IMG/VR virus record: IMGVR_UViG_3300025000_000055
Source of the DNA: a virus
Lineage: Duplodnaviria > Caudoviricetes
Direction: 5' to 3' (one strand)
Length of the DNA: 64,000 nt
In this document: positions 1 through 64,000 of the stretch, piece by piece
How positions within the stretch are numbered: position 1 is the first letter of the stretch
How the letters are laid out: every line of letters starts with the position of its first letter
Notes under the pieces: model-generated
What the model was told of the DNA's origin: nothing
Seen by the model: only the letters and a program-made list of their open reading frames with translations
The model's database searches: none
Made by a program: the position numbers and the translations under genes

Positions 1-241
1 TTCTAGAAATTATGATTTTGAAACCCATTTAACAAAATAAAGTTCAACGACTATCCCATTGGTACTGAAATGGTACAATAGGAGTAGGGCTCAAGTGAGT
101 GGGTGAAATTCCCTTAAATCGAAATAGGAAACTCCATTATACTGATTATATAATGGATGAAGATATAGTCTAGTATCCTAATGAAAGTTAGGGAAGTTCA
201 TAAGAGAACTGCATAGATTAACGACCTATGTGAATATATCG
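1..241 (+). mobile_element. Group I intron A (3' part only) in the terminase large subunit gene
   Basis: R element GTTCAACGACTA (42-53), S element AAGATATAGTCT, and the family 3' tail ...GACCTATGTGAATATATCG ending in G241. The downstream frame resumes STQPVHLYDEVEF. Confidence 0.9.
2..40 (+). CDS. Probable C-terminal end of an intron-encoded HNH endonuclease (truncated by the window edge)
   Basis: Frame reads SRNYDFETHLTK* and stops immediately before AAAGTTCAACGAC. The HNH ORFs in introns F and K end at this same position, with similar tails (HISKDYTY*, HISKKYKIMIKK*). Confidence 0.45.
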   Translation, partial: SRNYDFETHLTK

Positions 242-1660
242 AGTACACAACCTGTGCATTTATACGACGAAGTTGAGTTTACATCCTATATTAAAACTAT
301 CATTGAGGCAGCGGCAATGGCGTTTAAAACAGCTTCTAAAAATGCAAAAAGAAATAATGCCCCTTATTGCCGTTCGTTCCTGAGCACACCTGGAGATCTC
401 GATACTAAAGCTGGACAAGAATGTATGGATATAATTAGTAAGACATATAGATGGACTGAAAAATTTTATGATATGAATATAGATGATGTTAAAGAAATTA
501 TAATAAATAATTCAGAAAATAGAATAGTTTATATTGAATACGATTATAAACAATTAGGAGAAGGTGAAGAATGGTTTAATGAATCTTGTGCAGTAATAGG
601 TAATAATCCATTAAAAATTAAGAGAGAATTATTATTACAAAGAATGAGAGGTTCTTCTAATTCTCCATTTGAACCAGAAGATTTAGAACTTATTAGAGAA
701 AAACAAGGTAAAATAATTGAAGAAATATTTATTAATAAATTATTTAGATTGGACATATATAAACCTTTAGTAAGAGATAGAATTTATTTTATATGTGTTG
801 ACGTTTCAAAAGGTTATGGTCAAGATAATTCAGCTGTAGTAATATTAGATCCATATGAACTCAAGCCCGTTGCAGAATTTGAATCACCGTATATAGGTGT
901 AACTCAATTAAAGAATTTTTTATATACACTTGTTAAGAAATATTTACCTAGAAGTATTTTATGTATTGAAAGAAATGAGAATGGTGAATCTATATTAGAT
1001 GGGTTAAGATATACTGATATAATGCATAATTTATATTTTGATAAAGATAAAGACCCTATTGCTTCACAATTAGATGATAGAATGGATAGTCAAGGATTTT
1101 TAAAACAAGAAGCTTTGAAACGTAAATTATATGGTGTATGGACTGGAACTAAATCAAGACAAGTAATGTTTAGTTTATTGGAAACACATATCGCAGAATA
1201 TAAAGATAATTTTATTTGTGCAAATATTATTAATGATTTATTTAAATTAGTCATGAAAAAGAATGGTAAGATTGAAGCTGAAAGTGGATTCCATGATGAT
1301 TCTATTATGGCATATTTAATAGGATTATATGTTTATTATCATGGTAATAATCTACATTATTTTGGTTTTGTTAAAGGTGAATTACCTGATGAAAAAACCC
1401 GAAATAAAGGATTATCGACATATGATGAAATAATGGAAGAAATGCCTGATGAAGAAAAACGATTTTTTGATGAGAGTTTTGGTTCTAAGACTATAGATGA
1501 TTATCAAAATCATGTAATAGAAGAACTAAAAAGAGTTCAAAGAGAACAAACTAATATGACTAATGCAAGTGGGATGTTTAAACCAACAACCTATGCTGAA
1601 CAATATGAAGATAATGAAATTGAAATACCATTAGACTTCTTTGATGAATTAAATAGTTAG
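242..1660 (+). CDS. terL: Terminase large subunit, 3' exon
   Basis: Walker B-like YDEVEF, STPG coupling motif, RNase H-like nuclease motifs CVDVSKGYGQDNSA and HDDSIMA. Lies upstream of the sheath and tube genes. Confidence 0.88.
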   Translation, partial: STQPVHLYDEVEFTSYIKTIIEAAAMAFKTASKNAKRNNAPYCRSFLSTPGDLDTKAGQECMDIISKTYRWTEKFYDMNIDDVKEIIINNSENRIVYIEYDYKQLGEGEEWFNESCAVIGNNPLKIKRELLLQRMRGSSNSPFEPEDLELIREKQGKIIEEIFINKLFRLDIYKPLVRDRIYFICVDVSKGYGQDNSAVVILDPYELKPVAEFESPYIGVTQLKNFLYTLVKKYLPRSILCIERNENGESILDGLRYTDIMHNLYFDKDKDPIASQLDDRMDSQGFLKQEALKRKLYGVWTGTKSRQVMFSLLETHIAEYKDNFICANIINDLFKLVMKKNGKIEAESGFHDDSIMAYLIGLYVYYHGNNLHYFGFVKGELPDEKTRNKGLSTYDEIMEEMPDEEKRFFDESFGSKTIDDYQNHVIEELKRVQREQTNMTNASGMFKPTTYAEQYEDNEIEIPLDFFDELNS

Positions 1661-1750
1661 TTATAAAATAATATAATGTATATTAATATACATTATATTA
1701 TTTTTTTACTATTATACTAACAATGTTTTAATTATGAATAAAAAAGGAGA

Positions 1751-2533
1751 GTGAAAAAGTTGCTATTTGATGATGAAGAATATATGAGAACTAGTGATTT
1801 AGATATAGAATTACTATTAGCAGAATTACCGTTTAATTTAACAAGAGAAAATATAATTGAACAAATAAATGACCCAATTTCAATTCAAGTTAATTATATA
1901 ACTACGTTATTGGATAAATGTGATATTGTTAAAAATCAATTTGTTGATAACTCTGAAGTTATTAAAGAAATTGATACAAATTTGCGTTCAATATTCGAAC
2001 TTATTTTAAGAGAAATGAATGAAAAATTTAGATTGGGTGTAAGTGTAAATGAAAGTGATGATGATATTATTAAATTGGGTGAAGCCTTATACACATATTT
2101 AATTTTAAGATATAAAAAAAATGTTAGTCGATTTATATATAGATACATTTTAAAAAATAAAAAAGAGTTTATTGAAAAATTTGATACAACTAAGAAAAAA
2201 GATATTACATCATTGGCATTAAAGAAACAATTTAAAAATAAAGATGATATAATTCTAATCACATCATTACCTAAAATTATAAAACATATTATGGGTCTTG
2301 ATATAGAACCAATAGATTTTTTAGATATTATTTCAAAAGGTGAACACTATGAGGCTTCTATTATTAAGGAAGCTATTTTATCAGGACAGATTATAGGTAA
2401 TTTTATACCAAGATATTTTTATTTAATGATTGACGAATATGAACATGTTATGGATGAGATTCAAACAGATATAAAATTAAAGTTAATAAATAAAATAAAA
2501 AGTAATGAAGGGAAGAGGATGAAAAATGAATAA
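1751..2533 (+). CDS. Hypothetical protein (late gene)
   Basis: 260-aa ORF with AAGGAG RBS and an AACA-N6-TA motif at 1719-1730. Confidence 0.75.
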   Translation: MKKLLFDDEEYMRTSDLDIELLLAELPFNLTRENIIEQINDPISIQVNYITTLLDKCDIVKNQFVDNSEVIKEIDTNLRSIFELILREMNEKFRLGVSVNESDDDIIKLGEALYTYLILRYKKNVSRFIYRYILKNKKEFIEKFDTTKKKDITSLALKKQFKNKDDIILITSLPKIIKHIMGLDIEPIDFLDIISKGEHYEASIIKEAILSGQIIGNFIPRYFYLMIDEYEHVMDEIQTDIKLKLINKIKSNEGKRMKNE

Positions 2534-3497
2534 TCCAGTACAAAAAATTAATCAATTAGAATGTGGTGTTGATGATATTATGTTTACTAAGAATAATGAA
2601 TTTGGTAATGACGGTAAAATTTTAAAAATGTTAAGAATAAAATCTAAATTAGAAGAAGTTACTAATATGAAAAATAAAATTAATGAGCAGCAAAATAAAT
2701 TTATTGATAATGAAGATGTGATAAATATTTTAGATGAGCGTACTAAAAATATAACTGTCTTTGGAATAAAAAGATTAACAAATAAACAAATAGAAGAAAT
2801 TTATACTATTAATAATGAAAAAGTTGAATTGCTTATTGAAACTGATAGTGAAGAAAGAAAGATTAGTTTCATGAGGGACTTTTTAATATTCAAAAAAGAA
2901 AGTTCTGTCGCATTAAAACAAATAGATGATTCTATGGAAAAATTAGAAAAAGAGTTAAAAGAAAATGAAAAGCAACTTAATAAGATTATTGAAGAATGCG
3001 GTGATATTAACTCACTTATTAAAAATCGTCTTATTAATAATATTAATAATTCAGCTAATGAAAATATTAAAAAACGTAACACTGAAATTCTTAAAAATTT
3101 TAATGATGCATTGACATTAAATATAATTTTTGAACACTATAGAAACCAAAATATTTTAAATACTTTGCATGATTATAAAATGAGATCCGAAGCTATATAT
3201 AAAAATTATGTTAAAACTTGTAAACAACTAGGTATTAAATCAGATATAACTGTTTTTGATGGTTTAGAAAAATTCTTACCTGAAAAATATCATACTTATC
3301 CCAATTTATTCTTATTTTCAATTATTAAGTATTTTGCTTATAAGAAGAACAATTGTGATAAACATATTGAAGGTATTTTCTTATCTCAATTCCTAGTAAA
3401 TGTACAAAATCTTTTCTGTGACAAATTTAAAGATAAAGGAGAAAAACAAATATTTATTGAAGCTATTATGAAAGTACTAGATTTATTTTATTCATAA
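2526..3497 (+). CDS. Hypothetical coiled-coil-rich protein
   Basis: 323-aa ORF overlapping the upstream stop codon. Confidence 0.75.
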   Translation: MNNPVQKINQLECGVDDIMFTKNNEFGNDGKILKMLRIKSKLEEVTNMKNKINEQQNKFIDNEDVINILDERTKNITVFGIKRLTNKQIEEIYTINNEKVELLIETDSEERKISFMRDFLIFKKESSVALKQIDDSMEKLEKELKENEKQLNKIIEECGDINSLIKNRLINNINNSANENIKKRNTEILKNFNDALTLNIIFEHYRNQNILNTLHDYKMRSEAIYKNYVKTCKQLGIKSDITVFDGLEKFLPEKYHTYPNLFLFSIIKYFAYKKNNCDKHIEGIFLSQFLVNVQNLFCDKFKDKGEKQIFIEAIMKVLDLFYS

Positions 3498-3575
3498 AAA
3501 CATTAGGATAAGGTTGTGAATTTTAAATTCACTTCCTTATCCTAATTTTATTTTTTAAAGGTAGGTGTAAATAAA

Positions 3576-4310
3576 TTGATTGAAAATTTTTTAAGTGATA
3601 ATGGTACAGACATAATATTTAATGGGGAACAATTAGAAGCTTACATACCAGAATTTTATTTTAAAAATAATAAATTAGGTGAGCAATTAGGTTCATCTTT
3701 AAAAGTTTTTGGTTTATTCAACATTAGAATGATTAATAAAGGTAAACCGTCTAAACTTGAGACTTTTATTCTACCATCAATGATTATGGTGTTCCCTTCA
3801 ACAATTGAATATAAGAAATTAAAATTAATAGATGAACAGGAAGAAGAAGAATGTTATATGGTATTAAATTTCTTTAAAGGTGGAAAGATTACACCTAATA
3901 GTGTTTCACAAGATGCAACTAATGTGGAATTATTTTTAGATCTTATATGTGGTGGGAAATTACCAGAAACTATTCCTTATAACCAAATAATTCAAATATG
4001 GCAAAAGAATTTAAATCTGAATAATATTAATTTGAACGTAACATCAACTGTATTAGAAGTTATTGTAAGCGAAATTTATCGTAATAAAAAAAAACCAGAA
4101 GAAACATTTGCTAAATTATGGGGAAGAAATCCTAATATATCGCAATATGAATATAAACGAGCGAATATTAGAGAAATTTGTGCTAGAAATTCTACTTTTG
4201 CTGCATTAACATATGAGGATATGGATGCTATGATAACATCTTCTCTTAACATTAGGAACTATAATAGGGAAGAAACTGAATCTCCTATAGAAAAAATAAT
4301 AAAGATGTAA
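3576..4310 (+). CDS. Hypothetical protein, probably virion-associated
   Basis: 244-aa ORF with RBS and late-promoter motif at 3499-3510, directly upstream of the tail sheath gene. Confidence 0.7.
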   Translation: MIENFLSDNGTDIIFNGEQLEAYIPEFYFKNNKLGEQLGSSLKVFGLFNIRMINKGKPSKLETFILPSMIMVFPSTIEYKKLKLIDEQEEEECYMVLNFFKGGKITPNSVSQDATNVELFLDLICGGKLPETIPYNQIIQIWQKNLNLNNINLNVTSTVLEVIVSEIYRNKKKPEETFAKLWGRNPNISQYEYKRANIREICARNSTFAALTYEDMDAMITSSLNIRNYNREETESPIEKIIKM

Positions 4311-4321
4311 TAATCAATGAG

Positions 4322-4333
4322 AACAATTAAATA
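4322..4333 (+). promoter_or_regulatory. AR9-type late promoter motif AACA-N6-TA (representative copy)
   Basis: Upstream of the sheath gene. Also on + at 1719, 3499, 12999, 55637, 60036 and 62441, and on - at 12929, 34035, 46836, 49760, 52335, 55621 and 59953. Confidence 0.65.
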
Positions 4334-4360
4334 AAAAAATTCACAAGGAGGTTGAATACA

Positions 4361-6202
4361 TTGCCTGCAATCGGACAAATCATTCCTAAATATACACATC
4401 CTCATTCCGAAACATATATAAATGATAATACTATATTTGAGGAAATAGTTTCCGAACCAGAAAGTGGTGTGCGTTTTATTAACGTATTCACCTCGTCCAA
4501 AGGACGAGATGGTGTTGTTTTAAAAAAAACAAAACACACTGATTTTATTGAAGAATATGGTAATCCAAATTATAAACTATTTGCTCAACCCGGTTATATG
4601 CCATATGCAGCATTAAAAACGTTTCAGGCTGAATGTCATTGCATGAGAGTGATGCCGGATGATGCATCTTATTCTAATGCTATAATTATAGCTAAGATTA
4701 AAGTTGATACGACTGTGGTTGGTAGTCCTAAATTACTTATTAGACACCAATCTGTATTTCTTACAAACTTTACAGATAAGACTGAATTTTCAGTTAATGT
4801 TGAGTTATTAAAAGATACTGACCCGGATGAAGATGGATGGTTAACATTTCCTTTATTCGGTGCATATGTGTTGGGTAGAGGTATTTATGGTGACACAACA
4901 AGACTAAGACTGAGTGCATCACCACAAGCTGATTTAGAAAATGGATATAAAAATTATCGTTTTGAGGTTCTTGATAGTGAAGGTGGATTAACACGTAAAG
5001 AACTTTTTACTGGTAGTTTATATACTGATGCTATTATTAGTTCAAATACTCTTTATATTGAGGAATTAATCAATGACTCTGACGGTAGTACTAAAATTGG
5101 TTTTTATGTATCTGAAAATTCTCTTAATGAAATTCTTACTATTTATAATGAACAAGTTGCAGATGAAGATGCTCAATTAACATTACAAACATTTGATATT
5201 ATTACAGCTCGTAGTATGATAGCCACTACTTTAACTGATATTGTGATTTCAAATACTGCCAGCGATGTTTCTTTAGATAGAGTTGAGGGTATTTTATTTT
5301 CTGGTGGAAACGATGGTTCCTTTTCAGTTAGTGGTGATGCTGGTGTAAGAGAAACGGCTATTGATACTGCTTACATCAAAGCATTCACGGAAGATAAAGT
5401 TCTTTTAAGTAAGAGAAGAACTCCGGCAGATTTAATTCTTGATGCAGGTTATTCTGATGATGTTAAACGTGCTCTTATCAGTTTTATTACTAATAGATAT
5501 GATGCATATGGTTTTATTGATGGTGGTATACTTGAAACACCATCTGATGCTATCACATGGGCTGAATCTATGACATCTTTAGCAGATAGAGTATTTTCTA
5601 AAGAATGTAACCATTACTATATAAAAGATCCATTTTCTGGTAAATCTATACCTATGACGATAACATATTTCTATGCCGGACAGTTACCACTTCACTTTAA
5701 AACTAATGGAAACAACACTCCATTTCAAGGTGAAACATATGCTAAACTTACTGGCTTTGTTAAGAATTCTTTGAAACCAATTATTGATGCTGACGATAAT
5801 GATATTAAAGAAACGCTTTATAATCTTAGAGTAAATTATTTTGAGTGTATTGCAGAAAATACATTTATAAGGGGGGTTCAAGGCACATCGCAAAATGTTT
5901 GGTCTGATTTATCAGAAGAACACAACATGCATGTGCTATTGGAACTAAAAAGAAAAGTTGAGGCGTTAGTCGCATCAAAATCATATAATTTTGCTGAAAA
6001 AGAAGACAGGATTGAATTTACAGAAACAGCTGAACGTATTTTTGGACCATATCGTGGGAAAAAAGTAAGAGAAATTTCAGTGTATTTTGATATGAGTCCA
6101 TTTGAAGAAGAAAGAAGTATTTTACATTGTTACATGGAGATTATATATAAGACAATAGCTAAGCGGGGCATTATTGAAATTGATATTAATAAACGTGTTT
6201 AA
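4361..6202 (+). CDS. Contractile tail sheath protein
   Basis: About 613 aa. GGNDG motif and a sheath-like C-terminal domain (LYNLRVNYF...LSEEHNMHVLLELKR...IIEIDINKRV). Followed by the tube gene. TTG 4361 chosen as start from AAGGAGG spacing (ORF track starts at 4352). Confidence 0.85.
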   Translation: MPAIGQIIPKYTHPHSETYINDNTIFEEIVSEPESGVRFINVFTSSKGRDGVVLKKTKHTDFIEEYGNPNYKLFAQPGYMPYAALKTFQAECHCMRVMPDDASYSNAIIIAKIKVDTTVVGSPKLLIRHQSVFLTNFTDKTEFSVNVELLKDTDPDEDGWLTFPLFGAYVLGRGIYGDTTRLRLSASPQADLENGYKNYRFEVLDSEGGLTRKELFTGSLYTDAIISSNTLYIEELINDSDGSTKIGFYVSENSLNEILTIYNEQVADEDAQLTLQTFDIITARSMIATTLTDIVISNTASDVSLDRVEGILFSGGNDGSFSVSGDAGVRETAIDTAYIKAFTEDKVLLSKRRTPADLILDAGYSDDVKRALISFITNRYDAYGFIDGGILETPSDAITWAESMTSLADRVFSKECNHYYIKDPFSGKSIPMTITYFYAGQLPLHFKTNGNNTPFQGETYAKLTGFVKNSLKPIIDADDNDIKETLYNLRVNYFECIAENTFIRGVQGTSQNVWSDLSEEHNMHVLLELKRKVEALVASKSYNFAEKEDRIEFTETAERIFGPYRGKKVREISVYFDMSPFEEERSILHCYMEIIYKTIAKRGIIEIDINKRV

Positions 6203-6236
6203 AAAATAATAAAAAATAACAAGGGAGTGATTATAT

Positions 6237-7058
6237 ATGGCCGATGTTAGTACTCTTCAATCCAATATTAAAAGCAATACTAAAGATATGACCCTATATT
6301 CCCTATTTTTAGGTGGATTAAATGTAACTTCTAAAGCATTAGCGCAGTACGATCCATTAAAAACTGGTTATGCTAGAATATTTTTTACAAAAATGCCACC
6401 TTTTATGAAAACTATTGTACCTGAAAAAACGAAACAATTTAAACATTTACTCGAATATGGTTTTGTTGGGGTTGATGGTCTGCAAAACATTACTTTAGAA
6501 TTTGAACAAGTTGGTGGTGGATATGCCGGTAGACAATTCGAAATTCCAACAGTAGCTAAAGATGAAACTAACAGTCTTACTGTTAAAGTTTATGAAATGG
6601 CAGGTTCACCTGTTCGAGATTATGTTGATATGTGGATTTCAGGTATTTCAGATCCATATACTGGCCTTGGTCATTATCACGGAGCATTAGATATAGCTAA
6701 TGCAGGTCTATCATATTCTCAAGTAAACCATTCAGCGGAAGCATTTTATGTTGAAACTGATCCAACTGGTCGTAGTACTGGTATTGAGTATGCTTGCCTT
6801 TTAACCAATTTGGTTCCTAAAGTTGTAAAACTTGATCATTTTAATTACGAGGCCGGTAATCATCCAATTGTTCAAACAGATATTGAATTTACTGCAACTA
6901 AATATCAATCACCACAGATTAATGATATTGCGGTAGCATTAATTGCTAAATATAAAATTCTTAGAGATTACCTTAAATTTGATTCTCAGTATACCACTAC
7001 TGATATTGACAATATGACAGTACCAAATATTAGTGATTGGGGTTCTTCTGCAACTTAA
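6237..7058 (+). CDS. Tail tube protein
   Basis: 273 aa, immediately after the sheath gene. Tube-like pattern (YEMAGSPVRDYVDMWISGISDPYTG...HFNYEAG). Confidence 0.7.
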   Translation: MADVSTLQSNIKSNTKDMTLYSLFLGGLNVTSKALAQYDPLKTGYARIFFTKMPPFMKTIVPEKTKQFKHLLEYGFVGVDGLQNITLEFEQVGGGYAGRQFEIPTVAKDETNSLTVKVYEMAGSPVRDYVDMWISGISDPYTGLGHYHGALDIANAGLSYSQVNHSAEAFYVETDPTGRSTGIEYACLLTNLVPKVVKLDHFNYEAGNHPIVQTDIEFTATKYQSPQINDIAVALIAKYKILRDYLKFDSQYTTTDIDNMTVPNISDWGSSAT

Positions 7059-7065
7059 AAATAAA

Positions 7066-7099
7066 TATGTCTATACTGATTAATTTCAGTATAGACATA
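7066..7099. terminator. Bidirectional intrinsic terminator
   Basis: 14-bp perfect stem TATGTCTATACTGA/TCAGTATAGACATA between the convergent tube and portal genes. Confidence 0.75.
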
Positions 7100-7102
7100 A
7101 AT

Positions 7103-9729
7103 TTATTGTTCAGTTGAACTATCATCAGGATTTTCTGTTAAAATTTTCTGATATTCTAATTTAGCATCTTCTACAGCTGTATCAAACATCCTCCAAGGTA
7201 ACATTGGTAAAATTTCTCTAGTTGCCTTATTCATAATTAAATCTTTAATTTTATTATCCTTATCTGTTGGAGAAGCATTTTCTCCCGATACTATTTTAAG
7301 CATAAATGCTAGCAATTGATCTGCATTTGAAATTAAATCACTCATATTCATAGTATTTAGTGCTTTAGGTAAATTTAAACTATATACAAATGTTTCAATT
7401 ATTTCTTTAGGTATTTCTGTACCAGAAAATTTCATTATTTTTTTATAGAATTCAGTTATATTAGGGTTAAAATCAAGTTGATCACTTACAACTCTCCCTG
7501 TAAATTTGGCATTAGCCATGACAAGAGTCTTTGCATACGGTATATTCACATAGGTCGTTAATCTATGCAGTTCTCTTATGAACTTCCCTAACTTTCATTA
7601 GGATACTAGACTATATCTTCATCTTTTATTAAGTTAATTAATCCTAATAAAAGAGCTCTCCATTTCGATTTAAGGGATTTTCACCCACCTACTTAGGCCC
7701 TACTCCTATTGATCATTTCAGATCCAAAGGGATAGTCGTTGAACTTTATTCCTTATTATATAAGGAATCTTAGCTGCGGATCACCTAATCTTAAACATTA
7801 TTACCTTACTCAGGTTAATTACTCCTGACCACTATATCATTGCTAATATAGTTTGGTAGTTTAAGATTTAAAGACTTCCCCGACAATTAAAAGAGAATTG
7901 GTATTATAGATCACTCTATAACCTGACTAATAATTATCAGCTTCATTGATATAATTCATTATTACAGATGGGACACCAGTACCATTAATGTAAGATGTTT
8001 TTAACATCTCCATTAAATCAGTATTTAATTGTATATCCTGACCTGCCAATATATCAAACTCTATTCCTTTTTCACCAGTTCTACCTACAGGTACAAAAAC
8101 ACCTTTAGCATGACCAATTTTAGATACCATTGTATTATAATTTAATAAATCCATAAAATTTATATCTCTTTCTTTAAGAGTTCTAGCTACATCTTGTAAT
8201 TTATTAATAATATTTGTATCTATACCAGAATTTTTAATATAATTAATTCTAGTATCGTTAGATTTACTAATAATAGAAACCATCTTAAATATTAAAAGAG
8301 CTAAATATAATTTAGCATAAAATAATGACTTCATTAGTATACTAGTTCCTTCACCATCTTCATTTTCATTAACAGTGAATTCAGTTATATAATCAACTGG
8401 TATAAATTGAAATTTTATTTTCTTTTTATATAGTTCATTATAAGATAAGCAATTGAATATTAATTCTTTAAATTTAATATTTTCTTCTAAGTATTTTTTA
8501 TTAAATGATTTAACGATTTTTTCAGTTAGTTTAGTTAAAAACATATTTTCAAGTTCGGGTGTATTAAGATTAACAGTATTAATTCGTATTGTATTAATAA
8601 ATGGGGATTTACTAATAGGTGAAGCTTCATGTATATAATAGTATCCTATAACATGATCCATTATTTTAACAGGTATGATCTTTTTAGGACTAATTAATTT
8701 AATAAAACAATCCGTTATATTATCAAAATTATTAGTCTTATCTTTTTCTGTAGATATAGTTGCATCATTAAAAAATGTTGAAAATGAATTAGTTTTATTT
8801 TTAGATTTATTACTATTTTTAATAGCATCTTCAACATCTTTTTTAAATTTTTCATCAGTAATAAGTTCCGATACATCAACACCTTCTAGTATAGGTATAT
8901 GTACAATATCATTTTCGACTTCAATATCTTTAACTAAATCTTTTATTTCTTTTTTTAATATTGAGGAAACCGATTTAATTTGCCCGTCATCTTTTAATTC
9001 TCTTATAAAATTATCATCAATATTTTCAGTTATAGAAATTGTTTTTAATTCTCTTACCTTTTTATCATAGAAATTTTCAAATAATTTTGAATAAGGTACA
9101 GTGTAAACATAATATTTACCGTATTGAAGAGTTTTCGGTATAATATGATTTTTCAATTTACTTGATAATTTAAATTTAGTCTCTAAATTTTCTATTAATG
9201 ATATATAACTCTGTTTATCTTCTTCACTACAATTAGAACTTTTAAATTGTAAATTTCTTGATATAGATTGAGTAACATCATCAGCTGTTACTATCGCATC
9301 TCTAGTTGCATTAACAGCTTCTTCTAGCTCAAATAGATGACTACAAATTAAATCAAGGTCTTCATACAAAAGATTTTGATTTCTATATCTTTCATTAAAA
9401 AATTGAAATACAGCATTGTCTTCTGATGAAAATATATCTTCAATTTTTTTTATATTTGAAAATTGTTGACTCTCATAATCATTAAATAGTTTTACTAGAA
9501 AAGTTGATATGTCATCTCCACCAAAATCAGTTAATTTTTTTATCTCCTGAAAAATAACATCATCAACCTGATCTGATAATTTTTTAATTTCTTTCTCTCT
9601 TTTAGTATCACTTGCATTAGTATTAAAAGAAATTTTATCCAATACATCATTAAATAAAGCATTTAATTTTATCAACGGTCTTTCTATTTTTTTAACAATT
9701 ACTCTTTTAGTTTGTTTCTCAGCACTCAT
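7103..9729 (-). CDS. Portal protein, spliced (exons 9729-7936 and 7537-7103)
   Basis: Removing intron B joins ...NYINEAD|YAKTLVMANAKF... in frame (about 742 aa). Size, GVPSV motif and position near the head/tail genes fit a jumbo-phage portal. Confidence 0.7.
7538..7935 (-). mobile_element. Group I intron B (398 nt, no ORF)
   Basis: P (AATTGTCGGGAAG), Q (GATCCGCAGC), R (GTTCAACGACTA) and S (AAGATATAGTCT) elements. P1 is CTGAT|...GTCAG with a U.G pair. Terminal G at 7538. Confidence 0.92.
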
Positions 9730-9787
9730 TTATATTATTCACTTCCTTCGGTATTTTTTATTTAAAAAATACTAGAATAATAATATT

Positions 9788-10435
9788 CTAGTATTTAATA
9801 CACATGTATCTGTGAAATAAATTAAAGTATTCGGTTTCAAAAATTATTAAACTTTCAAATAAATTACTATTATTTATATCTTTAAAACTAATACTGATAT
9901 TATTACTTTTTTTCAATAACGGTATTAGTTTATTTGCTAATCTTACTTTATAATCATTCATTGAAAAAGTAACAATATTTTTAGCATTTAGCTTTTCTAT
10001 TATATCATATGATATTATCTTTTTATCAATATTATCAAAATCATTTATTTTATTTATAGCTAATTTATACAGATCATATAATTCTTTTGTTATAGACTTA
10101 ATATTAATTATTCTACCTATTTGAAAGCTATTTTCATCTTTATCATCTGTTAAAAATAAAGTATTATTTAAATAATTTATATGTTTTATACTCTTTTTAT
10201 TCTTACTAATAACTTTAAATACATCATTGGAACTTATACAAAATATTTGATCATTTTCAATATTAAATATAGGTGTAAATACTTTACCAAAATGTTCTCC
10301 ATAACTCAAATGTTTGTTATCGATAGTGAATATTATAGTACCATCAGAAAATAAAAGATATTCTGTAGATAATTTTTTAGCCAATTGATTAAAATCATTT
10401 AATTTTTTTACTTCAAATTTATACATATATTTCAT
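9788..10435 (-). CDS. Hypothetical protein
   Basis: 215-aa ORF between the DNA polymerase and portal genes, with AAGG RBS. Confidence 0.7.
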   Translation of the reverse strand: MKYMYKFEVKKLNDFNQLAKKLSTEYLLFSDGTIIFTIDNKHLSYGEHFGKVFTPIFNIENDQIFCISSNDVFKVISKNKKSIKHINYLNNTLFLTDDKDENSFQIGRIINIKSITKELYDLYKLAINKINDFDNIDKKIISYDIIEKLNAKNIVTFSMNDYKVRLANKLIPLLKKSNNISISFKDINNSNLFESLIIFETEYFNLFHRYMCIKY

Positions 10436-10438
10436 CCT

Positions 10439-12910
10439 TTACACTATAATTTTATTAACATAATAATTATTAACATCATTAATATCAATAATTAGTTTCT
10501 TGTTCTTTTTAATATTTAACTTTTCTTTTATAACAGAATCTATTTCTTCTAATTTGGGAAGATTAAAAAAATCATGACCTAAACTATTTAAATCACCTAT
10601 TAACATATTATCTATAAAGATTTTACCTATATCTTCTTTTTTATCTTTATCATCAATATCTTCAATATAATTTGGCAATTCCTTATTATTTTCTATAATT
10701 AATTTACCGATCATGGAATTAGGTTCAATATTAAAACAAATAATAATACTTGGATACATACTGGAAAACGTAATATTCACATAGATCGTTATTCTATGCA
10801 GTTCTCTTATGAACTTCCTTAGCTTTCACTAAGATACTAGACTATATCTTCATCCATTATATAATCGGTATAATGGAGCCTCCTATTTCGATTTAAGGGA
10901 TTTTCACCCACCTACTTAGGCCCTACTCCTAATGACCATTTCAGATCCAAAGGGATAGTCGTTGAACTTTATTCCTATAACTAGGAATCTTAGCTGCGGA
11001 TTACTCAATCTTTTTATTATAAATAAAAAGCTCTAAGAGCTTCCCCGACAATTAAAGAAGTTATTCAACATACATTACTATATGAGGGAACAAATTCATC
11101 CATATCAATAACATTGTCAAATATAAATTGACTTTTTTTACCTAAAATTTCAATACCAACATGAGAATTTAATAATGGGTTGGCAACTAAAGCTCCTGCA
11201 AATTTTTCATCTTCATCATCTTCGTTATTCTTGATTGTTTCTACACCATACTGAATATTAATGTTATTAGCTATTATTAACCCTTGCTTATAAAATTCTA
11301 TATATGCACGATTTTTTAAAAACGTTAAGTTCACATAGATCATTAGTCTATGCAGTTCTCTTATGAACTTCCCTAAGCTTTCCTTAGGATACCAGACTAT
11401 ATCATCATCTCATAGAGATGCTTCCTATTTCGATTTAAGGGATTCTCACCCACCTACTTAGGCCCTACTCCTAATGACCATTTCAGATCCAAAGGGATAG
11501 TCGTTGAACTTTATTCCTATAACTAGGAATCTTAGCTGCGGATTACTCAATCTTTTTATTATAAATAAAAAGCTCTAAGAGCTTCCCCGACAATTAAAGA
11601 AGTTTACAATACATATTACTATGTAAAGGGTCTAATTATTAAACCGTTTGTCTAAATACTTTTTTATAAGTTGTAGCATTAGTATATGAACGTTGATATA
11701 CATTATCAATATCATTAACTTTTCTTTCAATACCTAATTGAAGTAAGACGTCTTTAATATTATACATAACAAATTTTTTATAATTTCTATATGGTAAAGT
11801 TTTAATATTACCATCTTCACTATAATCTAATTTAGTATCACTAATTTCTTTTTCTGCAACATAAGTAAGAGCATTAGAACGTAATTCCGAAGCTCCTTTT
11901 CTTAAAGCACTGTATACTATCATTTGATCTAAAAAAACTGTATAAGATGATATTTTAAAATAATCACCTTTATTTGCTACTTTAAAATTTCTCATATCTT
12001 TTACAAACATTAATTCTTTTATATTAAAATCAGGATGACACATTATTTCTTTTGGATCTAAATTTAACTCTTTCATACGAGCTATTAAATATGGGACATC
12101 AAATCCGATATTCCAAATCATTAAGAAATCACGTTTAAGAGTATTTATTAATTTAAATGTATCTATCAACATTTCACTTTCATCTTCATACATATAAATA
12201 TTATATTTTAATACCCCATATGATTCATCAAATACTTTATGAAGCTCTTCTACAAAATTATCTATATCTTTTTTAAACTTTTCTATTTGAGGATTATTTT
12301 CATTTTCTAAAAGAAAAGTAAAACATGTGTTACTAGTTTCATCAATTAAAGTAATTGCATTAACTGGACATTCACCATCTTTAGGAAATCCAATTACTTC
12401 TATTGAATCAACTTCAATATCAAGATATGTCTTAGTTATAGGTTTAGGTTTATCATTATGATAATTTAATAACCATTGTATTCTATACCAATTTTCAATA
12501 TTATAATCTGAACCAAATACATATCTATATTTATGCAAATTATTAATAGCATACCTATTTCTAGTTTCCAACTTTTGTTTAATATAAGTTAAATATTCTT
12601 CACCTGCTTGTTTAGCTATATAAAAAGGTAAATCTTTATATTTAGTTCGGTGACACTCAGTTTCACTTAAAGGACTAAATGATTTATTATGTTGAAAATT
12701 TCTAAATTCTTCTTTTGTAAAATAAATATCCATCTCAGGTTCATCTATAGTTAATATGTGTTTTTCACCAGTATTTAAATCTTTATAAATAATATCGAGA
12801 CTATCTTTATACTTTCTTTCTTTATTAGGAAAATGGTAAATTGTTTCTAAAAACATTATGTTATCACTTTTCATCTTTCCAAGAAACTTCATTCTATAAA
12901 TCACCACCAA
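10439..12910 (-). CDS. Family B DNA polymerase, N-terminal subunit of a split enzyme, spliced (exons 12910-11642, 11322-11098, 10768-10439)
   Basis: Exonuclease motifs YLDIEVD, WNIGFDVPY and YNIKDV. Splicing restores RQTV|FLKNR and motif A VIDMD|FSSMYPSII. The product (about 607 aa) ends without motifs B and C. Confidence 0.9.
10769..11097 (-). mobile_element. Group I intron C (329 nt, no ORF) in DNA polymerase motif A
   Basis: Family P/Q/R/S core and tail GTGAATATTACG. Excision restores DMDFSSMYPS. Confidence 0.92.
11323..11641 (-). mobile_element. Group I intron D (319 nt, no ORF) in DNA polymerase
   Basis: Family core, P1 GGTT|...GACC, tail GTGAACTTAACG. The join is in frame. Confidence 0.92.
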
Positions 12911-13024
12911 TTGAAATATTTTTTTATTTAAAAATTTGTTATTAGAATAATTGAAAACTATATCAAAGCCTATTTATACTATATGAAATAATTAACAAAA
13001 CACAATAATAAAGGGGGTAATAAT

Positions 13025-14134
13025 ATGAATGATAAAAAATTATTTAATGTAAATATTAACTTACCAATAAAAGATAGTGAATTACTAGAAGGAATTCGTT
13101 CTTTAACCACATCAATACAACAAAAGAATGAAAAAAATAATTCATTTACTTTATCTTCAATAAATAATACTAAGAAAGAGAAGAAGAAAAAAAAGAATAA
13201 ATTACATGATATAGAATTAATGGATGGTGGAGAAATAAAAAATATATCAGATAATGAATCTAATGAAAGAAATGAAGAAACTAATTTAATAGATTTAGAT
13301 GAATTACTTAGGGATGACGACGATGATGATATAGGAAATATAATTATTAGTGAACAAGGGAGAAATTATAAGAAATTAAAAGAAAAGGAAGATTATAAGA
13401 AAGAATTTGCTGAAGAATTGACTCTATTATATAAATTATTAGATGAAACTAATGTATTTGGTAAAGAATTAGAAAAAAAATATAAAAGTTTAGATGGGAC
13501 TAAAGTTAGAGGTATTAATAAATTCGTTTTTGATTTAGGCTTATTAGTATTAAACTCTAAACAAAGTAAATTAAATATATTAAAAGAAATTTCATCAGTG
13601 AAAAAATCTATTATTGATCTTAAAATTAAAGCTGATGGTAAAAAGGATGCTATCCAAAATACTTTATCATCAGAACATTTAGCCTCAGCTTATCTTAAAA
13701 ATGTTGTTAATTTTGGACGTTCTGATTTTATAAAAGAATTGAATAATAAAGATACTTATAGTGGAATAGTAGAATCAATAAATTCAGATGATAATCATAT
13801 AGAAGGTTATAATGAAAATGAATTTAAAACTTATAATGATTATATTGCTTCTAGATTAGAAAATGAAAATAATCCTTTTAGAAGTAGTGATGGTAGTAAA
13901 TATATTGAATATGAAAATTTAGAAGTAAAACTTCATATAAAAAAATGTGTTGATACTGGGGAATGGGAATTCATTGCATTAGATAAGGATAAACAACAAA
14001 TATTTGATTATCCAGTACCAACTAAAAGAGATGTAGGTAAGATGAAATTTAGTCCTGATGGGTCATATGCAACTGATTCAAGAGGAAGGAGTTATAGAGT
14101 AACAGAGTATTTTTCTAATATGAATGAAGATTAA
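13025..14134 (+). CDS. Hypothetical protein (late-promoter driven)
   Basis: 369-aa ORF with GGGGG RBS and AACA-N6-TA at 12999-13010. Confidence 0.75.
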   Translation: MNDKKLFNVNINLPIKDSELLEGIRSLTTSIQQKNEKNNSFTLSSINNTKKEKKKKKNKLHDIELMDGGEIKNISDNESNERNEETNLIDLDELLRDDDDDDIGNIIISEQGRNYKKLKEKEDYKKEFAEELTLLYKLLDETNVFGKELEKKYKSLDGTKVRGINKFVFDLGLLVLNSKQSKLNILKEISSVKKSIIDLKIKADGKKDAIQNTLSSEHLASAYLKNVVNFGRSDFIKELNNKDTYSGIVESINSDDNHIEGYNENEFKTYNDYIASRLENENNPFRSSDGSKYIEYENLEVKLHIKKCVDTGEWEFIALDKDKQQIFDYPVPTKRDVGKMKFSPDGSYATDSRGRSYRVTEYFSNMNED

Positions 14135-14137
14135 AAA

Positions 14138-14179
14138 AATAAGATAACTGTGATGACTTATCATCACAGTTATCTTATT
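14138..14179. terminator. Bidirectional terminator
   Basis: 19-bp inverted repeat AATAAGATAACTGTGATGA/TCATCACAGTTATCTTATT between convergent genes. Confidence 0.7.
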
Positions 14180-14201
14180 TACTTATATAATAAATAAACT
14201 T

Positions 14202-15098
14202 TTATTTATTCATTTTTTCTAATAAATCAAGTAGGTGATTTTCACATAAAACTTGTTCACAATTATCACCACCATTATTATAGAAAACTTCTACGAATGC
14301 ATTATTATCACAAAATGAATCATTATTACAAACCCAACATTTTGGATTACTTTCATTAACCTTCAGAATTTTACTTAATAATAAAAATTTATTAGTATTA
14401 GGTACCATTATTCTAATAGGCCAATTAGCAGTTGGTTCTTTTTTTATATATTTTATTATGCATTTATTACATAAATCCCAACATTTTTTAGTCGTTGACA
14501 TTACACTTTTTATTGGTTGTAAACAACAAGATCTACAAACAACAGTAGATTTATTAGTTTCAATAGATTTAGGATTATTCTCAATAAAAGCTTCTAATAA
14601 TTGACCGGAATTTTCTCGTATATAATTATTTACATTAAAATATATATCTTCAATAAAACCATTATCAAGACTCCTAAAACCAGTCCTTATTGGATAGACA
14701 TTGGAGGTATTATCACCTTTTTTAATAAAAGTAAATTTCCACCCAAATGTGAGAATAAATAAATTTAACCAATCAAATAAACCGAGTTTAATAAATTGGT
14801 CCCAATATTTACATGAATCTTTATCCATATCTAAACTTCTTTTATCATATATAAAACTTATTTTTAATTTAGTATATTCTTGATTTAAAAATCTAGTAAC
14901 TTTCTCATAACCTTTAGTGTTACTTTCTTCACTAAATCCCCTGTATTTAACTCTCTGTGGATATACTTTTGTTATCTTTTTGTCATCATTAACATTAACA
15001 ACAATAGCCCAACCAAATACATGAAGATTCATATTAGTATACCAAAGTAATCCACTATCTCTAAATTCCTGCCAAGCATTTTGAACTTGTTTATCCAT
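14202..15098 (-). CDS. Hypothetical protein with two copies of a W..F...GL...FGW domain plus Cys-rich Zn-finger-like motifs
   Basis: Internal repeat visible in the translation. C-terminal CRSC, CNKC and CWVC motifs. Confidence 0.7.
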   Translation of the reverse strand: MDKQVQNAWQEFRDSGLLWYTNMNLHVFGWAIVVNVNDDKKITKVYPQRVKYRGFSEESNTKGYEKVTRFLNQEYTKLKISFIYDKRSLDMDKDSCKYWDQFIKLGLFDWLNLFILTFGWKFTFIKKGDNTSNVYPIRTGFRSLDNGFIEDIYFNVNNYIRENSGQLLEAFIENNPKSIETNKSTVVCRSCCLQPIKSVMSTTKKCWDLCNKCIIKYIKKEPTANWPIRIMVPNTNKFLLLSKILKVNESNPKCWVCNNDSFCDNNAFVEVFYNNGGDNCEQVLCENHLLDLLEKMNK

Positions 15099-15113
15099 TA
15101 TTAATAACCCCCC

Positions 15114-15707
15114 TTATTTATAATAAATATTAAGTTTTACATTTTTTGGATTAACTGGGTAATTATATAATAATTTTAATGAAGTTAACCAATTATTCAT
15201 TTTCTTTTCGTTAATTTCATTGATAATATCCCTAAGATTATCATCAATAAAATAGTAATTAAGTCCATATGTCTTAATTCTAATTGGTATAAACAAAATA
15301 TTATCTTTATTATAATAAATAAGTTCCCAACCAAAAGTTTTTAATATTGTATTAATATAATTTAGAGTTCCATCAAAAATAAAACTATACCAATAGTCCT
15401 TATCATCTAATTTTGACTTTTTCTTGGTTACGAAAACTTCAAATAAATTTTTATTCCATTTATATTTTAATTCATAATTAAAAATATTTTTATTTACTAT
15501 TTGTAACATATTATTTTCTATGAATTCATCCCAAAGAGTATTAATTGTTAGATTATCATATTTTGTTTTTTCATAAACTTTACATACATATTCTGGTGAT
15601 TTAAATTCATTAAACTTTTTTATTATGGAGTTATACCATAATTTATTATATTTTTTAAGTGACTTAATTTCACATGTTTCTGTTCGTTTATAAAATTGTA
15701 GTCCCAT
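15114..15707 (-). CDS. Hypothetical protein (FGW-domain paralog)
   Basis: Contains YWYSFIFDGTLNYINTILKTFGWELIY, similar to the repeats in the neighbouring gene. Confidence 0.65.
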   Translation of the reverse strand: MGLQFYKRTETCEIKSLKKYNKLWYNSIIKKFNEFKSPEYVCKVYEKTKYDNLTINTLWDEFIENNMLQIVNKNIFNYELKYKWNKNLFEVFVTKKKSKLDDKDYWYSFIFDGTLNYINTILKTFGWELIYYNKDNILFIPIRIKTYGLNYYFIDDNLRDIINEINEKKMNNWLTSLKLLYNYPVNPKNVKLNIYYK

Positions 15708-15727
15708 AATAAATCACACCCCTCCCA

Positions 15728-16141
15728 TTATTCCAAAGTCTTTAAAAAATCAATTAATTCATTAGTATATTCACCTCTTGTATAAATCATTAATTGACCA
15801 GTTTCATCATTTCTAAGCCAAATATATCCTTTTTTACCTATTATTCTAGATAATGTATCATAATATTCTTGACATTTATTAAGCATTTCAATCTGTACAT
15901 CTTTCATATTATTCATTTTCTCATTTACATTAAGATTTGGTTCGTGGAAGTATAAAGTATCATTTTCTCTACAATACCCACATATACACCCCCATGGTTT
16001 TTCTGTTAAATTTATTATTGACGATTTATATTTTATAGGTAAATGTAAATTAGGTCCTATTCCACCATAACAAATATTATCAATATCTTGTTTATGAACT
16101 AAAACGGTGTTTTCATTTGTTGAAACCAATTCATAATTCAT
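15728..16141 (-). CDS. Hypothetical protein with KPWGCICGYC motif
   Basis: 137-aa ORF sharing a ~55-bp segment with the upstream gene. Confidence 0.65.
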   Translation of the reverse strand: MNYELVSTNENTVLVHKQDIDNICYGGIGPNLHLPIKYKSSIINLTEKPWGCICGYCRENDTLYFHEPNLNVNEKMNNMKDVQIEMLNKCQEYYDTLSRIIGKKGYIWLRNDETGQLMIYTRGEYTNELIDFLKTLE

Positions 16142-16145
16142 GTTT

Positions 16146-16537
16146 TTACCTTCTTTTATAATTTATTTTTATATCATCAGTTATTTTTCCAAGATAATTT
16201 CCTAACTCTTCAACACTCATATTTGAAATAGATATTTTATCTAATTCATCTTGTATTATTTTTATTACTTGAGAGAGATTAAAACCTTCATGAAAATATA
16301 AAGTATCATTTTCTCTACAATACCCACATATACACCCCATGGTTTTTCCGTTAGAAATATGGGGAATGAAGTAGATTTATTATTATTATTTATTCCTATT
16401 AATAAATCTTCATCTTTTTTAGATAGTAAATCAGTATTCTTAACTTTAAATTTTATTAATTGTTCATTAATATCTGTCGATTTCTTTTCAATCTCAACTG
16501 CATAAATTTGATTTTCTGGTATTTTAAAATAATTCAT
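16146..16537 (-). pseudogene. Frameshifted paralog (ORFs 16265-16537 and 16146-16340 form one gene)
   Basis: The C4 run at 16335-16338 is C5 in the paralogous copy (15989-15993). Adding one base gives FLTEKPWGCICGYCRENDTLYFHE in frame. May be a sequencing error. Confidence 0.6.
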
Positions 16538-16926
16538 AATAAAACAAACCTCCTTTATATTTTTTATCTACTTCTATAATATATATTTATTTTTATTTAG
16601 AGAAATAACCACCGCATTTTATACATTTATAAATATTTATATTACCATAACTTTTATGTTCTTTTTTAATGATATTATGAATTTACGAAATTTTGAACAT
16701 TCACACTGATTAAAATTTTTCAGTAATTGTAATTCTTTTTTATAGAATTTTAAACGGTCTTCTTCTCTCATAATCAGATCAATTCCTGAATCTGTTATAT
16801 GACACCAAGGATAACTAGATATTCTATAGTGAGCATTTAATGAACCCCCTGAGTTATTTTAAGTTTATTATCAAATATACTAATAATTTTATTCAGTTAA
16901 TAAAACCCCCTATCACTAAAATTTTA

Positions 16927-19587
16927 TTATTTAAAAATTATGTTTTTATTCTTATAATTATCTAATTCAACATCAGATGTTAATATTAAATCAACTGGAT
17001 AACTATCAAACATGTTATTATGTGTTATCATGAATATTTGTTTAGCATTTATAGTATCAAGTTGTTTCTCCAATATATTAAGAAACATAATTCTATTTTT
17101 TTGATCTAAAGTAGCATCAATTTCATCTAATAACATAATATTATATTTCTTTATAGATTGCTCAATTAAAGCAAAAGATAAAGCTACTGAAACAAAACTT
17201 CTTTCACCCTGAGATGTATATATAATATCATTAATTCTCATACTATTTTTAATATAAGGAATCTTAAATTCCTTTTCATTAATTTCAAAATCATCTATTT
17301 CTAATTCACCCTTATAAACTATATCTAATAGATTATTAACAATCAATTTAGTATTCTTTAAATATAATTGAATGAATAATAAAGGTATACCTTTATTAGA
17401 TGATAACGATTCTTTAATTATTGAAATTTCATCAAATTGTTCCTCAAGAATATTTCTTTCTTTATTTAATGATTTAAATTCTCTTAATTTAAACTTAGTA
17501 TTGTTGATTTCATCTTCTATCTTTTTTATCTGTTTATCATATTCAATTATCTCTCTTTTATAAGCATTTATCTTATTAAAATAAACTTCAGTTTCTTGAA
17601 GTTTATTTCTTTTATCTGTAACATATTTATTAATATCAGTATATCTATTTTCTAATATTACTAATCCAGTATTTAATCTATCATAAGATATAAATAATTC
17701 CTTACTTATATTATATCTTTCAATATTATTATTCAATTGAATATTTCTATCTTTTAAATTATTTATTTGATTATCTAATAAAAAAATTTCTTCATTAATC
17801 TTATTTATTTCTTCTTGTAAAACTTTTAATGATTTAGAATTCTTTTCTATAAATATCATTTCTCTTTTAATTTCTTTAATTTTATCATTAATAGATAAAT
17901 ATTCTTCATAGTCTTCTAATACACTAATATATTCAGTAATTTTCTCTTCATTATAAAATGTAACATACTCTTTAATACAATTAAGAAGATTGTTAATATT
18001 AAAAAATTCTTCTGGTAATTTATCTAATAAATCTTTATTAGTTTTAATTAATAAATAAATATAATTCATATTCTTACCAACAGCATCCATAGCTAGATAA
18101 TACTCTCTTCTAGTTTCAAGTTTAATATTTTCTTGATTAATTTTTTCTATAGGTGTTTCTGTCTTAGATGAATATCTATTATAAAAATTGATATAAGAAC
18201 ATTCTTTATTTTTACAACCAGGAACTTTAAACATAATAAATAATCCCTTATTAGTTAAACCATTTTCATTAAGACTTATGAGTTTAATATTATTTTTAGT
18301 CATTTTATCATCAATTCTAAGAATATTTTCTTTAACTATAACATCTAAATTACTTTTATTTATTATATAATTAATTACTTCAATTACAGCATTAGAGTTA
18401 AAAGTATATATATTAGAAATAATATTATTAATTTCTTGCATTAGTCTTAAAGCTCTTAATAATTCTTCTTTAGTACATTTAGGTTTAAAACCTTTAAATA
18501 TTTTTTCATATTTAATTTGTTTATTATTTAACTCTATATAAAAATCATTTAACTTAATATATTCAACTTCAGATATAAGATATTTTAATTCATTATTAAA
18601 GTCTTCTCTTTTTAAATAAAGTTTATCCAATTGAGTAATATAAAAACTAATCATATTTTTATTAGATTCAACTTCATTATTAGATTTAGATATTTTATTA
18701 TCTAAATCTTTTATATTATCAGAAATATCTCCTATTATAATAAGATTAATTTTATTCTTTTTCTTTTGAATAGATTGAATTTCACTATATATATCTTTTA
18801 ATAAATTAATATGATAATTTAAATCATCATTAAATAAATCTATAGAATCTGGTATTATAGATTCTATTATAGTATTATATTTCCATACTAACCCTATATT
18901 ATTCTCTCTACGTTCCTTTAACTTATTTAGTTCTAATTCTAACTTATTTATTTCATCCTTTAAATCACTAATGTCAATAACTCTTAGTTTATCTATTTTA
19001 TCAACAACTGACTTTAACATAATTCTTAATATTTTACTATCTTCATTTATCTTCTTAAAGAATTGAGAATATATATCAATATCAGATAATAACTCTGATG
19101 TAAATCCTTTTCTTTCAGTTGCTTTCATATCAATAAAATTAGTTACATTAGAACCTAATCTAATTAACTTTAAGAAATCTAATTCTAATAAAAACTCCAT
19201 TAAAATATATTCTTTAAATGAATTAATATTACCGTTAGGATTTAATTCAATACCATTTTTAGAAATAAAACTTTTAACACTAATTCCATTTTTAGAATTA
19301 ATATAGTGGTGTTTAATTATATATAAAATATTATCATCTTCTATATGAATTTCTTTATAACCATTTTCACCTTCTATTATTAAATTACTATTATTTCTAA
19401 CATCCATATTACCAGGATATGGAAAAGGATGTAAATGACTTATTAAAGAGGTTTTACCTGAACCATTATTACCAACTAAAAGAATAACTCTATTTTTTGA
19501 TTTAGATAAATCAATTTCAATAGTCTTTCTTTTCATAGCAGAATAAATACTAGCCATATTTTTTAAACATAAATAAACTATTCTCAT
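16927..19587 (-). CDS. sbcC: SbcC/Rad50-like SMC-family ATPase
   Basis: Walker A GNNGSGKT, long coiled coil with a central CxxxxC hook-like motif, signature SQGE, Walker B LLDEID, and ITH motif. Confidence 0.9.
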   Translation of the reverse strand: MRIVYLCLKNMASIYSAMKRKTIEIDLSKSKNRVILLVGNNGSGKTSLISHLHPFPYPGNMDVRNNSNLIIEGENGYKEIHIEDDNILYIIKHHYINSKNGISVKSFISKNGIELNPNGNINSFKEYILMEFLLELDFLKLIRLGSNVTNFIDMKATERKGFTSELLSDIDIYSQFFKKINEDSKILRIMLKSVVDKIDKLRVIDISDLKDEINKLELELNKLKERRENNIGLVWKYNTIIESIIPDSIDLFNDDLNYHINLLKDIYSEIQSIQKKKNKINLIIIGDISDNIKDLDNKISKSNNEVESNKNMISFYITQLDKLYLKREDFNNELKYLISEVEYIKLNDFYIELNNKQIKYEKIFKGFKPKCTKEELLRALRLMQEINNIISNIYTFNSNAVIEVINYIINKSNLDVIVKENILRIDDKMTKNNIKLISLNENGLTNKGLFIMFKVPGCKNKECSYINFYNRYSSKTETPIEKINQENIKLETRREYYLAMDAVGKNMNYIYLLIKTNKDLLDKLPEEFFNINNLLNCIKEYVTFYNEEKITEYISVLEDYEEYLSINDKIKEIKREMIFIEKNSKSLKVLQEEINKINEEIFLLDNQINNLKDRNIQLNNNIERYNISKELFISYDRLNTGLVILENRYTDINKYVTDKRNKLQETEVYFNKINAYKREIIEYDKQIKKIEDEINNTKFKLREFKSLNKERNILEEQFDEISIIKESLSSNKGIPLLFIQLYLKNTKLIVNNLLDIVYKGELEIDDFEINEKEFKIPYIKNSMRINDIIYTSQGERSFVSVALSFALIEQSIKKYNIMLLDEIDATLDQKNRIMFLNILEKQLDTINAKQIFMITHNNMFDSYPVDLILTSDVELDNYKNKNIIFK

Positions 19588-19661
19588 AAGTTCACCTCCA
19601 AAAAGATAAAAAAATAATAAACTAATAAAATTAGTCTATTATTTTGTTAATTTAGTAATAA

Positions 19662-20636
19662 TTATTTAATTCTTTTTACTCCAGATTCTATAAATATACC
19701 TGTTATTATATTATTAGGTTTTTCTTTTGCTTTAATATATCCGTATTCTTTCTTTTCAGAAATTTTATGATTAAGTCCAGCATAAATACCATAATCATTT
19801 CCAGATTTAATAATACCTTTAGAATCTATAAATCCACCAGATTTAATAAAATTCTGTGCTATGATATTACCAAATGAAATTATATTTTGTTCGGTAACAA
19901 TACTTTCTTCAGCTTCAATAAAATCATTAGCTTTTATAAAACATTGCGAATAAATACCCCCTTCAGTAGTTCTAATAAAACCAGTAGATAAAATTGCTCC
20001 CTTTATAGTTCTAATTCCTTCATCTGCTTCAATATTATTACACATAATATCATAATTTACATCTATATCTAATTCAGATTTTATATTCTTTTTAGAAAAA
20101 AGAGTGCCTCCACATTTAATATCAATAGATTCAATATTACCAAATGAAATTATATTATTGCTAACATTGAGTTCATCAAGACACATAATATTACCTAAAG
20201 CAAATACTGTCCCTTTACAAATAATTTTTTCTGCAATAATATTTCCAGTAACAAAAATATTTTTAGATACATTAATTTCATCAATAACATTTAAATTCCC
20301 ATTAACAAAAATATTATTATCAGTTATTAAATTTTGTAGTTTATTATTTCCATTATTATTAGTAATAACATCTTTAAAATCATACATAAGTTTTATAAAA
20401 CAATCTAATGGATCTATTAATTGATGTTCTTCTTTAAATAAAATATTAAATATATCAGAAAGTTGACCACCTTCAGGAAATCTATCCATAAACCATGAAA
20501 GAAAATTATTATATATTTGAACATGTTGTAAAACACCAAATATTTCATTTTCTTTATTAAATCGTATTTTTATAAAATATTTAAGAAAATCATCATACTC
20601 AGTTTTTTCTTTTAACATATCAATTGTAATTTTCAT
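19662..20636 (-). CDS. Beta-helix repeat protein (bactofilin/polymer-forming-like)
   Basis: Periodic GNI/I.A.G.I repeats over about 200 aa. Confidence 0.55.
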   Translation of the reverse strand: MKITIDMLKEKTEYDDFLKYFIKIRFNKENEIFGVLQHVQIYNNFLSWFMDRFPEGGQLSDIFNILFKEEHQLIDPLDCFIKLMYDFKDVITNNNGNNKLQNLITDNNIFVNGNLNVIDEINVSKNIFVTGNIIAEKIICKGTVFALGNIMCLDELNVSNNIISFGNIESIDIKCGGTLFSKKNIKSELDIDVNYDIMCNNIEADEGIRTIKGAILSTGFIRTTEGGIYSQCFIKANDFIEAEESIVTEQNIISFGNIIAQNFIKSGGFIDSKGIIKSGNDYGIYAGLNHKISEKKEYGYIKAKEKPNNIITGIFIESGVKRIK

Positions 20637-20662
20637 TTTAATTTAAAACCCCCATATATAAA

Positions 20663-20941
20663 TTATTCAATTGGAATCAAAATTATGGCAGGTATACCTC
20701 TAGGTTTATCGGGACATAAATCTTTTTCAGAGAATCCTTGCGCTATTAATTTATCAGATAATTTCCTGATATAAGTTTGACCTGCACGTTTATTATGAGG
20801 ATGTGCTAAATAGACACATTTCTTTATTTTCCCTAATGGTTTTTTATCACCAGTACCATCAGAATCTTTCTGTAATACAATGATGTCATTATCATTATAC
20901 GGTTTCAATAATTTAATTAAATCTTTTTTTCTTATATACAT
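20663..20941 (-). CDS. Hypothetical protein
   Basis: ATG 20941 follows a GGAGG RBS (ORF track start 20983). Confidence 0.6.
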   Translation of the reverse strand: MYIRKKDLIKLLKPYNDNDIIVLQKDSDGTGDKKPLGKIKKCVYLAHPHNKRAGQTYIRKLSDKLIAQGFSEKDLCPDKPRGIPAIILIPIE

Positions 20942-20963
20942 TAAAAAGAATCCCTCCATAAAT

Positions 20964-21257
20964 TTATTTTTTATATATGTCAAATTTATTAATCAAATCT
21001 CTTGCAATTTTATTAACTGTAGGAGAATTAATTCTATTACAATTAAATTCAATGTTATATTCATCGGCAATTGGTTTTTCTGTAATATAATAATATCTAC
21101 AAATTTCATAAATAGGACACACTTTATATATTTTATTCTTATAAAAATAAACTATTAATTCTTTTTTACAACGTGGACAATATATAGAATTATTTGGAAT
21201 TCTTGCACTTGGTTTATCATTTTTAATAATACTGAATAAATTTATAAATCGTCCCAC
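20964..21257 (-). CDS. Small Zn-ribbon protein
   Basis: CPRC...CPIYEIC motif. GTG start. Confidence 0.55.
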   Translation of the reverse strand: MGRFINLFSIIKNDKPSARIPNNSIYCPRCKKELIVYFYKNKIYKVCPIYEICRYYYITEKPIADEYNIEFNCNRINSPTVNKIARDLINKFDIYKK

Positions 21258-21276
21258 CTTATCTTAAATATGTTAT

Positions 21277-21429
21277 TTATATTTTAATATCAATAGTTAA
21301 ACCACCACTACTATTTCCAGGTGATTTTTTATCTTTTTTCTTACCTTTTTTTTCTACTTTCTTTTGAAACTTTTCTAACATACTAAATACATCATCAATA
21401 CAAAAATTATCAATGTCTATTTTAGCCAT
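21277..21429 (-). CDS. Small hypothetical protein (50 aa, below the ORF-track cutoff)
   Basis: AAGGAG RBS, ATG 21429, MAKIDIDNFCIDDVF...LTIDIKI*. Early motif just upstream at 21461. Confidence 0.5.
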   Translation of the reverse strand: MAKIDIDNFCIDDVFSMLEKFQKKVEKKGKKKDKKSPGNSSGGLTIDIKI

Positions 21430-21543
21430 ATAAAACACTCCTTTTTTATTTTATTTAAATAATAATATATATTTATATATGATTTTGTTGTTGAAATAAT
21501 AAAAAATAAATCTAAGAAATCATTCTTAGATTTATTAAATTAA

Positions 21544-22038
21544 TTATTTGTTATTTAAAATCCGTAGTAGATATAAAATCACATTAGCAGTAAGTTCAGG
21601 ATCTTCAATATTGAATTCAGTAAATAATTCTACTGTTTGCATAGGATTTTTAAAATAGAAATATTCTAAGAATTTAATAGCTTTCTTAGTAAATTCCTCA
21701 TCATTTAATTTAGTTACATTTTTCCAATTACAAATAATGTTTTCAGCATTACGTTCAAATTGAAGGAGAACATCGTTCTCGTCTTCTATTTCAAAATTAA
21801 TATATGTTTTTGAAGTTAAAAAAGCTACAAATCTAGCGAATGAAATAATTTTAATATTTTTAATTCCAGGATATTTTGTAATTAAATAATAAATTGCATT
21901 GTTAAAAACATCACCATATTTTTTATAATTAGTAACAGTAACATTAAAATACCCCTTACTTTTTATTAGATCTATTATTTTACTTTCATCATCAGGATTA
22001 TTGAAATATTTTAAAACAATTTGTTTATTTAATATCAT
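21544..22038 (-). CDS. Hypothetical protein
   Basis: 164-aa ORF with GAGGGG RBS. Confidence 0.65.
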   Translation of the reverse strand: MILNKQIVLKYFNNPDDESKIIDLIKSKGYFNVTVTNYKKYGDVFNNAIYYLITKYPGIKNIKIISFARFVAFLTSKTYINFEIEDENDVLLQFERNAENIICNWKNVTKLNDEEFTKKAIKFLEYFYFKNPMQTVELFTEFNIEDPELTANVILYLLRILNNK

Positions 22039-22060
22039 TATAAAAACCCCTCTTTTTATT

Positions 22061-22399
22061 TTAAAATAATTTTAATTTCTTTAATAAATTTTCAACATCA
22101 CATACTATATCCTGTTTCAATTTATTAAAAGCACTGTTACGACCTAGGTTATACATATGTAATAATTCGGCTATAACTTTGAGTTTATTTAAATGGTTTT
22201 CACTATTTAAATTTTTAATAGATGTTTCTAAACTTAAAAATAATTCTTCATATTCTGGATTATTTTTAGCTGTTATTTCAATAAAAATATCCTTATTTAA
22301 TTTCCAAATAGCCCCATCTAAGTCATATTCATAAGGAATATAAACATATAAGTATTCGTCAATCCCATCAATTTCTTTATACAATATTAATTCGTCCAT
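22061..22399 (-). CDS. Hypothetical protein
   Basis: 112-aa ORF with GGGG RBS. Confidence 0.6.
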   Translation of the reverse strand: MDELILYKEIDGIDEYLYVYIPYEYDLDGAIWKLNKDIFIEITAKNNPEYEELFLSLETSIKNLNSENHLNKLKVIAELLHMYNLGRNSAFNKLKQDIVCDVENLLKKLKLF

Positions 22400-22536
22400 A
22401 CTTTAACCCCCTATACTTTTATCTAATAACATTAATAAATTCCCTTTCTTCTTTATTTAATGATATATATTTATAATTAAACTTATTTATTATAAAAAAA
22501 TAGGGTGGATAAAATTAATCCACCCAAAAAAGTATT

Positions 22537-23475
22537 TTATTTTAAAACATGTTCTCTAATTTTTTTGTTATAAATAACTTTTATCCCCTCATTCCCCATG
22601 ATTTTTCTGATTTTTGGAATAGTCCATTTCCAAAAATCCTTATCAGCATTGGTTAACCAAGCGTTGGTATCTTTTTCTTTCTTATATTCATTTAGAAGTT
22701 TTCCTATTATTGACATAGGAAAACTTCTTCCCTCTACTGCACAAATTGATCTATAACCACTACCAATAAATGGAGTTGTTTCACCCCAACTACCTTCTAT
22801 AGTAGGAAGAAGTGCATTATCATATGTTACAGTGTTGAGTTTTATTTCCATTTCATTTAACCATTCTTGGTTGAAAAGAACAATATCTTTTTCAAAATAA
22901 TAGATTAAATTGTTATCAACGTATGTCCAAATAACTTTATTTGAATTGAAAATATGTTCTTGATATTCATCAGGAACAGAATTTAAATTCCAAGGTTTAG
23001 AATTTTTTTTAGTAAGAAATTCTTTGTAATTAAAATAATTACTTTCACCTTCTCCAACCACAAGATTACCTTGCTCTCCTTTCAATGAGGCGAGCTGAAA
23101 AGAAGCATTCATTATTTTATCTGATAGTCCCGATGCTTTAACAGGACTATACATATACATATTATTTGGAAAAATGTGAATTGATAATGGTCTAAAATTC
23201 CAAATTTTGTTTTCTAGTATTGCGGACACGGTTTCAGTTTTCTGTAATTCATGAGGAAAAAATTTCATAGTATTTCCCTCAGATGACCTAGCAAAATAAT
23301 TATTCCTTGTAACAGCAATATGAAAATCTTTGCTGTCAAAATCTTTTAGACTATTAATACAACCAAAGTTTCCAGCATGTCTTAAAACTAATTGGTTGTG
23401 TATATTTTTAGTACATCCATATGCTGCAATGTGAAGATTTCTAGAAGTTGTATCAATCAATAAAATATTAGACAA
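22537..23475 (-). CDS. Hypothetical early protein
   Basis: 312 aa, AAGGAGG RBS with TTG start, preceded by the early motif and leader hairpin. Confidence 0.7.
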   Translation of the reverse strand: MSNILLIDTTSRNLHIAAYGCTKNIHNQLVLRHAGNFGCINSLKDFDSKDFHIAVTRNNYFARSSEGNTMKFFPHELQKTETVSAILENKIWNFRPLSIHIFPNNMYMYSPVKASGLSDKIMNASFQLASLKGEQGNLVVGEGESNYFNYKEFLTKKNSKPWNLNSVPDEYQEHIFNSNKVIWTYVDNNLIYYFEKDIVLFNQEWLNEMEIKLNTVTYDNALLPTIEGSWGETTPFIGSGYRSICAVEGRSFPMSIIGKLLNEYKKEKDTNAWLTNADKDFWKWTIPKIRKIMGNEGIKVIYNKKIREHVLK

Positions 23476-23667
23476 GTTTCCTCCTTAAAATAAATCACTA
23501 ATGATTTAATCCAATAAGTACATTTATTTCCCCTTATTGGTGGGAATATTATTTAATTCTACTATAATAATATATACTTGAATATAAGGAATATACCATT
23601 TCATCATAATTTAATTAAAGTCTTTTTACCAGTACCAATATAATCAATTTTACAATTTATTTGACTT

Positions 23668-23865
23668 TCAAATATTTTTATATTCTGATTCTTTATATCT
23701 TCTATCATCATCTTGATATCTTATACCAAAATAAGGTTTTCCTTCTCTCTCAGCTTTATCCTTTTCCATTTCATTTTTTAAATCTAATAATTTGAATCTA
23801 TTTTGTTTCTCATTTTCAGTTTCAATATCAACAAAAGATTTTAAAAAGTTTAACAAAAGTTCCAC
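23668..23865 (-). CDS. Hypothetical protein
   Basis: 65-aa ORF with GAGG RBS. Confidence 0.5.
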   Translation of the reverse strand: MELLLNFLKSFVDIETENEKQNRFKLLDLKNEMEKDKAEREGKPYFGIRYQDDDRRYKESEYKNI

Positions 23866-23871
23866 CTCACA

Positions 23872-24522
23872 TTACATTTTTATTTCCCTCAAAAGAGATG
23901 ATATCGGAGGGTTTGGAGGATTATTTTTATTACAATTTTCTTCACAATATTCATTTTTCTTGTAAAGTGGTAAAACTTGTTTCAATAAAAAATTTTCAAT
24001 AATGTGTTGATAAGTATAAGTATATAAATTTTTACTTATCAACACATGTTTTTGACTATTTGTAAAATGGAATTTAGTTTTTTCTTTTCTACAATTTCCA
24101 GCACATTCTTTATCAATATCATTATAACCCTTACTAATAATTACACTAATTGTTCCATTGTTACCAATAGTATCTAAATTTGTACATAATAAATATTTGA
24201 ATTCTCTTTTAAAATAAATTGGCGATATAAATTTATTAATAAGTACACCAAAATCTATATCTTCCATATTTTGAGGAATTACTTTATTAATAACAAAGTA
24301 GTTTCCTTTAATATATTCTAATAATCGTTTAAAAATATTCTTTTTACATTCAATATAATATTGACCAGGTGTTGTCCTATCTAAATGATAAAAAGATACA
24401 CCATATTTTTTAAAAGGCCATCTGAAAAATATTCCTTTTTCAATACCCTCTTCTGTTATAATATGAAACCCATTTTCTACCGTACTATTAAAACCTTGTG
24501 TTTCTTTACTAAAAGTTATCAT
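23872..24522 (-). CDS. Hypothetical protein
   Basis: 216-aa ORF with AAGGAG RBS. Confidence 0.65.
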   Translation of the reverse strand: MITFSKETQGFNSTVENGFHIITEEGIEKGIFFRWPFKKYGVSFYHLDRTTPGQYYIECKKNIFKRLLEYIKGNYFVINKVIPQNMEDIDFGVLINKFISPIYFKREFKYLLCTNLDTIGNNGTISVIISKGYNDIDKECAGNCRKEKTKFHFTNSQKHVLISKNLYTYTYQHIIENFLLKQVLPLYKKNEYCEENCNKNNPPNPPISSLLREIKM

Positions 24523-24544
24523 TATTTCTCCTCCTTATAATTTT

Positions 24545-24916
24545 TCAATATTCTTTATTTTTAAAACCTTTTATACATTCAGAAAATAAATTTATAACTT
24601 TATTAATATCATTTTCATCATAAATTAAAAATTTAATATCTTCTTCATATAAACCATCTCTATAAGAACTTTCCATGTCTAATTCAAAATTAAAATTAGA
24701 ATCCTGTTCAGCTTGTTTAAATACTTCTAAACATTCTTCATAATTATTACAATTAATAGGTTCTGGTTGTGTTAAACATAAGTATGACCAATCATTATCT
24801 CCGATAGTTTCATTTTTAATACACAGACTTTCTTTTACCCCTTCATTTAATTTATATTTAGAATATAGTATACCTTTAGGTAATTTTAAAAATTCTATTC
24901 TATTAACGATTCTCAT
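24545..24916 (-). CDS. Hypothetical protein
   Basis: 123-aa ORF with GGAGG RBS. Confidence 0.65.
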   Translation of the reverse strand: MRIVNRIEFLKLPKGILYSKYKLNEGVKESLCIKNETIGDNDWSYLCLTQPEPINCNNYEECLEVFKQAEQDSNFNFELDMESSYRDGLYEEDIKFLIYDENDINKVINLFSECIKGFKNKEY

Positions 24917-24931
24917 TTTTTATAAAACCTC

Positions 24932-25534
24932 CTAATCAGTAACTCTAAAATCATAAAACATAAGATATTTATCGGTATAATTTATATAGTCATTTTTAAT
25001 ATTCATACCATATGACCATTCTAAACTAACATATTTACCTATTTCAATAAAACCTTTTACTTTACAAATAATATGACCTAAATATCTAATTAAATCATTA
25101 AAAAGAGCTACTGGGATATTAGGAAAAAATGTTTTAGGTACTAACATAGTTCCAATAAATTTTTTTACCACTAAAGTAATATTAAAATTATCATTAGGAA
25201 AATGAACAGAAAAGAATGGGTGGTATTGATATTCTGTCCCATTAATAATTATTAAGTTAGACATAATATCTATAGTTCCATTAAAAAGAGTTTTAAAATA
25301 TGGATAATAAATAATTTTAATATTTAGATTTTTAGAGAATTCCAAATATTTTAATTTTACTTCATCAGAAGTTAAAGCAATATCTAAATTAATATATTGG
25401 TTTTTTTCATTAACACATTTTACAGTATATAGAAGATTATCTTCTAATATAGTGTCTTCTGTCATATATTTCATTGAAACATATGGTAAACCCAACTCTT
25501 TAATTATACTAACATCTGATTGAAAATTATACAT
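24932..25534 (-). CDS. Hypothetical protein
   Basis: 200-aa ORF in a tightly packed operon. Confidence 0.6.
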   Translation of the reverse strand: MYNFQSDVSIIKELGLPYVSMKYMTEDTILEDNLLYTVKCVNEKNQYINLDIALTSDEVKLKYLEFSKNLNIKIIYYPYFKTLFNGTIDIMSNLIIINGTEYQYHPFFSVHFPNDNFNITLVVKKFIGTMLVPKTFFPNIPVALFNDLIRYLGHIICKVKGFIEIGKYVSLEWSYGMNIKNDYINYTDKYLMFYDFRVTD

Positions 25535-25909
25535 TTATATCCACTCCTCATTAATATTAATCTTTTCTGTAATTTGTTCAAATACAATACCAGTTCCGGT
25601 TATTTTAATAACAAATAAACTAAAAATTCTGTTACCAAATTGGATTCTAATTACATCTTTAACATCTAATTTACCTGCTTTTCTAATAGAAGTAATAAAG
25701 GTAGGATTAAATATTTCTTGCATTTCCTCATCATCTCTTTTAACAAATAAAAGTTTATCTTTAAAATCTAATTCTTTAACTTCTTCATAAAAATCTATTA
25801 CTCGTATACAACCCCCACCAATACAACTATTTCTACATGCTTCAGAAATAGTTATACCTCTAATCATCTCCACTTTACCATCTTTCCAATGTAACCTATA
25901 AATATTCAT
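25535..25909 (-). CDS. Hypothetical protein
   Basis: 124-aa ORF in the same operon. Confidence 0.6.
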   Translation of the reverse strand: MNIYRLHWKDGKVEMIRGITISEACRNSCIGGGCIRVIDFYEEVKELDFKDKLLFVKRDDEEMQEIFNPTFITSIRKAGKLDVKDVIRIQFGNRIFSLFVIKITGTGIVFEQITEKININEEWI

Positions 25910-25925
25910 TCAATTAACCTCATTT

Positions 25926-26192
25926 CTAAAATATTTTTACTGAGATATATGTGTTTCTAAAATTCCTTTTATCTTTATACCAATCTTTTTTTCTTAGAAA
26001 TCTTTTATCAATTAGAGCTGAATTAAACTTAAGTTTATCAGCACATGTTTTATTATCAATCTCCAATTGATGACAATTACAATGTTCGTAACATCTATTC
26101 ATTGTCCATGGTTGACCATTTTCATCTAATCCTAAAAACATTGTACCTTCATCAGTGTACAATAAAACTCCAGTTGATTCCTTTATAGTCAC
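25926..26192 (-). CDS. Hypothetical protein
   Basis: 88-aa ORF with GGAGG RBS. Confidence 0.55.
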   Translation of the reverse strand: MTIKESTGVLLYTDEGTMFLGLDENGQPWTMNRCYEHCNCHQLEIDNKTCADKLKFNSALIDKRFLRKKDWYKDKRNFRNTYISVKIF

Positions 26193-26227
26193 AGTAATAA
26201 CCTCCGCTTTATTTTATTTTTTATATA

Positions 26228-26875
26228 TTAAAAATCTTTACTATCAATAATTATACTTTCTTTTAGTGGATTCATTTTATCTGCCCCACTATCAAATATC
26301 TCCAACCTCCAATCTATACCTAAAACTTCACACCATATCTTAAAATTAGATACTGACATTTTAGTATTATTATTTAATCCAGATTTTCTATTATTGAGAG
26401 CATAATTATCTAAAAATTTACTCTTATAATTTTTTAAATTTATTTTCTTTTCAGTAATAATCTTTTTAACAGCAACTTTTAAAAAATCATCCGTTGGTCT
26501 AATTGTTGGTGTGTATGTTTCTGTATTATTATTAATAATTTCAACATCTTCAGGGTTAGTAAAAGCTTCTTTATTTTCTTTTACTTTATCAAACAGCCAA
26601 TCAATATTTAATTCAGTAATATTATCTATATTATAAATCTTTCTTTCTTTCTTACTTGGTTCAATAAATTTATATGTTCCGTTTTCAATATAAATACCTG
26701 GTTCTAATTTACTTTTAAGATTATTAATTTTACCATGAAATATATAAACTAAATCACCTTTTATATAAGCAAACCCAATTTTCAATTTACTATCATTAAA
26801 AAATGGTTTAACCTCATGTATTTCATCATCTTTTGTAAAGATACATCTTCCTAAAAATACTTTTACTTTAGACAT
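26228..26875 (-). CDS. Hypothetical early protein
   Basis: 215-aa ORF with AGGGG RBS and early motif at 26908. Confidence 0.7.
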   Translation of the reverse strand: MSKVKVFLGRCIFTKDDEIHEVKPFFNDSKLKIGFAYIKGDLVYIFHGKINNLKSKLEPGIYIENGTYKFIEPSKKERKIYNIDNITELNIDWLFDKVKENKEAFTNPEDVEIINNNTETYTPTIRPTDDFLKVAVKKIITEKKINLKNYKSKFLDNYALNNRKSGLNNNTKMSVSNFKIWCEVLGIDWRLEIFDSGADKMNPLKESIIIDSKDF

Positions 26876-26989
26876 GTTAACAACCCCTTGTAGATTTTTA
26901 TTATATAAATAATATATATTTATATAATTAATTATTATAAAAAAATAAAAGGAATAATATAAACAATCCTTTTATTATATATCTTCCCA

Positions 26990-27625
26990 TTATTTACTTT
27001 CTTCATAAGTAAGGGCATTTCTCACAATACGTTTTTTAAAATCAAATATTGGTACCTCACCATATCCATCTGGATGTGATCCCTGAAATAACCAAATCCC
27101 ATTTTTAATTGCTCCTTGAAGTCTTTTAATACCAATTCCTTCGGGCATTGTATCACATATTGGAGTGCCTACTTTTCCACTAGCTATACCACATGAACCA
27201 GCACATGAATAACCTCTCCAAGCAGCACAATCAGCACATCTTGGATAAATAAATTCATCATTATTATTACTAAATATTTTTATTCCCTGAACCAATATCT
27301 TAAAACGATTTTCTAATTCAGGTCTATTTTTATAAGCTCCCCGAATAAGATTTTCCTGTATTTTAATACGAGTAATTTCTTCCGAACTCTTTTCAATACA
27401 ACCATTTTCAAAAGGTGATGCTTCAGGACCTTCTAGATTCATCAATGGATATGGTATATTACCACTGGGGAATTTAACCAACCAGTAGTATGATGCACCC
27501 TCTGGTGATTTAAATTCTACTGTATCTTCATCGGTGATAATTTTCTCTACTATACATATTGGTAATTCATTTGCTAAAATAGTTTTCATTCTTTCTAATA
27601 TTTTTTCAAAATTTATAATTTTCAT
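26990..27625 (-). CDS. Hypothetical protein with Cys cluster (CADCAAW...SCAGSC)
   Basis: 211-aa ORF with early motif at 27655. Confidence 0.65.
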   Translation of the reverse strand: MKIINFEKILERMKTILANELPICIVEKIITDEDTVEFKSPEGASYYWLVKFPSGNIPYPLMNLEGPEASPFENGCIEKSSEEITRIKIQENLIRGAYKNRPELENRFKILVQGIKIFSNNNDEFIYPRCADCAAWRGYSCAGSCGIASGKVGTPICDTMPEGIGIKRLQGAIKNGIWLFQGSHPDGYGEVPIFDFKKRIVRNALTYEESK

Positions 27626-27733
27626 CTCCCTATAAATTTATTTATTTCTAAGATAATAATATATAAATATAGATTACAAATATACTAAAAAAATAAAAGG
27701 GTTATTTTATTAACCCTTTTATAAAATATTAAA

Positions 27734-27928
27734 TTAAAAATCTGTTTTCATTATTGTTTCTCTAAGCCAAAGCACAGTTTCATCTAATTTTGTAATAGTT
27801 ATTGATTTCTCTCTAGAGTTTGGTAATTCATTAAGCTTTTCATACAACTCAACTAAAACCTCATCAAATTCATCTAACTTATGGTTTATAGAAGCATTAG
27901 TTGTGCAACCATTATTCAATCTCGGCAT
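27734..27928 (-). CDS. Small hypothetical protein
   Basis: 64-aa ORF with GGGGG RBS, containing SREKSITITKLDETVLW. Confidence 0.6.
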   Translation of the reverse strand: MPRLNNGCTTNASINHKLDEFDEVLVELYEKLNELPNSREKSITITKLDETVLWLRETIMKTDF

Positions 27929-28067
27929 TTTTTTATCCCCCCTTTATTTATTATTCATTTTAATAATATATAATTATATTTTTGATTAAAAATTAAAAAT
28001 ATAAATTTTACTCTTTTAATTTTTTTGTAATATATGTAAACATTCATTAATATCATCTGTATTAAAA

Positions 28068-28286
28068 TTATAAAATACGACTAGCTAATTCCCAAAAATT
28101 ACAATCTGTTAAAATATTCTTAGACTTAAGAAATTGGGAAAATTCATTAGAAATACCATATAATTTTATTTCTTCTCTAAGAGTCGATAAATCACAACCA
28201 GAACATTGTCCTGGAAAATTAATACTATAGTTACGAATTACATGATCACACCAATTATAAAGATTTTTACTCATAAATAATATCAT
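28068..28286 (-). CDS. Small hypothetical protein
   Basis: 72-aa ORF with AGGA RBS. Confidence 0.5.
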   Translation of the reverse strand: MILFMSKNLYNWCDHVIRNYSINFPGQCSGCDLSTLREEIKLYGISNEFSQFLKSKNILTDCNFWELASRIL

Positions 28287-28313
28287 CCTATTTTTTATAT
28301 TTAAAAATACTAA

Positions 28314-29039
28314 TCAAAAATTAAAAATTTCTTTATTTGATTTTGGTTTAAATATAAAACCTTTAACTTCTTCTTTATCCTTATCATTAACATCTGAAAT
28401 AGGATGATATTTTTTAATGCTAACATTAATATCTTTTAAATCACCATCTTTATCTAAACAACTCACATAATAATTTAATAATTGTTGTGAATATGTATAT
28501 ATGTCAATTTTACTTAATGTATAAAATAATGATTCAAAAGCATCAATAGGTAATTCAATAAAATTATCACTATTATTTATATACATAATAACACCTTCAT
28601 ATGAAACTTCATTTTCATCATATACAATTGCAGGTTTTATTATCATTCTTTGATTTAAACCTAGATTATAAATCTTTAATGTATATTTAACTATCATATC
28701 AGAATATATTACAATTTCACCTTTAGAATTTATTGCAAATATTTCATCTCCATATAAGTTAGTTAACATAGTTTTAAAATTCTTTATTAACTGATATATA
28801 TTACGTTGGGTGATCATAATAGATCTACTCTTATCCCATTCTTCTTCTTTATTATTAATATCTAATGACAAATAAACTGATGGGTTTAAAGTAAGATATT
28901 TTACCTTATTAAATTCAAATTCTTTATGATAACTTTCTAACTTATTATTTTTCTCTTGATATAATTTAACATTAATTTTTAAATTAAGATTTTTAACTGG
29001 TTGTAAAATAATTCTACTAATTCTTTGTACTTTATTCAT
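28314..29039 (-). CDS. Hypothetical protein
   Basis: 241-aa ORF with AGGGTG RBS. Confidence 0.7.
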   Translation of the reverse strand: MNKVQRISRIILQPVKNLNLKINVKLYQEKNNKLESYHKEFEFNKVKYLTLNPSVYLSLDINNKEEEWDKSRSIMITQRNIYQLIKNFKTMLTNLYGDEIFAINSKGEIVIYSDMIVKYTLKIYNLGLNQRMIIKPAIVYDENEVSYEGVIMYINNSDNFIELPIDAFESLFYTLSKIDIYTYSQQLLNYYVSCLDKDGDLKDINVSIKKYHPISDVNDKDKEEVKGFIFKPKSNKEIFNF

Positions 29040-29142
29040 TTTATCACCCTAACAAATAAAATGCTTTATTATTAAGTTGAATGGGAAATAAAAAAATAAT
29101 AAAGTGATAAATATAAATAATTTATCACTTTATTACTTAATA

Positions 29143-29604
29143 TTATTTAGTTGAAATAGGTGGGTATATTGAAGTAATTGGTGTATTATAAAAATAAAAA
29201 TAATTTGCTAATTCAGGTGAAAGTTCATAAATTTTTTCTATTATTTTTTCGCATACTTCAATATTTTCATCAGAATTAGCAGATACTCCAATAATACGCC
29301 GTTTTTTATTTTCAGTGATAAAAATAGTGTTATTAATTTTTTTGTTGAAAACTATACTAATTCTTAATTCACCCAAAACCCAACTGTAAGATATTATAGG
29401 AACGTCTTTAAAATTACCATTTTCCTGTTTAGATGTATAAAAATCATTTAAGTCACATTTAATTAATTTATCCCAATCAGGTAAATCAATAACATTCTGA
29501 ATACAAGTATAATATTGTTTTAAGATATTATTATAATCATCATCAGATATTTCATCACTAATTATAGGTCCATTTAAAAAGTTAAATTGTTTTTTATTTG
29601 CCAT
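29143..29604 (-). CDS. Hypothetical early protein
   Basis: 153-aa ORF with GGAGG RBS and early motif at 29641. Confidence 0.65.
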   Translation of the reverse strand: MANKKQFNFLNGPIISDEISDDDYNNILKQYYTCIQNVIDLPDWDKLIKCDLNDFYTSKQENGNFKDVPIISYSWVLGELRISIVFNKKINNTIFITENKKRRIIGVSANSDENIEVCEKIIEKIYELSPELANYFYFYNTPITSIYPPISTK

Positions 29605-29695
29605 TATAAAACCTCCAAATAAATTTATTTATTTCTAATTAATAATATATATTTAGTATGTGTAATGTTTTTATTACACATACTAAATTATCATA

Positions 29696-32600
29696 TTAAA
29701 TATCTTCTTCTATACCATTCATTTTAATTTTAATATAAAAAAGATTTGTATTTTCATTCTCTTTCCTTTTAACTTGGAATTTATTATTAATTTCTCTTAT
29801 AGTATTAATTCTATCTAAATATTCTTCTTCATTATCATAGTCAATTGAAACAAAACAACTATTAGGTTCATCTTCCTTACAATATTTAAATAAATCTTTC
29901 TCAAATAAACATTTAAAACTTTCTGGTTCTCTTGAATCATCAAAGAATAAACCATGAGTTTTACAAAAAGGAGTTATAATACCACTAGTGCCTGGATCTG
30001 TTATGTTCACATAGGTCGTTAATCTATGCAGTTCTCTTAAGAACTTCCCTAAGATTTCCCTAGGATACCAGACTATATCATTAACCTAAATTTATTAGGT
30101 TACTTCCCACTTCGATTTAAGGGATTCTCACCCACCTACTTAGGCCCTACTCCTATTGCTTATTTCAAAGCCAAAAGGGATAGTCGTTGAACTTTATTGT
30201 TATAATTAATAAGTGTAATCTTTTGATATGTGTACCCATGAAGTTCTTTTTCTTAAATGTTTAACCAAACCCCTATAAGATTCATTTTGTTTTTTGTCTT
30301 TAACTATCATATTCATCTCCTTTCTTATCTCATATTCAGAATAACCTTTTTCTAATAAAATACATATCCCACGAATTAATGTTTCTGAATATTTATTACA
30401 TCCATGTCTTTCACCTTTAACTGGTTTTTGTAACCCTTCTCTCCATGAATGATCAATATTTTCTTTAGGAGTACTCCATTCTAAATTTTTATAAAAATTA
30501 TTAGTTTTATTAGTATCTTTATGATTTATATGAATATATTTTTCATTAAAAAACACTTTTAATGGTAGAAAATAATATCCGACTAATCTATGTATATAAA
30601 ATTTTCTTTGTTTTTTGTATCCTTTTAGCGTACATCTTAAATAACCATCCTTATCAGTAAAAGGACTTAAAAATCTACCAGTTAATTTATTTCTAACCTT
30701 ACCATAATTACTAATTTCGTATATATTTTTAACATTATATTCTATAATATCTTTCCATTCTTCTTCATGGGGTTTAATAAATATTATCATTTAATACACA
30801 CCTCTTAACATATAACAATCTTAGCTGCGGATTACTCAATCCTAAAACCTTGTTACCATACCTTAGTTGATTAGACTAAGCCACTATATTGTTTCCGATA
30901 TAGTTTGGTAGTTTTAGGCTATAAGAGATTTCCCGACAATTAAAGAAGTTTTCATCATAAGTTACCCTATAATGCTCCAATCCAGTAGAGTTACCGCATA
31001 CGTTAATATCGAGCTTCCCAATGTAAGATGGATGAATATCACGATATTTTTTTGATATCCTATTGTCATTCTTACCACCCAAACTATTCGGACCTTTAAT
31101 AGTATATCTTAGTTTACTAAAAAAATCCATATCATTTATTTTATCCGTTGTGTTCACATTACTCGTCAAATAATGCAGTTCTCTTATGAACTTCCCTAAG
31201 TTTCCCTAGGATACCAGACTATATCTTCATCCTTAATTAAGTTAATTACTCTCATTTAAGGAGCTCCCCGTTTTAACTCACCATTATAGACTTGTGAGAT
31301 TACTCTACTTCATATGTTAATTTCTATAACATATTTTTCGATAGTCTTTGAACTTTCACCTTTATATAATTTTTTCCAAGATCTCCCTGATTTGATATTA
31401 CTCATTAAAGTATAAAGATTTCTAATTTCCCTTTTTGATAAATTATTTAAACCTAGTTTATCAATTATCTTTTTATGTTTTAATCCTTGTTTCATAAACT
31501 TAATTATATTTCTTATTAATTCTTCATCATATCTTTTTTGTTTACATTTATTCAAATCAATATTTTCGGTTAAATAAATTCGTGTTCTTTTAGCTCTTAA
31601 ATCATTTATAAATGTACGTATATTTTTTTTATTTTCTAAATTTAATTCATAAATTATAATATCAGTACTTTTATTTTCTTGTAATAAAGATACTATTTGT
31701 TTAGATAATTTATCCGAGAATTTACTTAAAGGATGTTTTTCTCCAATAGGTTTATTTCCTTCCTTATATGAATACGCAATATTTTCTTTCTGAGTACATT
31801 TTTCTAAAAGATCTAATTTATTAAATTTATTTATACTATCTTTATGATGAATTATCATTGATTTATCAGATATATTAAAATCTGACATAAAATAATAAGC
31901 TAATAATCTATGAATTAAAAAATTTCTAAATTTACCATCTATACATGATAATTGAATATATTCGTATTCTTTAGTATTTTTAGAATTTTTTAAAATCCTA
32001 TTAAATTTATCATTTCTAATAAATCCATCAGAATTTATAGAATAATTCTTTTTAACTTGGGGCAAATCTATTTTTACCCAATCTTCTTTTTTCATATCTT
32101 TCTCTTTTCTTTATATAATTTTTATTTTTCTTGGAAAATATATCTTTATAAAGGTTATTAGCTGCGGATTGTCCAATCCTTACTGTTATTACTATACCAG
32201 GTTAATTACTCCTGCCACTATAATATCACTATTATAGATTAGTAAGTAAGGCCCTAAGGAGTTCCCCGACAATTAAAGAAGATTCTTTACAATATTACTA
32301 CTGTAAAGGACAGTATCTATCAAATCTTAATAATCCTGAATCATGTAAATTCTGAATTAGCATATCTCCAGGAAATTTAAATATTTCTTCAATATTTTCT
32401 AAAGTCATTTTTTTACCTAAACTAATAACTCTATTCATTCTTTTACTAAATGCTTTAGTTAATAAAGAAGCAATATATTCATTACATCTTAATCTTTTAT
32501 TATCTATAGACATATTATCTTTCTTTCTTAATTCATCAAAATTTTGAATCATCCATCTGATAACAGAATAAACATTCTTTCGATGTTCATAATCTATCTT

Positions 32601-33551
32601 TAATATATTCTTAGTTGTTTCATCTATTAATCTATCAAAGAAGATTAAAGTATTTAATCCTTTCTCATAGTAGTTATAAGCCATAGTAGCACTTAAACTT
32701 CCAATACGACCAATCCAATATTCAATATCATTTAAAAATTCAAAACTTAATCTATTATTAGAAACATTCATAATCATGAAAACTATACTCTGCACATATA
32801 GATATTTGTTAAAGAAGAATCTATTTACTTTTATTAACATTTTCTTATTAATACGAAAATATATATATTTGTCTAAATCTGTTTCATTTTCTGTAAATTC
32901 TATAATAGAATCAACTGAAAAATATTTAAGTGTTTTTTCAACACCCATTTTAGCAAAATAAAATAAAAGTACATCGACTTCTTTTCTAAACACAAATACC
33001 CCATAAGTATTAGCAATATAAGTTTCTCCCTGAGTATCTGGATATTCCTTTTTGTTTCTTTTTAACGACAATGGCATTAATGATTTTAAAATTAAATTTT
33101 GTTTGGTTGTATAAGTTGAACTATCAACAAGTTGATATATTAAGAAGTATTTTTTACCTTTAATAGTGTAATATCCATTTTCATCTGGAATTGGTACTAA
33201 TAATTTCTTAGTATATAATTTGCTTTTATTTTTACAATTTAGATTAAATTTTAATTTTAGTTCACCATAGCGACTATCTTGTAAATACATATATTTTTCT
33301 GTAACTTTTTTATTATCAGCATCCTTAGTCTGTTTAACTTTTTGTCTTGTTGATATATAGTCATTAATATCAATTTTAGATTCATCATCAATGAATTCAT
33401 ATCCAAGAAACTTAATATTTTTAAGAATTTCTAATGACTTACAACTATTGACGATATAATTAATCAAATTATCATCATGAGTATGATTAATTATATCATA
33501 GTTGATTCTTTCTTCATTAGGATTCCTATAATGTTTTATAAACTTTTTCAT
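29696..33551 (-). CDS. rpoB: Multisubunit RNA polymerase beta-like subunit, N-terminal part (probably non-virion RNAP), spliced (exons 33551-32319, 31145-30987, 29998-29696)
   Basis: Splicing gives LLRFD|DKINDMDFFSKLRYTIKGPNSLGG...RDIHPSYIGKLDINVCGNS|DPGTSGIITPF, matching the RpoB region RDVHxSHYGRxCPxETPEG. About 564 aa. Confidence 0.85.
29999..30986 (-). mobile_element. Group I intron F (988 nt) with an HNH ORF; terminal nucleotide is A
   Basis: P1 CTCT|...GGAG, P10 TGGATT pairing with GATCCA, family core, tail GTGAACATAACA. Confidence 0.88.
30206..30790 (-). CDS. Intron-encoded NUMOD4-HNH homing endonuclease
   Basis: YEISNYGKVRN, IHRLV and INHKDTNKTNN...NLEWSTPKEN motifs. Located between the Q and R elements (P6 loop). 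Confidence 0.88.
   Translation of the reverse strand: MIIFIKPHEEEWKDIIEYNVKNIYEISNYGKVRNKLTGRFLSPFTDKDGYLRCTLKGYKKQRKFYIHRLVGYYFLPLKVFFNEKYIHINHKDTNKTNNFYKNLEWSTPKENIDHSWREGLQKPVKGERHGCNKYSETLIRGICILLEKGYSEYEIRKEMNMIVKDKKQNESYRGLVKHLRKRTSWVHISKDYTY
31146..32318 (-). mobile_element. Group I intron E (1173 nt) with an HNH ORF
   Basis: P1 GAT|...GTC, P/Q elements, R variant GTTCAAAGACTA, S element, tail GTGAACACAACG. Confidence 0.88.
31310..32095 (-). CDS. Intron-encoded HNH endonuclease (motif partly degenerate)
   Basis: YSINSDG, IHRLLA and IHHKD...LEKCTQKEN motifs. The 3' end overlaps the intron R element. Confidence 0.82.
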   Translation of the reverse strand: MKKEDWVKIDLPQVKKNYSINSDGFIRNDKFNRILKNSKNTKEYEYIQLSCIDGKFRNFLIHRLLAYYFMSDFNISDKSMIIHHKDSINKFNKLDLLEKCTQKENIAYSYKEGNKPIGEKHPLSKFSDKLSKQIVSLLQENKSTDIIIYELNLENKKNIRTFINDLRAKRTRIYLTENIDLNKCKQKRYDEELIRNIIKFMKQGLKHKKIIDKLGLNNLSKREIRNLYTLMSNIKSGRSWKKLYKGESSKTIEKYVIEINI

Positions 33552-33594
33552 ATAATACCACCTTTCTAGAAAAATATAATACTTTAAACATTAT

Positions 33595-33634
33595 ATATCC
33601 AATAGGAAACCAATTAAGGTTTCCTATTGGATAT
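33595..33634 (-). terminator. Intrinsic terminator
   Basis: Stem ATATCCAATAGGAAACC/GGTTTCCTATTGGATAT. Confidence 0.65.
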
Positions 33635-33644
33635 TATATATTTT

Positions 33645-34004
33645 CTATTCTTCTTCGTCTTCTGTTACTCCATCATCCTTGACCATAAGCTTAAATTCTT
33701 GACCAGGGATTAAAAACGGTGTAAAATTACCTACTTTCTCACCTTCATCGTTTTCCCTGTATGAAATACCCATGTCAAAAAGCTGCATCAAGTTGATAGA
33801 AATATCTTCACCAGCAGTTTTCTTTTCGTTTAAATAAGCAATTGCTTGCTGTAAGAAACGATAAGAAATTGTTGCAATTGCCGGTGCATGTGTAACATTA
33901 ATATTGTGCTCACTGATAAGAGCTTTATTTGCTCTGTCACAAATCTTAGCAATTTCCTTCTGATTCTCTCTGATTTCCAAAAATACTGCGTCTTCTTTAG
34001 CCAT
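33645..34004 (-). CDS. Small acidic protein, possibly HU/IHF-like
   Basis: C-terminal PFLIPGQEFKLMVK resembles the HU arm motif PxFxPGxxFK. GGAGG RBS and late motif at 34035-34046. Confidence 0.45.
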   Translation of the reverse strand: MAKEDAVFLEIRENQKEIAKICDRANKALISEHNINVTHAPAIATISYRFLQQAIAYLNEKKTAGEDISINLMQLFDMGISYRENDEGEKVGNFTPFLIPGQEFKLMVKDDGVTEDEEE

Positions 34005-34062
34005 AATAATTTAACCTCCCTTATTTTTTAATACTAATATTTTGTTATTAGCATATTAGTTT

Positions 34063-36216
34063 TTAATTATTTTTTTCATACTTAAATATCTTATAGGCAT
34101 TTTCTAATGTAACTATACGTATGTTATCTTTTTTAGCTTTTTCAACTTTAGATGATTGAACATCTAATTCTCTTACAATTAATAAAGAAATATCTTTATT
34201 GTAATCAGAAACTAATATTCCTTTACTATCAAGGAACTTTTCAAATTCCCTATCACGAACTTTTGTAAAACATACCTTACCGATATATTTACGTAAATCT
34301 TCTTGTATATCTAGCTCGGAACATAAGAAATTTATAAGTTCAATATTACTATTTACTCCTTTAATTATCTTTTCAGCTGTTTTATTTTTTATTCCCCCTA
34401 TCATAGTTAATTTTTTTACATCATTATCTAAACAAATGTCTTTTAATTCATTTAAATAATATATATTTAAAATCTTTTTAAATATTTTTCTCCCTATATC
34501 TGGTATTCCTAAAGAACCTAATACCTCATAATTATAAACTTTCTTACGACTTTTAATACTTTCAATTATTTTATCAACTATTTTTTTACCAAAACCTTTA
34601 AATAATAAAATATCCTTTATTCGATCTTTAATAAAATATAAGTCTTTAATACTTTTTAAAACATTGAGTTTATATAGTACTGTAATAATACCAACAGAAA
34701 TATTAGGTATAGACATTTTTTCAACATAATTAATTATTTTACCTATTTGTCTAGAATCACAATTTTCATTAATACATTTTAATATGGGGTCTTTAACTAA
34801 TAATTCTTTACAATATTCACAAGTAGTTGGTGTTTTAAATATCTTACCTTTTTCATTTCTTTTACAAGTTTCATTTATAATCAAATAAGGTATTATATCA
34901 TATTTGATTATAACTTCATCACCTTGTCTCAATCCAATTTCTTCAAATCTATCTATAGAACCTAAAGAAATATTAGTTATAGTGTTTCCATTTATTTTAA
35001 CAGGTTCAATTATTACTACAGGAGTTATTGAACCTAAAATCCCAGTTGACATTATAACATCTTTAACTATAGTTCTTTTTTGTTCAGGTGGTAATTTATA
35101 CGCAACTTCAAATTTATTAATACTATTCTCTCTCCCAAGTTGTTTAATGGTATTTTCATTTGCAAGTGTTATAACAACTCCGTCAATCGGGATACCATCT
35201 TTTCTAACTGAACGAACCATAGTTTCAATAACTCGTTCAATATAATCGAAGTCGGTAATATCTTCAATTAAACTAAATCCTATTTTACTATTTAAAATTG
35301 ATGTAGCAAATTCATCATTTACTTTCTGATATTGAAGTGGTACTATTGTTAGATATTTTAAAAGATTTTTATTTATATCTTTACTTGTATTAAGAATTGA
35401 AGAAACAGCACTTCTTGAATTTTTTAGTATTCTTTCATTTTTACAAAATTTTTCAAAATCAAAATCTTTCATAATAATTTCTGTTTTTACACCATAATCC
35501 TCATTAAATATCATAAATTCGTATTTATTATCATCACACATCATAACCTCTTTATAATATGTAATATCTACAAGACCGAAATTAAATTCGATTCCACTAA
35601 ATAAATCAGTTATATCTATTGCCTCATTATTATCAACGTCACCTCTGGTTAAAACTTTATCAGCTATTTTTAAATTAGATTTAAATTCAAAAATACCAGA
35701 TATACCATCATATTTTGGTGTCATTCTAGCAACTTTCTCAACATTATTTAACTTTCGCCCCAATTTATTTTCAACACTTTTTATCCATTCTTCTAATGAT
35801 TTTCTATTATCTTTCCCTTTATCCTCTTTTCTAAGAAAATGAACTTTATCTAAAGTTCCTCTTAAAGCTGGATATCTATGATATCCTATTTTTCTATCTT
35901 TAACTTTATTAATTGGAGCACCAACAATATCTTTCATCTGTAAATCTTTATTTAATTCATATAGTCTATCATAGTCTTCATCTGTAACAGGAGAAATAAC
36001 TTCACTATTATTATAAATATCTTGTAAAATTCTTATTATTAATTCAATTATAACTAAATCATCTGAATCATAATTTTCAGTTCCACTTAATAAAATATTA
36101 ATAATTCTATTAATACCAATTACATTTAATTTTTCTACAACTACTTCATAGTCATCAGTTAATCTTTCAACAAAAATAACTGATAAAGAATCAATAATAT
36201 TTTTTTTATCCATCAA
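34063..36216 (-). CDS. ligA: NAD-dependent DNA ligase
   Basis: KYDG adenylation motif, LTRGD, DGVVI, AYK, OB fold, Cys Zn finger, HhH repeats and a BRCT-like C-terminus. Confidence 0.93.
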   Translation of the reverse strand: MMDKKNIIDSLSVIFVERLTDDYEVVVEKLNVIGINRIINILLSGTENYDSDDLVIIELIIRILQDIYNNSEVISPVTDEDYDRLYELNKDLQMKDIVGAPINKVKDRKIGYHRYPALRGTLDKVHFLRKEDKGKDNRKSLEEWIKSVENKLGRKLNNVEKVARMTPKYDGISGIFEFKSNLKIADKVLTRGDVDNNEAIDITDLFSGIEFNFGLVDITYYKEVMMCDDNKYEFMIFNEDYGVKTEIIMKDFDFEKFCKNERILKNSRSAVSSILNTSKDINKNLLKYLTIVPLQYQKVNDEFATSILNSKIGFSLIEDITDFDYIERVIETMVRSVRKDGIPIDGVVITLANENTIKQLGRENSINKFEVAYKLPPEQKRTIVKDVIMSTGILGSITPVVIIEPVKINGNTITNISLGSIDRFEEIGLRQGDEVIIKYDIIPYLIINETCKRNEKGKIFKTPTTCEYCKELLVKDPILKCINENCDSRQIGKIINYVEKMSIPNISVGIITVLYKLNVLKSIKDLYFIKDRIKDILLFKGFGKKIVDKIIESIKSRKKVYNYEVLGSLGIPDIGRKIFKKILNIYYLNELKDICLDNDVKKLTMIGGIKNKTAEKIIKGVNSNIELINFLCSELDIQEDLRKYIGKVCFTKVRDREFEKFLDSKGILVSDYNKDISLLIVRELDVQSSKVEKAKKDNIRIVTLENAYKIFKYEKNN

Positions 36217-36312
36217 TTTAATACATCCTCCTAATATTTTTTATAATATACATAAGTATATAATATATAAATAAAAAATAAAGATTATTATCAATCTCTA
36301 TTTTTTATGTTT

Positions 36313-37356
36313 TTAATATCCTCGATACCCATCTTCAATTTTTTCTATAAATTTAATCTCATATTTATTAAGTTTAAAGGTTTTTATACCCATCCATGAA
36401 GAATATGTTGGTTGAATTTCTTTTTTATATTCCATCGCAGGAAATCTAAAACCTGTTTTAGTTATACAAGTTAATAACTTACTATTTCTTTTTATAGATT
36501 CTTCTTTAATATTAGGATATCCACCTTCAAATAGAGAAAACCCATCAACTACAATATAATTTCTATATTGTAGTTGTTTTGTAGTATAATAAACTCTCAT
36601 TAATAAACCTGGAACTAATTTAGATTTAGGGGAAGATTTATATCTATCATAATAAAACTCTCTGGTTTTTCTATGAAGAATAAGTTTCTTTCCATTATCC
36701 ATAAAAGAAACAAACTCTCCATTTTCAAGTACAAATAATCTAATTTCATATTTTCTAGATGGATTTATAGTAAACTTTGGAGTTGAACCTGAAATAATAT
36801 GTGTGTTTATAATCTTTCTATTAATAAAATCTAAAACAAAATCATATCTACCATATTTTTTATTACAATTAAAATCAAATTTTGCAATGTTAGTTAAAGT
36901 AACTTTACATGTTTTATTAGCATAAAACATAAAACGATCTGCTGAATTACTGACAGAATCAATTCTATGAATAAAAACTTGTGGATGTTTATTTAAATCA
37001 CTAGTTCTAGTTATTAATGTTTCATAATATTTAAAAATTATTATATGATAACCTGGTTTAATCATAACTTTAGCTTGTTCGAATTGATTAAAAGATTTTG
37101 TATTAACATCTTTATATTCAATATCAGAATATCCATCACGAGTTATACCAATTGGCCTATTAAACTTTTCGTCTGTTATTACCATAACATATTCATTTGG
37201 TATCACAAATTCAGATAAAAAACAATTCTTTAAATTTTTATTCTCAAAATAAATATTATACTTTTTACCAACTTCTGTTGTATCAAGTTCATATGACTTA
37301 AAATCTGTAGGTTCAAACGCATCGACTTCATTCCTAACTACAATCATAAAAAACAA
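36313..37356 (-). CDS. Hypothetical early protein
   Basis: 347-aa ORF with GAGGAG RBS and early motif at 37421. Confidence 0.65.
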   Translation of the reverse strand: MFFMIVVRNEVDAFEPTDFKSYELDTTEVGKKYNIYFENKNLKNCFLSEFVIPNEYVMVITDEKFNRPIGITRDGYSDIEYKDVNTKSFNQFEQAKVMIKPGYHIIIFKYYETLITRTSDLNKHPQVFIHRIDSVSNSADRFMFYANKTCKVTLTNIAKFDFNCNKKYGRYDFVLDFINRKIINTHIISGSTPKFTINPSRKYEIRLFVLENGEFVSFMDNGKKLILHRKTREFYYDRYKSSPKSKLVPGLLMRVYYTTKQLQYRNYIVVDGFSLFEGGYPNIKEESIKRNSKLLTCITKTGFRFPAMEYKKEIQPTYSSWMGIKTFKLNKYEIKFIEKIEDGYRGY

Positions 37357-37473
37357 CTCCTCTAAATTATAAATATTCTTATATAATATAAACTTTTCAA
37401 AAATGTTTATTTGTTAATACAATAATATATAAATGAAAAAAAATGAGGAATAAATATTTCCTCATTAAATTTA

Positions 37474-38664
37474 TTAAAATCTTGCACCTTTATATAATTT
37501 TCTTAAATATTCATCTGAAACAAATACATCACCATTGTCTTTTATTTTCTTATCACCATTTTCCTTTTTATCTATTATATCTTGTTGTTTAGGAGGATTG
37601 GAAACAACTATCAATTTCTTATTTTCAACTTCTTTCTTTTTAAACTTTTCATACTCAACTATAAATATAGCTGGTAAACCTGAAATACAGGTATCATTGA
37701 ACTTAGTTCTAACTGTAGCGTACCAGGCCAATGCATCACCATGTAGAGTTTGGATACTACTATTAAATAAATTATCATTTACTTTAAAGAAATTTAATAG
37801 TTGTAATCGGTCAGATTCTTTTGAATTACTTAGAAAATCATTTATGGATTTTTTAAGTAATTTTACACTACCAACATTACAAACAATTAGTGAATTATTT
37901 TGTTTCTTAGAAGAAATAACATCTTCAAGAATAACCCTTTTCATAATCATTATAATTGGTTCTTCCGATAACCCATCAAGCAATTTTCTTATATCTTCAT
38001 CTTCTTTCATAATATCATCACTAAATGAACTAAGCTTATTATTAACTGTTTTAATAACTTCATCATCATTCAATAAGGATAACGTTTTTATTAAATCAGT
38101 GTATTTAGCACCAAGCTCAATCTTGAGCTCTACTCCTATATTTCTAATACAAAAAGTTATCAGCTGGTCTTTTACTAAATCTAACGAGCAATTATTTAAA
38201 AGCTCATTTTCAATAAGACCAATTTGAATTTCCGGATTAATATTAACTTTTCTATCTTCTGTATTATCTGGGGCTGGAGAAGTTGTTGATCTTTCTTCTA
38301 GCACTTCCTTTAATACTTTTTTACTGTTTTTTGATAACAAAAATTCATTAGATATATCATTAATGAATTTATCTGTATCGATAACTAAACCATTAGCATG
38401 TTCGTTAACAAGTTCACTCATATTTTTGAATTCATCAATAACATTGTTGTCAGTGCTGCTTTCTTCATCTAGAAAATTTTCTTTAAGAAATTCTACGACA
38501 TTATCTTTTTCCCATATTCCTCCAGGAACATGAATATCAATAAGATAAGATTCATGTTCTTCAATATATTTTTTGAATTCTTCCCTGGTATTAACATTTG
38601 TCGGGAGATTGTCAAAAAGTTCTTTTAAAATCTCCATTTTTTTCTTACCTAAATCCCCAGCCAT
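37474..38664 (-). CDS. Hypothetical early protein
   Basis: 396-aa ORF with GGGGG RBS and early motif at 38751. Confidence 0.7.
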   Translation of the reverse strand: MAGDLGKKKMEILKELFDNLPTNVNTREEFKKYIEEHESYLIDIHVPGGIWEKDNVVEFLKENFLDEESSTDNNVIDEFKNMSELVNEHANGLVIDTDKFINDISNEFLLSKNSKKVLKEVLEERSTTSPAPDNTEDRKVNINPEIQIGLIENELLNNCSLDLVKDQLITFCIRNIGVELKIELGAKYTDLIKTLSLLNDDEVIKTVNNKLSSFSDDIMKEDEDIRKLLDGLSEEPIIMIMKRVILEDVISSKKQNNSLIVCNVGSVKLLKKSINDFLSNSKESDRLQLLNFFKVNDNLFNSSIQTLHGDALAWYATVRTKFNDTCISGLPAIFIVEYEKFKKKEVENKKLIVVSNPPKQQDIIDKKENGDKKIKDNGDVFVSDEYLRKLYKGARF

Positions 38665-38750
38665 CGTACTACCCCCTAAATTTCATATTTTTTTTTACAT
38701 AATAATTACAAGGAACATAGATAAAATTAAATCTTTTATTTATCTATTAT

Positions 38751-38766
38751 AATAATATATATTTAT
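38751..38766 (-). promoter_or_regulatory. Early promoter motif ATAAATATATATTATT (representative copy)
   Basis: Exact copies at 21461, 26908, 38751, 46911 and 58214. Near copies at 16576, 23566, 27655, 27962, 29641, 37421, 41765, 57296 and 59063. All lie upstream of minus-strand genes. Confidence 0.65.
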
Positions 38767-38788
38767 AATGCTAAAAATACTAAAAATG

Positions 38789-38820
38789 AATATACCGACA
38801 TATTAATATGTCGGTATATT
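38789..38820. terminator. Perfect 32-bp palindrome, terminator after the RNAP gene
   Basis: AATATACCGACATATT|AATATGTCGGTATATT with flanking T/A tracts. Confidence 0.65.
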
Positions 38821-38828
38821 TTTATTAA

Positions 38829-41715
38829 TCATACTTTAATATCAATAACGAACATTTCTTCTTTAATTCTTCGTCTCTCAACTTCTTCATCTAAAAGTTT
38901 TTCGAAATCTTTTGTAGTACCAACAAATACTTTATTTTCCTTATATTCATTAATAATGTCTATTCGTCTTTTAATATCTTTAAATTCTTCATTATTACTT
39001 ATAAAGAATTTTCCATCATAAAATTTACCTTCAAGAAACCCAGTATTAATATCTATATCAAATAATTCATTATTAAATTCAATTTTTAAACCCATAGATT
39101 TCAAAAAGGCTCCTAATATTTCAATATTTCTATTTTTAAAATTTGGTTTATATTTAAAATCTTTTATAGGGTTTAATCTTGTCATTAAATTTTCACCTAA
39201 ATTACGTCTACCTATAACAGATGACCTATAAAATAAATGTAGTTGAGCTATTAGTTCAGTTGGAACACCTATATTAGTATTAAGATTTTCATCAATACCA
39301 ATTCTTATAGGAGTCTTAGAATATAATTCCTGATGAGTTTTAGCCTTATTAGATTTTTCAGGTAAACCTTTTCTAGATAAAGTTCCAGTTGATCTAGCTG
39401 AAAAACCTTTCTTAGCTGTTTGCATTAATTTCATTACATACATATCACCAACTACTAACTTTTTCATCATTTTAATTTTCCTACCAAATCTATTTGTATA
39501 AACATCATATTGTTCAATCCAATCATGTTCTTCATATAATTGAATAAGTTTATCAAATAAAAATTCTTCTTCCCATAAAGGAGGTATATGAATAAATACA
39601 CCTTCTTCAACTAAATTATTAAAAAATTCTTCTTTACTAATAACACTTAATCTCTTTAAATATTGTCTTAATTTTTCTTCTTGGTCTTTATTAAAATAAC
39701 TTATTATATTAAGAAATAAATCTTCCTTTTCTTTTATGTCAGTCATTGTTTGAATACGTTCTACAGTTCTATTACAAATAAAAGTAATTGATTGTTCAAA
39801 AAGCTGGTATGAGTTTACAATTGTTTTAGACCATATCTTCATCTCAAATGAGATGCCTCCCGTTTCGGGTTTCCCCTACTCTACTTACTTCTTCAGTTAT
39901 AAGTAAATTATAACCTATGCTTTCGATGGTCGTTGAGCATATTTCAAATATTAATATTTGAAACTTCGCTGCGGATTATTCAATCTTAAACCTTTTTACC
40001 ATACCTGAGTAATTACTTCAGCCCTTATCTATATGTCACCATGATAAGTTGGTAGATTAAGATTAGCGAACTTTCCCGCAATTAGAGAGGTTTTAAATCG
40101 CCTAAACCTTACCAGTCCAGCGATTGATCACAGATAAACTGTTAAACAGAAGGTCTACACGTTCTCCAGTTTCTAAAAATGGCATCTCATCATCAGGTAA
40201 TATCTTTGATATAACACCTTTGTTACCATATCTCGTTGTATTCACATAGAACGTTAATCTATGCAGTTCTCTCATGAACTTCCCTAGTTTTCACTAAGAT
40301 ACTAGACTATATCATTAACCTAAATAAATTAGGTTACTTCCTATTTCGATTTAAGGGATTCTCACCCACCTACTTAGGCCCTACTCCTATTGTACATTGC
40401 AGTACCTAAGGGATAGTCGTTGAACTTTATTCCTTATATAAGGAATCTTAGCTGCGGATTACTCAATCTTTTAATAATATAAATATTATTAAAAGCTCTA
40501 AGAGCCTCCCCGACAATTAAAGAAGTTTTCTATATATGTCACCACATATAGGGGCTAAGCTATGTAACCCGTTACTTTCTGACCCACTTCTAAATAGGCA
40601 TCTTTTTCAACTAAAAATTCTATTACTATATTGGAAAATACTGAGTTATTTTCTTCTCTCCATTTATATTTTTCGTCTAATATATTTTTTGCTTTTCTCA
40701 TATAAAAACTTATTTCTCTAGAATATTTAGAACCAGAATCAATTATCTGTTTACATCTTTTAAATATTCTTTCATAATAAACTAATTGCATTTTATAATA
40801 TTTCATTATCTGTCTATTAAAATCATTCTCTTCCAATTCATCTAAAGTTTTATTACAATATATATCTATATCAATAATTTTACCTTTACCTTCAATAAAG
40901 AATAATACATCAGAAGTAAAATCAATCTTTCTAAGATTAGATTTCTTTAAATCATATAATAATTGATTATTATGAATTCTCCTCTTAGCACAAATTATTT
41001 TATCCTTAACATATTCGTTTATATCAGGAAATGTCTTATAATTATTACCATTCCCATATATATTACAAAAGATATCATTATCATTTAATGAAACTTTAAC
41101 TCTCTCAACTTCTGTTGAAACCATTCTTCTTGATAATGATTCTGAACATACAATAGCATCTTCAATAGTATTATTCTCTAAAAGATACATAAACTTAACA
41201 TTAGCACCATAACAATAATTCATATCTTCATCATAAGAAGAACTCTTATAAAGAACTTCTCCTTTATATATTGAAGTCCCAACTTCTTTATTATCAATAT
41301 TATCAGTATTATATTTGAAACCATATCTTTCTGTTAAATCTTCAACGTTTTTCTTTTCTATAATATCATATTGGTCATTTTCTTTATCATATATGAATAA
41401 TAAATATATTTGTTCTTCATTTTCACCATCTGTAAACTTACTAATTTTATCAATAATAACACAATCATTTTTAACTTTTTTATAACCAGTTGAATTCTTA
41501 CCAACTATATTTTCATAATTAGTAAAAATTCTTGGAAATTCGGGATTATTTAGAGTAACACATTGCTTCAAGTGAGCTGTAAACATAATATTTCTTGATG
41601 AACTAATATAACCTGGATTTGTTAAAAGAGTCATCCCAAATATATCATCTTTACCTTTAAACTCCTTTTCTTTTTCTTGTAATATTTCTTTCAATGACAT
41701 TGTAGTTTTATACAA
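38829..41715 (-). CDS. rpoB: Multisubunit RNA polymerase beta-like subunit, C-terminal part (probably non-virion RNAP), spliced (exons 41715-40567, 40233-40119, 39817-38829)
   Basis: Splicing restores GQKVTG|[11 protein letters not shown]...MPF...SVINR(T|TA=L)NSYQLFE, equivalent to the RpoB GDKxxGRHGNKG and SRMN motifs. EDAIV and [17 protein letters not shown] are also present. About 750 aa. Confidence 0.9.
39818..40118 (-). mobile_element. Group I intron H (301 nt, divergent, lacks P9)
   Basis: P AATTGCGGGAA, Q AATCCGCAGC, P7 GACCA/TGGTC. 7-bp P1 AATCGCT|...GGCGATT and 6-bp P10 GGTTTA/TAAACT. Confidence 0.88.
40234..40566 (-). mobile_element. Group I intron G (333 nt, no ORF)
   Basis: Family core, P1 GGGT|...GCCC, tail GTGAATACAACG. 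Excision restores TG|RYGNKG. Confidence 0.92.
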
Positions 41716-41806
41716 ATCTGTGTACCCCCTTATTTAGAAATTATTATTGAGAATGTATATTCATATAATATATAAATACACATTCTCTAGTTTTTATTAT
41801 AAAAAA

Positions 41807-43763
41807 TTATATAGCTTTTTGAAATTGTTTTTCTTGTGATTTTTCTAACCTATCACATAATTCAAAAATATTTAATAATTGACCATTTTCTTCTGGTTCA
41901 ACATGCGATAGTTGTTTTTCTAATATAGGTAATGACCTATTAAATAATTCGTATCTTAATTTTTCATTAGTAAGAAATTCTTTTCTAAATTTTCTACTAT
42001 CAAATTTAATATCTTTTACACCTTCAATATATTTATAAGGATTACGACCAGCAATTAATTCATTATCTTCAGCAAATCTTAGTTGAGTTAAAATAGGGTC
42101 AAAACCAGTGGATTGGTCATAAATAAGATTTACAAATTGACCAGCTTTATTTGTTCTAGATTTTAGAAACTCAGCTCTTACACCAAATCCATCAAAACCA
42201 TTTTCTTCTTTCTTAAATTTTTCTGAACCTAAAGCTATAAAATTAACTAATAAATTAGCATAATAGATCGATTTATTCACATTGGTTGTCAGTCAATGCA
42301 GTTCTCTTATGAACTTCCCTAATTTTCATTAGGATACTAGACTATATCTTCATCCTTAATAAATTTTATTAAGGAGTTACCCATTTCGTAAAGAACTCTG
42401 AAAAGTTCACCTCACCATTATTGACTTGTGAGTCTACTCCTACTTTACTTTTATTAAAAGTAACGTCATCAGATAGTCGTTGAACTTTATTCCTTATTAA
42501 TTAATTAAGGAATCTTAGCTGCGGATTACTCAATCTTTTTATTATATAATAAAAAGCTCTAAGAGCTTCCCCGACAATTAAAGTAATGCTAACATAATAT
42601 TACTATTATGCCACCCTAAATTTAGGTGCATTCCCACCCGTTAAGTTCACATAGTTCGTCAAACTATGCAGTTCTCTTATGAACTTCCCTAAGCTTTCCT
42701 TAGGATACCAGACTATATCATTAACCTAATAAGAATTATTAGGTTACTTCCTATTTCGATTTAAGGGAATTTCACCCACCTACTTAGGCCCTACTCCTAT
42801 TGATCATTTCAGATCCAATGGGATAGTCGTTGAACTTTATTCCTTATTAATTAATAATAAGGAATCTTAGCTGCGGATTACTCAATCTCTTAATAATATT
42901 AATGTATTAAAAGCTCTAAGAGCTTCCCCGACAATTAAAGAAGTTATTCAACATACATTACTGTATGAGGCCCCACAAATCTCGAGTTTAGGGATACTCT
43001 GATCCATCTTCATATATAATAATTGTGGTTGCGTTTTATGCATAGGGTTAATTTCAATTTTTTGATTAATATGATTTATAGCAATAACATTTATGTTATA
43101 GGCTTTTATAATTGGCATTAGTCTCTTATAAAATTGGGCCAAAGCTTTAGCAACTCTGTTAGCATAAGTCCCACCTTCCATTTCATTAGAAGCATCTTTT
43201 GAAGCAACAGTTGGAATTGAATCTATAATCATAACTGTTGGAACAAAGGTTTTAATGGGTCTATTAAATTCATCAACTAATCCTGTATCATAAGTATAAT
43301 CTTTTCTATTAACTTCTTTCTCTTGAGCTATTTCAACTATACTATTAAATATATCTTCAATATAATTTTTTTCTTGTTTCAATAAATATTTATCATCAAG
43401 TTCTTGCTGAGTCATAGATGTTACATTTTTTATTCTGGTATAAGATAATACTTGTTCTAAGTCGTAATGTTGAACAAATGCATTATCAACAAATTTTCTA
43501 ACAATATTGGCTGCAATTTGAATAGCAAAAGTAGTTTTAGCAGTACCAGCCTTACCTATAATTGTCATAAACGTACCACCAACTATACCAATAGAAGAAT
43601 AAGTAGTTATAAGTTTCTCATCTAAATCTCTAACTTCCACCATATACCCATTTCTATAATCAAATGGTACAAAACCTGTTGGATAACAAATGGATGTTTG
43701 TGTTGGACTAAATAAACCCTTTTTATCTTTTTCTCTTAATCTTGAGAGCATTTTATTAGCCAT
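41807..43763 (-). CDS. recA: RecA/UvsX-like recombinase, spliced (exons 43763-42990, 42638-42624, 42268-41807)
   Basis: Walker A GKAGTAKT, Walker B MIIDSI and INHI motifs. Splicing gives DQSIP|GGNAP|IYYAN, equivalent to RecA L2 TTPGGNALKFYA. About 416 aa. Confidence 0.9.
42269..42623 (-). mobile_element. Group I intron J (355 nt, no ORF)
   Basis: P1 CACCT|...GGGTG, P/Q/R/S elements, tail GTGAATAAATCG. Confidence 0.9.
42639..42989 (-). mobile_element. Group I intron I (351 nt, no ORF)
   Basis: P1 CCCT|...GGGG, family core, tail GTGAACTTAACG. Confidence 0.92.
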
Positions 43764-43896
43764 TTTTATTTTTCATCTCCTTATAAAATTTTATTGACTT
43801 TCTTTATATGATAGTTGTTCTAAAGATAGAATTCTAAAAAATATAAAAAAAATAAAGAATGGAATTAACCATTCTTTATTTTATTAAAAGTATATT

Positions 43897-44832
43897 TTAA
43901 TATTTCTGTTTTATGATTTGACCATTATTCAACATAATGAAGAATACTTTAAAATGATGTTCTAGCTGAGATAGGGCATTTGAATAAGTCCTCTTAACCC
44001 TATTATTATAATACTCTGAATTAACAAATAATGTTACTGCATTAAATCTTTGTGCCTTTAGTTCTTCAATAACATACTGCAATTCAACATTGTTAAATTC
44101 AACGATGTTGAAAGCATTAGTATTACTATATTTTTGATGCAAACTTTTTAGTATACTAACTTCCGAACGCATTGACAAAATAGTATGAGTTGGTCTATTA
44201 GGTCTATAATTTGATATAATGTATGGTGTATATTTATCACCATTTTTAGATTCTACAATTTTTTTAGAAAATAGAAGTCTATTTATTTTATTAGTAATTT
44301 CTATTTCATCCCCGTTAGATTTATCTACATCCGTACTAATTAAACTATCCTCAATAATAGTGAATGTATAATCAATATCTGATTTAGTATACTTATCGTA
44401 CAATTTAATCTCTAAAGGATTATCTTTTTTATTTATACTTGCAATAATCGTTAATTCACCTTCAAGTGAATAATTCTCTAGTAAACAAATAAATTGTTTA
44501 CTAATATTGACAAGCATTCTTTTACCAATATTTAATGTAATTAGCATGATATCAGTATTATGCTCATTTTTACTTTCAACTATAAATGGGTTAAAGTCTT
44601 TCTTCCCATAAATAATACTTGTTGGTGTACTGGTAAGAATACCAGGTTCTTTCATTTTAATAAATTTTAACAAACCATCATTATCCAATGGCGGAATTAT
44701 ATTCCCCATACATCTAATGAAACAATTCACAACAATTACAGGGGAATCTTTTCTTTTAAAAAAGGCACTAGTCTTACTATTAAGAGTATTAATCTCCCAC
44801 GGTCTTGGACTTTCGTTAAAAATTCCTATCAT
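43897..44832 (-). CDS. Hypothetical protein (paralog 1 of a tandem pair)
   Basis: Shares FNE..PWEI, DxNPFIV and RPxRPT motifs with 44881-45789. Confidence 0.7.
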   Translation of the reverse strand: MIGIFNESPRPWEINTLNSKTSAFFKRKDSPVIVVNCFIRCMGNIIPPLDNDGLLKFIKMKEPGILTSTPTSIIYGKKDFNPFIVESKNEHNTDIMLITLNIGKRMLVNISKQFICLLENYSLEGELTIIASINKKDNPLEIKLYDKYTKSDIDYTFTIIEDSLISTDVDKSNGDEIEITNKINRLLFSKKIVESKNGDKYTPYIISNYRPNRPTHTILSMRSEVSILKSLHQKYSNTNAFNIVEFNNVELQYVIEELKAQRFNAVTLFVNSEYYNNRVKRTYSNALSQLEHHFKVFFIMLNNGQIIKQKY

Positions 44833-44880
44833 AATAAATCTCCCCCTATTTTATTATTTTTATTTTATAAATACAATTTT

Positions 44881-45789
44881 TTAATACTTATATTGTATTA
44901 TAGAACCATTGTTCAATAAAATAAACACCGCTTTAAATTTTGATGTAAGTTCTTGTAATATTACTTTATATTTATCTTCTAATCGTTCAATTGATTCATT
45001 AGAATCAACAAATAGAGTTATAACACTGTATCTATTACTCTTTAATTCCCCAATAAGGTCTTTAAGATTTTCCTCACTAAAATAAGTAAACAAATTATGG
45101 TATTGTAAGTTATTCTTAACAACCTTTTCCATAGTCCGTTCCATTTTTGAATACACATCATTGGAACATATAACTATTTGTGTAGGTCTTTTCGGCCTGT
45201 TATTCTTTATTTTTATAACAACAGGTTCAAATAGTTTATTTAATTTCTGTATAGATTTTTTACATCTTAAATTAAAATTTTGATTATACATAATTTTATA
45301 TTGAGTTATCTCTTTGTCTTTTTCATTATAAAGAGAGATATAACAATAAGAATCTGTATTTGCTTCCATCGAGATTACTATATTTAACTCATTTTTATTA
45401 AGACTATTGTCAATAATAAAATTTCTATCCATCTGAATATCAAATAAGATTTTATCTCTAACATCCAAACTTAATAGTATAACGTTTCTGTTATTTCCAC
45501 TTCTTGATTGTACAATAAATGGATTCAAATCTTTATATCCAAATAAAACATTTGTATCAACATCACATATCTTAACAACATCTATGGTTTTACCAATGTT
45601 ATTAACAGTTGTTTTAATTTTATTTATAAAATCTTCTTCCGGGGATGTTAAATAAATCCCACAATTATAAGTACGAATTTTCTCTTCATCTTCTTTGAAA
45701 AAATCATACTTTTTAGAAATCTGTAAATATTTACTACCCTCCCTTGATATTTCCCAAGGCTTTTCTGTTTCATTAAATAAATAAATCAT
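44881..45789 (-). CDS. Hypothetical protein (paralog 2 of a tandem pair)
   Basis: Same shared motifs, with GGAGG RBS. Confidence 0.7.
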   Translation of the reverse strand: MIYLFNETEKPWEISREGSKYLQISKKYDFFKEDEEKIRTYNCGIYLTSPEEDFINKIKTTVNNIGKTIDVVKICDVDTNVLFGYKDLNPFIVQSRSGNNRNVILLSLDVRDKILFDIQMDRNFIIDNSLNKNELNIVISMEANTDSYCYISLYNEKDKEITQYKIMYNQNFNLRCKKSIQKLNKLFEPVVIKIKNNRPKRPTQIVICSNDVYSKMERTMEKVVKNNLQYHNLFTYFSEENLKDLIGELKSNRYSVITLFVDSNESIERLEDKYKVILQELTSKFKAVFILLNNGSIIQYKY

Positions 45790-45951
45790 AACCCGACCTC
45801 CTATCTCTATATCTCATCTTTTCTATTTAATATTTCTGTTTATTTCCAAATTATTTTTAATTAATCATAATTTTCCATTTCCTATCATTCCTTTAAATAA
45901 ATTAATATAAAGTTGATTTAATAAATCAACTTTATATTATTTTTATTAATT

Positions 45952-46824
45952 TTATAAAAATTTTTTATTTTTCATATCAGAAATAACATCTGATACTTTA
46001 GGATATGTTTCAGCACTTACCTGTGTAAATTGAATCCGACGAGCACTATCTTTACCTCGTTTATCATCTCTTTCACGACGGTCAATAAAATAGGCTAGTC
46101 TTTCTTTAATTTCTTTCTTCTTACCTTCTTCAAGATAAGATAAAACAAAGTTAGTTAAAATATTCCAGATTATCATCTGTTTGTCATCTAAATGACGGAT
46201 GATATCTTTTCTTTCAAGGGCGATTTCCATAATAACTGCATTCAAAAAATCTTCATTAAATAAAGACATAAAAAGTTTCTTTAAAATTTTATTGTCTAGT
46301 TTTAATTCAGATTCTTTACTCAAAGCATAAAGTTTACGAATAAGTCTCTGCACATAAATTCCAATTATCCTCTCATTTTCAATCATAGATTTATCAGGTA
46401 TAATAGCTAGTAATTCCTTAATTGTACTTTCATCTAAATCAACTTTTTTCTTAATTTTCTTGACTTTCTTTTTAAGCAATTCATCAATAATACCACAGTA
46501 TATATCATTAACATCAGTTTCAATCTTATCATGATTTCTTTCTAAAAAGTTATAAAGTAAAACAACCAATGCGGGGTCGTTGTTTTCTTTATTTTCTTTA
46601 ACAACCTTCTTCAGAGTTTTAGCAAATTTTAAATCCATCATTTTTTCAAATATAACAGTTACAATGTCCTGCTCCTTAAAACCTCTGCGAATATAAAAGG
46701 TTGTAAGGTCTGAAAGGTTATCTGAAATCACACGAAGCCTTTCATCTTTATTCATTTTCTTAGGTTTCCATTCTTTTAATAATTCTTTTACTGACATTAA
46801 AAATTCCTCCTTTAAAATATACAA
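45952..46824 (-). CDS. Hypothetical protein
   Basis: About 281-290 aa. GGAGG RBS before MSVKELL. Confidence 0.7.
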   Translation of the reverse strand: MYILKEEFLMSVKELLKEWKPKKMNKDERLRVISDNLSDLTTFYIRRGFKEQDIVTVIFEKMMDLKFAKTLKKVVKENKENNDPALVVLLYNFLERNHDKIETDVNDIYCGIIDELLKKKVKKIKKKVDLDESTIKELLAIIPDKSMIENERIIGIYVQRLIRKLYALSKESELKLDNKILKKLFMSLFNEDFLNAVIMEIALERKDIIRHLDDKQMIIWNILTNFVLSYLEEGKKKEIKERLAYFIDRRERDDKRGKDSARRIQFTQVSAETYPKVSDVISDMKNKKFL

Positions 46825-47001
46825 TAAGTTTCTAATATTAATTTGTTGTTTATTTACAAATTAATTTTTATAATTCTCAACTCCTTAAAATTTAATCTTT
46901 ATACTTTAAAAATAATATATATTTATAAAGTAAATATAATTTTTTATATAATAATAAAAAATAAACATAGATAATACACTATCTATGTTTATTTGCCATC
47001 A

Positions 47002-47721
47002 CTAATTAAAACAATCTAAAGTATAAATTCCATCTTTATCTGGACTATTAAATATTATTGATGTTTCATCAGATATATTTAGAGCTGGACGAACACCAAA
47101 TATCATATTAATAAAACATGATCTATACGTCACCCCTAAATAATTAACATAGGTGGGTGATGGTATAAGAAATGATCTACTTCGTAACCACCACATCCAC
47201 CCATGATTTCTTTCTCTTTTTTTCTTATTAATTTTAATATTATCATTATAACATTCTTTTGATAAAGTTGTTATACGTTTTTCAATATTCCCAACAAAAA
47301 TAGGCAAAATATCAGAACCTTCAATATTATTAACTTCTGCTCCAACTTCCACTAATGATAAAAGAAACACTTTATCTATTAAGTCATCAGTTAATTTGGT
47401 GTCATGTTCATTTTTTATAACCTTAATATTAGTATCTAAAATCTTAGAAAATTCATTAGTAGTAAAGTGACTTAAAAATCCTGAAACTGTATTTAACCAG
47501 TAACGTATATCGGAAGTACCATATGATTTTATTTTATCTTTTGAAAAAGGGTGTAAATCAATAATTTCATCTGTCAATAAAGTAACAGAATTCTCAGGAT
47601 AACCCGGATGGTTCTTAGCAACTATTCTCCAAATAACAGGTGTTATTTCATTGTCACCAACTTTATAACTACCAAATCTAACTTTGTCACTAATATTTAA
47701 TTCTTTAATTAATTTAGACAT
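47002..47721 (-). CDS. DUF6273-like domain protein
   Basis: WRIV, SDIRYWLN, DKVFLLS, WWLRS and GVRPAL motifs. ATG 47721 follows an AGGAG RBS. Confidence 0.7.
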   Translation of the reverse strand: MSKLIKELNISDKVRFGSYKVGDNEITPVIWRIVAKNHPGYPENSVTLLTDEIIDLHPFSKDKIKSYGTSDIRYWLNTVSGFLSHFTTNEFSKILDTNIKVIKNEHDTKLTDDLIDKVFLLSLVEVGAEVNNIEGSDILPIFVGNIEKRITTLSKECYNDNIKINKKKRERNHGWMWWLRSRSFLIPSPTYVNYLGVTYRSCFINMIFGVRPALNISDETSIIFNSPDKDGIYTLDCFN

Positions 47722-48018
47722 ATCACCACTCCTTTTATATTTTTTATTTAAATATAATATATAAATATAATCTTTTATATTTGTTTCTAGATATATAAAT
47801 ATATAATAAGATGTGTTTATTAAACACATCTTATTATATATTATTTACTTAAATTATCTAAATTAGTTTTTACAGATGACTCAATTAATGTCTCTAAATC
47901 ATCCTTTTTTTTAATCTTTTTCTTTGTTGGGTCCTCAATATCTAATTCCCCAAATACACCAACTTCAGTTAGTAAACATAGTTCTTCATTATTTTCTAAC
48001 ATATTTTTCAACCTCCTA

Positions 48019-49728
48019 TTATTTTAAAGATTTTTTAACTAGTAAACCCTTTGTAACTAAGTCACTATTTATACCCATACTCGTCAAATGCACATCAATT
48101 AAATTTAATGTTACTTTATTTTCAACATTATTAGTCAAACTATTTAGAGAAACAAATCCTTTTTGTGCTATAGATGCATACATTTCATTCTTCATAACCA
48201 TATCATCGGCTCTCGGCGATAAGTTCATATTGTTCGTTAGACAATACAGTTCTCTTATGAACTTCCCTAGGGTTTCCCTAGGATACCAGACTATATCACT
48301 AACCTAAAAATATTAGGTTACTTCCTATTTCGATTTAAGGGATTCTCACCCACTCACTTGAGCCCTACTCCTATTGCTTATTTCAAAGCCTAAAGGGATA
48401 GTCGTTGAACTTTATTCTTATTTTTTAATCATAATTTTATATTTTTTCGAAATATGACCCCATTTACCATATTTTATACCATCTATTAAACTATAAAAAC
48501 TATTATTGTTCTTTCTTTTTTTATAACCATATATATGCATTATTTGCATTTGAGTAAGCCCCTTCTCAAGATATTCGCATATTTCAGTAACTAACGCTTC
48601 TGAATATTTAGCATAATAATTTAAACTACCATTACAACCAAATCTACTTTTACCATGAATTAAACTAAAGTCATTATTTTCTTTAGTTGTAACCCATTCA
48701 AGATTTTCGTAATAATTATTAAATGAACATGTATCTTTATGATTCACATTGATTATACATTGTTCTTTATTATAACCATTAATAAATTCCCAAGCAACAA
48801 GTCTATGTATTGCAACATTTTTAATTTCTTTATTTTCACCCATTAATCTTAAATGTAAATATCCTTTTTTATCATGAAAACATTTTAAAAATCTATCAGT
48901 TTTTATATTTTTTATTTTACCATAGTTACTTATTAAATAAGTATTCTTTTTAATAGATGGATATGTAATATTTCGAAAAATTTCTTTATCTTTTTTAATA
49001 ACTATATACATTTTTTATCATCCTTTTAAAATAAATTAAAAAAATGTATAATAAGATATTAAAAAATAATATAACTTATAAATAAGAATCTTAGCTGCGG
49101 ATTACTCAATCTTTTTATTTATATAAATAAAAAGCTCTAAGAGCTTCCCCGACAATTAAAGAAGTTTTCTATATATGTTACCAATATATAGGGGCTAAGC
49201 TATGTAACCCATTAGCTCTCTTAGTGCATCATTGGCTCCAACAGATAATAATGAAAAGTTTTCTTGATCTGATTCTCTAGCGTTTTTATCTTCACCAACG
49301 ACCTGACCAGTCATTGCAGAACGACTTGAACTTTTTGTTGATAAAGTATTTTTTTTACTCAATAATTGTTGCATTCTTTTAATATGAACATAACCAACAG
49401 GTACTTCGTATTTAGTAACAACGGGATTATCAATATTATTATTAACAAAAGGTACTACTATTTTTTCGAATAAAGGTATATCTAATACTTTAGCCGCTTT
49501 TTCTATATTGTCAATATTTAAATCTCTCTCATAATCAACCATATCTAAAATAAGATATTGGTCATCATCTTTAAAAAATTCTTTAAAAAAAATATCGAAT
49601 TGTTTATCACTCATTGGTTGAAATAGTTCTTTATATTTTTTAGTGTTTATACTTGTTGGGTCTAAAGCATCAAACGTATCATAAATTAGTTTTTCCATCT
49701 TTTTTCTTTTATTTTTAATAAGATTCAT
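48019..49728 (-). CDS. C-terminal fragment of an RNAP beta-like subunit (probably virion RNAP), spliced (exons 49728-49207, 48216-48019)
   Basis: VPVGYVHIKRMQQ...RSAMTGQVVGEDKNARESDQE resembles the RpoB C-terminus. Splicing joins LRELMG|PRADD (about 239 aa). Late motif at 49760-49771. Confidence 0.72.
48217..49206 (-). mobile_element. Group I intron K (990 nt) with an HNH ORF
   Basis: P1 GGGT|...GCCC, family core, tail ATGAACTTATCG. Confidence 0.9.
48418..49011 (-). CDS. Intron-encoded NUMOD4-HNH homing endonuclease
   Basis: YLISNYGK, IHRLVA and VNHKDTCSFNNYYENLEWVTTKEN motifs, located in the P6 loop. Confidence 0.88.
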   Translation of the reverse strand: MYIVIKKDKEIFRNITYPSIKKNTYLISNYGKIKNIKTDRFLKCFHDKKGYLHLRLMGENKEIKNVAIHRLVAWEFINGYNKEQCIINVNHKDTCSFNNYYENLEWVTTKENNDFSLIHGKSRFGCNGSLNYYAKYSEALVTEICEYLEKGLTQMQIMHIYGYKKRKNNNSFYSLIDGIKYGKWGHISKKYKIMIKK

Positions 49729-49825
49729 CCTCCTTTACTAAAAATATATACATCTTTCTTAAAAATTTGTTCTGTAAATATGAAAAAACAATTATTTAAA
49801 ATAAAAAGGAGGTTGATTTTTTATT

Positions 49826-50257
49826 ATGGAAAAAAATATTCTTATTATTAAAAGAGAGCTTAATATAATAAAAATAGATTATTTAGATAAAAATAAAAAT
49901 ACTATAGACAAAGTATCTTACCAAATAAAGAATATGGGATATGAAGCATTTGATGATTTCAAAAATACAGTTGTCCCTTTCTTTAAAAAATATTTTAAAG
50001 AATCTCAAATAATTTTTTTAAATGAACGCCATTTATTAACTTTATTTGTAAAACTATTAAAAATTTGTATTAAAGATGATAAAATCCCTCCAATTAGAGC
50101 TAATATTAATGAGAAAAAAAGACATTACATTATAAATATATTTAAAGAGATTGATGATTCAAAAATTGAATCAAATAGAAATATGACATTTAATTTATTT
50201 AAATATTTTGATTATTTAGTATTAAATTATTGCTGGTTGGATATAGGAAGGAAATGA
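49826..50257 (+). CDS. Hypothetical protein
   Basis: 143-aa ORF with AGGAGG RBS. Confidence 0.65.
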   Translation: MEKNILIIKRELNIIKIDYLDKNKNTIDKVSYQIKNMGYEAFDDFKNTVVPFFKKYFKESQIIFLNERHLLTLFVKLLKICIKDDKIPPIRANINEKKRHYIINIFKEIDDSKIESNRNMTFNLFKYFDYLVLNYCWLDIGRK

Positions 50258-50560
50258 TAAATATGATTTATACAATTGGCCATACAAAATCTTATTTACA
50301 AGGATTTAAAGAACACAAAAATAATCCTGAAAAATTTAGAAAATTGGGAAGAAAAGATAATTTTGAAGGTAAGTATTATCCTGGTGGAAGTGTATTTAAA
50401 ACATATGATGACGCAAATAAATATTTAACTGAACATAACAAAAAATAATTACTCAGTGTTTGGTGTATTAGCTGATTGGAAAAAAGATACAGAGTGGGAT
50501 GGTAAATTAGAATATAATGATTTATTAGTAAGTGCTCAATTAATTTTATTAAACGAATAA
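50230..50560 (+). pseudogene. Hypothetical gene with an apparent +1 frameshift in an A6 run
   Basis: Removing one A at 50440-50445 extends ...TEHNK into NNYSVFGVLADWKKDTEW...LLNE* (stop at 50558-50560). Confidence 0.5.
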
Positions 50561-50564
50561 ATAT

Positions 50565-50604
50565 AATTTTACTAATGTAGAATAATAACTACATTAGTAA
50601 AATT
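50565..50604. terminator. Bidirectional terminator
   Basis: 16-bp stem AATTTTACTAATGTAG/CTACATTAGTAAAATT between convergent genes. Confidence 0.7.
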
Positions 50605-50636
50605 ATTTTATGAAACTAACGCACAGAAACTGAATG

Positions 50637-51876
50637 TTAATTGTTAGCCAAAAACCAAGAAATATAGTCACCCATACGAGCAAATAATGCATTGGTTGGA
50701 TGTAAGTCATAAGTAACAGACTCAATATCACCTAAATAAATTGATTCGTTTAAGCTATTTATACCAATGTTGTTATACCAGTCACACACAGGACACCCAT
50801 ACAATTCACCAACAGTCTTAATCGCGTTTACATAGTCAACACTTAATTTACCTTCATTATTGTACGTTGCTGTCGTATCAAAATAATAACCCGGAATCGG
50901 TGTTACTAAATAAACCCTCATTGTCGGTTTAGTGGTTAGAATTTTTTCAATGCTGGCCTGTAATGCCCCATAAAATGTATTAGTATTAAACACTGAACCA
51001 ATTGGTTGTATTGTGCCTAAAGCAATTGCTTGTAAATGGTCATTTGCCCCCACTTGTTATTGTTACAGCATTACCATCGTAAATATGAGTATTTATTATT
51101 GCGTAAATTTCTGGCATAGTTTTACCACCAGAGCCTTTATTAAGGATGCTACAACCTAAAATTTCCCTCATATACGTTTGATATCCCTTTACTGATTGTC
51201 CTGATTCTATGTGTGTTGCTGCAAAAACACCACCATCATAAGCAGTAATAGAATCACCAAATGTTACGAAAGTTTTTCCTGCCCATTTACTTTTTGTTGA
51301 TGGGTCAACACTTTCACTACTCACATAACTTCCAGCTATACCTAAATACGGTATAAATTGACTAATGGGTGTTAACTCATGCCCTCCAATAATCAGGGTT
51401 CCTTCTCTGAAATACAGATTATAAAAATCTACCATATCATCAACCATTATATCAAGAAGAACATGTAGATACCTATAGTTATTGGGGTTGCTCCACTCAA
51501 CAGATACCAAAGCGTCTAACTGCTGTTTTACTCCTATATTGTATGTTCCATAGGAGATATACGGAGGGGTTAAGGCTTGACTGGTTCCTAATGTTCCAGC
51601 TACAGCGCTGCTTGTTAAATACAACTCAGCCAAAACAGTATTTATCCTTGGGTCACTACTATACATTTTTGCTTTATGTTGAATTGTTATTGTTCCACTT
51701 AATTCCTCCAAAACAGACGCTAAGTCATAGATAATAGTTACATAAACAGTAGTCCCACTAGATCGTTTTGTGTGTATAAAATCCCATGTAACAGAATTAT
51801 TTTCCAAGGCACTTACAGCGGTCTGAAGTATTTTTATGTTTTTTCTTGCTTTACTATCTACTGGTAGTATCAACAT
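50637..51876 (-). pseudogene. SGNH/GDSL hydrolase tail-associated protein split by a +1 frameshift (ORFs 51040-51876 and 50637-51053)
   Basis: Block I FGDSIT, block II NKGSGG and block V DLHPT. Removing one G from the G5 run (51047-51051) restores block III TSGANDH. Confidence 0.75.
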
Positions 51877-52308
51877 TTATACTGCCCCCTTCCAGTAAAC
51901 ACCTTCTCCATCATTATCGGCATCAATTTTGAGAGAGTTTAGGTTGGAAACTGACCAAACGGTTATATCATCGGCTAAAAGCGGCTTGGCATCTGTTTTT
52001 AATCCGTCCTTGGGATAAATGTAAATGTTCCCAGTGTTAGTTGACATTGCTTCAATTATTACTCCCTCACCACATCCTTGGTCTATTGCGAGTAATTCAG
52101 GTGTACCTGCTACTGTAACAGTTTTTATCCCAGCTATTGCAACTGTTCTACCAGTTAGTTTACTATTAGTTTCTAGTGTTCCATCACTACTATGTTTCTG
52201 AGGTATAATTAACCCAGAAGATAATACTGAATAAGGAATTTGTTTTATAGCCATACTATTAGCAGGATCTGTATAAAACACTTTCTTTGGTAAACCAAAC
52301 ATTAACAT
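51877..52308 (-). CDS. Constant-leader small tail-region protein, copy 1
   Basis: First 53 aa identical to 62482-62883. AAGGAG RBS and late motif at 52335-52346. Confidence 0.75.
   Translation of the reverse strand: MLMFGLPKKVFYTDPANSMAIKQIPYSVLSSGLIIPQKHSSDGTLETNSKLTGRTVAIAGIKTVTVAGTPELLAIDQGCGEGVIIEAMSTNTGNIYIYPKDGLKTDAKPLLADDITVWSVSNLNSLKIDADNDGEGVYWKGAV
52148..52308 (-). repeat. 161-bp repeat identical to 62482-62642, in inverted orientation
   Basis: Base-by-base comparison. A 59-bp core also occurs at 54252-54310. Confidence 0.92.
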
Positions 52309-52419
52309 ATATATCTCCTTTCTTCTTTCATATTTATTTATATGTTTTAATTGGATATTAGCTACAAAGAATGTAAATAAAGATGAATAAAAAATAAAGA
52401 TGGTGGCCCCTAATTAATT

Positions 52420-53850
52420 TTATAATAACAGATTACCCACAATTTTCCCCCTATGCTTAATTCTAGTCAATGCTATTTCTGGCATTTCCCATACACTATC
52501 AAAATCCCAATTTTCATAAGTTGATTGAGAATACATCTCTAATGTAGTTTTAGGAATACCTTTCATTGTATCATCTTGATAAGAGGTCTCCATATTATAA
52601 TAACAGTTTGTTACAATCCCTGTACCTACCCATGCTAAATATTGCCAACCAATAAGACCACCAACATTAATTCCAGAACCATTAACTTTACCTATTGAAT
52701 AGCAATTTTTTAATGCACAATCACCCATACCCATAAATCCGCCAACACTTTCATTAGTTTCACTTGTCACACTACCTAGAGCATAACAATCTTCTATAGG
52801 TGCTTCCCAACCAGTACCAGTAAAACCACCAACATATCTTTTTCCTGTAACATTACCAGTAGAAAAACATTGTTTTATATTAGAAGTATAATCAGTAAAA
52901 GCTATAAATCCTCCAGCATGTTCTGCATTTCCAGTTATATTCCCTCTTGCAAAAGACCTTAAAATAGGGCATTGTAAATAACAAACTAAACCAGCCGCAT
53001 ACCTACCATTGGACATTACAGCTCCAGTTGCATAGCAATCTTCAATACTTCCTTCAGTTCCAGTATGAACTATAAAACCACCAGCGGAAGCATTATCTAC
53101 AGTAGTACCAGTAGAAGTTACGTTACCTGTTGCATAACAATTTTTAATTGGTATAGATGAATAAGAGTTAGCTATAAAACCGCCAGCTTTATATTTAGCA
53201 GTAACATCACAATTAGAAAAACAATTATGAATATTACTATAGTTACCAACAACTAAACCACCAGCATCACCATTAGTTATATTTATACTTCCAATAGAAT
53301 TACAATATTTAATTTCAGCATAATTGTCTGTACAAATACCACCAGAGTTATATTCTGAAACTATATTCACATCCACAGTACAATAACATATCTCCCCATT
53401 TTCCCAGTTTCCTGGGGATATACAAGAATTACCACTTACATAGCAATTTATTATTTTACCTTCATGATATTGTTTAATAATAGCACCATTACCACCAGTA
53501 TCAGCATTTACTACTCTTAAATTTTTTATTATTCCAGTAGAATGAGTACCAGTAAATATTCCTTCACCAGTTAGACCAATAATTGCATAACCATTACCAT
53601 CATAAGTATTATCAATTAAACCATTTGGTGGTCCTACTAAAGCTGTCCATTCACCACTGTTGGTTAAATCTAAATCATTCATTTGAATATAGTTTCCAGC
53701 CATATTATTAGCTACTGCAAGTAAATCATCTAGATTATAAATTCCTATATACCCTTCAGGAACCTCTGTCAATAATATAACTTCTTTATAACCAATAAGA
53801 GAATTATCTATATTAAATAATTTTCTCCATTTTAAAAATGGGTATTTCAT
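52420..53850 (-). CDS. GLUG-repeat beta-helical adhesin / tail-fibre-like protein
   Basis: YIQMNDLDL...YDGNGYAI N-terminus followed by many (A)GG(F/L)xG...CYATGNVT repeats. Confidence 0.75.
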   Translation of the reverse strand: MKYPFLKWRKLFNIDNSLIGYKEVILLTEVPEGYIGIYNLDDLLAVANNMAGNYIQMNDLDLTNSGEWTALVGPPNGLIDNTYDGNGYAIIGLTGEGIFTGTHSTGIIKNLRVVNADTGGNGAIIKQYHEGKIINCYVSGNSCISPGNWENGEICYCTVDVNIVSEYNSGGICTDNYAEIKYCNSIGSINITNGDAGGLVVGNYSNIHNCFSNCDVTAKYKAGGFIANSYSSIPIKNCYATGNVTSTGTTVDNASAGGFIVHTGTEGSIEDCYATGAVMSNGRYAAGLVCYLQCPILRSFARGNITGNAEHAGGFIAFTDYTSNIKQCFSTGNVTGKRYVGGFTGTGWEAPIEDCYALGSVTSETNESVGGFMGMGDCALKNCYSIGKVNGSGINVGGLIGWQYLAWVGTGIVTNCYYNMETSYQDDTMKGIPKTTLEMYSQSTYENWDFDSVWEMPEIALTRIKHRGKIVGNLLL

Positions 53851-53887
53851 ATTTAAGTAGCTATTAATATTAACACCCTCTTCCTCT

Positions 53888-54409
53888 TTATAAACTATAC
53901 CCCCAAATATTTAATTCAGTAATTGTGTTAGAACCACCGGCAGATACAACAAGACTAATAGAAGTACTTATTGTTCCTTTTAAAATAGGAACAGAAGATA
54001 AAAGACCAACTCTTTCTCCCGATAATGAATCTTTTCCAATAATATCATAAAATTTTTCAATTATTCCATCTTTCAATTTAATAAATATGTCATTGACAGC
54101 TGTAGCATTACGTAAACACACAAGATAACCTAAAACATAATGAACTTTTTCTTCAATTGCGTCTATAATAGAAATTTGTTCTGAATCAATAGAGCTTGTT
54201 GTATGAGAAATGAAAGGAATTGCATTCAATGGTAATGGTATACTATTAGTTCCAGTTAGTTTACTATTAGTTTCTAGTGTTCCATCACTACTATGTTTCT
54301 GAGGTATAATAATACCTGATGGTAATATAACATGTGGTATTTGTTTTATAGCCATATTCATATTAGTATCCAAATGAAAAACCTTCTTTGGTAACCCAAA
54401 CATTAACAA
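53888..54409 (-). CDS. Constant-leader small tail-region protein, copy 2 (diverged leader)
   Basis: MLMFGLPKKVF...IIPQKHSSDGTLETNSKLTG leader with a different C-terminus. TTG start. Confidence 0.75.
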   Translation of the reverse strand: MLMFGLPKKVFHLDTNMNMAIKQIPHVILPSGIIIPQKHSSDGTLETNSKLTGTNSIPLPLNAIPFISHTTSSIDSEQISIIDAIEEKVHYVLGYLVCLRNATAVNDIFIKLKDGIIEKFYDIIGKDSLSGERVGLLSSVPILKGTISTSISLVVSAGGSNTITELNIWGYSL

Positions 54410-54436
54410 ATAGTATCACCTTCCTTTTATATTTAT

Positions 54437-55600
54437 TTAATTGTTTTGTTGAATACTAAGTACAAAAAATGTAAATAATGCCCTTCTAAAATTATTTATA
54501 GTAGCAAGTCTTTGAGTCTTTTTATATGTTCCTAATTCTTCTAACCAACCATCAAGAACTTTTTTAATTTTAATAATGTTTTTATCAGAAGTATTAGATT
54601 TTTTATATAGTTCTAGACAATAAACTAAGAATTCATTACTACCAATTTGTTGAATTGTATTTTGCGAATCAAATAAAAATAAAAATAATATACTATCAAC
54701 AATAGTTCTTATTTCATCCCTTTTTTCTTGTACTAACAAAGTTTCTATATAATTTCTTAATTCACTTACACTAACTTGACATAATTTAGCTGATAGTGTA
54801 ATTGAATTTATATTAGGTCCATTTACTATTAATTTAAGAACTACAGCATTAGTAATTCTTTCTATAGCATATATATTACTATCAGATTCATGATAATTAC
54901 CTTCTTCAAAATTATCACTTTCTAAATTCATATATTTTTTATCTTTTTGATTAATATAAAATTCATTACTAATTTTTCTCATTAACATATTTAAGCGAGT
55001 TTTTATAGCTTGAATATAATCAACTATTTCCTTATCACTACCATTAACTAATTCATCACTATACTTTCTATCACTAACAAAAGAAGTATCTATTAAAGCA
55101 TTATGAATTGTACCAGTTTGTTTAATCTTAAATTTATTAGATAAATTGTTAATAGTATAATTCATAATATTTTCATTAGGTTCAAATTTAAAAAATTTAT
55201 AATGTAATGAAGGATACATTGATAAAGTTAAATAAATTAAAACTATATCGGCCATATCATCAAGTTTTTTAATTTTAAAGTATCTAATAGCTAAACAACA
55301 AGCTGAATTAAATGGGTTATTCATTATTTGCCACTGAGTTTTAATGGTAGGTGAATTTTTAATAATTTCTTTAATCTTTAATGGATCAACCTCAATAGCT
55401 TTATATACTTCATTCATATCATCTTCTGAAAATATAGTTCTATGAATAGGACCAATTGTAGATAATTTATTACCATTTTTATCTATATATCTTCCAACTG
55501 CTTTTTTTAAATTTAAAACATTTTCTTTTTTTGATAATCCTCTTTCTATTAAAGGATAGAGTTCAGTAATCAATACTTTATCATTAGGCAAATTTATCAC
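54437..55600 (-). CDS. Hypothetical protein (late-promoter driven)
   Basis: 387-aa ORF with an AACA-N6-TA motif on the minus strand at 55621-55632. Confidence 0.75.
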   Translation of the reverse strand: MINLPNDKVLITELYPLIERGLSKKENVLNLKKAVGRYIDKNGNKLSTIGPIHRTIFSEDDMNEVYKAIEVDPLKIKEIIKNSPTIKTQWQIMNNPFNSACCLAIRYFKIKKLDDMADIVLIYLTLSMYPSLHYKFFKFEPNENIMNYTINNLSNKFKIKQTGTIHNALIDTSFVSDRKYSDELVNGSDKEIVDYIQAIKTRLNMLMRKISNEFYINQKDKKYMNLESDNFEEGNYHESDSNIYAIERITNAVVLKLIVNGPNINSITLSAKLCQVSVSELRNYIETLLVQEKRDEIRTIVDSILFLFLFDSQNTIQQIGSNEFLVYCLELYKKSNTSDKNIIKIKKVLDGWLEELGTYKKTQRLATINNFRRALFTFFVLSIQQNN

Positions 55601-55669
55601 AACCTTTATAATTTTATCATTAATATTATGTTAAAGAACAAAGTTATAATAGAAAAAAGAGGGGATTTG

Positions 55670-56863
55670 GTGGAAATGAGTATTTTATTTAATAAAAATA
55701 TTAAACAAGTTATACCCATTAAAGAAACTTATTATGGTAAATCTAAAGAATTTATTAAAATTGAAAATGAATTAAAAAAAATAATTGATATAGTAAGGGA
55801 TGATGAGAGTAAAAATATATTTAAAGCTAGGATTGATATAGATAATTCTTCACCTAATCAAAATATGCAAGAAATTTTTACAAAATATTTTCAAATAAAG
55901 GGTATAAAAATTCATTGGTCTGATAATGTACCTAATGCATATACTAGAATAGTATCATTACCAATTATGTATTTAGTTAATCAACAAAAATTACAAGAAA
56001 GTAAAAAATTTATAAATGATGAACTTAATATATATATCTTTTTATCAACAACTTTAATTTCAACTTGTGATTTAAATGAAAAAGAATTACTGGCTATAAT
56101 TCTTCATGAAATAGGACATAATTTTACAATAACACCATTTTATTTTTTATCTACACTTCCATTATTAGTAGTATCACCATTTATTTGGTTTTTTACACCA
56201 TTATTTCAAACTACCATATCTGAATTAATGGTGAATGTTGGTAATTTCTTCAAAAAATATTTACCATTTATATATAATTTCAAAAATATGTTAGAAAACT
56301 TTCTACATAGTATTTCTAGGTCATTAGCAGTAAACCCAGAAAAGTTATTTAGAATAATTCAATTTTTACCTGTTTATATGTTTGAAATGATTCCTGGGTA
56401 TTATGAAGAAAAATTTTCAGATACATTTGCAGCTTCTTATGGGTATGGTAAAGATTTATCTTCAGCTTTATATAAATTATCCAATCAAAAAAAATCATTA
56501 TATAATAAACTTATAGTTGAAACACCTATTATAAATTTAGTTGCCGATTTTTATAAAATTATGATTGATTGCGTCGTATCATTTATTGATCCACATCCAA
56601 ATGTTCAAACTAGAATTGTTATAATGATGGATAAACTAAAAAGAGATTTAGACGATCCTAATATACCCAAAGATTTAAAAATAGAATTAAAAAATAGTAT
56701 TAAATATATTGAAAATTATTATAATGAATTTTATTTAAATGACCCATATACTAAAAAACATAAAATATTTACTCAAATGACATTAGAGTTATATGACAAA
56801 ATATTAGGTACTAAAGATTGGAGAAGTGGTATGAGTAATTTATTTAAGAACTATGAAGCATAA
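55670..56863 (+). CDS. Zn-metallopeptidase-like protein
   Basis: LHEIGH (HExxH), downstream EEKFSDTFAASYGYG, and HP..QTRI, an M48-like pattern. GTG 55670 follows GAGGGG. Late motif at 55637. Confidence 0.7.
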   Translation: MEMSILFNKNIKQVIPIKETYYGKSKEFIKIENELKKIIDIVRDDESKNIFKARIDIDNSSPNQNMQEIFTKYFQIKGIKIHWSDNVPNAYTRIVSLPIMYLVNQQKLQESKKFINDELNIYIFLSTTLISTCDLNEKELLAIILHEIGHNFTITPFYFLSTLPLLVVSPFIWFFTPLFQTTISELMVNVGNFFKKYLPFIYNFKNMLENFLHSISRSLAVNPEKLFRIIQFLPVYMFEMIPGYYEEKFSDTFAASYGYGKDLSSALYKLSNQKKSLYNKLIVETPIINLVADFYKIMIDCVVSFIDPHPNVQTRIVIMMDKLKRDLDDPNIPKDLKIELKNSIKYIENYYNEFYLNDPYTKKHKIFTQMTLELYDKILGTKDWRSGMSNLFKNYEA

Positions 56864-56870
56864 AAAAATA

Positions 56871-56903
56871 AAAGTTACGTGGATTATTTCACGTAACTTT
56901 TAT
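56871..56903. repeat. 33-bp hairpin/terminator, identical copy at 57348-57380
   Basis: AAAGTTACGTGGATTATTTCACGTAACTTTTAT at both positions. Confidence 0.85.
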
Positions 56904-56911
56904 TTTATATA

Positions 56912-57259
56912 TTAAGCTGGTATATTTTCTTCAGAAAAACAAATTAAATCAATGACTATCTCTCTATTATTTTCATTAATAACCATATCAAATTTAACAA
57001 CATCCCCAACTTTCATTGACGGACAAATTAAATTCGAGTATGCATCAGGTAACTTACCTTGTTCTCTTTCAATAAAACCATGATTCTTCTTTATTAATTT
57101 AATAACACCGATACAATTTTCTTCTGATATTGTGCCCGGTAAATAATGAGTTTCTTGTTTAAAAACCTTATCAGTGATTTTAATACTGCTACTAGTCTTA
57201 CTTATAATACCTTCATTAAAAACCTTTTTTGACTTTCTATTATTTTTATTTCTTGACAT
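56912..57259 (-). CDS. Cold-shock/S1-like OB-fold protein
   Basis: GVIKLIKKNHGFIERE...KVGDVVKF resembles the CSD RNP1 pattern. ATG 57259 follows GGGGG. Confidence 0.5.
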   Translation of the reverse strand: MSRNKNNRKSKKVFNEGIISKTSSSIKITDKVFKQETHYLPGTISEENCIGVIKLIKKNHGFIEREQGKLPDAYSNLICPSMKVGDVVKFDMVINENNREIVIDLICFSEENIPA

Positions 57260-57379
57260 TAAAAAACCCCCCTTAAAATATTGTATTATCAATTTAATAA
57301 TATATACATATAACTTTCTTTAAAAATTATGATAAATATATGGAATGAAAGTTACGTGGATTATTTCACGTAACTTTTA

Positions 57380-57634
57380 TTATAATTCATGAATATGAAT
57401 AAATACCGGCCACCAACCACCACTAATGACTGATTTTTCACCAACTACAGATTTTGTAGATTTAATATAAATTAATTCTAACTTAAAACCACATTCTTTT
57501 ATTTTTTCAACAACTTCATTTTCTGTCATTTTTTCCATGTCTATTGTTTTACATAATTTATATATAAAACAATCAGAAGTGTTACACAATTCTTGAAATT
57601 GTATACAAGACCTACCAAAAACAAGTATTAACAA
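57380..57634 (-). CDS. Hypothetical protein
   Basis: 84-aa ORF. Confidence 0.5.
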   Translation of the reverse strand: MLILVFGRSCIQFQELCNTSDCFIYKLCKTIDMEKMTENEVVEKIKECGFKLELIYIKSTKSVVGEKSVISGGWWPVFIHIHEL

Positions 57635-57672
57635 TATCTAAAAACATAAATAAAACCCCCTTCTTTTATATA

Positions 57673-58140
57673 TTAAAAATCATCACCCAATAATCTCATC
57701 ATATCATTTTCATATTGTTCATCCATTTCTTTTGCAACATCGTTCCAATATTGACTTGAATATTCCTCATTATTTTTTCTCTCATATTCAAGTCTTTGTT
57801 GTTCTTTTTTTGTCATACTCTTTATTTTTACAATTTTCATTCCACCACTAGGGGTTTTTATTTTTATTTCTGAATTTGTAGTCCACTCAAATTTGTCACC
57901 TTCATAAAATACCATTGCGGAACTACCATTAAAAGTAACGAATATCATTGGTTTCTTTTTACTAAAAAGTTTAGAACCAATTAAATGATGTCTTGATACT
58001 TTTGCCCGTAATTCATTTCTTAAAAATATTTCTTTTCCTTCATGAATTTTATATCTACCAAAATGTGATAATTCCATCACATTTCTCAATGCAGTTAAAA
58101 CAGAATTTAAGGTTAATATATTCAATGTCACTTTAATCAT
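57673..58140 (-). CDS. Hypothetical early protein
   Basis: 155-aa ORF with GGAGG RBS, early motif and leader hairpin. Confidence 0.65.
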   Translation of the reverse strand: MIKVTLNILTLNSVLTALRNVMELSHFGRYKIHEGKEIFLRNELRAKVSRHHLIGSKLFSKKKPMIFVTFNGSSAMVFYEGDKFEWTTNSEIKIKTPSGGMKIVKIKSMTKKEQQRLEYERKNNEEYSSQYWNDVAKEMDEQYENDMMRLLGDDF

Positions 58141-58295
58141 AATAAACCTCCTTAATAATCTAATAAGTATATTTATTTCCCCTTATTAGTGGGAATAATA
58201 TTTTATTCAATTAAATAATATATATTTATTTTAAATAAATATACTAAAAAAATAATATCTATGCAATTAAGGAACATAGATATTATTTAAATATT

Positions 58296-58997
58296 TTAAC
58301 TTATATTCATATTAATTTGTTGTTTATTTTGAGGTAATTTTTTAATAATCATATCTTTGTTTGTAATATCAACTTCTAACTGTTCAATATTGTTTGAAAT
58401 AATAGTAGAATTCATTAATACTTTTTCGATTTCAATAAAACTAACATATTCACACAATTCATCACCTTCACATATAAATATAAAGTTATCTTTTATATTA
58501 TCATATCGTAATCTATACATACTACACATTATACAATCTTTTTTAGAACCCGTAAAACAACATACTGATTGAAATGAATTAGTCCAATATTTTTTATACC
58601 ATATTTCTTCTTTATCAGATAATATTAAGTCATAACCTCTTTGTTCATTCACTTTTCCTCTATAGTTTATTACTCTTATTTTCTTTATATATCCTTGTGG
58701 TATTACAATTTCTTTATTTGATGATTGAGATGTTATATACGTAAAATTTATTATTAAATTATTTGAAGTACGAAATGTTGGATATATTGTTGACACTCTA
58801 TGTATTGCTTCAATAATACTAAAAATATTAGTTAATATTGGAATATAAGAAGAATCACTATTTATAAATATAGATGAAAATAATGGTATAAAATAAAATT
58901 TATAATTCACATTCATTGATAAATCTAATTCGCCTATTTTATAGGCCCAACCACTAACTACTTTAGACATAATTCCCTCCTTTGATAATATATCCAT
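58296..58997 (-). CDS. Hypothetical early protein
   Basis: About 225-233 aa. GGAGG RBS before MSKVVSG, with early motif and leader hairpin. Confidence 0.6.
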   Translation of the reverse strand: MDILSKEGIMSKVVSGWAYKIGELDLSMNVNYKFYFIPLFSSIFINSDSSYIPILTNIFSIIEAIHRVSTIYPTFRTSNNLIINFTYITSQSSNKEIVIPQGYIKKIRVINYRGKVNEQRGYDLILSDKEEIWYKKYWTNSFQSVCCFTGSKKDCIMCSMYRLRYDNIKDNFIFICEGDELCEYVSFIEIEKVLMNSTIISNNIEQLEVDITNKDMIIKKLPQNKQQINMNIS

Positions 58998-59102
58998 AAA
59001 GGATATTTACCCAACAGTATTTTTATTTCCCCTATTGGTGGGAATATTATTTATTTCCTCATAATAATATATATGTGAATATTTTAATTATATTAAATAA
59101 AA

Positions 59103-59140
59103 AATATATAGATGGAGTCATATGACTCCATCTATATATT
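59103..59140. terminator. Perfect 38-bp palindrome, terminator
   Basis: AATATATAGATGGAGTCAT|ATGACTCCATCTATATATT. Confidence 0.65.
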
Positions 59141-59151
59141 TATGAAATAAT

Positions 59152-59463
59152 TTAGTTCATATATAAAATAAAATTAATAAGTAAATGTAATGATTGACCA
59201 ATGAATAAATAACCTTTTGGATTTTTATATCCATTTTTAGCTTTATCATAGTCTATTATCATATGTGATATAATTAAAATTGGCACTTTCCATAAAGCAA
59301 ATATACCTAAAAATTTGAAACATAAAGAAAGTATTAAACCATAAATTATACTATGTGCTAATAAACTAGAAAAATGTTTATCTTTAGTTTGTGTAAGGAA
59401 ATCTCCTTGTAATGGATAATCTGCAAGATAATGAGCTAATATAACCCATAATAAATTTTCCAT
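59152..59463 (-). CDS. DUF3307-like membrane protein
   Basis: AHYLADYPLQ, AHS, SHMIIDY.K and QSLH motifs with hydrophobic segments. Confidence 0.75.
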   Translation of the reverse strand: MENLLWVILAHYLADYPLQGDFLTQTKDKHFSSLLAHSIIYGLILSLCFKFLGIFALWKVPILIISHMIIDYDKAKNGYKNPKGYLFIGQSLHLLINFILYMN

Positions 59464-59510
59464 AAATTTATCACCCTCTATTTACTATTATATGGATAAA
59501 TTATCCATAT

Positions 59511-59918
59511 TTATTTTAATGAAAAAAAATCTTGAGCCAAATCTTTTAATTGTTCAATAGATATACAAATAATCTTTTGTACAGGATTATTTATATCAAT
59601 TTTTTCTTTATTTAAATCTTTTTCATAATTTACTAAAAACTCATCAATCCATTTTAATAATAATTCAGTTGTTATATATCCGTTATGTTCAGAACTTTTT
59701 TTACCTGTTATAGTATTTAAAAAGTTTCTCATATTTTCTTGATATGTATCATGAATAAATTTCTTTTCTCTACATTCTCTAAGAATTCTATAATAACTGG
59801 TTTTACTAATTTCCATGTTCTCACATATATTAATCTTAATATCACTAAGTTTTCTATTTTTATTTTTTAATTCATTATATAAAATAGAAAACTTATTAAG
59901 TATACCAACATCATACAT
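59511..59918 (-). CDS. Hypothetical protein, possible HTH
   Basis: ICENMEISKTSYYRILREC. GGAGG RBS. Confidence 0.55.
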   Translation of the reverse strand: MYDVGILNKFSILYNELKNKNRKLSDIKINICENMEISKTSYYRILRECREKKFIHDTYQENMRNFLNTITGKKSSEHNGYITTELLLKWIDEFLVNYEKDLNKEKIDINNPVQKIICISIEQLKDLAQDFFSLK

Positions 59919-60077
59919 TATGAAACCACCTCCTTTTCAAATATTTAATTATTATTTAATTGTTTAATTAACTATAATAAATTAATTTTATTACTTAAAT
60001 AAGTAAATTCTTTTACTTAAACATTTTTTTAAATAAACAATTAAATAAAAAATACTTATTTAAGGAGGCGTATAAAA

Positions 60078-60419
60078 ATGTTAACTAAACCAAAAGTTAT
60101 ATATCGTGGTCAGCCTGGCGCTGTAGAAGCAAAAATATATACTGTTCCTGAAGGAAATGGGAATCCAATACTGGTAAAAGAAATTATTATTACCAATACA
60201 ACGGCGGTGGCTGCTACAATAACATTGTCTGTAGTTCCTGCTGGTGGTACTGCCGGAGTAACTAACCGTATAAAAGTTGCTGAAGAGATTGCAGCTAGTA
60301 AATCAGAAACAATTGAAGTTGAGATTCCGATGCAAATTGGTGATTTCATTAGTGCAGTACAGGGAACTGCCGGTTCACTAACTCTAACTATTTCAGGTGA
60401 AGAAATTTTAGCATATTAA
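60078..60419 (+). CDS. Small beta-rich tail-region protein (paralog A)
   Basis: Similar to 62109-62438 (PKVxYRG...YTVP...LSVVP...GDFIS.xQGT). AGGAGG RBS and late motif at 60036. Confidence 0.7.
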   Translation: MLTKPKVIYRGQPGAVEAKIYTVPEGNGNPILVKEIIITNTTAVAATITLSVVPAGGTAGVTNRIKVAEEIAASKSETIEVEIPMQIGDFISAVQGTAGSLTLTISGEEILAY

Positions 60420-60450
60420 GTATTAAAAAATTGAAAGGTGTGTTAAATTA

Positions 60451-61719
60451 ATGAGCTACTTGATTATAAATCAGAATGACACTGTTATTAATTCAGAGGT
60501 TGTTAATCCAATTCTATCTAAGAGTGATGTTGGGATTGAAGTCAACGGCACCAATGTTAAACTAAAAATAGGTGACGGTATTAGTAGATATAGTTTATTA
60601 AATGTAATGTGGTCAGGTACTATTACAGAATTTCAAAATACTTTTATTGGAATAAATAAAAGGATAGAAGATTTAATAGACACTAATACTAGTATTGATG
60701 TAATCATACAAGATATTGTAAGTCTTAATGAAATAGTTGAAACTTTGAAAGTAGAACCAAGTAACTATATATATGTTGGTAAAAATGGTAACGATACAAC
60801 TGGTAATGGTAGTGCAGGTACACCATATCTAACAGTTAGTAAAGCAATTAATGAAGCTTCATCTGGAACTACAATATTTATATTTCCTGGAACATACATT
60901 GAAAATTTAACATTAAAAGCAGGGGTTAATTTAGTTGCACCTTCTAAATATTCAACATATATCAGAGGAAAAGTAACTGTAGATATAACAGGTACTGTGT
61001 ATTTAGAAAAAATCATATTCCAAAATAATTTAGATATTGTAATTGATTTTAAAGGTACTAATGTTCAGAATGTACAAATGTTAATGTGTAATGTTGAAAG
61101 CTTAACAGATAATGATGGAAATGCTATTAATTATACTAATACTAATGCTAACAGTAAATTATCAATTGCTGATGGTGTATTAACAGTATATACAAGTACT
61201 GGTGGGGCAAGAGCTTTTTCTAGTGCAGCTACAGCTTTGGGAACAGTTTTATTAGATAAAACAACATGTCAAATATTAGATGATATTGATAATATTTGTC
61301 TAGATATTGCAGGTGGTGTTTCATTTATACACACACAAGACCAAGTTAAAGGTCAAATAGTAGTATCTGATACTGCTAGTACCACTTTTGCTATTTTGTC
61401 AATGTATACTACAACAGTGCCAGTATTAATTACAAATTCGACTGGTATTTCCACATTATCTCAAATTATGGCTGTGACTACTTCCACTCCATGTTTTTCT
61501 GGTACTGGTGTATTCATATTCTTTGCAATTGGATATGGGAGTACAGGAGTTGGTGGGGCTGCTACATTAAATGGTAATGCCGGAGCAATTGCTCTTGAAA
61601 TGGCTCCAATAAAATTTAGGGCATCAGCATTATATGCTACAGTTCAAGATGGTCTTTTGGAATATGATGGAACACATCTATATTTTACTATAGGTGAAAC
61701 AAGAAACACACTAATATAA
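60451..61719 (+). CDS. Tail fibre/depolymerase-like protein with an Mtd-N-like anchor and pectin-lyase-like beta-helix
   Basis: NPILSK..VGIE...KLKIGDG N-terminus, then YVGKNGNDTTGNGS..PYLTVSKAI...IFIFPGTY. Confidence 0.7.
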   Translation: MSYLIINQNDTVINSEVVNPILSKSDVGIEVNGTNVKLKIGDGISRYSLLNVMWSGTITEFQNTFIGINKRIEDLIDTNTSIDVIIQDIVSLNEIVETLKVEPSNYIYVGKNGNDTTGNGSAGTPYLTVSKAINEASSGTTIFIFPGTYIENLTLKAGVNLVAPSKYSTYIRGKVTVDITGTVYLEKIIFQNNLDIVIDFKGTNVQNVQMLMCNVESLTDNDGNAINYTNTNANSKLSIADGVLTVYTSTGGARAFSSAATALGTVLLDKTTCQILDDIDNICLDIAGGVSFIHTQDQVKGQIVVSDTASTTFAILSMYTTTVPVLITNSTGISTLSQIMAVTTSTPCFSGTGVFIFFAIGYGSTGVGGAATLNGNAGAIALEMAPIKFRASALYATVQDGLLEYDGTHLYFTIGETRNTLI

Positions 61720-61770
61720 TATTTAATAATAAAATTATTTTTTATAATTATCAAAAAGGTGTGATAAAAA

Positions 61771-62109
61771 ATGAGTTATTTAGTTATAAACGAAAATGAA
61801 ATTATTGTTAATTGGGAAAATATCAATCCTATTCTATCTAATGGAAATGTAGGAATTGATATTGTTAATGATAATGTGAGTATTAGAATTGGTAATGGTG
61901 TTAGCATATACAGTGAATTATCTAAAATATGGTCAGGTACTAATATAGAGTTTCAAAATATTTTTATTTTTATAAGTAAAAAAATACAAAATATAATAGA
62001 TACCCATATATCAACTGAAGCAGCATTAAAAAATGTTACAGATATCGAAACACAAACAAATAAATTTAATGATTATCAAATAAGACAATTAATGGGGGTT
62101 AATTGGTAA
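61771..62109 (+). CDS. Short Mtd-N-like anchor protein (paralog of the 60451 N-terminus)
   Basis: NPILSNGNVGID...IRIGNG..YSEL..IWSGT. Confidence 0.65.
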   Translation: MSYLVINENEIIVNWENINPILSNGNVGIDIVNDNVSIRIGNGVSIYSELSKIWSGTNIEFQNIFIFISKKIQNIIDTHISTEAALKNVTDIETQTNKFNDYQIRQLMGVNW

Positions 62110-62438
62110 TGGTAACTACACCTAAAGTATTATATAGAGGGAGAATAAATACAGCTGAACAAACTGTATATACGGTACCAGTTAATAAAATAGCTATAAT
62201 TACAGGAATTACTTTATGTAATAATGGTGTTGATATGAGTACATTAACATTATCAGTAGTACCTAATGGTGATGTAGCTAGTTTGGATAATCGTATAATG
62301 AATATGGAAGAATTTGATTTCAAATCATCTATAAGTCTTAAATACAATATACCTATGCAATCAGGAGACTTTATCAGTGGTTTACAAGGAACTGAAAATG
62401 CAATAACTATCACTATATCTGGTGTAGAGATAGAATAA
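62109..62438 (+). CDS. Small beta-rich tail-region protein (paralog A')
   Basis: ATG overlaps the upstream TAA. Similar to 60078-60419. Confidence 0.7.
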   Translation: MVTTPKVLYRGRINTAEQTVYTVPVNKIAIITGITLCNNGVDMSTLTLSVVPNGDVASLDNRIMNMEEFDFKSSISLKYNIPMQSGDFISGLQGTENAITITISGVEIE

Positions 62439-62481
62439 ACAACATATAAATAAATATAAAAGAAGAAAGGAGATTTATGAT

Positions 62482-62883
62482 ATGTTAATGTTTGGTTTAC
62501 CAAAGAAAGTGTTTTATACAGATCCTGCTAATAGTATGGCTATAAAACAAATTCCTTATTCAGTATTATCTTCTGGGTTAATTATACCTCAGAAACATAG
62601 TAGTGATGGAACACTAGAAACTAATAGTAAACTAACTGGTAGTACACTTCAGGAAGAAAAAACGCAGGCAAATGCTACCGCAGGCGTAGTCACTTTTTCC
62701 GCAAACATTACAACTATTGAAATTTTAAATACAGATACAGTTAATACAGGTGTTTTTACTGTTAACGAAATACCTATTACAGTACCTCCTACTGGTATAT
62801 GGAAAGATGGAGTTGGTGGAACTCCAGGTGCAACAGTCACCGTTGCTGGTTCAACCGCTTACATCTTACATAGATTTTCGTAG
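62482..62883 (+). CDS. Constant-leader small tail-region protein, copy 3
   Basis: Leader identical to 51877-52308, with a different C-terminus. Late motif at 62441-62452. Confidence 0.75.
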   Translation: MLMFGLPKKVFYTDPANSMAIKQIPYSVLSSGLIIPQKHSSDGTLETNSKLTGSTLQEEKTQANATAGVVTFSANITTIEILNTDTVNTGVFTVNEIPITVPPTGIWKDGVGGTPGATVTVAGSTAYILHRFS

Positions 62884-62896
62884 GAGGTGATAGATA

Positions 62897-64000
62897 ATGG
62901 GATATAAGCAAATAGGAATAGCAACCAACACAATAGACAGTAGTAAATTAACTACCGCATCCGTCACACCAGATAAAACAGATTTCATCAAAGAAGTTAA
63001 AAATTTATTTGACCATACGGATGCAAAAGTACTTAACCACAGAATTTTAGTGGAAACAGGTGGCACAGACGGTACTGCATACAGTGATACACATATGACT
63101 ACAGGCTATATTCCGGTTAGACCGGGAGATAACTTAATATGTTCATATTTGAACACCTCCGGGGTAGTAAGTACAGTTGTTTATTATATCGTAGCAGCTT
63201 ACGACAAGAATCAAAAACGAATAGTTTTTACGACTGTAACCAGTTCGACATATGTTGTACCTGCAAATGCTGAATATGTGCGTTTCTCTTTCAATACCAC
63301 CTACTATGCCAGAAAAGCATATGTTCAAGTGGCTGTTGGAACTGAAATCAGTCTTCCAACAAAATACAAAAAAAGAATGGATATATCACTCTTAAATAAG
63401 CCATACAAGTCTATTAAAGATACAATGGCCGAATTGGTGCAAAATAGTTTAATGTTAACTGGTACAAGCACAGTTAACATTAAACTTGTTGGCGATAGTA
63501 TCACTCATGGTGTGGGTGGTACTGGATTTATAGAAGACGGGGATTTAATTATCTCTGGATTTAACCGTAACCCTAATGGTTATTGTTGGGCTAATCTTTT
63601 TAAATCCTATATGGAAGCTAAATTTAATTGTGTGGTAACAAATAACGCCTGTCGTGGCACACACTCAGGGTATTTGAGACAATATTGGGATACTCTAGTC
63701 AGTCCTACTGATAATATTATCATATGTATGTATGGAACAAATGACCGGGGATCAGGTGCCTACAGTGCATTATTAGAAAATTTACAGCTTTTTCTAGACA
63801 GAGTAGATATAGATAATCAAAAAATAATCTTGATGAGTAGTATTCAAGCATCTGTAACAAATGATGCAACTTATACCTTTCATATGGAAGATGTTGACAA
63901 TGCAATAATGTCAATAGCAGCCGCAAACAACGTAGAATATATTTCTTTATTTAAGTTGTTTAGAGATTATATTGATGCGAGAGGTATTAGTTTTGATACA
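62897..64000 (+). CDS. SGNH/GDSL hydrolase tail-associated protein (runs off the window; absent from the ORF track)
   Basis: GGAGG RBS, ATG 62897 (MGYKQIG...), open to the window end. Block I VGDSITHG, block II NNACRG, block III MYGTND. Confidence 0.8.
   Translation, partial: MGYKQIGIATNTIDSSKLTTASVTPDKTDFIKEVKNLFDHTDAKVLNHRILVETGGTDGTAYSDTHMTTGYIPVRPGDNLICSYLNTSGVVSTVVYYIVAAYDKNQKRIVFTTVTSSTYVVPANAEYVRFSFNTTYYARKAYVQVAVGTEISLPTKYKKRMDISLLNKPYKSIKDTMAELVQNSLMLTGTSTVNIKLVGDSITHGVGGTGFIEDGDLIISGFNRNPNGYCWANLFKSYMEAKFNCVVTNNACRGTHSGYLRQYWDTLVSPTDNIIICMYGTNDRGSGAYSALLENLQLFLDRVDIDNQKIILMSSIQASVTNDATYTFHMEDVDNAIMSIAAANNVEYISLFKLFRDYIDARGISFDT

Follow-up and report, generated by a model that had tools for sequence, protein, structure and literature searches.

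How did one kind of intron come to occupy genes as unrelated as those for packaging, replication, transcription and recombination in a single phage? The window analysed here, a 64-kb stretch of DNA, comes from an uncultured AR9/PBS1-like jumbo phage with 25% G+C from groundwater metagenomes. An earlier note on it had proposed that one group I intron family occupies seven unrelated core genes, and this was confirmed: self-BLAST and an nhmmer family profile agreed on the identical ten copies of one IA2-like family (A–G and I–K) and neither found a further family copy in the 64 kb. With H, a divergent intron that matches the family profile weakly, the window holds 11 introns. The hosts are terL, the portal gene, DNA polymerase (two introns), three RNAP beta-family genes (five introns) and UvsX (two introns), so that the four processes would, as judged from these genes, depend on one ribozyme type, a fair description by the note. 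The features are listed below, with the junctions (^) compared to those of the sister phages G004 and G005 and of L003 and L005.

1–241, plus strand: intron A, 3' part, in terL; core from P7 to the terminal G; nhmmer match 35–241, E 5.5e-59
242–1660, plus strand: terL 3' exon, in frame with ORF 230–1660; PHROG terminase large subunit
7538–7935, minus strand: intron B, 398 nt, no ORF, in the portal gene; RF00028 67.3 bits
7936–9729 and 7103–7537, minus strand: portal exons around B; junction NEAD^YAKT as in G004/G005
10769–11097, minus strand: intron C, 329 nt, no ORF, in family-B DNA polymerase at the DxD^FSSMYP motif
10439–10768, minus strand: DNA polymerase 3' exon after C
11323–11641, minus strand: intron D, 319 nt, no ORF, in DNA polymerase; junction FRQTV^FLKNRAY as in G004/G005
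11642–12910 and 11098–11322, minus strand: DNA polymerase exons around D
29999–30986, minus strand: intron F, 988 nt, in an RNAP beta-family gene; junction CGNS^DPGTSG as in G004/G005
29696–29998, minus strand: RNAP beta-family 3' exon after F
30206–30790, minus strand: predicted HNH/NUMOD4 ORF in F; PDB 1U3E (I-HmuI) E 3.8e-14
31146–32318, minus strand: intron E, 1173 nt, the family's most divergent copy; junction LLRFD^DKIND as in G004/G005
32319–33551 and 30987–31145, minus strand: RNAP beta-family exons around E
31310–32095, minus strand: predicted NUMOD4/HNH-like ORF in E, 261 aa
39818–40118, minus strand: intron H, 301 nt, phase 1, a divergent group I lineage; RF00028 65.1 bits; 7-bp P1
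38829–39817, minus strand: 3' exon after H; the gene is a 750-aa ORF after joining, colinear with L003/L005
40234–40566, minus strand: intron G, 333 nt, no ORF, in RNAP beta at the G^RYGNKGV motif; RF00028 76.4 bits
40567–41715 and 40119–40233, minus strand: RNAP beta exons around G
42269–42623, minus strand: intron J, 355 nt, no ORF, in UvsX; RF00028 62 bits; junction GGNAP^IYYAN as in L003/L005
41807–42268, minus strand: UvsX 3' exon after J
42624–42638, minus strand: micro-exon GGNAP, 15 nt, between I and J; the intron-less L003/L005 read IPGGNAPIYYA unbroken
42639–42989, minus strand: intron I, 351 nt, no ORF, in UvsX; RF00028 73.4 bits; junction confirmed
42990–43763, minus strand: UvsX 5' exon before I; PHROG UvsX-like recombinase
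48217–49206, minus strand: intron K, 990 nt, in the RNAP beta N-terminal subunit; junction RELMG^PRADD as in G004/G005
49207–49728 and 48019–48216, minus strand: RNAP beta N-terminal subunit exons around K
48418–49011, minus strand: predicted HNH/NUMOD4 ORF in K

Reading frames reopened at the junctions proposed for B, C, D, E, F, G, I, J and K, and at the 10 testable junction pairs, the 15-nt I/J exon included, the rejoined frames were colinear with intron-less orthologues of the sister phages. None of the seven host genes is interrupted in G004 or G005 (terL, 696/733 aa), and the continuous frames obtained on intron removal agree with both these orthologues and the empty sites found at the DNA level. 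From the restored frames we infer that the introns are excised by splicing; no RNA run was found to contain the sequence. The portal gene was identified through its AR9/PBS1 homologue, annotated as portal vertex protein. Two positions changed: H, formerly placed at roughly 39827–40145, was moved to the coordinates above, and intron A, given as 1–241, is represented by its 3' 207–228 nt only, as the window start cuts the intron. Its orthologue in the related genome G001 is complete (382 nt, without an ORF).

The conserved catalytic core (P3–P8, including its P, Q, R and S elements) was recognized from RF00028 and the family profile, and the family carries P7.1/P7.2 extensions; the subtype, IA2-like, is assigned by resemblance. 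In an RNAalifold consensus of 25 copies, 33 of 62 pairs showed compensatory changes on both sides. A P1 with a U.G pair, the exon-final U lying opposite a guide G, could be drawn by eye at every 5' splice site (4–7 bp), A being left out because its 5' end lies outside the window. The terminal nucleotide is G in 10 of the 11 introns and A in F, where the junction is fixed by P1, a 6-bp P10 and protein colinearity. RF00028 scored B, G, H, I and J at 62–76 bits and missed A, C, D, E, F and K, which yet reach E values of 1e-27 to 1e-103 with the family profile, and is therefore an insensitive detector of this IA2-like family. A 21-mer quoted in the note occurs 10 times with ≤2 mismatches, versus 0 in 100 shuffles. 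The core identity between window copies is, however, 70–93% (median 84%), so that near-identity, as then described, holds only for conserved and conversion tracts.

The distribution of the family among relatives shows both shared and differing sites. The complete genome of G001 (250 kb), whose flanking exons are ~90% identical to those of the window, holds about 20 family copies. The complete sister genome G004 (218 kb) contains 0 copies and G005 two weak matches, and at those sites that were checked in G004, in G005 and in L068, the last being more distant, no introns were found. Eight of the 11 window sites are common to G001. The C site, in contrast, is precisely empty in G001, and the G site is precisely empty in G002. 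The E site is empty in G001 and occupied in G002, and G001 has an intron, E', 54 nt downstream; the F site is also empty in G001, which has F' at +6 nt. The gene that hosts E and F thus has four distinct intron sites inside ~220 nt when the window and G001 are combined. Because eight sites are shared, P1–P2 co-diverges with the site, and the divergence of orthologous introns (82–92% core identity) is close to that of exons, most insertions predate the split of the window phage and G001. These comparisons support a lineage-specific expansion, apparently to about 20 sites per genome, ten of them in the window. The proposal of an actively transposing family is accordingly borne out in its dynamic aspect (C, G, and E/F versus E'/F'), but not as a very recent burst.

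Within the introns, different segments have different histories. In quartets covering seven sites, F included, 231 P1–P2 columns group by site, 5 by genome and 5 otherwise. The claim that only the P1 guide is re-tuned to each host exon is well matched by this pattern, in which the 5' guide region distinguishes the copies. In the core (B, D, G, I, J and K), 258 columns group by site, 115 by genome and 30 otherwise, totals that are hand sums over pair rows whose columns are not independent between pairs; the D–I quartet gives 17 by genome, 0 by site and 1 other. C and D share an exact run of 159 nt (10904–11062 in C) and match in 167 of 168 columns through P3–P7.2, and the 3' third of C is 94–96% identical to its orthologue in L063, versus 81–88% in the centre. 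Likewise, in P8 to P9.2 the identity of D and I of G001 is 100% (50/50) and 96%, versus 79–85% for the orthologue of D. In the P7.2 hairpin, six of eight window copies have CCUA/UAGG, and 13 of the 14 G001 copies have CUCA/UGAG. Paralogous tracts are thus more alike than orthologous ones, between orthologous flanks, as expected from concerted evolution. AU tests on a 205-nt 3' module did not reject site-wise clades at most sites, and the evidence for conversion therefore rests on tracts and quartets of metagenome assemblies. These mosaic tracts and quartet counts support gene conversion between sibling copies, one of the mechanisms that the note had put forward.

Guides are also shared between loci. 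The guide UAGCCCC, with target GGGU, occurs in K, G and the A copy of G001, and UGGGG, with target CCCU, in I and two more G001 copies (at 135k and 17.5k). G and K, with their common GGGU target, are 94% identical over P1–P2, and the D guide differs from theirs by one base, which changes the target from GGGU to GGUU. The targets of copies with a common guide are alike only in 4–5 nt.

The introns also differ in their cargo. The ORFs of F (NUMOD4 4e-12, HNH_3 3.5e-5, PDB 1U3E 3.8e-14) and K (NUMOD4 3e-6, HNH_3 2e-5) and the more weakly matching ORF of E (NUMOD4 8e-4, PHROG HNH 1.5e-17) are, by domains and homology, predicted I-HmuI-like HNH (NUMOD4) homing endonucleases. Seven of the 11 introns had been counted as lacking an endonuclease; ORFs are present in three and none is visible in eight, of which A is incomplete in the window. 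Such ORFs lie in E, F and K of the window, in D and E' of G001, and in K and H of G002. The K orthologue lacks its ORF in G001 and has it in G002, D in G001 holds a ~0.8-kb insert, and C in L063 and L064 has an extra ~470-nt insert. HNH cargo is thus gained and lost, differing by site and genome.

Taken together, these results probably reflect a modular intron family, in which the guide is bound to its site, core and cargo are exchanged by non-allelic gene conversion, and occupancy turns over between relatives. Each copy would be a self-splicing ribozyme whose P1 guide pairs with the last 4–7 exon bases through U.G and whose P3–P9 core cuts out the intron, restoring an essential reading frame. 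The P1 guide, and mostly P2 as well, would stay with the insertion site, whereas the core, and the I-HmuI-like HNH gene that some copies have in the P6 loop, would be swapped between loci of one genome by DNA recombination, keeping the cores alike. Site occupancy would shift among co-occurring relatives through homing, loss and occasional seeding of new sites. These sites would be limited mainly by guide compatibility, because several copies share a guide and a 4–5-nt target and little else.

An alternative that we regard as possible, though not as the expected outcome, is that genomes sample the sites of a metapopulation through allelic HNH homing, in cis or in trans, together with loss and without intragenomic transposition. 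Several distinct relatives occur in the same two IMG samples (3300025000 and 3300025010), empty sites are precise, and I-HmuI-homologous HNH genes are present and polymorphic. In addition, F of the window and E' of G001 are 80% identical, less than the exons, so that the two did not separate after the phage split. This scheme nevertheless leaves unexplained both the first arrival at at least 22 non-homologous sites and the within-genome identity tracts between loci.

It is unlikely that copies arose at the RNA level, by reverse splicing of excised introns, as the note had suggested, at guide-complementary transcript sites and recombination of a DNA copy into the genome. The shared guides, whose targets agree in 4–5 nt only, the one-base retargeting of D and the absence of G from G002 are in line with this route, and target likeness confined to the guide is the circumstantial evidence used for rDNA introns (PMC1299323, PMC3984707). 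The same pattern is, however, also expected after any insertion route, since insertions into essential genes persist only where the guide fits. Moreover, no RVT_1 (PF00078) reverse transcriptase was found in the phage genomes G001 (the complete relative), G004 and G005, and direct experimental evidence for the pathway is absent in any system (PMC3984707).

Still less probable are static ancient insertions, with one colonization per site, vertical inheritance and likeness due to a conserved catalytic core. The eight sites common to G001, the almost purely site-specific P1–P2, core divergence close to that of the exons and the by-site class as the largest among core columns would all fit such a history. 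Against it stand the precise empty sites, the E/F and E'/F' differences, the intron-free sister genomes, the exact paralogue tracts and the excess of by-genome columns over the 30 control columns. Furthermore, the closest copy in G001 is the orthologue at only three of nine compared positions, two of which (E and F) later proved non-orthologous. As a complete explanation, the static account is already contradicted. Some of the differences between sites could, with no new insertion, stem from differential loss if the ancestor was richer in introns. An assembly artefact, in which short-read assemblers merged variants among ~20 similar repeats, is very improbable: all sequences are metagenome assemblies, exact inter-copy runs reach 45–58 nt, enough to tangle a de Bruijn graph, and a majority variant dominates inside each assembly, but independent two-sample assemblies of two lineages are 99.7–100% identical over intron regions, both P7.2 variants coexist (6 and 2 in the window, 13 and 1 in G001), no flanks have been exchanged and every frame is restored.

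Intron-rich jumbo phages as such are already known. The three introns of T4 are similar to one another. Introns in the lysin and Mre11 genes of K-like phages match the core of the window family at 70–76%. Twort and the Herelleviridae (SPO1, Bastille) have related IA-type self-splicing introns, several in different genes of one phage or even in one gene, which also carry I-HmuI-type nicking HNH enzymes (PMC3984707, PMC11878797). These phages and T4 have a handful of introns per genome, in contrast to about 20 of one family here, and the portions of their literature at hand do not describe a 15-nt exon between introns or inter-locus conversion tracts. Ectopic group I introns of rDNA, attributed to reverse splicing, are likewise related copies whose targets share guide complementarity only (PMC1299323), but they lie in eukaryotic rRNA genes, whereas here the hosts are essential viral protein genes and the copies show recombination at the DNA level.

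Jumbo phages that infect the same cell compete, in one known case, by means of an intron endonuclease, gp210 of PhiPA3 (PMC11620839). The window resembles that system in having an HNH intron in a jumbo-phage RNAP gene and in the differing occupancy of co-occurring relatives (PMC11620839), but most copies of the window family are without a predicted enzyme. The jumbo gut (Jug) phages carry, according to the available part of their description, a mean of 18.5 group I introns per genome, a similar load in essential genes (terL, DNA polymerase) with many HNH endonucleases, and their splicing was confirmed by metatranscriptomes (PMC12880540). They differ, in the same excerpts, as a separate group with predicted Bacteroides hosts and introns of ~206 nt on average, and those excerpts analyse neither one family by itself nor the turnover of sites or the exchange of cores (PMC12880540).

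The nearest known systems are phages of the same AR9/PBS1-like group (AR9 and the Staphylococcus phages MarsHill, Madawaska and Machias), whose RNAP beta is 36–38% identical to that of the window phage. They have introns in RNAP subunit, DNA polymerase and terminase genes, in numbers and positions that differ from one relative to another (10.1101/2020.12.14.422802); the AR9 portal gene is uninterrupted, whereas that of the window holds B. Concerted core evolution and guide-sharing groups are not described in the sections of the AR9/MarsHill-type literature available to us. MarsHill-like phages encode a reverse transcriptase, unlike G001 in the PF00078 search. The intron cores of PALS_2 and MarsHill are 75–77% identical to the window family, which is detectable at 1–2 places in each published genome, compared to about 20 in G001.

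None of 50,697 phage records came close to the 64-kb window, which has a G+C content of 25.4%. Its sequence was found in four public runs, all of them groundwater metagenome DNA from one study, and exact-word searches of metagenome and viral collections did not recover its own contig. Because its RNAP beta subunit shares 36–38% identity with those of Listeria phage LPJP1, Staphylococcus jumbo phages, and Bacillus phages PBS1/AR9, the window is part of the genome of an uncultured AR9-like jumbo phage. The following IMG/VR relatives were used for comparison, and extra scans for further relatives carrying the gene that hosts introns E and F returned only contigs that were already known.

G001: complete genome, 249,853 bp; 89.8% identity to the window in the flanking exons
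G003: same phage as G001, from a different sample
G002: 75-kb fragment
L063/L064: separate lineage
G004: complete genome, 218 kb, with terminal repeats; 52–67% protein identity
G005: 227 kb; 52–67% protein identity
L068/L069: about 45% protein identity

The ten places at which the earlier note had claimed a repeat were recovered exactly by self-BLAST as one dispersed repeat, and an nhmmer profile built from six ORF-less copies detected those ten copies, together with intron H as a weak match and no family copy past 49206 in the window. The 21-mer quoted in that note occurs 10 times in the window, compared to none in shuffled sequence. The Rfam group I model (RF00028) scored 62–76 bits for B, G, H, I, and J and detected only five of the 11 window introns, missing C, D, and the ORF-bearing copies. 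Its list of matches also varied with the filter, as the E-value mode dropped B and the gathering mode dropped G and H, and it gave no matches in L063, L065, and L068, even where a family intron exists. The Rfam model is an insensitive detector for this family, and since it missed a clear family copy in a relative, its negatives were not relied on. In practice, the model overlooks half of these introns, and in phages of this kind, introns that go unrecognized split the predicted genes of terminase, portal, polymerase, and RNAP subunits into pieces.

Besides the introns, the window has three copies, 81–97% identical, of a repeat unrelated to them (52141–52380, 54252–54478, and 62441–62649), and short intergenic repeats of 50–120 nt and 77–88% identity, which may be promoter or terminator regions, are found at 23468–23585, 58156–58227, 58963–59110, 26885–26949, and 27637–27701.

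The host genes were identified from PHROGs, Pfam, and annotated homologues as those for the large terminase (A), the portal (B), a family-B DNA polymerase (C and D), three RNAP beta-family proteins (E and F; G and H; K), and UvsX (I and J). The junctions proposed in the earlier note reopen the reading frames of six genes. All seven host genes are uninterrupted in G004 and G005, and the spliced window proteins aligned to those of these two phages with no gap and no extra residue at the B, C, D, E, F, G, I, J, and K junctions. Empty sites were also seen at the DNA level, with C and G precisely absent in G001 and G002, respectively, and sites E and F empty in G001. The boundaries of the divergent intron H were redefined as 39818–40118 (phase 1; P1 of 7 bp), which makes the host gene a 750-aa frame colinear with the relatives. 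The residues GGNAP between I and J are encoded by a real 15-nt exon of the UvsX gene (42624–42638). This exon is also kept in G001 and G002, and exon skipping or interference between the I and J ribozymes is conceivable.

The ten family introns are all inserted in phase 0, between codons, and H, which belongs to a different lineage, in phase 1. For nine introns (all but A, whose target is beyond the window), the joint chance of phase 0 is about 0.003, given the 4-nt target of each and the codon-position bias of this AT-rich genome. In most copies an in-frame stop lies 1–14 codons from the 5′ splice site. Directly downstream of the 607-aa polymerase gene lies a 215-aa ORF (9788–10435) with no Pfam or PHROG match. 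As the polymerase ORF of relatives is 605–632 aa long, the 215-aa ORF is a gene of its own rather than a missed exon.

The introns have the features of functional-looking ribozymes, and splicing is predicted. The last base of the 5′ exon, judged by eye, is always U facing a G of the 4–7-bp guide (the P1 strand pairing with the 5′ exon end), the P, Q, R, and S elements show almost no variation among copies, and 33 of 62 consensus pairs are changed on both sides across 25 copies. A terminal G is present in 10 of the 11 introns. The exception, F, ends in A at 29999, although this junction is fixed by the helices P1 (4 bp) and P10 (6 bp), by protein colinearity, and by the site being empty in G001. 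The closest relative of F, the G001 intron E′ (in L038), seems to end in A too if the conserved Pro codon is kept, and the G-binding region of P7 in F is unchanged. The three ORF-bearing copies in the window (E, F, and K) all encode paralogous HNH/NUMOD4 proteins, that of F being homologous to the nicking enzyme I-HmuI. No further paralogues of these ORFs were found within the window by phmmer, and no free-standing homing endonuclease was found among ten neighbouring ORFs by Pfam. The earlier description of the copies as near-identical applies to conserved tracts and not to whole introns: core identity among the window's ten is 70–93% (median, 84%), with E and J as outliers.

Both the sites and the cargo of the family differ among the relatives. 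Eight of the 11 sites (A, B, D, G, H, I, J, and K) are common to the window and G001, and C is present in L063/L064, where the L063 copy contains an insert. In the E/F gene, the window introns lie after ...LLRFD and after ...CGNS, whereas those of G001 (E′ and F′) lie after ...RYTIKG (+54 nt) and after ...CGNSDP (+6 nt), respectively, so that four insertion sites fall within ~220 nt in two phages with exons of ~90% identity. Window F and G001 E′ represent one intron-plus-HNH unit with 80% identity. ORFs are carried by E, F, and K in the window, by D and E′ in G001, and by K and H in G002. The insert in the G002 copy of H (L047, 8197–9295) is ~1.1 kb long, corresponds to window 39946–39959, is absent in the window and G001, and is probably another endonuclease gene. 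The presence/absence map thus bears out a dynamic family, as the earlier note had proposed, and the copies do not stem from a very recent burst.

In order to compare the copies within and between genomes, all of them were aligned to the family profile, and four-sequence patterns were counted for pairs of sites in the window and G001. Without exchange between copies, patterns grouping by genome are expected to be about as frequent as the third pattern. In P1–P2 (columns 1–40), 231 patterns grouped by site, 5 by genome, and 5 as the third pattern. In the core, the corresponding counts, hand-summed from the pair rows for B, D, G, I, J, and K, whose sites are truly orthologous, were 258, 115, and 30; the E and F quartets compare non-orthologous positions and were left out of these totals. 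For the D–I pair, the ratio of patterns by genome, by site, and third was 17:0:1.

Shared tracts were seen between individual copies. C and D, which are 225 nt apart, have an exact run of 159 nt in common and match at 167 of 168 columns through P3–P7.2, and C compared with its L063 orthologue is 94–96% identical in the 3′ third and only 81–88% in the centre. In G001, the polymerase intron D and the UvsX intron I, 33 kb away, are 100% (50/50) and 96% identical in the segments from P8 to the 3′ end, in which the orthologues of D show 79–92% identity. Six of eight window copies have CCUA/UAGG as their P7.2 hairpin, and 13 of 14 copies in G001 have CUCA/UGAG, among them F′, which lies 6 nt from site F, and those orthologous to B, D, G, and I. 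Taken together, the shared tracts, the pattern counts, and the P7.2 variants have the signatures of gene conversion between sibling copies, one of the processes invoked in the earlier note. Independent assemblies from two samples agree at 99.7–100% in two lineages, which argues against random chimeras but not against a systematic artefact.

A maximum-likelihood tree built from the 205-nt 3′ module had poor resolution and was dropped in favour of the tract and quartet analysis. For most sites, site-wise clades withstood the AU tests on this module (F, p = 0.047; I, p = 0.096; others, >0.2).

The expansion of the family is lineage-specific. G001 contains ~20 copies spread genome-wide, whereas G004 contains none and G005 only two weak matches; the L068 polymerase gene and the AR9 portal gene are uninterrupted. 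In published phages, the family is found at one or two places per genome; K-like phages, for example, have it as their lysin and Mre11 introns, and PALS_2 and MarsHill at single sites.

The guides may offer a view of how new sites arise. The guide UAGCCCC, on the target GGGU, is common to K, G, and G001 A, and UGGGG, on CCCU, to I and two other G001 copies, and within these groups the targets have little else in common. P1–P2 of K is 94% identical to that of G, the copy absent in G002, and the guide of D is one base off the G/K guide, with the target GGUU. Guide-directed integration, for example by reverse splicing, would account for such a pattern, and so would, equally well, insertion by whatever route if copies were then selected for splicing at once from an essential gene. 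Much of the presence/absence pattern itself is probably due to ordinary homing among co-occurring relatives. Reverse splicing as a route lacks direct experimental support according to a 2014 review (Hausner and colleagues; PMC3984707), and a reverse transcriptase of the RVT_1 family is missing from G001, G004, and G005. The earlier proposal of transposition within the genome is partly supported: the dynamic family and the gene conversion stand, and the transposition mechanism is putative.

A bolder reading, which we consider rather unlikely, is that the family is a naturally retargetable intron, in which a short site-bound guide (retargeted by one base change from GGGU to GGUU) would be combined with an interchangeable ribozyme-plus-nuclease core kept uniform by recombination. 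New essential-gene sites would be seeded, with no reverse transcriptase from the phage, by guide-directed integration, in which the intron reverse-splices into RNA or into single-stranded intermediates of replication. If true, this clade would be the first viral system to allow the ectopic transposition of a group I intron to be reconstructed event by event.

The way in which group I introns come to occupy new, non-homologous sites is a long-standing question. Two processes that tend to be confounded can be told apart in the present data, namely the choice of site, which is tied to the guide, and the similarity of copies, which is kept by recombination. A literature search on the concerted evolution of group I introns yielded nothing relevant. 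Intron-rich jumbo phages are already documented. AR9 and MarsHill-like phages have introns at varying positions in RNAP subunits, polymerase, and terminase (10.1101/2020.12.14.422802), Jug phages have a mean of 18.5 introns per genome, with splicing seen in metatranscriptomes (PMC12880540), and in Bastillevirinae a single gene can contain as many as three introns (PMC11878797). Compared to these systems, what is new here is the scale of a single family, the intron-free complete sister genome, the site-bound guide versus the exchangeable core, and the explicit conversion tracts; with ~20 copies per genome, a sister genome with none, empty and shifted sites, guide groups, and conversion tracts, the clade represents an unusually dense natural data set.

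Follow-up and report, generated by a model that had tools for sequence, protein, structure and literature searches.

Hairpin exchange has probably shaped a family of group I introns in one jumbo-phage-like genome

The 64,000-nucleotide stretch of viral DNA analysed here (the window; IMG/VR record IMGVR_UViG_3300025000_000055) holds 11 group I introns, 10 complete and 1 partial, and raises the question of whether each of these copies has a single history. The window is AT-rich and jumbo-phage-like, with a 250-kb IMG/VR contig among its relatives. Its introns belong to one IA2-like family and interrupt seven genes: those for the terminase, a virion protein, a DNA polymerase (two introns), a polymerase-like protein (two), RNA polymerase beta (two) and UvsX (two), and a second beta gene. 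We conclude that they very probably form a natural mosaic, in which hairpins have been exchanged between copies by short, non-reciprocal gene conversion. The copies, lettered A to K, and a short exon between two of them are as follows.

1-241, plus strand: intron A, terminase large subunit gene; 3' part only (P7 to 3' splice site)
7538-7935, minus strand: intron B, virion structural protein gene; RF00028 67.3 bits, exon join open, no ORF
10769-11097, minus strand: intron C, DNA polymerase at motif A (DxxSMYPS); RF00028 67.9 bits, joins VIDMD to FSSMYPS
11323-11641, minus strand: intron D, DNA polymerase, 225 nt upstream of C; RF00028 81.1 bits
29999-30986, minus strand: intron F, polymerase-like gene (phrog_2943); HNH ORF 30206-30790 in P6, joins VCGNS to DPGTSG
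31146-32318, minus strand: intron E, same polymerase-like gene (phrog_2943) as F; HNH ORF 31310-32095 in P6
39818-40118, minus strand: intron H, RNA polymerase beta; RF00028 72.9 bits, joins INR to LNSYQLFE
40234-40566, minus strand: intron G, RNA polymerase beta; RF00028 76.4 bits
42269-42623, minus strand: intron J, UvsX-like recombinase gene; RF00028 62.0 bits
42624-42638, minus strand: 15-nt exon (GGNAP) between I and J; exons 300/15/300 give an open UvsX frame
42639-42989, minus strand: intron I, UvsX-like recombinase gene; RF00028 73.4 bits
48217-49206, minus strand: intron K, second RNA polymerase beta-like gene; exon join open, HNH ORF 48418-49011 in P6

We used the covariance model RF00028 (Rfam group I intron; gathering score 50 bits) to assess the copies. 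The seven that are free of ORFs score 62-81 bits, all above the threshold; the three copies whose P6 carries an ORF (E, F and K) and the partial A were assessed by their core anchors, all of which are present. Core motifs are found 10-12 times, where chance predicts 0.2-1.4. Removal of each of the complete introns restores an open reading frame with conserved motifs (10 of 10), and the borders of E were set by a contiguous intron-less allele in the relatives L009 and L011. The exon downstream of A (242-1660) has terminase matches in PHROGs and exon 1 of the gene that hosts K matches phrog_3233. A U precedes the 5' splice site in all 10 complete introns, and 9 of the 10 end in G; the exception is F, whose last letter is A and whose end (...ACA) is required to join NS to DPG. 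An insertion of 60-90 nt (P7.1/P7.2) between RF00028 model positions 148 and 149, together with IA2-type P9.1/P9.2 after P9 (P9, P9.1 and P9.2 are absent from H), marks the family as IA2-like group I introns that are predicted to be self-splicing. Intron A lies outside the span 7538-49206 given in the first-pass annotation.

Apart from H, the copies have a catalytic core that is almost identical at the level of DNA and consists of P3, P4, P7, the joining strands and P9.1. Between the core blocks lie hairpins (P2, P5, distal P6, P7.1, P7.2, P8, P9 and P9.2) that instead fall into discrete sequence types. The expected hairpin fold was found for every module variant, compensatory changes occur at 27 of 70 consensus pairs, the P2 loops are all GNRA and the L9 loops all GAAA, and most copies have the same P3 pairing. 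As first described, P5 is long in B, E, F and H (89-93 nt, measured between the P4 strands) and a short AT hairpin in C, D, G, I, J and K (36-43 nt). The annotation had also recognized two types of what it called a P7-P8 insert; the element is real but the name is wrong, because in the Rfam alignment it runs from the P7 5' strand to the P3 3' strand and is the P7.1/P7.2 extension. Type 1, with the motif GGGTGA[GA]A[AT]TCCCTTAAATCG, occurs in A, B, C, D, F, G, I and K, and type 2, CTCACAAGTC[AT]ATAATGGTGAG, in E and J; H has neither. The proposed sharing of P2 across host genes also holds, for C and I (identity 0.88 over 32 nt), for G and K (0.91 over 32 nt, with an identical P1 guide, so that P1-P2 as a whole is common to the two) and for D and E, which have a common stem and loop but an identity of only 0.75 over 32 nt. 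Beyond the elements listed at that time, P6, P8, P9 and P9.2 are modular as well; the P8 of A, for example, is of the same type as that of C.

One direct case of exchange lies between the two introns of the DNA polymerase gene, in the following tract.

10881-11062, minus strand: gene-conversion tract in intron C, 182 nt from P3 to P7.2, with one mismatch to 11423-11604 in intron D

C and D are 99.5% identical over these 182 nt and less than 70% identical on both flanks. Relative to the unconverted ortholog of C in the sister phage L007, C has 27 consecutive informative sites of D type with ortholog-type sequence at both ends, a run for which a counting bound gives 1.8e-13. Both ends of the tract (11062-10881) fall within conserved blocks, those of P3 and P3', and C lacks a 476-nt insert that its ortholog retains. 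D was thus the donor in one polarised conversion. The UvsX introns provide a second case. In the window, I and J are 0.93 identical in P6 and have the same type of P9, whereas their orthologs in L004 have another P9 in common and unlike P6 hairpins. In P6 and P9, I and J are nearer to each other than either is to its own ortholog, showing that they have undergone concerted evolution.

Orthologous introns of sister phages differ by replacement of whole hairpins. The P8 of D is only 0.48 identical to that of its ortholog, which is in turn 100% identical to the P8 of F. Identity to the ortholog is 0.72 for P2 of C, 0.69 for P5 of I and 0.64 for P6 of J, and G differs from its L002 and L003 orthologs in P7.1 (0.64) and P8 (0.50-0.63). 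Intron B serves as a control: its modules are uniformly 0.84-0.98 identical to those of the L057 ortholog, which carries a 799-nt ORF insert in P6.

Different modules at orthologous sites could also arise if the introns had invaded independently from an external pool, with exchange only between allelic introns of co-infecting phages. The variable presence of introns (L009 and L011 lack E and have another site occupied) and the occurrence of the family P9.1 motif in more than 117 IMG/VR contigs are consistent with this explanation. However, P2 is common to the non-allelic introns C (polymerase) and I (UvsX), P1-P2 is shared between the two beta genes, and P8 is shared between the ortholog of D and F. 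Moreover, C/D, and I/J in P6 and P9, are homogenised within a genome and different between genomes, which is the signature of intragenomic conversion. Exchange in trans only is therefore improbable, although the source of the donor, in cis or from a co-infecting genome, is resolved only for C/D and I/J.

Because the window comes from a metagenome assembly of an uncultured phage, the mosaics might instead reflect an assembler or polishing step that joined or homogenised reads of paralogous introns or of co-occurring strains. Sister strains 82-93% identical do occur in the same samples, and the introns are repeats with identical stretches of 19-159 nt. Nevertheless, each intron sits between two exons that correctly belong to a single gene, which means that an artefact would in every case require a double switch within about 100-200 nt, and helices are complementary within each copy. 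The mosaics of relatives are identical when recovered from two metagenomes (L009 and L011, and L010 and L013, at 100%; L003 and L004 for J), and several independent contigs show mosaicism of this kind. We regard an assembly origin as very improbable.

The combinations in which the modules occur bear on whether the copies diverged only by descent. As claimed at the outset, all four combinations of P5 length and P7-extension type are present, and so are all four combinations of two P2 types (alpha and gamma) with two variants of the short P5 (S1 and S2), in C, I, G and K; G and I have the same P5 variant. Convergence is an implausible source of shared modules whose identities extend over 20-90 nt. 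In C, D, J, K and relatives the short P5 is a single homologous hairpin (identity 95-100%), and the long form does not contain its stem, so simple deletion is inadequate to explain it; a true deletion derivative of the long P5, in L004, does not resemble it. Congruent trees with simple deletions, the outcome named beforehand as contrary to recombination, were looked for and not found. Trees of the 5', middle and 3' thirds are incongruent, each third rejecting the maximum-likelihood (ML) tree of the others (AU p 0.0002-0.008), with ML trees that lean partly on forced alignment of unlike hairpins. Vertical divergence after duplication or transposition, with independent deletions and with common hairpins as retained ancestry, is scarcely credible: deletions are real (the intron I ortholog in L004 has an internally deleted long P5, and the intron G ortholog in L003 lacks 8 nt of P7.2), but the three thirds reject one another's trees, the short P5 stands with both P7.2 types (that of J is 100% identical to that of type 1 relatives), the P2 and P5 types combine in all four ways, and C matches D within its tract and not beside it.

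Permutation tests on nine copies gave PHI p<1/2000 under three gap treatments and Sawyer SSCF p<1/5000; the longest concordant run in the Sawyer analysis, between C and D, spans 75 polymorphic sites against a permutation mean of 20. In the core only (208 confidently aligned columns of 7 type 1 copies, with 21 informative sites) PHI is marginal (p 0.03-0.12), and 87 of 210 site pairs are incompatible. The divergent intron H acts as an internal control: its exact identity with any sibling is at most 12 nt, it lacks long identical blocks and it has no module closely common to its siblings. The annotation had stated that modules assort independently. Among 26 copies this is approximately so (phi 0-0.25), and module sharing is nearly uncorrelated, with a mean phi of 0.11 between neighbouring modules and of about 0.03 between more distant ones; the window alone offers few strictly informative module pairs. 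When types were drawn coarsely (85% single linkage), strict incompatibility was seen for only 2 of 28 module pairs in the window and for 7 of 28 once relatives were added, the numbers being low because many types are singletons. The proposed recombination between ectopic intron copies is thus supported by the incongruent trees, the permutation tests and the C/D and I/J cases, and the term combinatorial library, as applied to these introns, is a figure of speech.

Under gene conversion, homologous recombination would copy short, non-reciprocal patches from intron to intron, using as homology the conserved core blocks, in which any two copies match exactly over 19-58 nt. The donor is most visibly the neighbouring intron of the same gene, and probably also a copy in another gene or in a co-infecting sister phage. 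Because a reciprocal crossover would remove essential exons, patch conversions should be the only survivors. Recombinants may stay functional because the modules have common interfaces (GNRA P2 loops, GAAA L9 and the P3 pairing), and every copy probably still splices, as far as sequence can indicate. The window contains a UvsX-like gene, and the enzymology would be that of this phage recombinase, with nicks by I-HmuI-like HNH enzymes as initiators. The ORFs of F and K contain NUMOD4 and HNH_3 domains, that of F matches the solved intron-encoded HNH enzyme PDB 1u3e (E 3.8e-14), and by domains, and for F by similarity, both are predicted I-HmuI-like HNH homing endonucleases; the ORF of E has a weak NUMOD4 match. 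The role of the HNH genes as conversion initiators is conjecture. We saw no sign that HNH genes have spread recently between copies, the genes being only 65-77% alike.

We also considered whether an element-encoded process, rather than occasional accidents, holds the family near linkage equilibrium. On this reading, which we consider unlikely as a whole, I-HmuI-like HNH nickases would nick at or beside intron-containing alleles, and any other copy could serve as the repair template by way of the invariant core blocks. The copies of one genome and those of co-infecting phages would then together form one recombining population of mutually compatible ribozyme modules, with selection maintaining the L2 GNRA, the L9 GAAA and the constant P3.

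Recombination between the group I introns of the phage T4 genes td, nrdB and sunY was reportedly described by Hall, Liu & Shub in 1989 (Nature 340:574) and by Bryk & Belfort in 1990. There, as here, introns at non-allelic positions in a single phage genome recombine by way of the conserved core, giving hybrid ribozymes whose domains come from two parents. The T4 events were reportedly rare, laboratory-selected reciprocal crossovers among three introns, with the intervening DNA deleted or rearranged, whereas here natural, non-reciprocal short patches involve eleven copies and are frequent enough to leave eight modules almost unlinked. All exons are present and in order in the window, as they would not be after reciprocal crossovers of the T4 type, but the D-to-C tract is a non-allelic exchange with its junctions in the conserved core. 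Inter-intron recombination is thus already known from T4, and the present case is natural and larger in scale.

The omega intron of yeast mitochondrial 21S rRNA is also a natural mosaic, produced by horizontal transfer and gene conversion, with PHI p<0.001 and AU incongruence (Wu & Hao 2014; PMC4059233), and in both systems gain and loss of homing endonucleases are decoupled from the ribozyme. Omega occupies one allelic site across species, whereas here whole hairpins pass between paralogous introns that occupy ten sites, in seven genes, within a single genome. IA2 introns of Firmicutes phages (Staphylococcus phages Twort and K, and the RNA-polymerase-gene introns of the jumbo phages AR9/PBS1 and MarsHill) have the same P7.1/P7.2 and P9.1/P9.2, and those of AR9/PBS1 and MarsHill carry HNH genes; I-HmuI-like HNH ORFs are a further feature in common. 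By blastn, these phages match at 71-78% over P7.2-P8-P7, including inside RNA polymerase beta genes; no close relative was found among cultured phages, where no more than 50% of an intron could be aligned. In the literature searched, module-level mosaicism was not reported for these phages. The huge Jug phages, with about 18.5 group I introns per genome (PMC12880540), and the Bastillevirinae (PMC11878797) likewise have many group I introns and HNH genes in essential genes. In the passages searched, these two papers catalogue introns; a 'mosaic pattern of intron colonisation by HNH nucleases' is described, and recombination of ribozyme modules was not found there.

The peripheral hairpins of IA2 introns appear to be interchangeable in nature, and dozens of combinations predicted to work form a data set for RNA modularity and ribozyme design. 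Because parts of an intron have separate histories, whole-intron trees of viral group I introns can be meaningless. Multi-copy introns also place dense recombination sites within essential phage genes, and conversion between them could in principle reshuffle exons. It can also erase the remnants of homing endonucleases, as exemplified by the insert missing from C.

Core motif searches and Rfam show that the minus strand holds ten complete group I introns (B–K), and an eleventh (A) is represented by its 3′ part only, on the plus strand at the window start. The host genes encode terminase (A), a virion protein (B), DNA polymerase (C and D), a polymerase-like protein (phrog_2943; E and F), RNA polymerase beta (G and H), a UvsX-like recombinase (I and J) and a second RNA polymerase beta-like protein (K). 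Intron borders were set by demanding open exon joins; those of intron E (31146-32318) are also defined by a precise intron-less allele in two relatives (L009:1018-1162 and L011:5767-5894), in which the sequence is contiguous exactly across them. In the Rfam alignment an insertion of 60-90 nt separates the P7 5′ strand from the P3 3′ strand. Introns of subgroup IA have this element as their P7.1/P7.2 extension, the proper name of what the first-pass annotation had correctly observed as a P7-P8 insert. Introns E, F and K carry HNH ORFs (NUMOD4 plus HNH_3, with a weak NUMOD4 hit in E) in the P6 loop, and the ORF of intron F matches the solved intron-encoded HNH enzyme 1u3e (E 3.8e-14).

We divided the copies at seven conserved anchors and set the intervening pieces side by side. 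Comparison of these pieces bears out all that had been read from the sequence about module variants, namely the distribution of long and short P5, the two P7.2 types in every combination with them, and the pairwise sharing of P2 across host genes. Every module variant is predicted to fold into its expected hairpin. Across 14 aligned sequences, pairing is retained through changes on both sides in 27 of 70 consensus pairs, including pairs in P3, P5, P6, P7.1, P7.2, P9 and P9.2. RNAalifold recovered P3, P5, P6, P7.1, P7.2, P9, P9.1 and P9.2 but missed P4, P7 (a pseudoknot) and P8 (with unalignable types), so its output served for pair counts only. L2 is GUAA or GUGA and L9 is GAAA in every copy, and P3 occurs in just three, covarying versions.

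Among 26 non-redundant copies from the window and close relatives, sharing of one module at ≥90% identity barely predicts sharing of another: phi ranges from -0.10 to 0.25, with a mean of 0.11 for adjacent modules and about 0.03 for those farther apart. The top values, for P2 with P5 and P2 with the 3′ tail, are tied to insertion site. Under coarse typing (85% single linkage), with P9 and P7.2 merged into a single type, strict incompatibility affects 2 of the 28 module pairs when the window is taken alone and 7 of 28 when relatives are included, numbers that are low because many types are singletons.

Formal tests on the nine full copies, in which unlike hairpins are force-aligned, detect recombination by PHI (p<1/2000 under three gap treatments) and by Sawyer's sum of squared condensed fragments (p<1/5000). 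Introns C and D have the longest run of concordance, 75 polymorphic sites against a permutation mean of 20. Maximum-likelihood trees from the same forced alignment differ among the 5′ third (P2-P6), the middle (P7-P3′) and the 3′ third (P8-P9.2), and in AU tests each third's data reject both other trees (p 0.0002-0.008). Tree congruence had been named as the decisive test of the earlier proposal that ectopic recombination shuffles ribozyme domains, and its outcome supports that proposal. Restricted to the core, PHI is marginal (p 0.03-0.12), with low power in 208 gap-free columns from seven type 1 copies (21 informative sites); 87 of 210 site pairs in this set are incompatible. The mosaic is a real feature of this metagenome-derived sequence, and its interpretation as recombination among putatively splicing introns is supported.

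Individual exchanges can be traced most closely in C and D, two introns of the DNA polymerase gene with 225 nt between them. Between P3 and the P7.2 3′ end, a block of 182 nt differs in the two introns at a single position, whereas identity in the flanking modules is at most 0.83, falling beside the block to 0.69 in P2 and 0.47 in P8. Both sites are also occupied by introns in a sister phage (L007). Where D and the L007 ortholog of C differ, C agrees with D at 27 consecutive middle sites, for which a counting bound gives 1.8e-13, and with its own ortholog at both ends. D was the donor, since in P4 and P7.1 the tract is matched by the ortholog of D. The ortholog of C (L007:8012-8800) has a mutated P4 3′ strand (GCATCC) and a 476-nt degenerate insert in P6, without a long ORF, that is probably an endonuclease-gene remnant; the conversion also erased this insert from C.

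Introns I and J are 0.93 identical in P6 and have a common P9 type in the window, whereas their orthologs in a relative (L004) share a P9 that differs from the window's and have P6 modules unlike each other. Therefore, neighbours evolve in concert within each genome. Introns A and B, in inverted orientation about 7.3 kb apart, share an exact 83-nt stretch from P9 to P9.2 (window 1-241 and 7538-7620) and differ in P7.1, P7.2 and P8; A lies in the terminase gene on the plus strand and B in a virion protein gene on the minus strand.

Comparison with introns at orthologous sites in relatives shows, for B, what vertical descent looks like, and locates modules of low identity in other introns.

Module identity between window introns and their orthologs
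B, every module: 0.84-0.98, uniform
C, P2: 0.72; the ortholog's P2 is D-type
D, P8: 0.48; P8 of the ortholog matches that of F at 100%
G, P7.1: 0.64
G, P8: 0.50-0.63
I, P5: 0.69
I, P6: 0.70
J, P6: 0.64
J, P7.1: 0.59

Orthologs of G were recovered in nearly identical form from two metagenomes (L003:8336-8654 and L002:776-1095); relative to the other, the L003 copy has lost 8 nt from P7.2 and has had its P8 replaced. Two P3 pairs are broken in the copy with the replaced P8, likely a scar of the swap. The other copy has GAGATAGTC in place of GATATAGTC in its P7 3′ strand. In the ortholog of B (L057:99-1273), P6 contains 799 nt of inserted sequence that includes a 241-aa ORF; the window's B does not have this insert.

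Independent deletions do occur: a genuine deletion derivative of the long P5 is present in L004, where the basal stem of the long form is retained. Copies with the short P5 instead carry one homologous hairpin (95-100% identity across C, D, J, K and relatives), which is found with both P7.2 types and whose stem is not contained in the long form. Deletions do not explain the pattern. Recent spread of the HNH genes as cargo between copies is rejected, with the inserts 65-77% alike and an orthologous ORF (77%) common only to F and an intron of L009 and L011 at another site of the same gene.

Exchange by recombination takes the form of non-reciprocal patches that end in conserved core blocks, with exons intact and neighbours preferred. 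It would proceed by homologous recombination through the phage's own UvsX-like system, and I-HmuI-like HNH nicks may start it. Reciprocal products would be lost because they delete essential exons, and recombinants could be tolerated because the interfaces (L2, L9 and P3) are common to all copies. Exact identity between intron H and its siblings never exceeds 12 nt, and H has no closely shared module, whereas exact matches among the other copies run to 19-58 nt and reach as much as 159 nt; this fits an exchange that depends on homology.

Work on phage T4 by Hall et al. in 1989 and by Bryk and Belfort in 1990 reportedly showed in the laboratory that recombination between its three introns, by way of core sequences, gives hybrid introns and exon shuffling. 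Recombination between introns is a known process, of which the window holds a natural, extensive and non-reciprocal variant. Targeted literature searches and keyword look-ups, as far as the text they reach, returned no description of paralogous introns within a single phage genome that are mosaic at the hairpin or module level. Gene-conversion mosaics are documented for the allelic yeast omega intron (Wu & Hao 2014, PMC4059233), and intron-rich huge phages are already described (PMC12880540; PMC11878797).

The window has a G+C content of 20-34%, mostly 20-26%, and no tRNA genes were found in it. Its phage genes include those for multisubunit RNA polymerase beta, family B DNA polymerase, UvsX-like recombinase, terminase and virion proteins. 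The nearest relatives are uncultured IMG/VR contigs (82-93% nucleotide identity), one of 249,853 bp. Megablast and blastn against cultured phages found no close relative, just partial 71-78% matches to intron cores in Staphylococcus jumbo phage MarsHill, Twort/K-like phages and Bacillus AR9/PBS1. Among the matches listed, viral contigs with the 19-nt P9.1 motif GTTCATAAGAGAACTGCAT number more than 117 (IMG/VR loci L014-L127) and come from many metagenomes, so the intron family is widespread.

Several introns have individual peculiarities. The 3′ end of intron F (29999-30010) must be ...AACATAACA to restore VCGNS|DPGTSG; its terminal base is A, not the usual G, and ending at the next G would shift the frame into a stop. 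In L011 an intron 6 nt downstream of this position ends in G. In L009 and L011 the gene that hosts E has its intron at another site, after AAAGGTC, and that intron's P5 is 97% identical to that of F. Introns I and J are separated by a 15-nt exon only (GGNAP, 42624-42638), and both their 5′ exons end in CCT. Intron H (39818-40118) is a divergent sibling without P9, P9.1 and P9.2, with 10 nt after the P7 3′ strand, and is the sole phase-1 insertion. The first 15 nt are identical in introns G and K, TACATAGCTTAGCCC (40552-40566 and 49192-49206), and each intron follows an exon ending in GGGT; their insertion positions, in two different RNA polymerase beta-like genes, are non-homologous.

Follow-up and report, generated by a model that had tools for sequence, protein, structure and literature searches.

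The 64,000-nt stretch analysed here (the window; IMG/VR record IMGVR_UViG_3300025000_000055), from an uncultured giant groundwater phage, carries on its minus strand the C-terminal gene of a non-virion RNA polymerase (RNAP) β subunit, which is interrupted by group I introns. Intron G lies 115 nt upstream of intron H in this gene, and the positions of the exons around H and of the structural elements of H are collected in Table 1. H splits Rpb2 domain 6 (PF00562), so that the RNAP motif which the initial annotation saw interrupted by it is the domain-6 motif of this protein. The exons on either side of H are open and conserved, and the gene is single-copy in G001, a complete relative genome (CheckV 100% complete) that was used for gene copy number and for a search for the P9.1 motif.

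Table 1 Exons and structural elements at the intron H locus, with positions in the window
Feature	Position	Strand	Description or basis
3′ exon, non-virion RNAP β C-terminal gene (AR9 gp089 orthologue)	38829..39817	minus	tblastn with AR9, PBS1, BpSp and Internexus RNAP β; AR9 annotation
Mini-exon between introns G and H, 115 nt	40119..40233	minus	PF00562 RNA_pol_Rpb2_6, E 9e-10, profile positions 230-264
Intron H	40118..39818	minus	301-nt ORF-less group I intron with IA2-like core, without P2 and P9–P9.2
5′ exon strand of P1	40119..40125	minus	complementary to guide GGCGAUU; same exon/guide pairing in the Internexus same-site intron
Internal guide sequence, P1 3′ strand (GGCGAUU)	40096..40102	minus	sequence; MFE fold pairs guide with exon
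P10 intron strand (GGUUUA)	40103..40108	minus	complementary to 3′ exon UAAACU
P10 3′ exon strand (UAAACU)	39812..39817	minus	pairs with GGUUUA
P5 with extension: P5, P5a, three-way junction, P5b (loop AUGGUGACAUAUA), P5c	39978..40071	minus	insertion relative to RF00028
P7 5′ strand (GACCA)	39927..39931	minus	pairs with UGGUC at 39833..39829
P7.1 hairpin, J7.1/7.2 (..GAGUAGAGUA), P7.2 (GGG-GAAA-CCC)	39867..39915	minus	IA2-type peripheral pair; alignment to relatives
P8 hairpin (CAUCUC-AUUU-GAGAUG)	39840..39855	minus	another fully paired hairpin in L005/L006/L007
J8/7 (AAGAUA) and P7 3′ strand (UGGUC)	39829..39839	minus	sequence, CM alignment
3′ tail UAAAACAAUUG (11 nt)	39818..39828	minus	proposed 2-bp P9.0 (AA/UU), 4-nt loop, then ωG

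Searched as a short stretch, H matches the group I intron model RF00028 with 72.9 bits (E 8.3e-19; gathering cut-off 50 bits), which identifies it as a group I intron. Full-window RF00028 scans omitted it because of their speed filters; since the default Infernal filters missed H in this way, introns like it and the genes split by them are probably under-annotated in phage metagenomes. Read directly, T40119 is the last base of the 5′ exon, the 3′ exon begins TAAACTC and ωG is G39818, and the joined exons restore an RNAP β frame that matches AR9 gp089 (GVFNRLNPSQLIEQ). P1 is formed by AAUCGCU and GGCGAUU (7 bp; 6 bp in the copy of contig L005), with the 5′ splice site at a U40119·G pair. P10 pairs GGUUUA with UAAACU over 6 bp, and this pairing is invariant in the available copies. 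The boundaries, the 7-bp P1 and the 6-bp P10 had accordingly been read correctly in the initial annotation. The 5′ exon frame continues into the intron and stops inside the P10 intron strand at UAG 40105..40103, with the ORF ending ...INRWTGKV.

CM alignment places P3, P4, P6, P7, P8 and the joining strands in H, and J3/4, J4/5, J6/7 and J8/7 agree with the consensus. Between P7 and P3′ stand the two helices P7.1 (GGUUAUAA-UUUAC-UUAUAACU) and P7.2 (GGG-GAAA-CCC), bordered by UCGAAAG and GAGUAGAGUA, both conserved, as in subgroup IA2. The P2 helix of that subgroup is absent, because the guide runs straight into UAAAA and then P3; P2 is likewise absent from the Internexus intron and from BpSp intron 2. 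The L7.2 loop is GAAA in H and AAGU or AAGC in the Internexus RNAP intron, BpSp intron 2 and L001, and inspection by eye gave no convincing match to a GAAA-tetraloop receptor (CCUAAG...UAUGG) for this new loop. H shares the three-way-junction P5 module with the Internexus gyrB intron and with introns of SPO1-like phages, Goslar and a faecal phage, and each of these introns retains P9. The ten sibling introns of the same phage (A–G, I–K), some of them in the same gene, have the same IA2 core motifs as H (AAUCCGCAGC, GAUAURGUC), but they also possess P2, their P5 loop is short and AU-rich, and their P9–P9.2 tails of 71 nt are nearly identical, whereas H has the three-way-junction P5 extension, the GAAA L7.2 and a C-G pair in P7, and has neither P2 nor P9. 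H is outside the sibling family and in another lineage with the three-way-junction P5 extension; neither this nor the absence of P2 had been recognised in the initial annotation. The compensatory change noted earlier in P7 is present as a double change, GACCA/UGGUC in H against GACUA/UAGUC in the siblings.

After the P7 3′ strand, H holds only 11 nt (UAAAACAAUUG), compared with a near-identical tail of about 71 nt in 10/10 siblings that contains a GAAA-capped P9, P9.1 (GUUCAUAAGAGAAC) and P9.2. The window contains exactly 10 copies of the P9.1 motif, one for each sibling and none near H. An extended domain 9 comprising P9.0, P9.1 and P9.2 has been described for IA2 and IStron ribozymes (PMC4227781); in H, P9.1 and P9.2 are absent, a possible 2-bp P9.0 is all that is left of it, and the P9 hairpin that RF00028 places 3′ of P7 is missing as well. 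By itself, a helix of 2 A-U pairs is not stable. The loss of the whole P9 domain, as first described, is confirmed. It might be objected that an equivalent is hidden in a pairing of the tail with upstream intron or 3′ exon sequence, or that another 3′ splice site is used. RF00028 does formally set its P9 hairpin on the 3′ exon sequence ACAAUUGUAAACUCAUA, but four of the five pairs forced there are non-canonical and the hairpin sits inside coding sequence. Pairing of the tail AAUUG with UAAUU of L5c, which could form in the window copy, is broken in L005 and L007 though the tail is unchanged, and a pairing with J3/4–P4 (UAAUUG) was rejected, this segment being invariant core. The best duplex between tail and intron body reaches -2.6 kcal/mol, whereas shuffled tails average -4.5 and ~95% of them have more pairing potential than the real one, and no substitute helix was found in the upstream intron sequence. 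Because the tail has no other G, an in-frame junction is possible at G39818 only, and use of the next downstream G would shift the frame. A concealed P9 equivalent or a different 3′ splice site is thus highly unlikely.

The short tail is found in more than one assembly. Run contigs of two groundwater runs, which may be the window's own source, span 39682-39885 and 39690-39833 without differences, indels or joints, and the same intron with an identical tail occupies the same site in three more groundwater phage contigs (L005, L006, L007), two of which are distinct sequences, with exon protein only 87-88% identical. Together these contigs dispose of the concern that the assembly had dropped a segment near the tail, which is invariant in all four contigs. 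A metagenome scan with exon-protein alignment returned duplicates of two IMG/VR contigs and nothing else, a search with an H-specific P7.2–P3′ pattern gave no contigs beyond the same three IMG/VR ones, and the guide-sequence pattern TTTAGGCGATYTAAAAC hit 17 further loci in IMG/VR, all of them unrelated coding matches. The copies in the window, L005 and L007 have no ORF, and the window copy therefore encodes no homing endonuclease, while the L006 copy carries in L6 an uninterrupted 341-aa ORF with PHROG nuclease matches (phrog_559, E 5e-47) that is homologous to Internexus gp271.

Comparison of the copies shows helices that change while staying paired. The window and L005 differ in P5a by a double change from C-G to U-A; P8 in L005, L006 and L007 is CAGUUC-UUUAUA-GGACUG, different from that of the window yet fully paired; the P7 5′ strand is GGCCA in L005 and L007, turning an A-U into a G·U pair; and further pair-preserving changes convert G·U to A-U in P7.1 and U-A to U·G in P5. 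In addition, P4 and P7 of H covary relative to Internexus and BpSp. The helix comparison covers three distinct H sequences and uses alignment and hand reading, with P8 read by hand. No variation occurs in the tail, in P1 and P10 or in the proposed P9.0, so that the pairings there are neither supported nor opposed by substitutions. Between the window and L005 the intron is 91.4% and the exons 89.4% identical, and between L005 and L006 the intron agrees at 282/289 aligned nt against 84.8% for the exons. An intron more conserved than its exons points to constraint, to spread of the intron after the loss of P9, or to both, though the high intron identity could in part stem from recent recombination instead of selection. 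It might still be supposed that H is a decaying, non-splicing intron in a dead or dispensable gene, or that its short tail is an assembly artefact, given that P9 has been described as essential and that the genome is an uncultured metagenome assembly. We regard this as very improbable: the identical tail recurs in four assemblies and, free of variants, in run contigs, the flanking exons are open and conserved, the core helices change in pair-preserving fashion, the gene is single-copy and the nuclease gene of the L006 copy is intact.

A homologue of H at the same site, missed by the initial annotation, helps to explain how the short tail arose. The RNAP β intron of the cultured phage vB_BspM_Internexus (MW749003.1; L030 649-1998, with gp271 inside) has an insertion point identical to that of H, after the first base of the Leu codon (...FNR|L...), the same guide GGCGAUU followed by UAAAAC and P3 without P2, and an L6 nuclease ORF homologous to that of L006 (36% identity, E 4e-58). 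The introns also end alike, ...ACAAUG| in Internexus and ...ACAAUUG| in H. The Internexus intron, however, retains P9 (with a GAGA loop), P9.1 and P9.2, the ~70 nt absent from H; its P5 extension is shorter, P8 is apparently absent, and it contains an ORF where the window copy has none. When H is aligned with Internexus, BpSp and L001, its tail matches the two ends of their P9 domain and skips the ~65-70 nt that lie between, and the AA...UU-G arrangement around the P9 domain is the same in BpSp and L001. Since the same-site homologue has P9–P9.2, the loss in H is derived and cleanly bounded.

On this comparative evidence, H is likely to be a working phage-type IA2 intron that lost P9–P9.2 by one clean deletion and now has a near-minimal 3′ end. 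It most likely still splices, because the P9-less form has been kept intact in several diverged phages, and because core pairing is preserved, the intron is more conserved than the exons, the nuclease ORF of L006 is intact and the gene is single-copy in G001. The ancestor of H would have been a mobile, nuclease-carrying intron targeting this RNAP β site in AR9-like jumbo phages, and in the groundwater lineage a single internal deletion removed P9, P9.1 and P9.2 (~65-70 nt), leaving their two flanks. These flanks may form a 2-bp P9.0 (AA/UU) with a 4-nt loop, stacked under P7 and with ωG directly after it. The first step would depend on the 7-bp P1, with U·G at the splice site, and on the intact P3–P8 core, and the 3′ splice site would be chosen by P9.0, ωG and the 6-bp P10 alone, such that scaffolding by P9 and its loop contact would be dispensable in vivo. 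Compensation may come from the P5 three-way-junction extension, from P7.1–P7.2 with the new GAAA loop and from an extra G-C pair of P7; general cellular help may be added by RNA chaperones and by translation, which would run as far as the UAG that shortly precedes the guide. The earlier proposal of a naturally minimal ribozyme gains comparative support from the conserved tail, the paired substitutions, the greater conservation of intron than of exons and the intact L006 nuclease. The anatomy, the deletion, its conservation and the pair-preserving change of the core are shown by these comparisons, whereas self-splicing itself is something we infer. More tentatively, H may be an autonomous, protein-independent ribozyme that is accurate without P2 and P9; a variant of this possibility credits the genomes of AR9-like jumbo phages with a general helper for group I splicing. 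If H is autonomous, the peripheral 'ring' and the L9 clamp would be dispensable in a natural IA2 intron, and P9.0, ωG and P10 would suffice for the choice of the 3′ splice site. If the variant with a helper is true, copies of one intron lineage would be free to lose different helices, P9–P9.2 in H and P8 in Internexus.

In group I ribozymes, P9 and the contact made by its loop are taken to be near-universal or even essential, and both the Rfam model and engineering designs incorporate them. At this locus the P9-less form is conserved and apparently still spreading in an essential single-copy gene, and Internexus and the groundwater phages provide a matched natural pair at one site, the same lineage with and without the P9 domain. 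The pair offers a handle on how a 3′ splice site can be located when P9.0, ωG and P10 are all that is available, on the in vivo contribution of peripheral domains and on the minimum size of a natural phage ribozyme, which is relevant to circular-RNA and trans-splicing design.

The phage IA2 introns (T4 td, nrdB and sunY, Twort orf142-I2, the SPO1 type; RF00028) resemble H in P1 with its U·G pair, the P3–P8 core, P7.1–P7.2, ωG, P10 and insertion into an essential phage gene at a conserved motif. They have a P9 with its L9 loop and usually P9.1/P9.2 and P2, whereas H lacks P2 and P9. In T4 sunY the core is activated by the 3′ terminal domain, and in the Twort ribozyme peripheral elements ring the active site; loss of P2 and P9 is accordingly expected to weaken folding.

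Searching the literature for natural introns without P9 yielded one relevant case and one engineering paper; Yutin et al. (2021; PMC7886860), checked for P9, makes no statement on it. The natural case is Pa.rnl.1 of the Prasinoderma coloniale mitochondrion, a group I intron modelled without P9, which its authors called 'very unusual' and suspected of a missing third piece or of dependence on external factors; in the published view P9 is essential (PMC3873408). Unlike H, a contiguous cis intron of a phage, Pa.rnl.1 is organellar, of group IB and trans-spliced (PMC3873408). For H, a specific protein helper, be it a maturase-active nuclease or a splicing factor encoded by phage or host, might replace the P9 clamp and be needed for splicing in vivo, as external factors were proposed for Pa.rnl.1 (PMC3873408). 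The joint loss of P2 and P9 fits such a helper, and the same-site intron of Internexus seems to lack P8, a hint that constraint is relaxed in the lineage. G001 has 18 RF00028 matches at E <= 0.01, and with ~20 introns in these phages a general helper would leave individual introns free to shed parts. We nevertheless consider dependence on a specific helper unlikely: no candidate protein was identified, a helper encoded in cis is excluded by the ORF-less copies in the window, L005 and L007, the other introns checked retain their full periphery, and engineered P9-less constructs function protein-free (PMC11417360).

Alternatively, P9–P9.2 might be supplied in trans as RNA, by excised siblings, as the initial annotation suggested, or by a separate gene piece. 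Many siblings with near-identical P9–P9.2 tails would be co-transcribed in the same cell, and a third piece was deemed possible for Pa.rnl.1 (PMC3873408). The 10 P9.1 motifs of the window, however, belong to its 10 siblings, and each of those of G001 (0-1 mismatch) either follows a P7 3′ strand at a distance of ~35-40 nt or falls within an RF00028 match, leaving no free-standing P9 piece in either. H and the siblings are of different lineages, and a tail that pairs less well than ~95% of its shuffled versions offers no docking sequence. Rescue by sibling RNA, like rescue by a protein, found no positive evidence, and supply of the domain as RNA in trans is extremely improbable.

A functional parallel to the preferred reading of H, a working intron with a near-minimal 3′ end, comes from engineered Tetrahymena constructs in which only P9.0-ωG was kept after P8 and which still performed both steps (PMC11417360). 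In these Tetrahymena/Pneumocystis 'P9.0-ωG' cis-circularisation constructs the second step is set after P8 by P9.0, ωG and P10 only, as proposed for H, but unlike H they are artificial ribozymes of the IC1 class in which P2 and P5abc are retained, and they were tested at high Mg2+ and lost efficiency (PMC11417360).

Intron H splits the orthologue of AR9 gp089, which encodes the C-terminal half of the non-virion RNA polymerase beta subunit. This gene is single-copy in G001, a relative genome rated 100% complete. The window itself comes from an uncultured groundwater jumbo phage resembling AR9 and PBS1. It is AT-rich (GC about 0.20–0.34), its nearest DNA matches are the Bacillus phages AR9, PBS1, Goe21 and Internexus together with Staphylococcus jumbo phages, and the sequencing runs containing its sequence are groundwater metagenomes. 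The 38-aa mini-exon directly upstream of H matches PF00562 (Rpb2 domain 6, E 9e-10), the protein across the joined exons is colinear with AR9 FNRLNPSQLIEQ, and an in-frame product is obtained with G39818 only. AR9 has no intron at this site.

Exon boundaries and core helices of intron H
Feature	Position or sequence	Strand	Basis
5′ exon end	...AUC AAU CGC U, last base 40119	minus	read from sequence
Intron H	40118..39818, 301 nt, last base G	minus	read from sequence
3′ exon, first bases	UA AAC UCA UAC CAG	minus	read from sequence
P1	AAUCGCU/GGCGAUU; U.G at splice site		
P10	GGUUUA/UAAACU, 6 bp		
P7	GACCA/UGGUC		

On the 3′ side of P7, H consists of UAAAACAAUUG and nothing more. The initial annotation had proposed these boundaries, P1, P10 and P7, as well as the absence of the P9 domain, and sequence reading, comparison with the sibling introns and the Rfam group I model RF00028 confirmed it in every detail. 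RF00028 scored H at 72.9 bits in a search limited to a short stretch and displaced its own P9 hairpin onto the 3′ exon, where four of five pairs are non-canonical. Scans of the full window and of 12 kb lost H to speed filters. At the gathering threshold, the full-window scan detected 3 of the 11 introns and missed both H and G (window 39808-40145 and 40282-40575), while the 12-kb E-value scan detected G and H appeared in the short-stretch search only. Default filters under-call AT-rich phage introns. P2 is also absent from H, where UAAAA separates the guide sequence from P3, and P5 is enlarged by a long extension that contains a three-way junction. A C-G pair in P7 and a GAAA loop on P7.2 are particular to H; in the aligned relatives (the Internexus intron, BpSp intron 2 and L001) the P7.2 loop is AAGU or AAGC. 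The 5′ exon frame runs 8 codons into H and stops at a UAG (window 40103-40105, minus). This codon overlaps the P10 strand and immediately precedes the guide sequence, which would place a terminating ribosome on P1/P10 elements. An exon frame that stops just inside the intron is common in phage introns.

The ten siblings of H, which complete the set of 11 group I introns in the window, all carry a near-identical stretch of ~71 nt after P7, comprising a GAAA-capped P9, P9.1 (GUUCAUAAGAGAAC) and P9.2 and ending in ..ACG or ..UCG. The window contains exactly 10 copies of the P9.1 motif, one per sibling, and H stands outside this family. Every G001 intron whose P7 3′ strand was located has a P9 in its tail, and H is the sole exception among ~35 phage introns inspected. 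Two G001 introns (C1:142929-143221 and C1:177368-177713) depart from the sibling consensus in their tails; one tail is short and comprises just a GAAA-capped P9. Tail length is therefore variable in this phage group. A second match to GATATGGTC, at window 6045-6053 (minus), lies in sequence that looks like ordinary coding DNA, away from any intron core, and is probably a chance match.

The short tail of H is not an artefact. A segment dropped in assembly, one way in which the initial annotation might have failed, was not found: independent contigs from two groundwater runs, which are possibly the window's own source, cover 39682-39885 and 39690-39833 with 0 differences, no indels and no joints, and the intron recurs at this site, with an identical tail GAUAUGGUCUAAAACAAUUG joined to exon UAAACUC, in three IMG/VR contigs (L005, L006 and L007). 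The introns of L005 and L007 are identical and that of L006 is different, with exon proteins at 87–88% identity to the window; a metagenome scan with the exon-protein alignment returned duplicates of these contigs only. Another was a P9-equivalent helix formed by the tail with sequence elsewhere in the intron. However, the best duplex of the tail with the rest of H reaches -2.6 kcal/mol, weaker than ~95% of shuffled tails, and a possible AAUUG/UAAUU contact with L5c cannot form in L005/L007. Rescue in trans by sibling intron RNA, also put forward initially, is unsupported. As for a free-standing P9 piece, every P9.1 motif in the window, and every one in G001 with 0-1 mismatch, follows a P7 strand in cis or falls within an intron match.

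Comparison of the three distinct H sequences, partly read by hand, showed that the helices stay paired through their differences. C-G becomes U-A in P5a, CAUCUC/GAGAUG is swapped for CAGUUC/GGACUG in P8, and single changes in P7 (A-U to G.U), P7.1 (G.U to A-U) and P5 (U-A to U.G) retain pairing, while P3, P4, P6 and P7.2 are invariant and the outermost pair of P1 is the only one lost. Relative to Internexus and BpSp, covariation is seen in P4 and P7. Identity in the intron is no lower than in the coding exons (window versus L005, 91.4% against 89.4%; L005 versus L006, 282/289 aligned nt, ~97.6%, against 84.8%), which fits constraint on the RNA. The L005/L006 identity also fits exchange of an already P9-less intron between diverged phages. 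Their exons diverge within ~15 nt of the splice site, a pattern suggesting that the intron was exchanged recently and that the co-conversion tract was very short. The P9-less copy in L006 (1613-2998; IMGVR_UViG_3300025000_000078) has an uninterrupted nuclease gene, an intact 341-aa ORF (1824-2849) in an extended P6a stem. Intron G is absent altogether from that contig, so H is independent of G and the two are gained and lost independently. Paired helices, a conserved intron, a kept nuclease ORF, the single-copy gene and the in-frame junction at G39818 are indirect evidence that H may still function, and the comparative part of it makes the earlier proposal of a natural minimal ribozyme plausible.

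BLAST detected the P5 extension of H in introns of SPO1-like Bacillus phages, Goslar, Internexus gyrB and a faecal phage. A GAAA-capped P9 is retained in L001 and the Internexus gyrB intron, the two of these with a 3′ end cleanly aligned to the model. The decisive comparator is another intron of Internexus (MW749003.1), whose RNA polymerase beta orthologue is split at exactly the nucleotide used by H (after …AAU CGU U). This intron starts …UUUAGGCGAUUUAAAACUCUCU with an identical guide sequence, and its L6 nuclease ORF, gp271, shares 36% identity (E 4e-58) with the 341-aa L6 ORF of the L006 copy. H and the Internexus intron are therefore one lineage homing to one site. After P7, the Internexus intron has P9 (GAGA loop), P9.1 and P9.2 and ends …AAGACAAUG at the splice site, whereas H lacks these helices. 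BpSp (KT895374.1) has two introns in the orthologous gene (790-2490), the exons of which are annotated as separate hypothetical proteins; intron 1 bears an ORF and a short tail with P9 only, and intron 2, 13 nt upstream of the H site, lacks P2 as H does but has full P9–P9.2. When H is aligned with the Internexus intron, BpSp intron 2 and L001, a single clean gap of ~65-70 nt opens in H between GUCU.A.. and ..ACAAU(U)G, and H is thus a deletion derivative that has kept the P9 domain's two flanks and nothing in between. In the Internexus intron (~1895-1925), P3′ (AGAGAG) runs through UUAAUG straight into J8/7 (AAGAUAUAGUC) and therefore seems to leave no P8, a core helix; RF00028 places only non-canonical, low-confidence pairs there. 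This apparent loss in a cultured phage hints that the lineage tolerates losses, and it would also favor a less likely alternative, a protein helper that aids the splicing of H.

In the mechanism we propose for H, guanosine would attack at the P1 U.G via the intact core, and for the second step omega-G would dock in P7, placed by the 6-bp P10 and a P9.0 mini-hairpin stacked on P7. In BpSp and L001, the sequences flanking the P9 domain contain an AA...UU pair (P9.0) adjoining omega-G, and the corresponding AA/UU bases in the H tail could pair as a 2-bp P9.0 with a 4-nt loop. The P2/P9 scaffolding may be unneeded in vivo, or replaced by the P5 three-way-junction extension and P7.1–P7.2. An engineered precedent exists in Tetrahymena P1–P8 constructs with P9.0–omega-G only, which still perform both steps (PMC11417360). 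IA2 ribozymes are described with an extended domain 9 (PMC4227781); H has all the core features of the IA2 description and lacks those of P9 and P2, and it represents a structural variant within a known kind rather than a kind of its own.

Follow-up and report, generated by a model that had tools for sequence, protein, structure and literature searches.

How the same guide sequence came to lie in two group I introns that interrupt different genes of one phage is the question raised by the stretch of DNA analysed here, a window of 64,000 nt (IMG/VR record IMGVR_UViG_3300025000_000055). Introns G and K, both on the minus strand, belong to an uncultured giant phage of the AR9-like type and are predicted to be self-splicing. 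Intron G (40566..40234, 333 nt) is devoid of ORFs, and intron K (49206..48217, 990 nt) harbours an HNH ORF in its P6a loop. The 21-mer TACATAGCTTAGCCCCTATAT forms the start of both introns and is present in exactly two copies in the window (40566..40546 and 49206..49186, minus strand), with 0 chance copies expected from shuffles when up to 3 mismatches were allowed. The upstream exons end in AACGGGT| at G and AATGGGT| at K, the bar marking the junction. In P1 of intron G (40546..40570, minus strand), the exonic GGGU at 40570..40567 and the intronic UA are followed by the 7-nt loop CAUAGCU and the guide UAGCCC, and folding predicts a 6-bp stem directly adjoined by the P2 hairpin. P1 of intron K (49186..49210, minus strand) combines the exonic GGGU at 49210..49207 with the 21 nt identical to those of G, and the pairing of GGGU|UA with UAGCCC folds in both introns, the U before each 5' splice site forming a U.G pair. 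A preliminary, sequence-only reading of the locus had noted this common 5' start after GGGT, and had placed G in a beta C-terminal gene and K in a small beta fragment gene; both observations were confirmed.

The two introns end with a G nucleotide (at 40234 and 48217, respectively), and their joined exons are in frame, reading VTG|RYGNKGV across G and LRELMG|PRADD across K, with RYGNKGV and GPRADD as in uninterrupted homologues. An Rfam search at the gathering threshold passed over G, K and most of their siblings, and family HMMs were used in its place. Against the RF00028 covariance model, intron G scores 76.4 bits (E 1e-17; gathering score 50), and the alignment has an insertion of ~68 nt between P3 and P7, where the P7.1/P7.2 helices of subgroup IA belong. 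Intron K, interrupted by its own ORF, was missed by Rfam; its halves match the family HMMs at 49168..49087 and 48417..48217 (63 and 189 bits, respectively) and align to intron G. When the ORF is set aside, G and K are 89.1% identical in the 134 nt of the 5' part and 84.9% identical in the 199 nt of the 3' part.

Intron K interrupts the gene of a small, virion-type RNA polymerase (RNAP) beta C-terminal fragment. Exon 1 of this gene (49207..49728, minus strand) matches phrog_3233 'RNA polymerase beta subunit' (E 3e-34), with no match in a PDB search, and exon 2, as read from the sequence, runs from PRADDMVMK to the stop (48019..48216, minus strand). Its homologues are phiR1-37 g203 and, in AR9, the C-terminal RNAP domain of g078, which is annotated as a virion RNAP subunit; in a further locus, L070, the homologue is the C-terminus of a beta ORF of >1235 aa. 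Intron G interrupts the non-virion RNAP beta C-terminal gene, the orthologue of AR9 g089 and of PDB 7S00 chain C, whose three exons are also on the minus strand. Exon 1 (40567..41700; ATG at 41700) ends with ...VTG and matches phrog_3295 (E 2e-68). Exon 2 (40119..40233, 115 nt), which ends with ...INR, is located between intron G and a second, more divergent group I intron, h (39818..40118, minus strand; RF00028 65.1 bits); with its boundaries read from the sequence, this exon covers positions 230-264 of the Pfam RNA_pol_Rpb2_6 profile. The probable ends of intron h were deduced from its P1, in which AUCGCU pairs with GGCGAU, and from the restored reading frame. Exon 3 (38829..39817) corresponds to residues 411-655 of 7S00_C (E 5e-22).

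Each host carries an RNAP beta-like annotation, and the virion enzyme is a paralogue of the non-virion one; G and K might therefore occupy homologous positions of paralogous genes, inherited by gene duplication or by homing between the paralogues. The sequence-only reading had named this as the situation that would undo it. We rejected this explanation, to which we assign practically no probability, on the basis of hhalign comparisons, the fused homologue in L070 and the positions of the motifs. The G site falls at position 229/230 of the Rpb2_6 profile, within VTG|RYGNKGV (the GRxGNKG motif), and this part of beta is missing from the K host, which spans only the part equivalent to beta-C residues 446-668. 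The K position lies ~220-245 residues downstream of the G position along beta, the G-equivalent motif being ~245 residues upstream of GPRADD in the fused homologue. Exon 3 of the beta C-terminal gene contains the gene's own counterpart of the K-site region, as shown by hhalign, and in the complete genome of a relative, G001, the G-equivalent motif is in a different gene from the K site. Furthermore, the flanking DNA and protein sequences are unlike (TG|RYG versus MG|PRA), and both sites are unoccupied in all more distant relatives. The hhalign alignment of the K-host and beta-C families is only weakly significant (E 0.08), and the conclusion therefore rests also on the fused homologue, the Pfam coordinates and the motifs. 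These comparisons indicate that the G and K sites are non-homologous and in different RNAP genes.

The part specific to the G-K pair is confined to P1 (GGGU|UA with UAGCCC, loop CAUAGCU) and P2. The intron family comprises ~11 siblings in the window and ~20 in the complete relative, with P1 covariation among them (GGGU:GCCC, CCCU:GGGG, GGUU:GACC, CACCU:GGGUG and AUCGCU:GGCGAU). Among ~37 leaders from three genomes, exact shared stretches of 25-33 nt at different sites were found only for G-K and one other pair; a P2-only match of 24 nt joins K to one further site, and the remaining leader pairs share 16 nt or less. The other same-guide pair consists of the G001 introns at 178405 (virion beta, KNG|AGG) and 228198 (beta', DYDG|D), which have 32 nt of guide and P2 in common and are both preceded by ATGGT. 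Using a 17-mer of the guide, we also scanned IMG/VR and 241 million metagenome records. Introns were identified only at the G and K sites of this clade, and GGGT precedes every one of these copies. Of the 66 loci returned by the metagenome-wide scan, only those on already known contigs have an intron core, the others being chance matches. Thus, across both the leaders and the public collections, the shared guide is specific to the two sites. The phages of the clade carrying G and K are groundwater phages.

An intron located after GGGU requires a GCCC guide in every case, and one could therefore ask whether the likeness of two unrelated P1 regions was forced by the common target, by chance or by convergence. 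The shuffles, the identity of the loops and the comparison of leaders refute this reading, which we regard as negligible. The identity spans 21-33 nt, with P2 and the unpaired 7-nt loop, whose sequence could vary freely, included, the shuffles gave no chance match, and other GGGU-type sites of the family carry different loops.

The near-identity of G and K from P2 to P6, as first noted, is true, but the tracts are common to other siblings and not specific to the pair. The 5' module of G is 92.9% identical to that of sibling a and 90.6% to that of K, and its 3' module is 87.1% identical to that of sibling d and 83.4% to that of K. In the ribozyme core, G is thus nearer to other siblings than to K, an outcome that the sequence-only reading had listed as counting against it. 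A maximum-likelihood tree of the 3' module is an unresolved star with no grouping by site or by pair, and it therefore cannot test whether G and K are sisters; together with the closer siblings of G, this means that descent of the whole intron cannot be shown. The hairpins P5, P6a, P8 and P9 differ between same-site introns of different genomes and are common to introns at different sites within one genome. The P3-P9 cores are a recombining mosaic common to the siblings. Recombination between intron copies erases the whole-intron phylogeny, which calls for caution when intron 'bursts' are dated by core similarity.

Such exchanges suggest another path to a shared guide. The G site might have been colonised independently by a different sibling with a guide that fitted GGGU from the start or became adapted to it, with P1-P2 converted to the K type afterwards; a candidate first coloniser would resemble the terminase-site intron (GGGGU), whose guide is likewise UUAGCCCC and whose loop is different. 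Were such conversion restricted to introns that recognise one and the same target, the guide would mark permitted gene conversion rather than parent and offspring. The rampant recombination between copies, with hairpins shuffled between sites, is consistent with this scenario, and so is the separate movement of 5' modules, the K-type P2 being present also on the G001 DNA polymerase intron, whose guide differs (GACC). Nevertheless, an earlier ectopic insertion at GGGU is still required, which moves the question without removing it. Moreover, the terminase intron has the same guide and was not converted to the G/K loop, and the absence of G from one lineage and all outgroups leaves little time for two steps. 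We consider this scenario rather unlikely.

The occupancy of the two sites was compared in three close lineages, which are equidistant from one another (9-10% exon divergence). The K site is occupied in 3/3 of them and the G site in 2/3, the exception being relative G002, whose G site is empty with an intact GGGT target. This empty allele, AACGGGT|AGATATGG, is uninterrupted and in frame, and equals the joined exons of the G host. At both of its junctions, G is inserted with single-nucleotide precision, and donor exon bases are absent. G002 proved collinear in a whole-contig comparison. The intron at the K site of G001 lacks an ORF. In AR9 or Goe21, and in relatives whose proteins are 30-68% identical, neither site is occupied, and GGGT is mostly missing at both sites in distant relatives. 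A sliding scan for mismatches along the beta-C exons revealed neither a co-conversion tract flanking the G site nor any two of the three lineages as sisters; near the G site, the G-bearing genomes show no local excess of similarity. Because the three lineages are equidistant, G might also have been lost in G002. As to which site is ancestral, the wider occupancy of K and the empty G allele favour K as the older site.

The HNH gene of intron K (48418..49011, minus strand) codes for a 197-aa protein predicted by its domains to be an I-HmuI-like homing endonuclease. In Pfam, it matches NUMOD4 (27.7 bits, cut-off 23.4) and HNH_3 (24.5 bits, just under the 24.8 cut-off), and in PHROG the families 959 and 59 'HNH endonuclease' (E 1e-21). 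HNH genes are present in several sibling introns, K included, and intron G has none, as initially described. The accompanying proposal that the nuclease was then gained or lost is too simple. The K-site HNH shares 78% aa identity with its counterpart at the K site of G002 and only 30-41% with the HNHs of other sites. In addition, the P6a hairpin of G is the common ORF-less form of the intron family, and its origin as a deletion remnant of K P6a was rejected. The HNH genes are old and specific to their sites.

The only target feature common to the two sites is GGGU pairing with GCCC. Within 20 nt on either side, their DNA is alike only in GGGT, the 3' exons being dissimilar, and no P10 pairing was visible at G or K. 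The 8-mer GATATGGT is common to both flanks with an offset of 11 nt and was treated as a chance occurrence. On the sense strand, GGGT is found 98 times between 14 and 60 kb of the window (46 kb); the beta-C exons contain 4 copies and the K host 3. The 4-nt match to the internal guide thus cannot alone have defined the new target, as had been proposed; it is necessary and not sufficient for target choice. The motifs that G and K interrupt are the most conserved ones of the respective proteins, and different introns of unrelated phages are found at a distance of 9-12 nt, after RYGN| in locus L061 and after GPRA| in AR9 g078. Such placement in conserved motifs next to unrelated introns is typical of endonuclease-driven or selection-filtered spread.

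The alternative route to reverse splicing is insertion at the DNA level (review PMC3984707). The DNA would have been broken or nicked at the G site or close to it, through relaxed cleavage by an intron HNH enzyme or a replication accident, and the lesion would have undergone illegitimate repair from an intron copy, with GGGT as possible microhomology. The guide match would then be a survival filter and not a targeting device, since only insertions exactly after a guide-matching GGGU remain spliceable in an essential gene. The HNH endonucleases of K and several siblings could supply the break and the phage encodes a UvsX recombinase; the clustering of family and unrelated introns at neighbouring positions of ultra-conserved motifs is what endonuclease-linked spread predicts. 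In addition, no match to a reverse transcriptase (RVT_1) was found in the complete genome of G001 or in G002, although a host enzyme might serve. On the other hand, nucleotide-exact junctions without donor exon bases are unusual for illegitimate repair, and the HNHs are site-specific and strongly diverged between sites. I-HmuI-type enzymes bind to the 3' exon; at G and K the 3' exons differ, and the one common 8-mer is offset. We judge the DNA-level route unlikely.

By whatever route, a guide-preserving ectopic transposition probably occurred. As a natural footprint of an intron that came to occupy a further guide-matching site, the G/K pair is a clean one. The earlier description of a direct footprint of ectopic transposition stands in four respects: the guide is shared, the sites are non-homologous, the insertion is precise and an empty allele exists. 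It does not stand for the core, which is no closer in G and K than among other siblings. The direction from K to G and the RNA route are what we infer from these data. Reverse splicing, with which the exact insertion is consistent, is the route considered most likely; that G arose specifically in this way is proposed tentatively. It requires only 4-6 nt of P1 pairing and leaves exons without co-conversion (reviews PMC3984707, PMC2504315), and two of its expected marks were found here, sibling introns at non-homologous sites alike only in the bases that pair with the guide, and exact insertion without co-conversion.

According to this proposal, G and K would be members of a single IA-type group I intron family present in multiple copies, and their guide module (P1 with guide GCCC, and P2) would have arisen once. 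The older home would be the K site of the virion-type beta C-terminal fragment, and the G site of the non-virion beta C-terminal gene would have been colonised later at a pre-existing GGGU. With the guide left unchanged on transfer, the 4-bp P1 pairing would have made the new site usable. The excised intron RNA would have reverse-spliced into the beta-C mRNA, and the recombinant RNA would have been copied to DNA and then recombined into the genome. The sibling cores would later have been scrambled by mutual recombination, G bearing the ORF-less P6a hairpin usual in the family. A bolder extension is that the intron family of this clade is now retrotransposing into mRNAs by reverse splicing, at sites determined solely by guide matches of 3-4 nt and without a phage reverse transcriptase, G/K and the ATGGT pair of G001 representing two independent recent events. 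We find this doubtful; if true, the clade would offer, with the empty G allele, the first natural protein-gene system for a direct test of a long-hypothesised pathway.

RNA-based ectopic mobility of group I introns still has no direct evidence, and the best circumstantial cases are rDNA introns (PMC3984707). Related group I introns that occupy heterologous sites of nuclear rDNA were read as reverse-splicing spread (Bhattacharya et al. 2005, PMC1299323; cited in PMC3984707). Like G and K, they are siblings at non-homologous sites, linked by sequence kinship and short guide-target pairing. In contrast with them, G and K have phage protein-coding hosts, an identical guide including the loop, an empty allele with its target intact, and cores too recombined for a tree. 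The Tetrahymena intron was reverse-spliced into many sites of E. coli 23S rRNA (Roman and Woodson 1995, 1998; as cited in PMC3984707 and PMC2504315). There too, 4-6 nt complementary to the guide choose the target and insertion is exact after the paired U; that case is experimental integration at the RNA level without DNA fixation, whereas G is a fixed genomic copy known from DNA alone. The ectopic retrotransposition sites of the group II intron B.c.I10 are conserved only in the IBS motifs (PMC2504315), and thus resemble the G and K sites, where similarity is likewise limited to a short stretch pairing with the intron RNA. Group II introns, however, bring their own reverse transcriptase, unlike group I introns, and none was seen in this phage.

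The present locus is a tighter natural case: essential protein genes carry, at two unrelated sites, introns with identical guides. The clade is fixed for the donor-type site, the recipient site is polymorphic with an intact empty target, and a sister genome has a second pair. G and K supply defined RNAs and target sequences with which reverse splicing can be assayed. Phages of the same group, the jumbo AR9/PBS1, MarsHill-like and phage K-type phages of Staphylococcus and Bacillus, also have multiple introns, and a limited literature search yielded no description of two introns with the same guide in any of them. They share intron hosts with the present phage (virion and non-virion RNAP, UvsX and polymerase), and their introns are IA-type with HNH genes. 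AR9 g078 has two introns, one of them with a homing endonuclease of a different type from the HNH of K, at MKSG|QVTG and GPRA|DNS, which are not the G and K positions, and AR9 g089 is uninterrupted. The 3' module of the family is ~78-80% identical to that of staphylococcal phage K-type introns.

Two copies of the 21-mer TACATAGCTTAGCCCCTATAT are present in the window, on the minus strand (40566..40546 and 49206..49186), with GGGT immediately 5' of both. No match would be expected by chance even when up to three mismatches are included, and fortuitous similarity is a highly improbable explanation. The copies open two group I introns. Intron G (40566..40234, minus strand, 333 nt) is a full group I intron with an Rfam score of 76.4 bits. 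Intron K (49206..48217, minus strand, 990 nt) carries an ORF for a 197-residue NUMOD4/HNH protein (49011..48418, minus strand), located in a hairpin loop assigned to P6a by the Rfam alignment. Folding of both introns paired GGGU^UA (carets mark insertion points) with UAGCCC in P1, with a CAUAGCU loop and P2 directly after it. Thus, the sequence-only reading correctly described one 5' guide and one GGGT target shared by introns of two genes, as well as the HNH gene of K. When the ORF is excluded, identity between the two introns is 89.1% across the 134 nt on the 5' side and 84.9% across the 199 nt on the 3' side.

G interrupts the gene for the C-terminal subunit of the non-virion RNAP beta chain (beta-C; 41700..38829, minus strand), an orthologue of AR9 g089 (PDB 7S00 chain C), at VTG^RYGNKGV, position 229/230 of the Pfam Rpb2_6 profile. 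This gene also contains another intron, h (40118..39818, minus strand), which is more divergent. The K host gene (49728..48019, minus strand) codes for a 239-residue protein of phrog_3233. This protein is homologous to the C-terminal RNAP domain of AR9 g078, for which the annotation is virion RNAP subunit, to phiR1-37 g203, which has a structural annotation, and to the final 240 residues of a >1235-residue beta ORF at the IMG/VR locus L070, whose Rpb2_6 domain spans residues 760-1038. The idea that the two introns sit at homologous sites of paralogous genes would fit this beta relationship. Profile-profile alignment placed K-host residues 9-231 on beta-C residues 446-668, a weak match (E 0.08) that is collinear with the KLKQTSKKG/KRMQQLLSKK and C-terminal motifs. 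The G site, at beta-C residue ~378-380 (378/379 in the window protein, 379/380 in the alignment reference), falls outside that span. The G-equivalent motif of the virion enzyme (VGDK..., then PEGYEPY) is found ~245 residues upstream of GPRADD in L070, and in the complete genome of a close relative (G001, IMGVR_UViG_3300025000_000053) it belongs to a separate gene from the K host, at 179-180 kb. The two sites are therefore non-homologous positions, and shared ancestry of the sites has almost nothing left to recommend it.

The occupancy of both sites was compared among three close lineages, namely the window, G001 and the relative contig G002, which diverge from each other by ~9-10% in beta-C exon 1; that exon is identical to the G001 one in 3300025010_000040. 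The K site is occupied in all three, with the HNH ORF in the window and G002 and without it in G001. The G site is occupied in the window and G001 and empty in G002, where AACGGGT^AGATATGG reads in frame. Among more distant relatives, the G site is empty and devoid of GGGT in seven from IMG/VR and in AR9 g089, and the K site is empty in four IMG/VR relatives and in Goe21, whose K-host gene is uninterrupted. Both introns were therefore gained within this small clade. With K in three of three lineages and G in two, K is at least as old as G. Transposition from K to G is favoured but not proven, since the relationship among the three lineages is a trichotomy and their beta-C exons show no co-conversion tract.

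Relative to the empty G002 allele, the insertion at G is exact. GGGT is the sole feature common to the flanks of G and K, at which neither P10 pairing nor 3'-exon similarity was seen. The exactness, the target similarity restricted to the guide, the pre-existing target and a second same-guide pair all fit reverse splicing, the route that the sequence-only reading had proposed and that may plausibly, if tentatively, have led to the G site. The second pair is found in G001 (178368/178369 and 228161/228162; loci L052 and L055) and consists of intron 178405 in the virion beta gene (KNG^AGGFF) and intron 228198 in a beta'-like gene (DYDG^D, a catalytic motif). ATGGT precedes both introns, which share 32 identical nt of guide and P2 (TAAATGCCCAC...), with a P1 exon pairing of seemingly 3 bp only. 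Two points count against reverse splicing: the complete genome G001 has no RVT_1 reverse transcriptase, and according to reviews this mobility pathway has never been directly demonstrated (PMC3984707, PMC2504315). A rival route, illegitimate insertion at the DNA level followed by filtering for splicing competence, is one that we regard as rather unlikely.

As for the proposal that the 4-nt match defined the new target, it holds insofar as the flanks share GGGT only. GGGT is, however, frequent, with 98 sense-strand occurrences between 14 and 60 kb of the window, four in the beta-C exons and three in the K host. Both occupied sites fall in the best-conserved motif of the respective protein, and different introns of other phages sit 9-12 nt away. 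In the more distant relative L061 (IMGVR_UViG_3300001041_000014, ~4095), a family-type intron follows RYGN^, 12 nt downstream of an empty G site. The K-host orthologue of AR9 (g078/g079, L077, KU878088) has two introns at positions unlike K (MKSG^QVTG and GPRA^DNS), the latter 9-10 nt downstream of the K site and with a VSR/DUF559-type endonuclease, in contrast with the HNH of K. A guide match is thus necessary but not sufficient, and the pattern must in addition have been shaped by intron retention at conserved positions or by an endonuclease. I-HmuI-type enzymes read the 3' exon. Both 3' exons contain the 8-mer GATATGGT (40225-40232 and 48197-48204, minus strand), at +2 after G versus +13 after K; this 11-nt offset sharing is probably due to chance or codon-driven (YG / DMV).

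Whether G is closer to K than to the other introns of the family depends on the part considered. For the core it is not: the 5' module of G is closest to that of intron a (92.9%, versus 90.6% to K) and its 3' module to that of intron d (87.1%, versus 83.4%). The two G orthologues are not each other's nearest neighbours, nor are the K orthologues, and an ML tree of 27 copies of the 3' module is an unresolved star whose sole cluster is the recombinase 'g' site. Alignments attribute this to shuffling of the variable hairpins P5, P6a, P8 and the last P9 hairpin, which are common to different sites of one genome and unlike between orthologues. For the leader, in contrast, the closeness of G to K is specific. 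Among all different-site leader pairs of the three genomes, exact stretches of 25-33 nt are shared by G-K and one other pair only, the others reaching 16 nt at most, apart from a 24-nt P2-only match of K with a G001 DNA polymerase intron (guide GACC). Scans of IMG/VR and of a metagenome collection with a guide 17-mer recovered intron copies at the G and K sites of this clade only, always preceded by GGGT. The finding is real and exceeds the family background in specificity. In a second rival account, the two sites were colonised independently and the P1-P2 modules of these introns, which have one target in common, later became alike by conversion; we consider this rather unlikely, though slightly more probable than insertion at the DNA level. 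Both whole-intron parent-offspring descent of G and K and the RNA route are inferences, and the pair adds a good new case to a kind of footprint that has been predicted but rarely documented.

According to the sequence-only reading, the nuclease was then gained or lost. Its presence in K and absence from G stand, but simple deletion is disfavoured. In its P6a hairpin, G has the ORF-less form that several siblings share, and the ORF-less K of G001 has a hairpin of yet another sibling type, so that the lack of an ORF suggests that a module was replaced or that the intron descends from a copy without one. The K-site HNH proteins of the window and G002 are 78% identical; those of different sites are 30-41% identical, against 80-90% for ribozyme cores. 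It follows that the nucleases are old and specific to their sites and that the cores have been homogenised.

Motif and HMM scans detected 11 related introns in the window, ~19-20 in G001 (249,853 bp) and ~10 in G002, a fragment. Those of the window are distributed among the terminase gene (one), a structural gene (one), two polymerase genes (two each), the UvsX recombinase gene (two, separated by a 15-nt exon), beta-C (G and h) and the K host (one). Their P1 pairings covary with the exons (GGGU:GCCC, CCCU:GGGG, GGUU:GACC, CACCU:GGGUG and AUCGCU:GGCGAU). The G001 terminase intron (40565) follows GGGGT and has the guide UUAGCCCC as in G and K, with a different P1 loop (AAUUUUU); window positions 1-241 are the 3' half of the terminase intron. 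The terminase is a third GGGU-type site of the family, and G002 65881 (GGGT^...CAGCCC) a possible fourth. The mini-exon of the UvsX/RecA-like recombinase gene (43763..41807), at 42624-42638 (minus strand; GGNAP), is bordered by intron a (42989..42639) and intron g (42623..42269), an arrangement that splits the conserved GGNA motif. The G001 DNA polymerase gene has one HNH-bearing intron (52721..51651) with a K-type P2, guide GACC and target GGTT, a one-base guide change from GCCC that accompanies a one-base target change; the same region of the window (11641..10770) has two introns without ORF (b and c). In the second polymerase gene, insertion sites differ between the window (30986..30000) and G001 (73383 and 74486): intron d and one G001 intron are 6 nt apart, and the additional G001 intron has no counterpart at that place in the window. 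Turnover of sites is high. Lastly, intron h of G002 (9298..8190) harbours an extra ~1.1 kb insert with a 341-residue ORF, absent from the window and G001.

Follow-up and report, generated by a model that had tools for sequence, protein, structure and literature searches.

Two group I introns only 15 nt apart in a phage recombinase gene raise the question of whether the five codons between them can be a genuine exon, retained in the product and serving both neighboring ribozymes at once. The locus lies on the minus strand of a 64,000-nt stretch of DNA from an uncultivated member of Caudoviricetes (IMG/VR virus record IMGVR_UViG_3300025000_000055), which was analyzed as a whole and is called the window below.

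Structure of the interrupted gene

Exon 1 of the UvsX/RecA-like recombinase gene (42990..43763, minus strand) comprises 258 codons with a good ribosome-binding site, ends at 42990 with the codon CCT (the translation closing with ...QSIP) and contains Walker A (GKAGTAKT), Walker B (VMIIDS) and most of loop L2. It is followed, after U42990, by intron I (42639..42989, minus strand), a group I intron of 351 nt without an ORF, which begins with AAACTCGAG and ends with AACG, omega-G42639 being the last letter. The micro-exon GGTGGGAATGCACCT (42624..42638, minus strand; 15 nt) encodes GGNAP, the GG motif after loop L2. Intron J (42269..42623, minus strand), a group I intron of 355 nt, again without an ORF, starts after U42624 with AAATTTAGGG and ends with AATCG, omega-G42269 being the last letter. 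Exon 3 (41807..42268, minus strand) has 153 codons and a stop codon (41807-41809), and its translation begins with IYYAN. The minus strand thus reads CAG AGT ATC CCT, intron I, GGT GGG AAT GCA CCT, intron J, ATC TAT TAT GCT AAT; both 5' splice sites are CCT↓AAA by direct reading (the arrow marks the junction), as a sequence-only reading of this DNA had stated.

Both introns contain early in-frame stop codons: a TGA 13 codons into intron I (42948..42950, minus strand), where the ORF 42948..43763 ends, and a TAA five codons into intron J (42606..42608, minus strand), the direct reading there being CCT AAA TTT AGG GTG GCA TAA. The TGA halts ribosomes that read beyond the unspliced 5' splice site. 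In-frame stops early in the intron are usual for phage introns.

Identity of the recombinase and position of the Gly-Gly motif

The two large exons matched PHROG 97, UvsX-like recombinase, with E-values of 8e-26 for exon 1 and 1.4e-5 for exon 3, while the Pfam RecA match for exon 1 alone scored 19.9 bits, below the 27-bit cut-off. A profile of intronless relatives matched RecA (3CMU), UvsX (3IO5 and 9GBG) and another recombinase structure (7Z3M); the profile matches and a MAFFT alignment show the element order of the RecA/UvsX family, Walker A, Walker B and then the INxI...GG region. The best cultured relatives found by TBLASTN, at 35-39% amino acid identity, are the UvsX-like genes of AR9, PBS1, BpSp and Staphylococcus jumbo phages, that is, of AR9/PBS1-like phages (Takahashivirus, Staphylococcus phage Madawaska and others). 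These phages have in common with the window the gene order of UvsX followed by the non-virion RNAP beta C-terminal gene. Madawaska has annotated introns in its RNAP gene, but the UvsX genes of these phages, unlike that of the window, have none. The host is an uncultured AR9/PBS1-like jumbo phage from groundwater. A megablast comparison of nearby DNA with phage records returned no match.

The MAFFT protein alignment included the spliced product, seven metagenomic relatives, AR9, Madawaska, BpSp, T4 UvsX and E. coli RecA, the last two sequences being taken from public records. The spliced product of the window, QSIPGGNAPIYYAN, aligned without gaps with the intronless AR9 (ESIPGGTSCIYLAN), Madawaska (EALPGGKAINYMAN) and BpSp (ESIPGGGSAIYLAN) sequences, and the ungapped alignment of the spliced gene extends to T4 UvsX and E. 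coli RecA. The counterparts of GGNAP are G211-G212-N213-A214-L215 (GGNAL) in E. coli RecA and GGTGP in T4 UvsX. The earlier assignment of the micro-exon to this glycine motif is thereby upheld; the micro-exon directly follows L2 and does not encode it, and the loop, which is here about 11 residues longer than that of RecA, is located in exon 1. In RecA, L2 spans residues 195-209, and G211 and G212 contact the DNA backbone in structure 3CMX; the equivalents in UvsX are G209 and G210 (PMC10144138). Across the family, the second glycine and the alanine of the motif never vary, and six of the seven aligned relatives also have the first glycine (Cys in L008).

The AlphaFold model of an intronless homolog (L006), made from a seven-row alignment, had a mean pLDDT of 55, with values below 50 across residues 227-271, and a PDB search with L006 residues 215-330 returned only expression-tag artefacts.

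The micro-exon in intronless relatives

Scans of IMG/VR and of JGI metagenomes yielded 16 and 11 related loci, respectively. Thirteen relatives are intronless, and in each of them exactly 15 nt lie between the codons homologous to SIP and those homologous to IYY; likewise, TBLASTN in intronless genomes placed the start of the exon 3 homolog exactly 15 nt past the end of the exon 1 homolog. For example, L006/L007 (79% amino acid identity) read ATACCA-GGTGGAAATGCACCA-ATTTAC, corresponding to IP-GGNAP-IY, and L026 reads ATACCT-GGTGGTAATGCACCT-ATCTAT, with both CCT target sites empty. The residues GG are present in 12 of the 13, the exception being the L008/L025 lineage with CG.

The recurrence of exactly 15 nt in thirteen intronless relatives shows that the micro-exon is not due to chance. 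Together with the Rfam matches to RF00028 given below, it bears out the proposal of a 15-nt micro-exon between two group I introns, which we regard as confirmed as directly as sequence alone allows. The splice junctions would be CCCU↓GGUGGG and CACCU↓AUCUAU. Among the contigs of two groundwater runs that were aligned to the locus, none joins exactly across either intron. Contig joints from 42354 to about 42745-42755 were considered as deletions and rejected, because they contain foreign letters and represent matches to other copies of the intron family.

Introns I and J as probable group I ribozymes

Both introns exceeded the gathering score of Rfam RF00028 (50 bits), with 73.4 bits for intron I (42687-42999) and 62.0 bits for intron J (42317-42634). 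By direct reading, the internal guide of intron I is GGGG (42971..42974, minus strand) and that of intron J is GGGUG (42612..42616, minus strand). The former pairs with the end of exon 1, the latter with the five final bases of the micro-exon; the resulting P1 helices, CCCU/GGGG and CACCU/GGGUG, respectively, both have the U.G wobble at the 5' splice-site U. In one of the sister phages described below (L005), P1 of intron I consists of exon ACCU and guide GGGU, a compensatory C:G to A:U change by which the position of the 5' splice site of intron I is fixed.

For a family alignment, we used seven sequences: the three known copies of intron I, the three of intron J and an intron of the portal gene (7935-7538). 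RNAalifold identified compensatory double changes in 23 of 63 pairs (in P3, P5, P6, P9 and P9.2), and the sequences of J8/7 and P7 (GAUAUAGUC and GACUA) do not vary. The last two letters are CG, in the same column, in all seven members, which fixes omega-G of intron I despite the adjacent GG; the reading frame is set by the protein alignment. The Rfam alignment further shows an insert of 60-90 nt between the 5' strand of P7 and P3', at the place of P7.1/P7.2 of subgroup IA2; introns of this subgroup, such as those of Twort and the T4 td gene, have these extra helices between P7 and P3'. Introns I and J appear to be IA-like introns of the self-splicing type, without endonuclease genes, and probably do splice themselves. 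They do not form a twintron: each intron possesses its own full P1-P9 core, and the intervening 15 nt belong to the coding sequence.

A convincing P10 pairing was found neither between intron I and the micro-exon, where the best candidate was weak and not conserved in L004, nor between intron J and exon 3; P10 is also missing from other family members. The sequence AGAU in the L1 loop of intron I may pair with AUCU at the start of exon 3 in all three twin-intron genomes, a pairing of 4 bp and about -1.7 kcal/mol that is too weak to interpret. Cross-energies calculated with RNAduplex for the guides and the non-cognate exon ends are misleading, as the most stable duplexes do not keep the U.G wobble in register.

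Origin of the twin introns

An nhmmer search with the family alignment matched 13 segments in the 64-kb window, representing at least 11 intron copies, and in the source metagenomes the depth of the intron parts was 10-30 times that of the exons. At unrelated exons, members of the family form P1 pairings of U.G plus 3-5 bp, for example CUGAU/GUCAG in the portal gene and GGGU/GCCC in RNAP genes. Copies of introns I and J belong to the same family (61-75% identity) and share their 3' domains. Within the window, intron I shares 80% identity with the portal-gene intron and 75% with intron J, whereas intron J shares 63% with the portal-gene intron. As intron I thus resembles the portal-gene intron more than its neighbor, local tandem duplication of one intron was rejected, and the two look like independent insertions from a genome-wide intron pool.

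A more distant relative (L013; 61% amino acid identity) has a different group I intron, with an HNH gene and apparently ending in A, 4 nt upstream of the site of intron I. Related phages together thus have three insertion points within 19 nt of the Gly-Gly motif, which makes the motif an intron hot spot; pile-up at conserved sites is typical of mobile introns.

Conservation and selection in sister phages

The same twin introns with an identical micro-exon were found in two sister phages, L004 and L005, which show 94% protein identity and about 90% exon DNA identity; their orthologs of intron I are 81-87% identical and those of intron J 86-91%. The three twin-intron genomes all come from related groundwater samples, and the comparisons below thus rest on few and not fully independent sequences. 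Relative to L004 and L005, dN/dS was 0.05-0.07 for exon 1 and 0.04-0.06 for exon 3. Synonymous differences among the three genomes (pS) amount to 0.27-0.41, yet the micro-exon is identical. The low dN/dS at such pS values shows that the gene is in use and that ribosomes read exon 3 in frame. As both large exons are under strong purifying selection, the message must be spliced. Since both inclusion and skipping of the micro-exon preserve the frame, selection on exon 3 does not distinguish between them.

These data also bear on the possibility that the gene is decaying, or that intron I, the micro-exon and intron J are always removed as one piece, the micro-exon being a relic. The lack of an endonuclease gene in both introns could be taken to favor this, but we find it barely credible: dN/dS is about 0.05 on both sides, the RNA structure is maintained by compensatory changes, the 15 nt are unchanged between genomes that differ at 27-41% of synonymous sites, and the conservation of the second glycine, the alanine and, in most aligned relatives, the first glycine likewise argues against a relic.

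A three-way MAFFT alignment of the window, L004 and L005 identified a block of 52 identical nucleotides (42590..42641, minus strand), the longest invariant run of the 2-kb locus; the next longest has 31 nt, and 78% of all columns are invariant. It starts with ACG, the end of intron I with omega-G, takes in the micro-exon completely and extends 34 nt into intron J, across P1 and P2. Its invariance is in keeping with several constraints acting together, those of the protein, of the 3' splice site of intron I and of P1 of intron J, and may alternatively stem from recent gene conversion of this small patch.

Double role of the micro-exon and order of splicing

The sequence-only reading had argued that the micro-exon must act both as the 3' exon of intron I and as the P1 strand of intron J. 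This is what we observe, as CACCU pairs with the guide of intron J and the first base of the micro-exon directly follows omega-G of intron I. The P1 stem of intron J is prolonged beyond CACCU/GGGUG by a UGC/GCA extension with one bulged G, and RNAfold gave -7.5 kcal/mol for the micro-exon with the 5' end of intron J, equal in all three genomes. Omega-G of intron I together with the following GGUG reads GGGUG, identical to the guide of intron J, and a competing upstream hairpin GGGUG/CACCU has -6.8 kcal/mol. This hairpin could couple the two splicing reactions, but we treat it as a lead only, since GGUG...CACC is largely derived from the codons and is present in intronless relatives.

If the coupling were strict, the hairpin would hide omega-G of intron I and the 5' splice site of intron J, so that one reaction or a refolding would have to come first; steric crowding of the two ribozyme cores on a 15-nt tether could contribute. 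Such obligatorily ordered splicing would agree with the nearly equal energies of the hairpin and P1 of intron J (-6.8 vs -7.5 kcal/mol), with the presence of the hairpin in the minimum free energy structure of the 100-nt context in two of the three genomes, with the 52-nt invariant block, which spans all three strands involved, and with the 1-nt placozoan exon discussed below, which shows that sequential use of a tiny exon is workable. However, the codons (GGN GGN ... GCN CCN) mostly dictate GGUG...CACC, which occurs in intronless L006 and L026, and secondary-structure energies omit the tertiary folding of the ribozymes. Moreover, removal of either intron leaves P1 and the 3' splice site of the other unchanged, so the sequence requires no order. 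We therefore consider an obligatory order unlikely.

Comparison with known systems

Short exons between two group I introns have been described before; introns I2 and I3 of Twort orf142 reportedly go back to Landthaler and Shub (1999), and the case of the Coxiella burnetii 23S rRNA is said to stem from Hicks et al. (2011). The layout described here is already known from Twort, the exon at our locus being shorter, in frame and having a catalytic-site motif as its cargo. At 15 nt, it is below the exon sizes that we found for bacteria and phages in the literature (23 and 34 nt) and above the 1-nt minimum for group I introns.

In Twort orf142, a 23-nt exon lies between two similar IA2 introns, I2 and I3, and is subject to skipping (PMC10136302, PMC3073962). 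Both cases concern a protein gene of a phage with two highly similar introns around a very short exon, so that skipping is mechanistically possible; the window locus thus has the arrangement of the exon-skipping tandem type. The differences are the exon length (23 nt vs 15 nt), the effect of skipping, which shifts the frame in Twort and keeps it here, and the host gene, tail tube in Twort and a recombinase with its active-site motif here; in addition, splicing and skipping of the Twort exon were demonstrated by RT-PCR, while the present locus is known from DNA.

In Coxiella burnetii, the introns Cbu.L1917 and Cbu.L1951 of the 23S rRNA gene enclose a 34-nt exon, and skipping was observed (PMC10136302). 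The sequence-only reading had chosen this case for comparison; our exon is indeed shorter than 34 nt, but Twort orf142, with 23 nt, is the closer precedent. The resemblance lies in two group I introns around a short exon, and the differences in the rRNA context with a noncoding exon, the intron subgroups (IB2 and IA3) and the organism, which is a bacterium and not a phage.

For the Bastillevirinae phages phiNIT1 (large subunit of rNDP reductase) and SIOphi, cDNA revealed a small exon between two group I introns, and in one SIOphi gene the internal exon is skipped in about 47% of transcripts (PMC11878797). There, too, core genes of DNA metabolism are targeted and a small exon is enclosed by group I introns; the phage lineage and the genes are other ones, and the evidence is experimental, while here it consists of DNA sequence.

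In placozoan mitochondrial cox1, a 1-nt exon lies between group IB introns, and half-spliced intermediates are known (PMC5436844). As at our locus, a conserved residue that is indispensable depends on a micro-exon enclosed by two group I introns; the placozoan case differs in the single nucleotide, the organellar genome and the group IB introns, and shows that group I systems can work with exons far shorter than 15 nt. Group I introns in recA genes are known from the Bacillus cereus group and from B. thuringiensis phage 0305phi8-36 (PMC2504315). Like introns I and J, these interrupt a RecA-family gene after a U and usually have no endonuclease gene; in contrast, they are single introns at one site of a bacterial-type RecA gene, without a micro-exon. 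In our TBLASTN search with E. coli RecA, phage 0305phi8-36 was absent among the matches listed.

Exon skipping

As the sequence-only reading had pointed out, omission of the 15 nt leaves the frame intact in translation (SIP-IYYAN), which is trivial for a multiple of three. Skipping could nevertheless be programmed, yielding isoforms with and without GGNAP whose ratio shifts during infection, the short form being a regulator or a dominant-negative poison of the recombinase filament. Besides the preserved frame, this could draw on the relatedness of the two introns, with their common CCU↓AAA 5' splice sites and nearly identical P9-P9.2 tails, on the skipping known for Twort orf142 (23 nt), Coxiella 23S rRNA (34 nt) and SIOphi (about 47%), and on the AGAU/AUCU pairing, possible in all three genomes. 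On the other side, an in-frame length is expected by chance in one of three cases; the AGAU/AUCU pairing has only 4 bp and about -1.7 kcal/mol, and P10 is absent from other family members; and the guides are partly differentiated, with 4-5 bp to the cognate and 3 bp to the non-cognate exon end in the productive register. P3 of the two introns is unlike at two of six pairs, and differentiation of this kind suppressed skipping in an engineered Tetrahymena tandem system (PMC10136302). Furthermore, GG is retained in 12 of 13 intronless relatives with no sign of a short form in any of them, and intron pile-up at a conserved motif, with the third intron 4 nt upstream in L013, accounts for the layout. 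On balance, a programmed switch seems very unlikely.

Skipping as a by-product rather than a programme is plausible: given the shared CCU and the near-identical 3' domains, each ribozyme could take the splice site of the other. That the 15 nt would be skipped in a substantial and variable share of the message, and that a form without Gly-Gly would co-assemble and tune or poison recombination, we consider highly improbable; if true, a phage would here use ribozymes to switch between protein isoforms.

Proposed explanation and implications

In our view, the locus very probably represents two separate introns of one multiplied family, inserted 15 nt apart, which are both spliced out while the micro-exon is retained. 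Two group I introns of the genome-multiplied family would have settled in the most conserved part of the recombinase gene. Each would find its own 5' splice site via its guide (CCCU/GGGG for intron I, CACCU/GGGUG for intron J) and end with ...CG at omega-G, and normal splicing would remove both and keep the 15-nt exon. The main product, which we expect to include the micro-exon, would be a full-length recombinase in which GGNAP provides the Gly-Gly contact with the DNA backbone after loop L2. The micro-exon would be coding sequence, 3' exon of intron I and P1 strand of intron J simultaneously, and this triple role would explain why it forms, with its flanks, the most conserved 52 nt of the locus.

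For annotation, the consequence is that gene callers will give the recombinase as two fragments, with five key codons lost. The precursor, with its two related but differentiated ribozymes, the 15-nt in-frame exon and the competing hairpin, would be a compact natural system for studying how neighboring ribozymes choose their splice sites and how skipping is avoided or used. The locus shows to what extent an essential phage gene can tolerate selfish group I introns packed into its most conserved codons.

Variation and intron insertion around the Gly-Gly motif

The first glycine of the Gly-Gly pair that follows loop L2 of the recombinase is replaced by cysteine in a single lineage of intronless relatives (L008:4775-4789 and L025:3275-3289; 72% amino acid identity, intact-looking recombinase), which has the motif P-C-G-H-A-A instead of P-G-G-N-A-P, and is invariant otherwise.

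A group I intron different from intron I (the first of the twin introns flanking the GGNAP micro-exon) was found in a more distant relative, L013 (IMGVR_UViG_3300001528_000360, positions 4766-6044), whose recombinase is 61% identical to that of the window at the amino acid level. This intron harbors an HNH-type ORF of 293 aa (L013:4973-5854) and interrupts the Leu codon preceding P-G-G, with the intron I site located 4 nt further downstream. Its P1 of 8 bp (GAGUCCCU/GGGGACUC) directly adjoins a P10 of 6 bp (UCCAGG/CCUGGA), and the reading frame of the protein, DESL-PGGTAP, is consistent with this placement; these features combined set the 3’ splice site after ...CCUACA, and therefore the intron appears to end in A, not G. 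The Rfam match covers only its 3’ half (30 bits).

Both potential intron target sites are empty in the intronless L026 (64% amino acid identity; ATACCT|GG and GCACCT|AT, L026:3293-3325) and retain the U that insertion of a group I intron requires. In L006, the nearest of the intronless relatives, each of these sites reads CCA. In two groundwater runs, the contig depth summed over the introns (window 42269-42994) is 10-30 times that of the flanking exons, and the recombinase gene is present as at least two strain variants of similar depth.

The intron family in the window

A single group I intron family has at least 11 copies in the 64 kb of the window: 35-241 on the plus strand and, on the minus strand, 7538-7936 (in the portal gene), 10769-11088, 11323-11628, 30000-30213, 30807-30978, 31146-31366, 39827-40097, 40234-40542, 48217-48423 and 49074-49181. 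Three copies are reported by Rfam with default filters and four, partly different ones, with laxer filters. The copies share the core and the 3’ end ...GUGAA(N4-5)CG, and their guides are retargeted, matching unrelated exon sequences.

Both twin introns of the sister phage L005 (L005:4775-5163 and 5179-5586) carry an extra hairpin of 40-50 nt in the P5 region, which is also found in the portal-gene intron of the window, and the first four bases of intron I, AAAC, present in the window and in the other sister phage, L004, are missing in L005. Judging from these sequences, modules therefore seem to have been swapped among members of the intron family.
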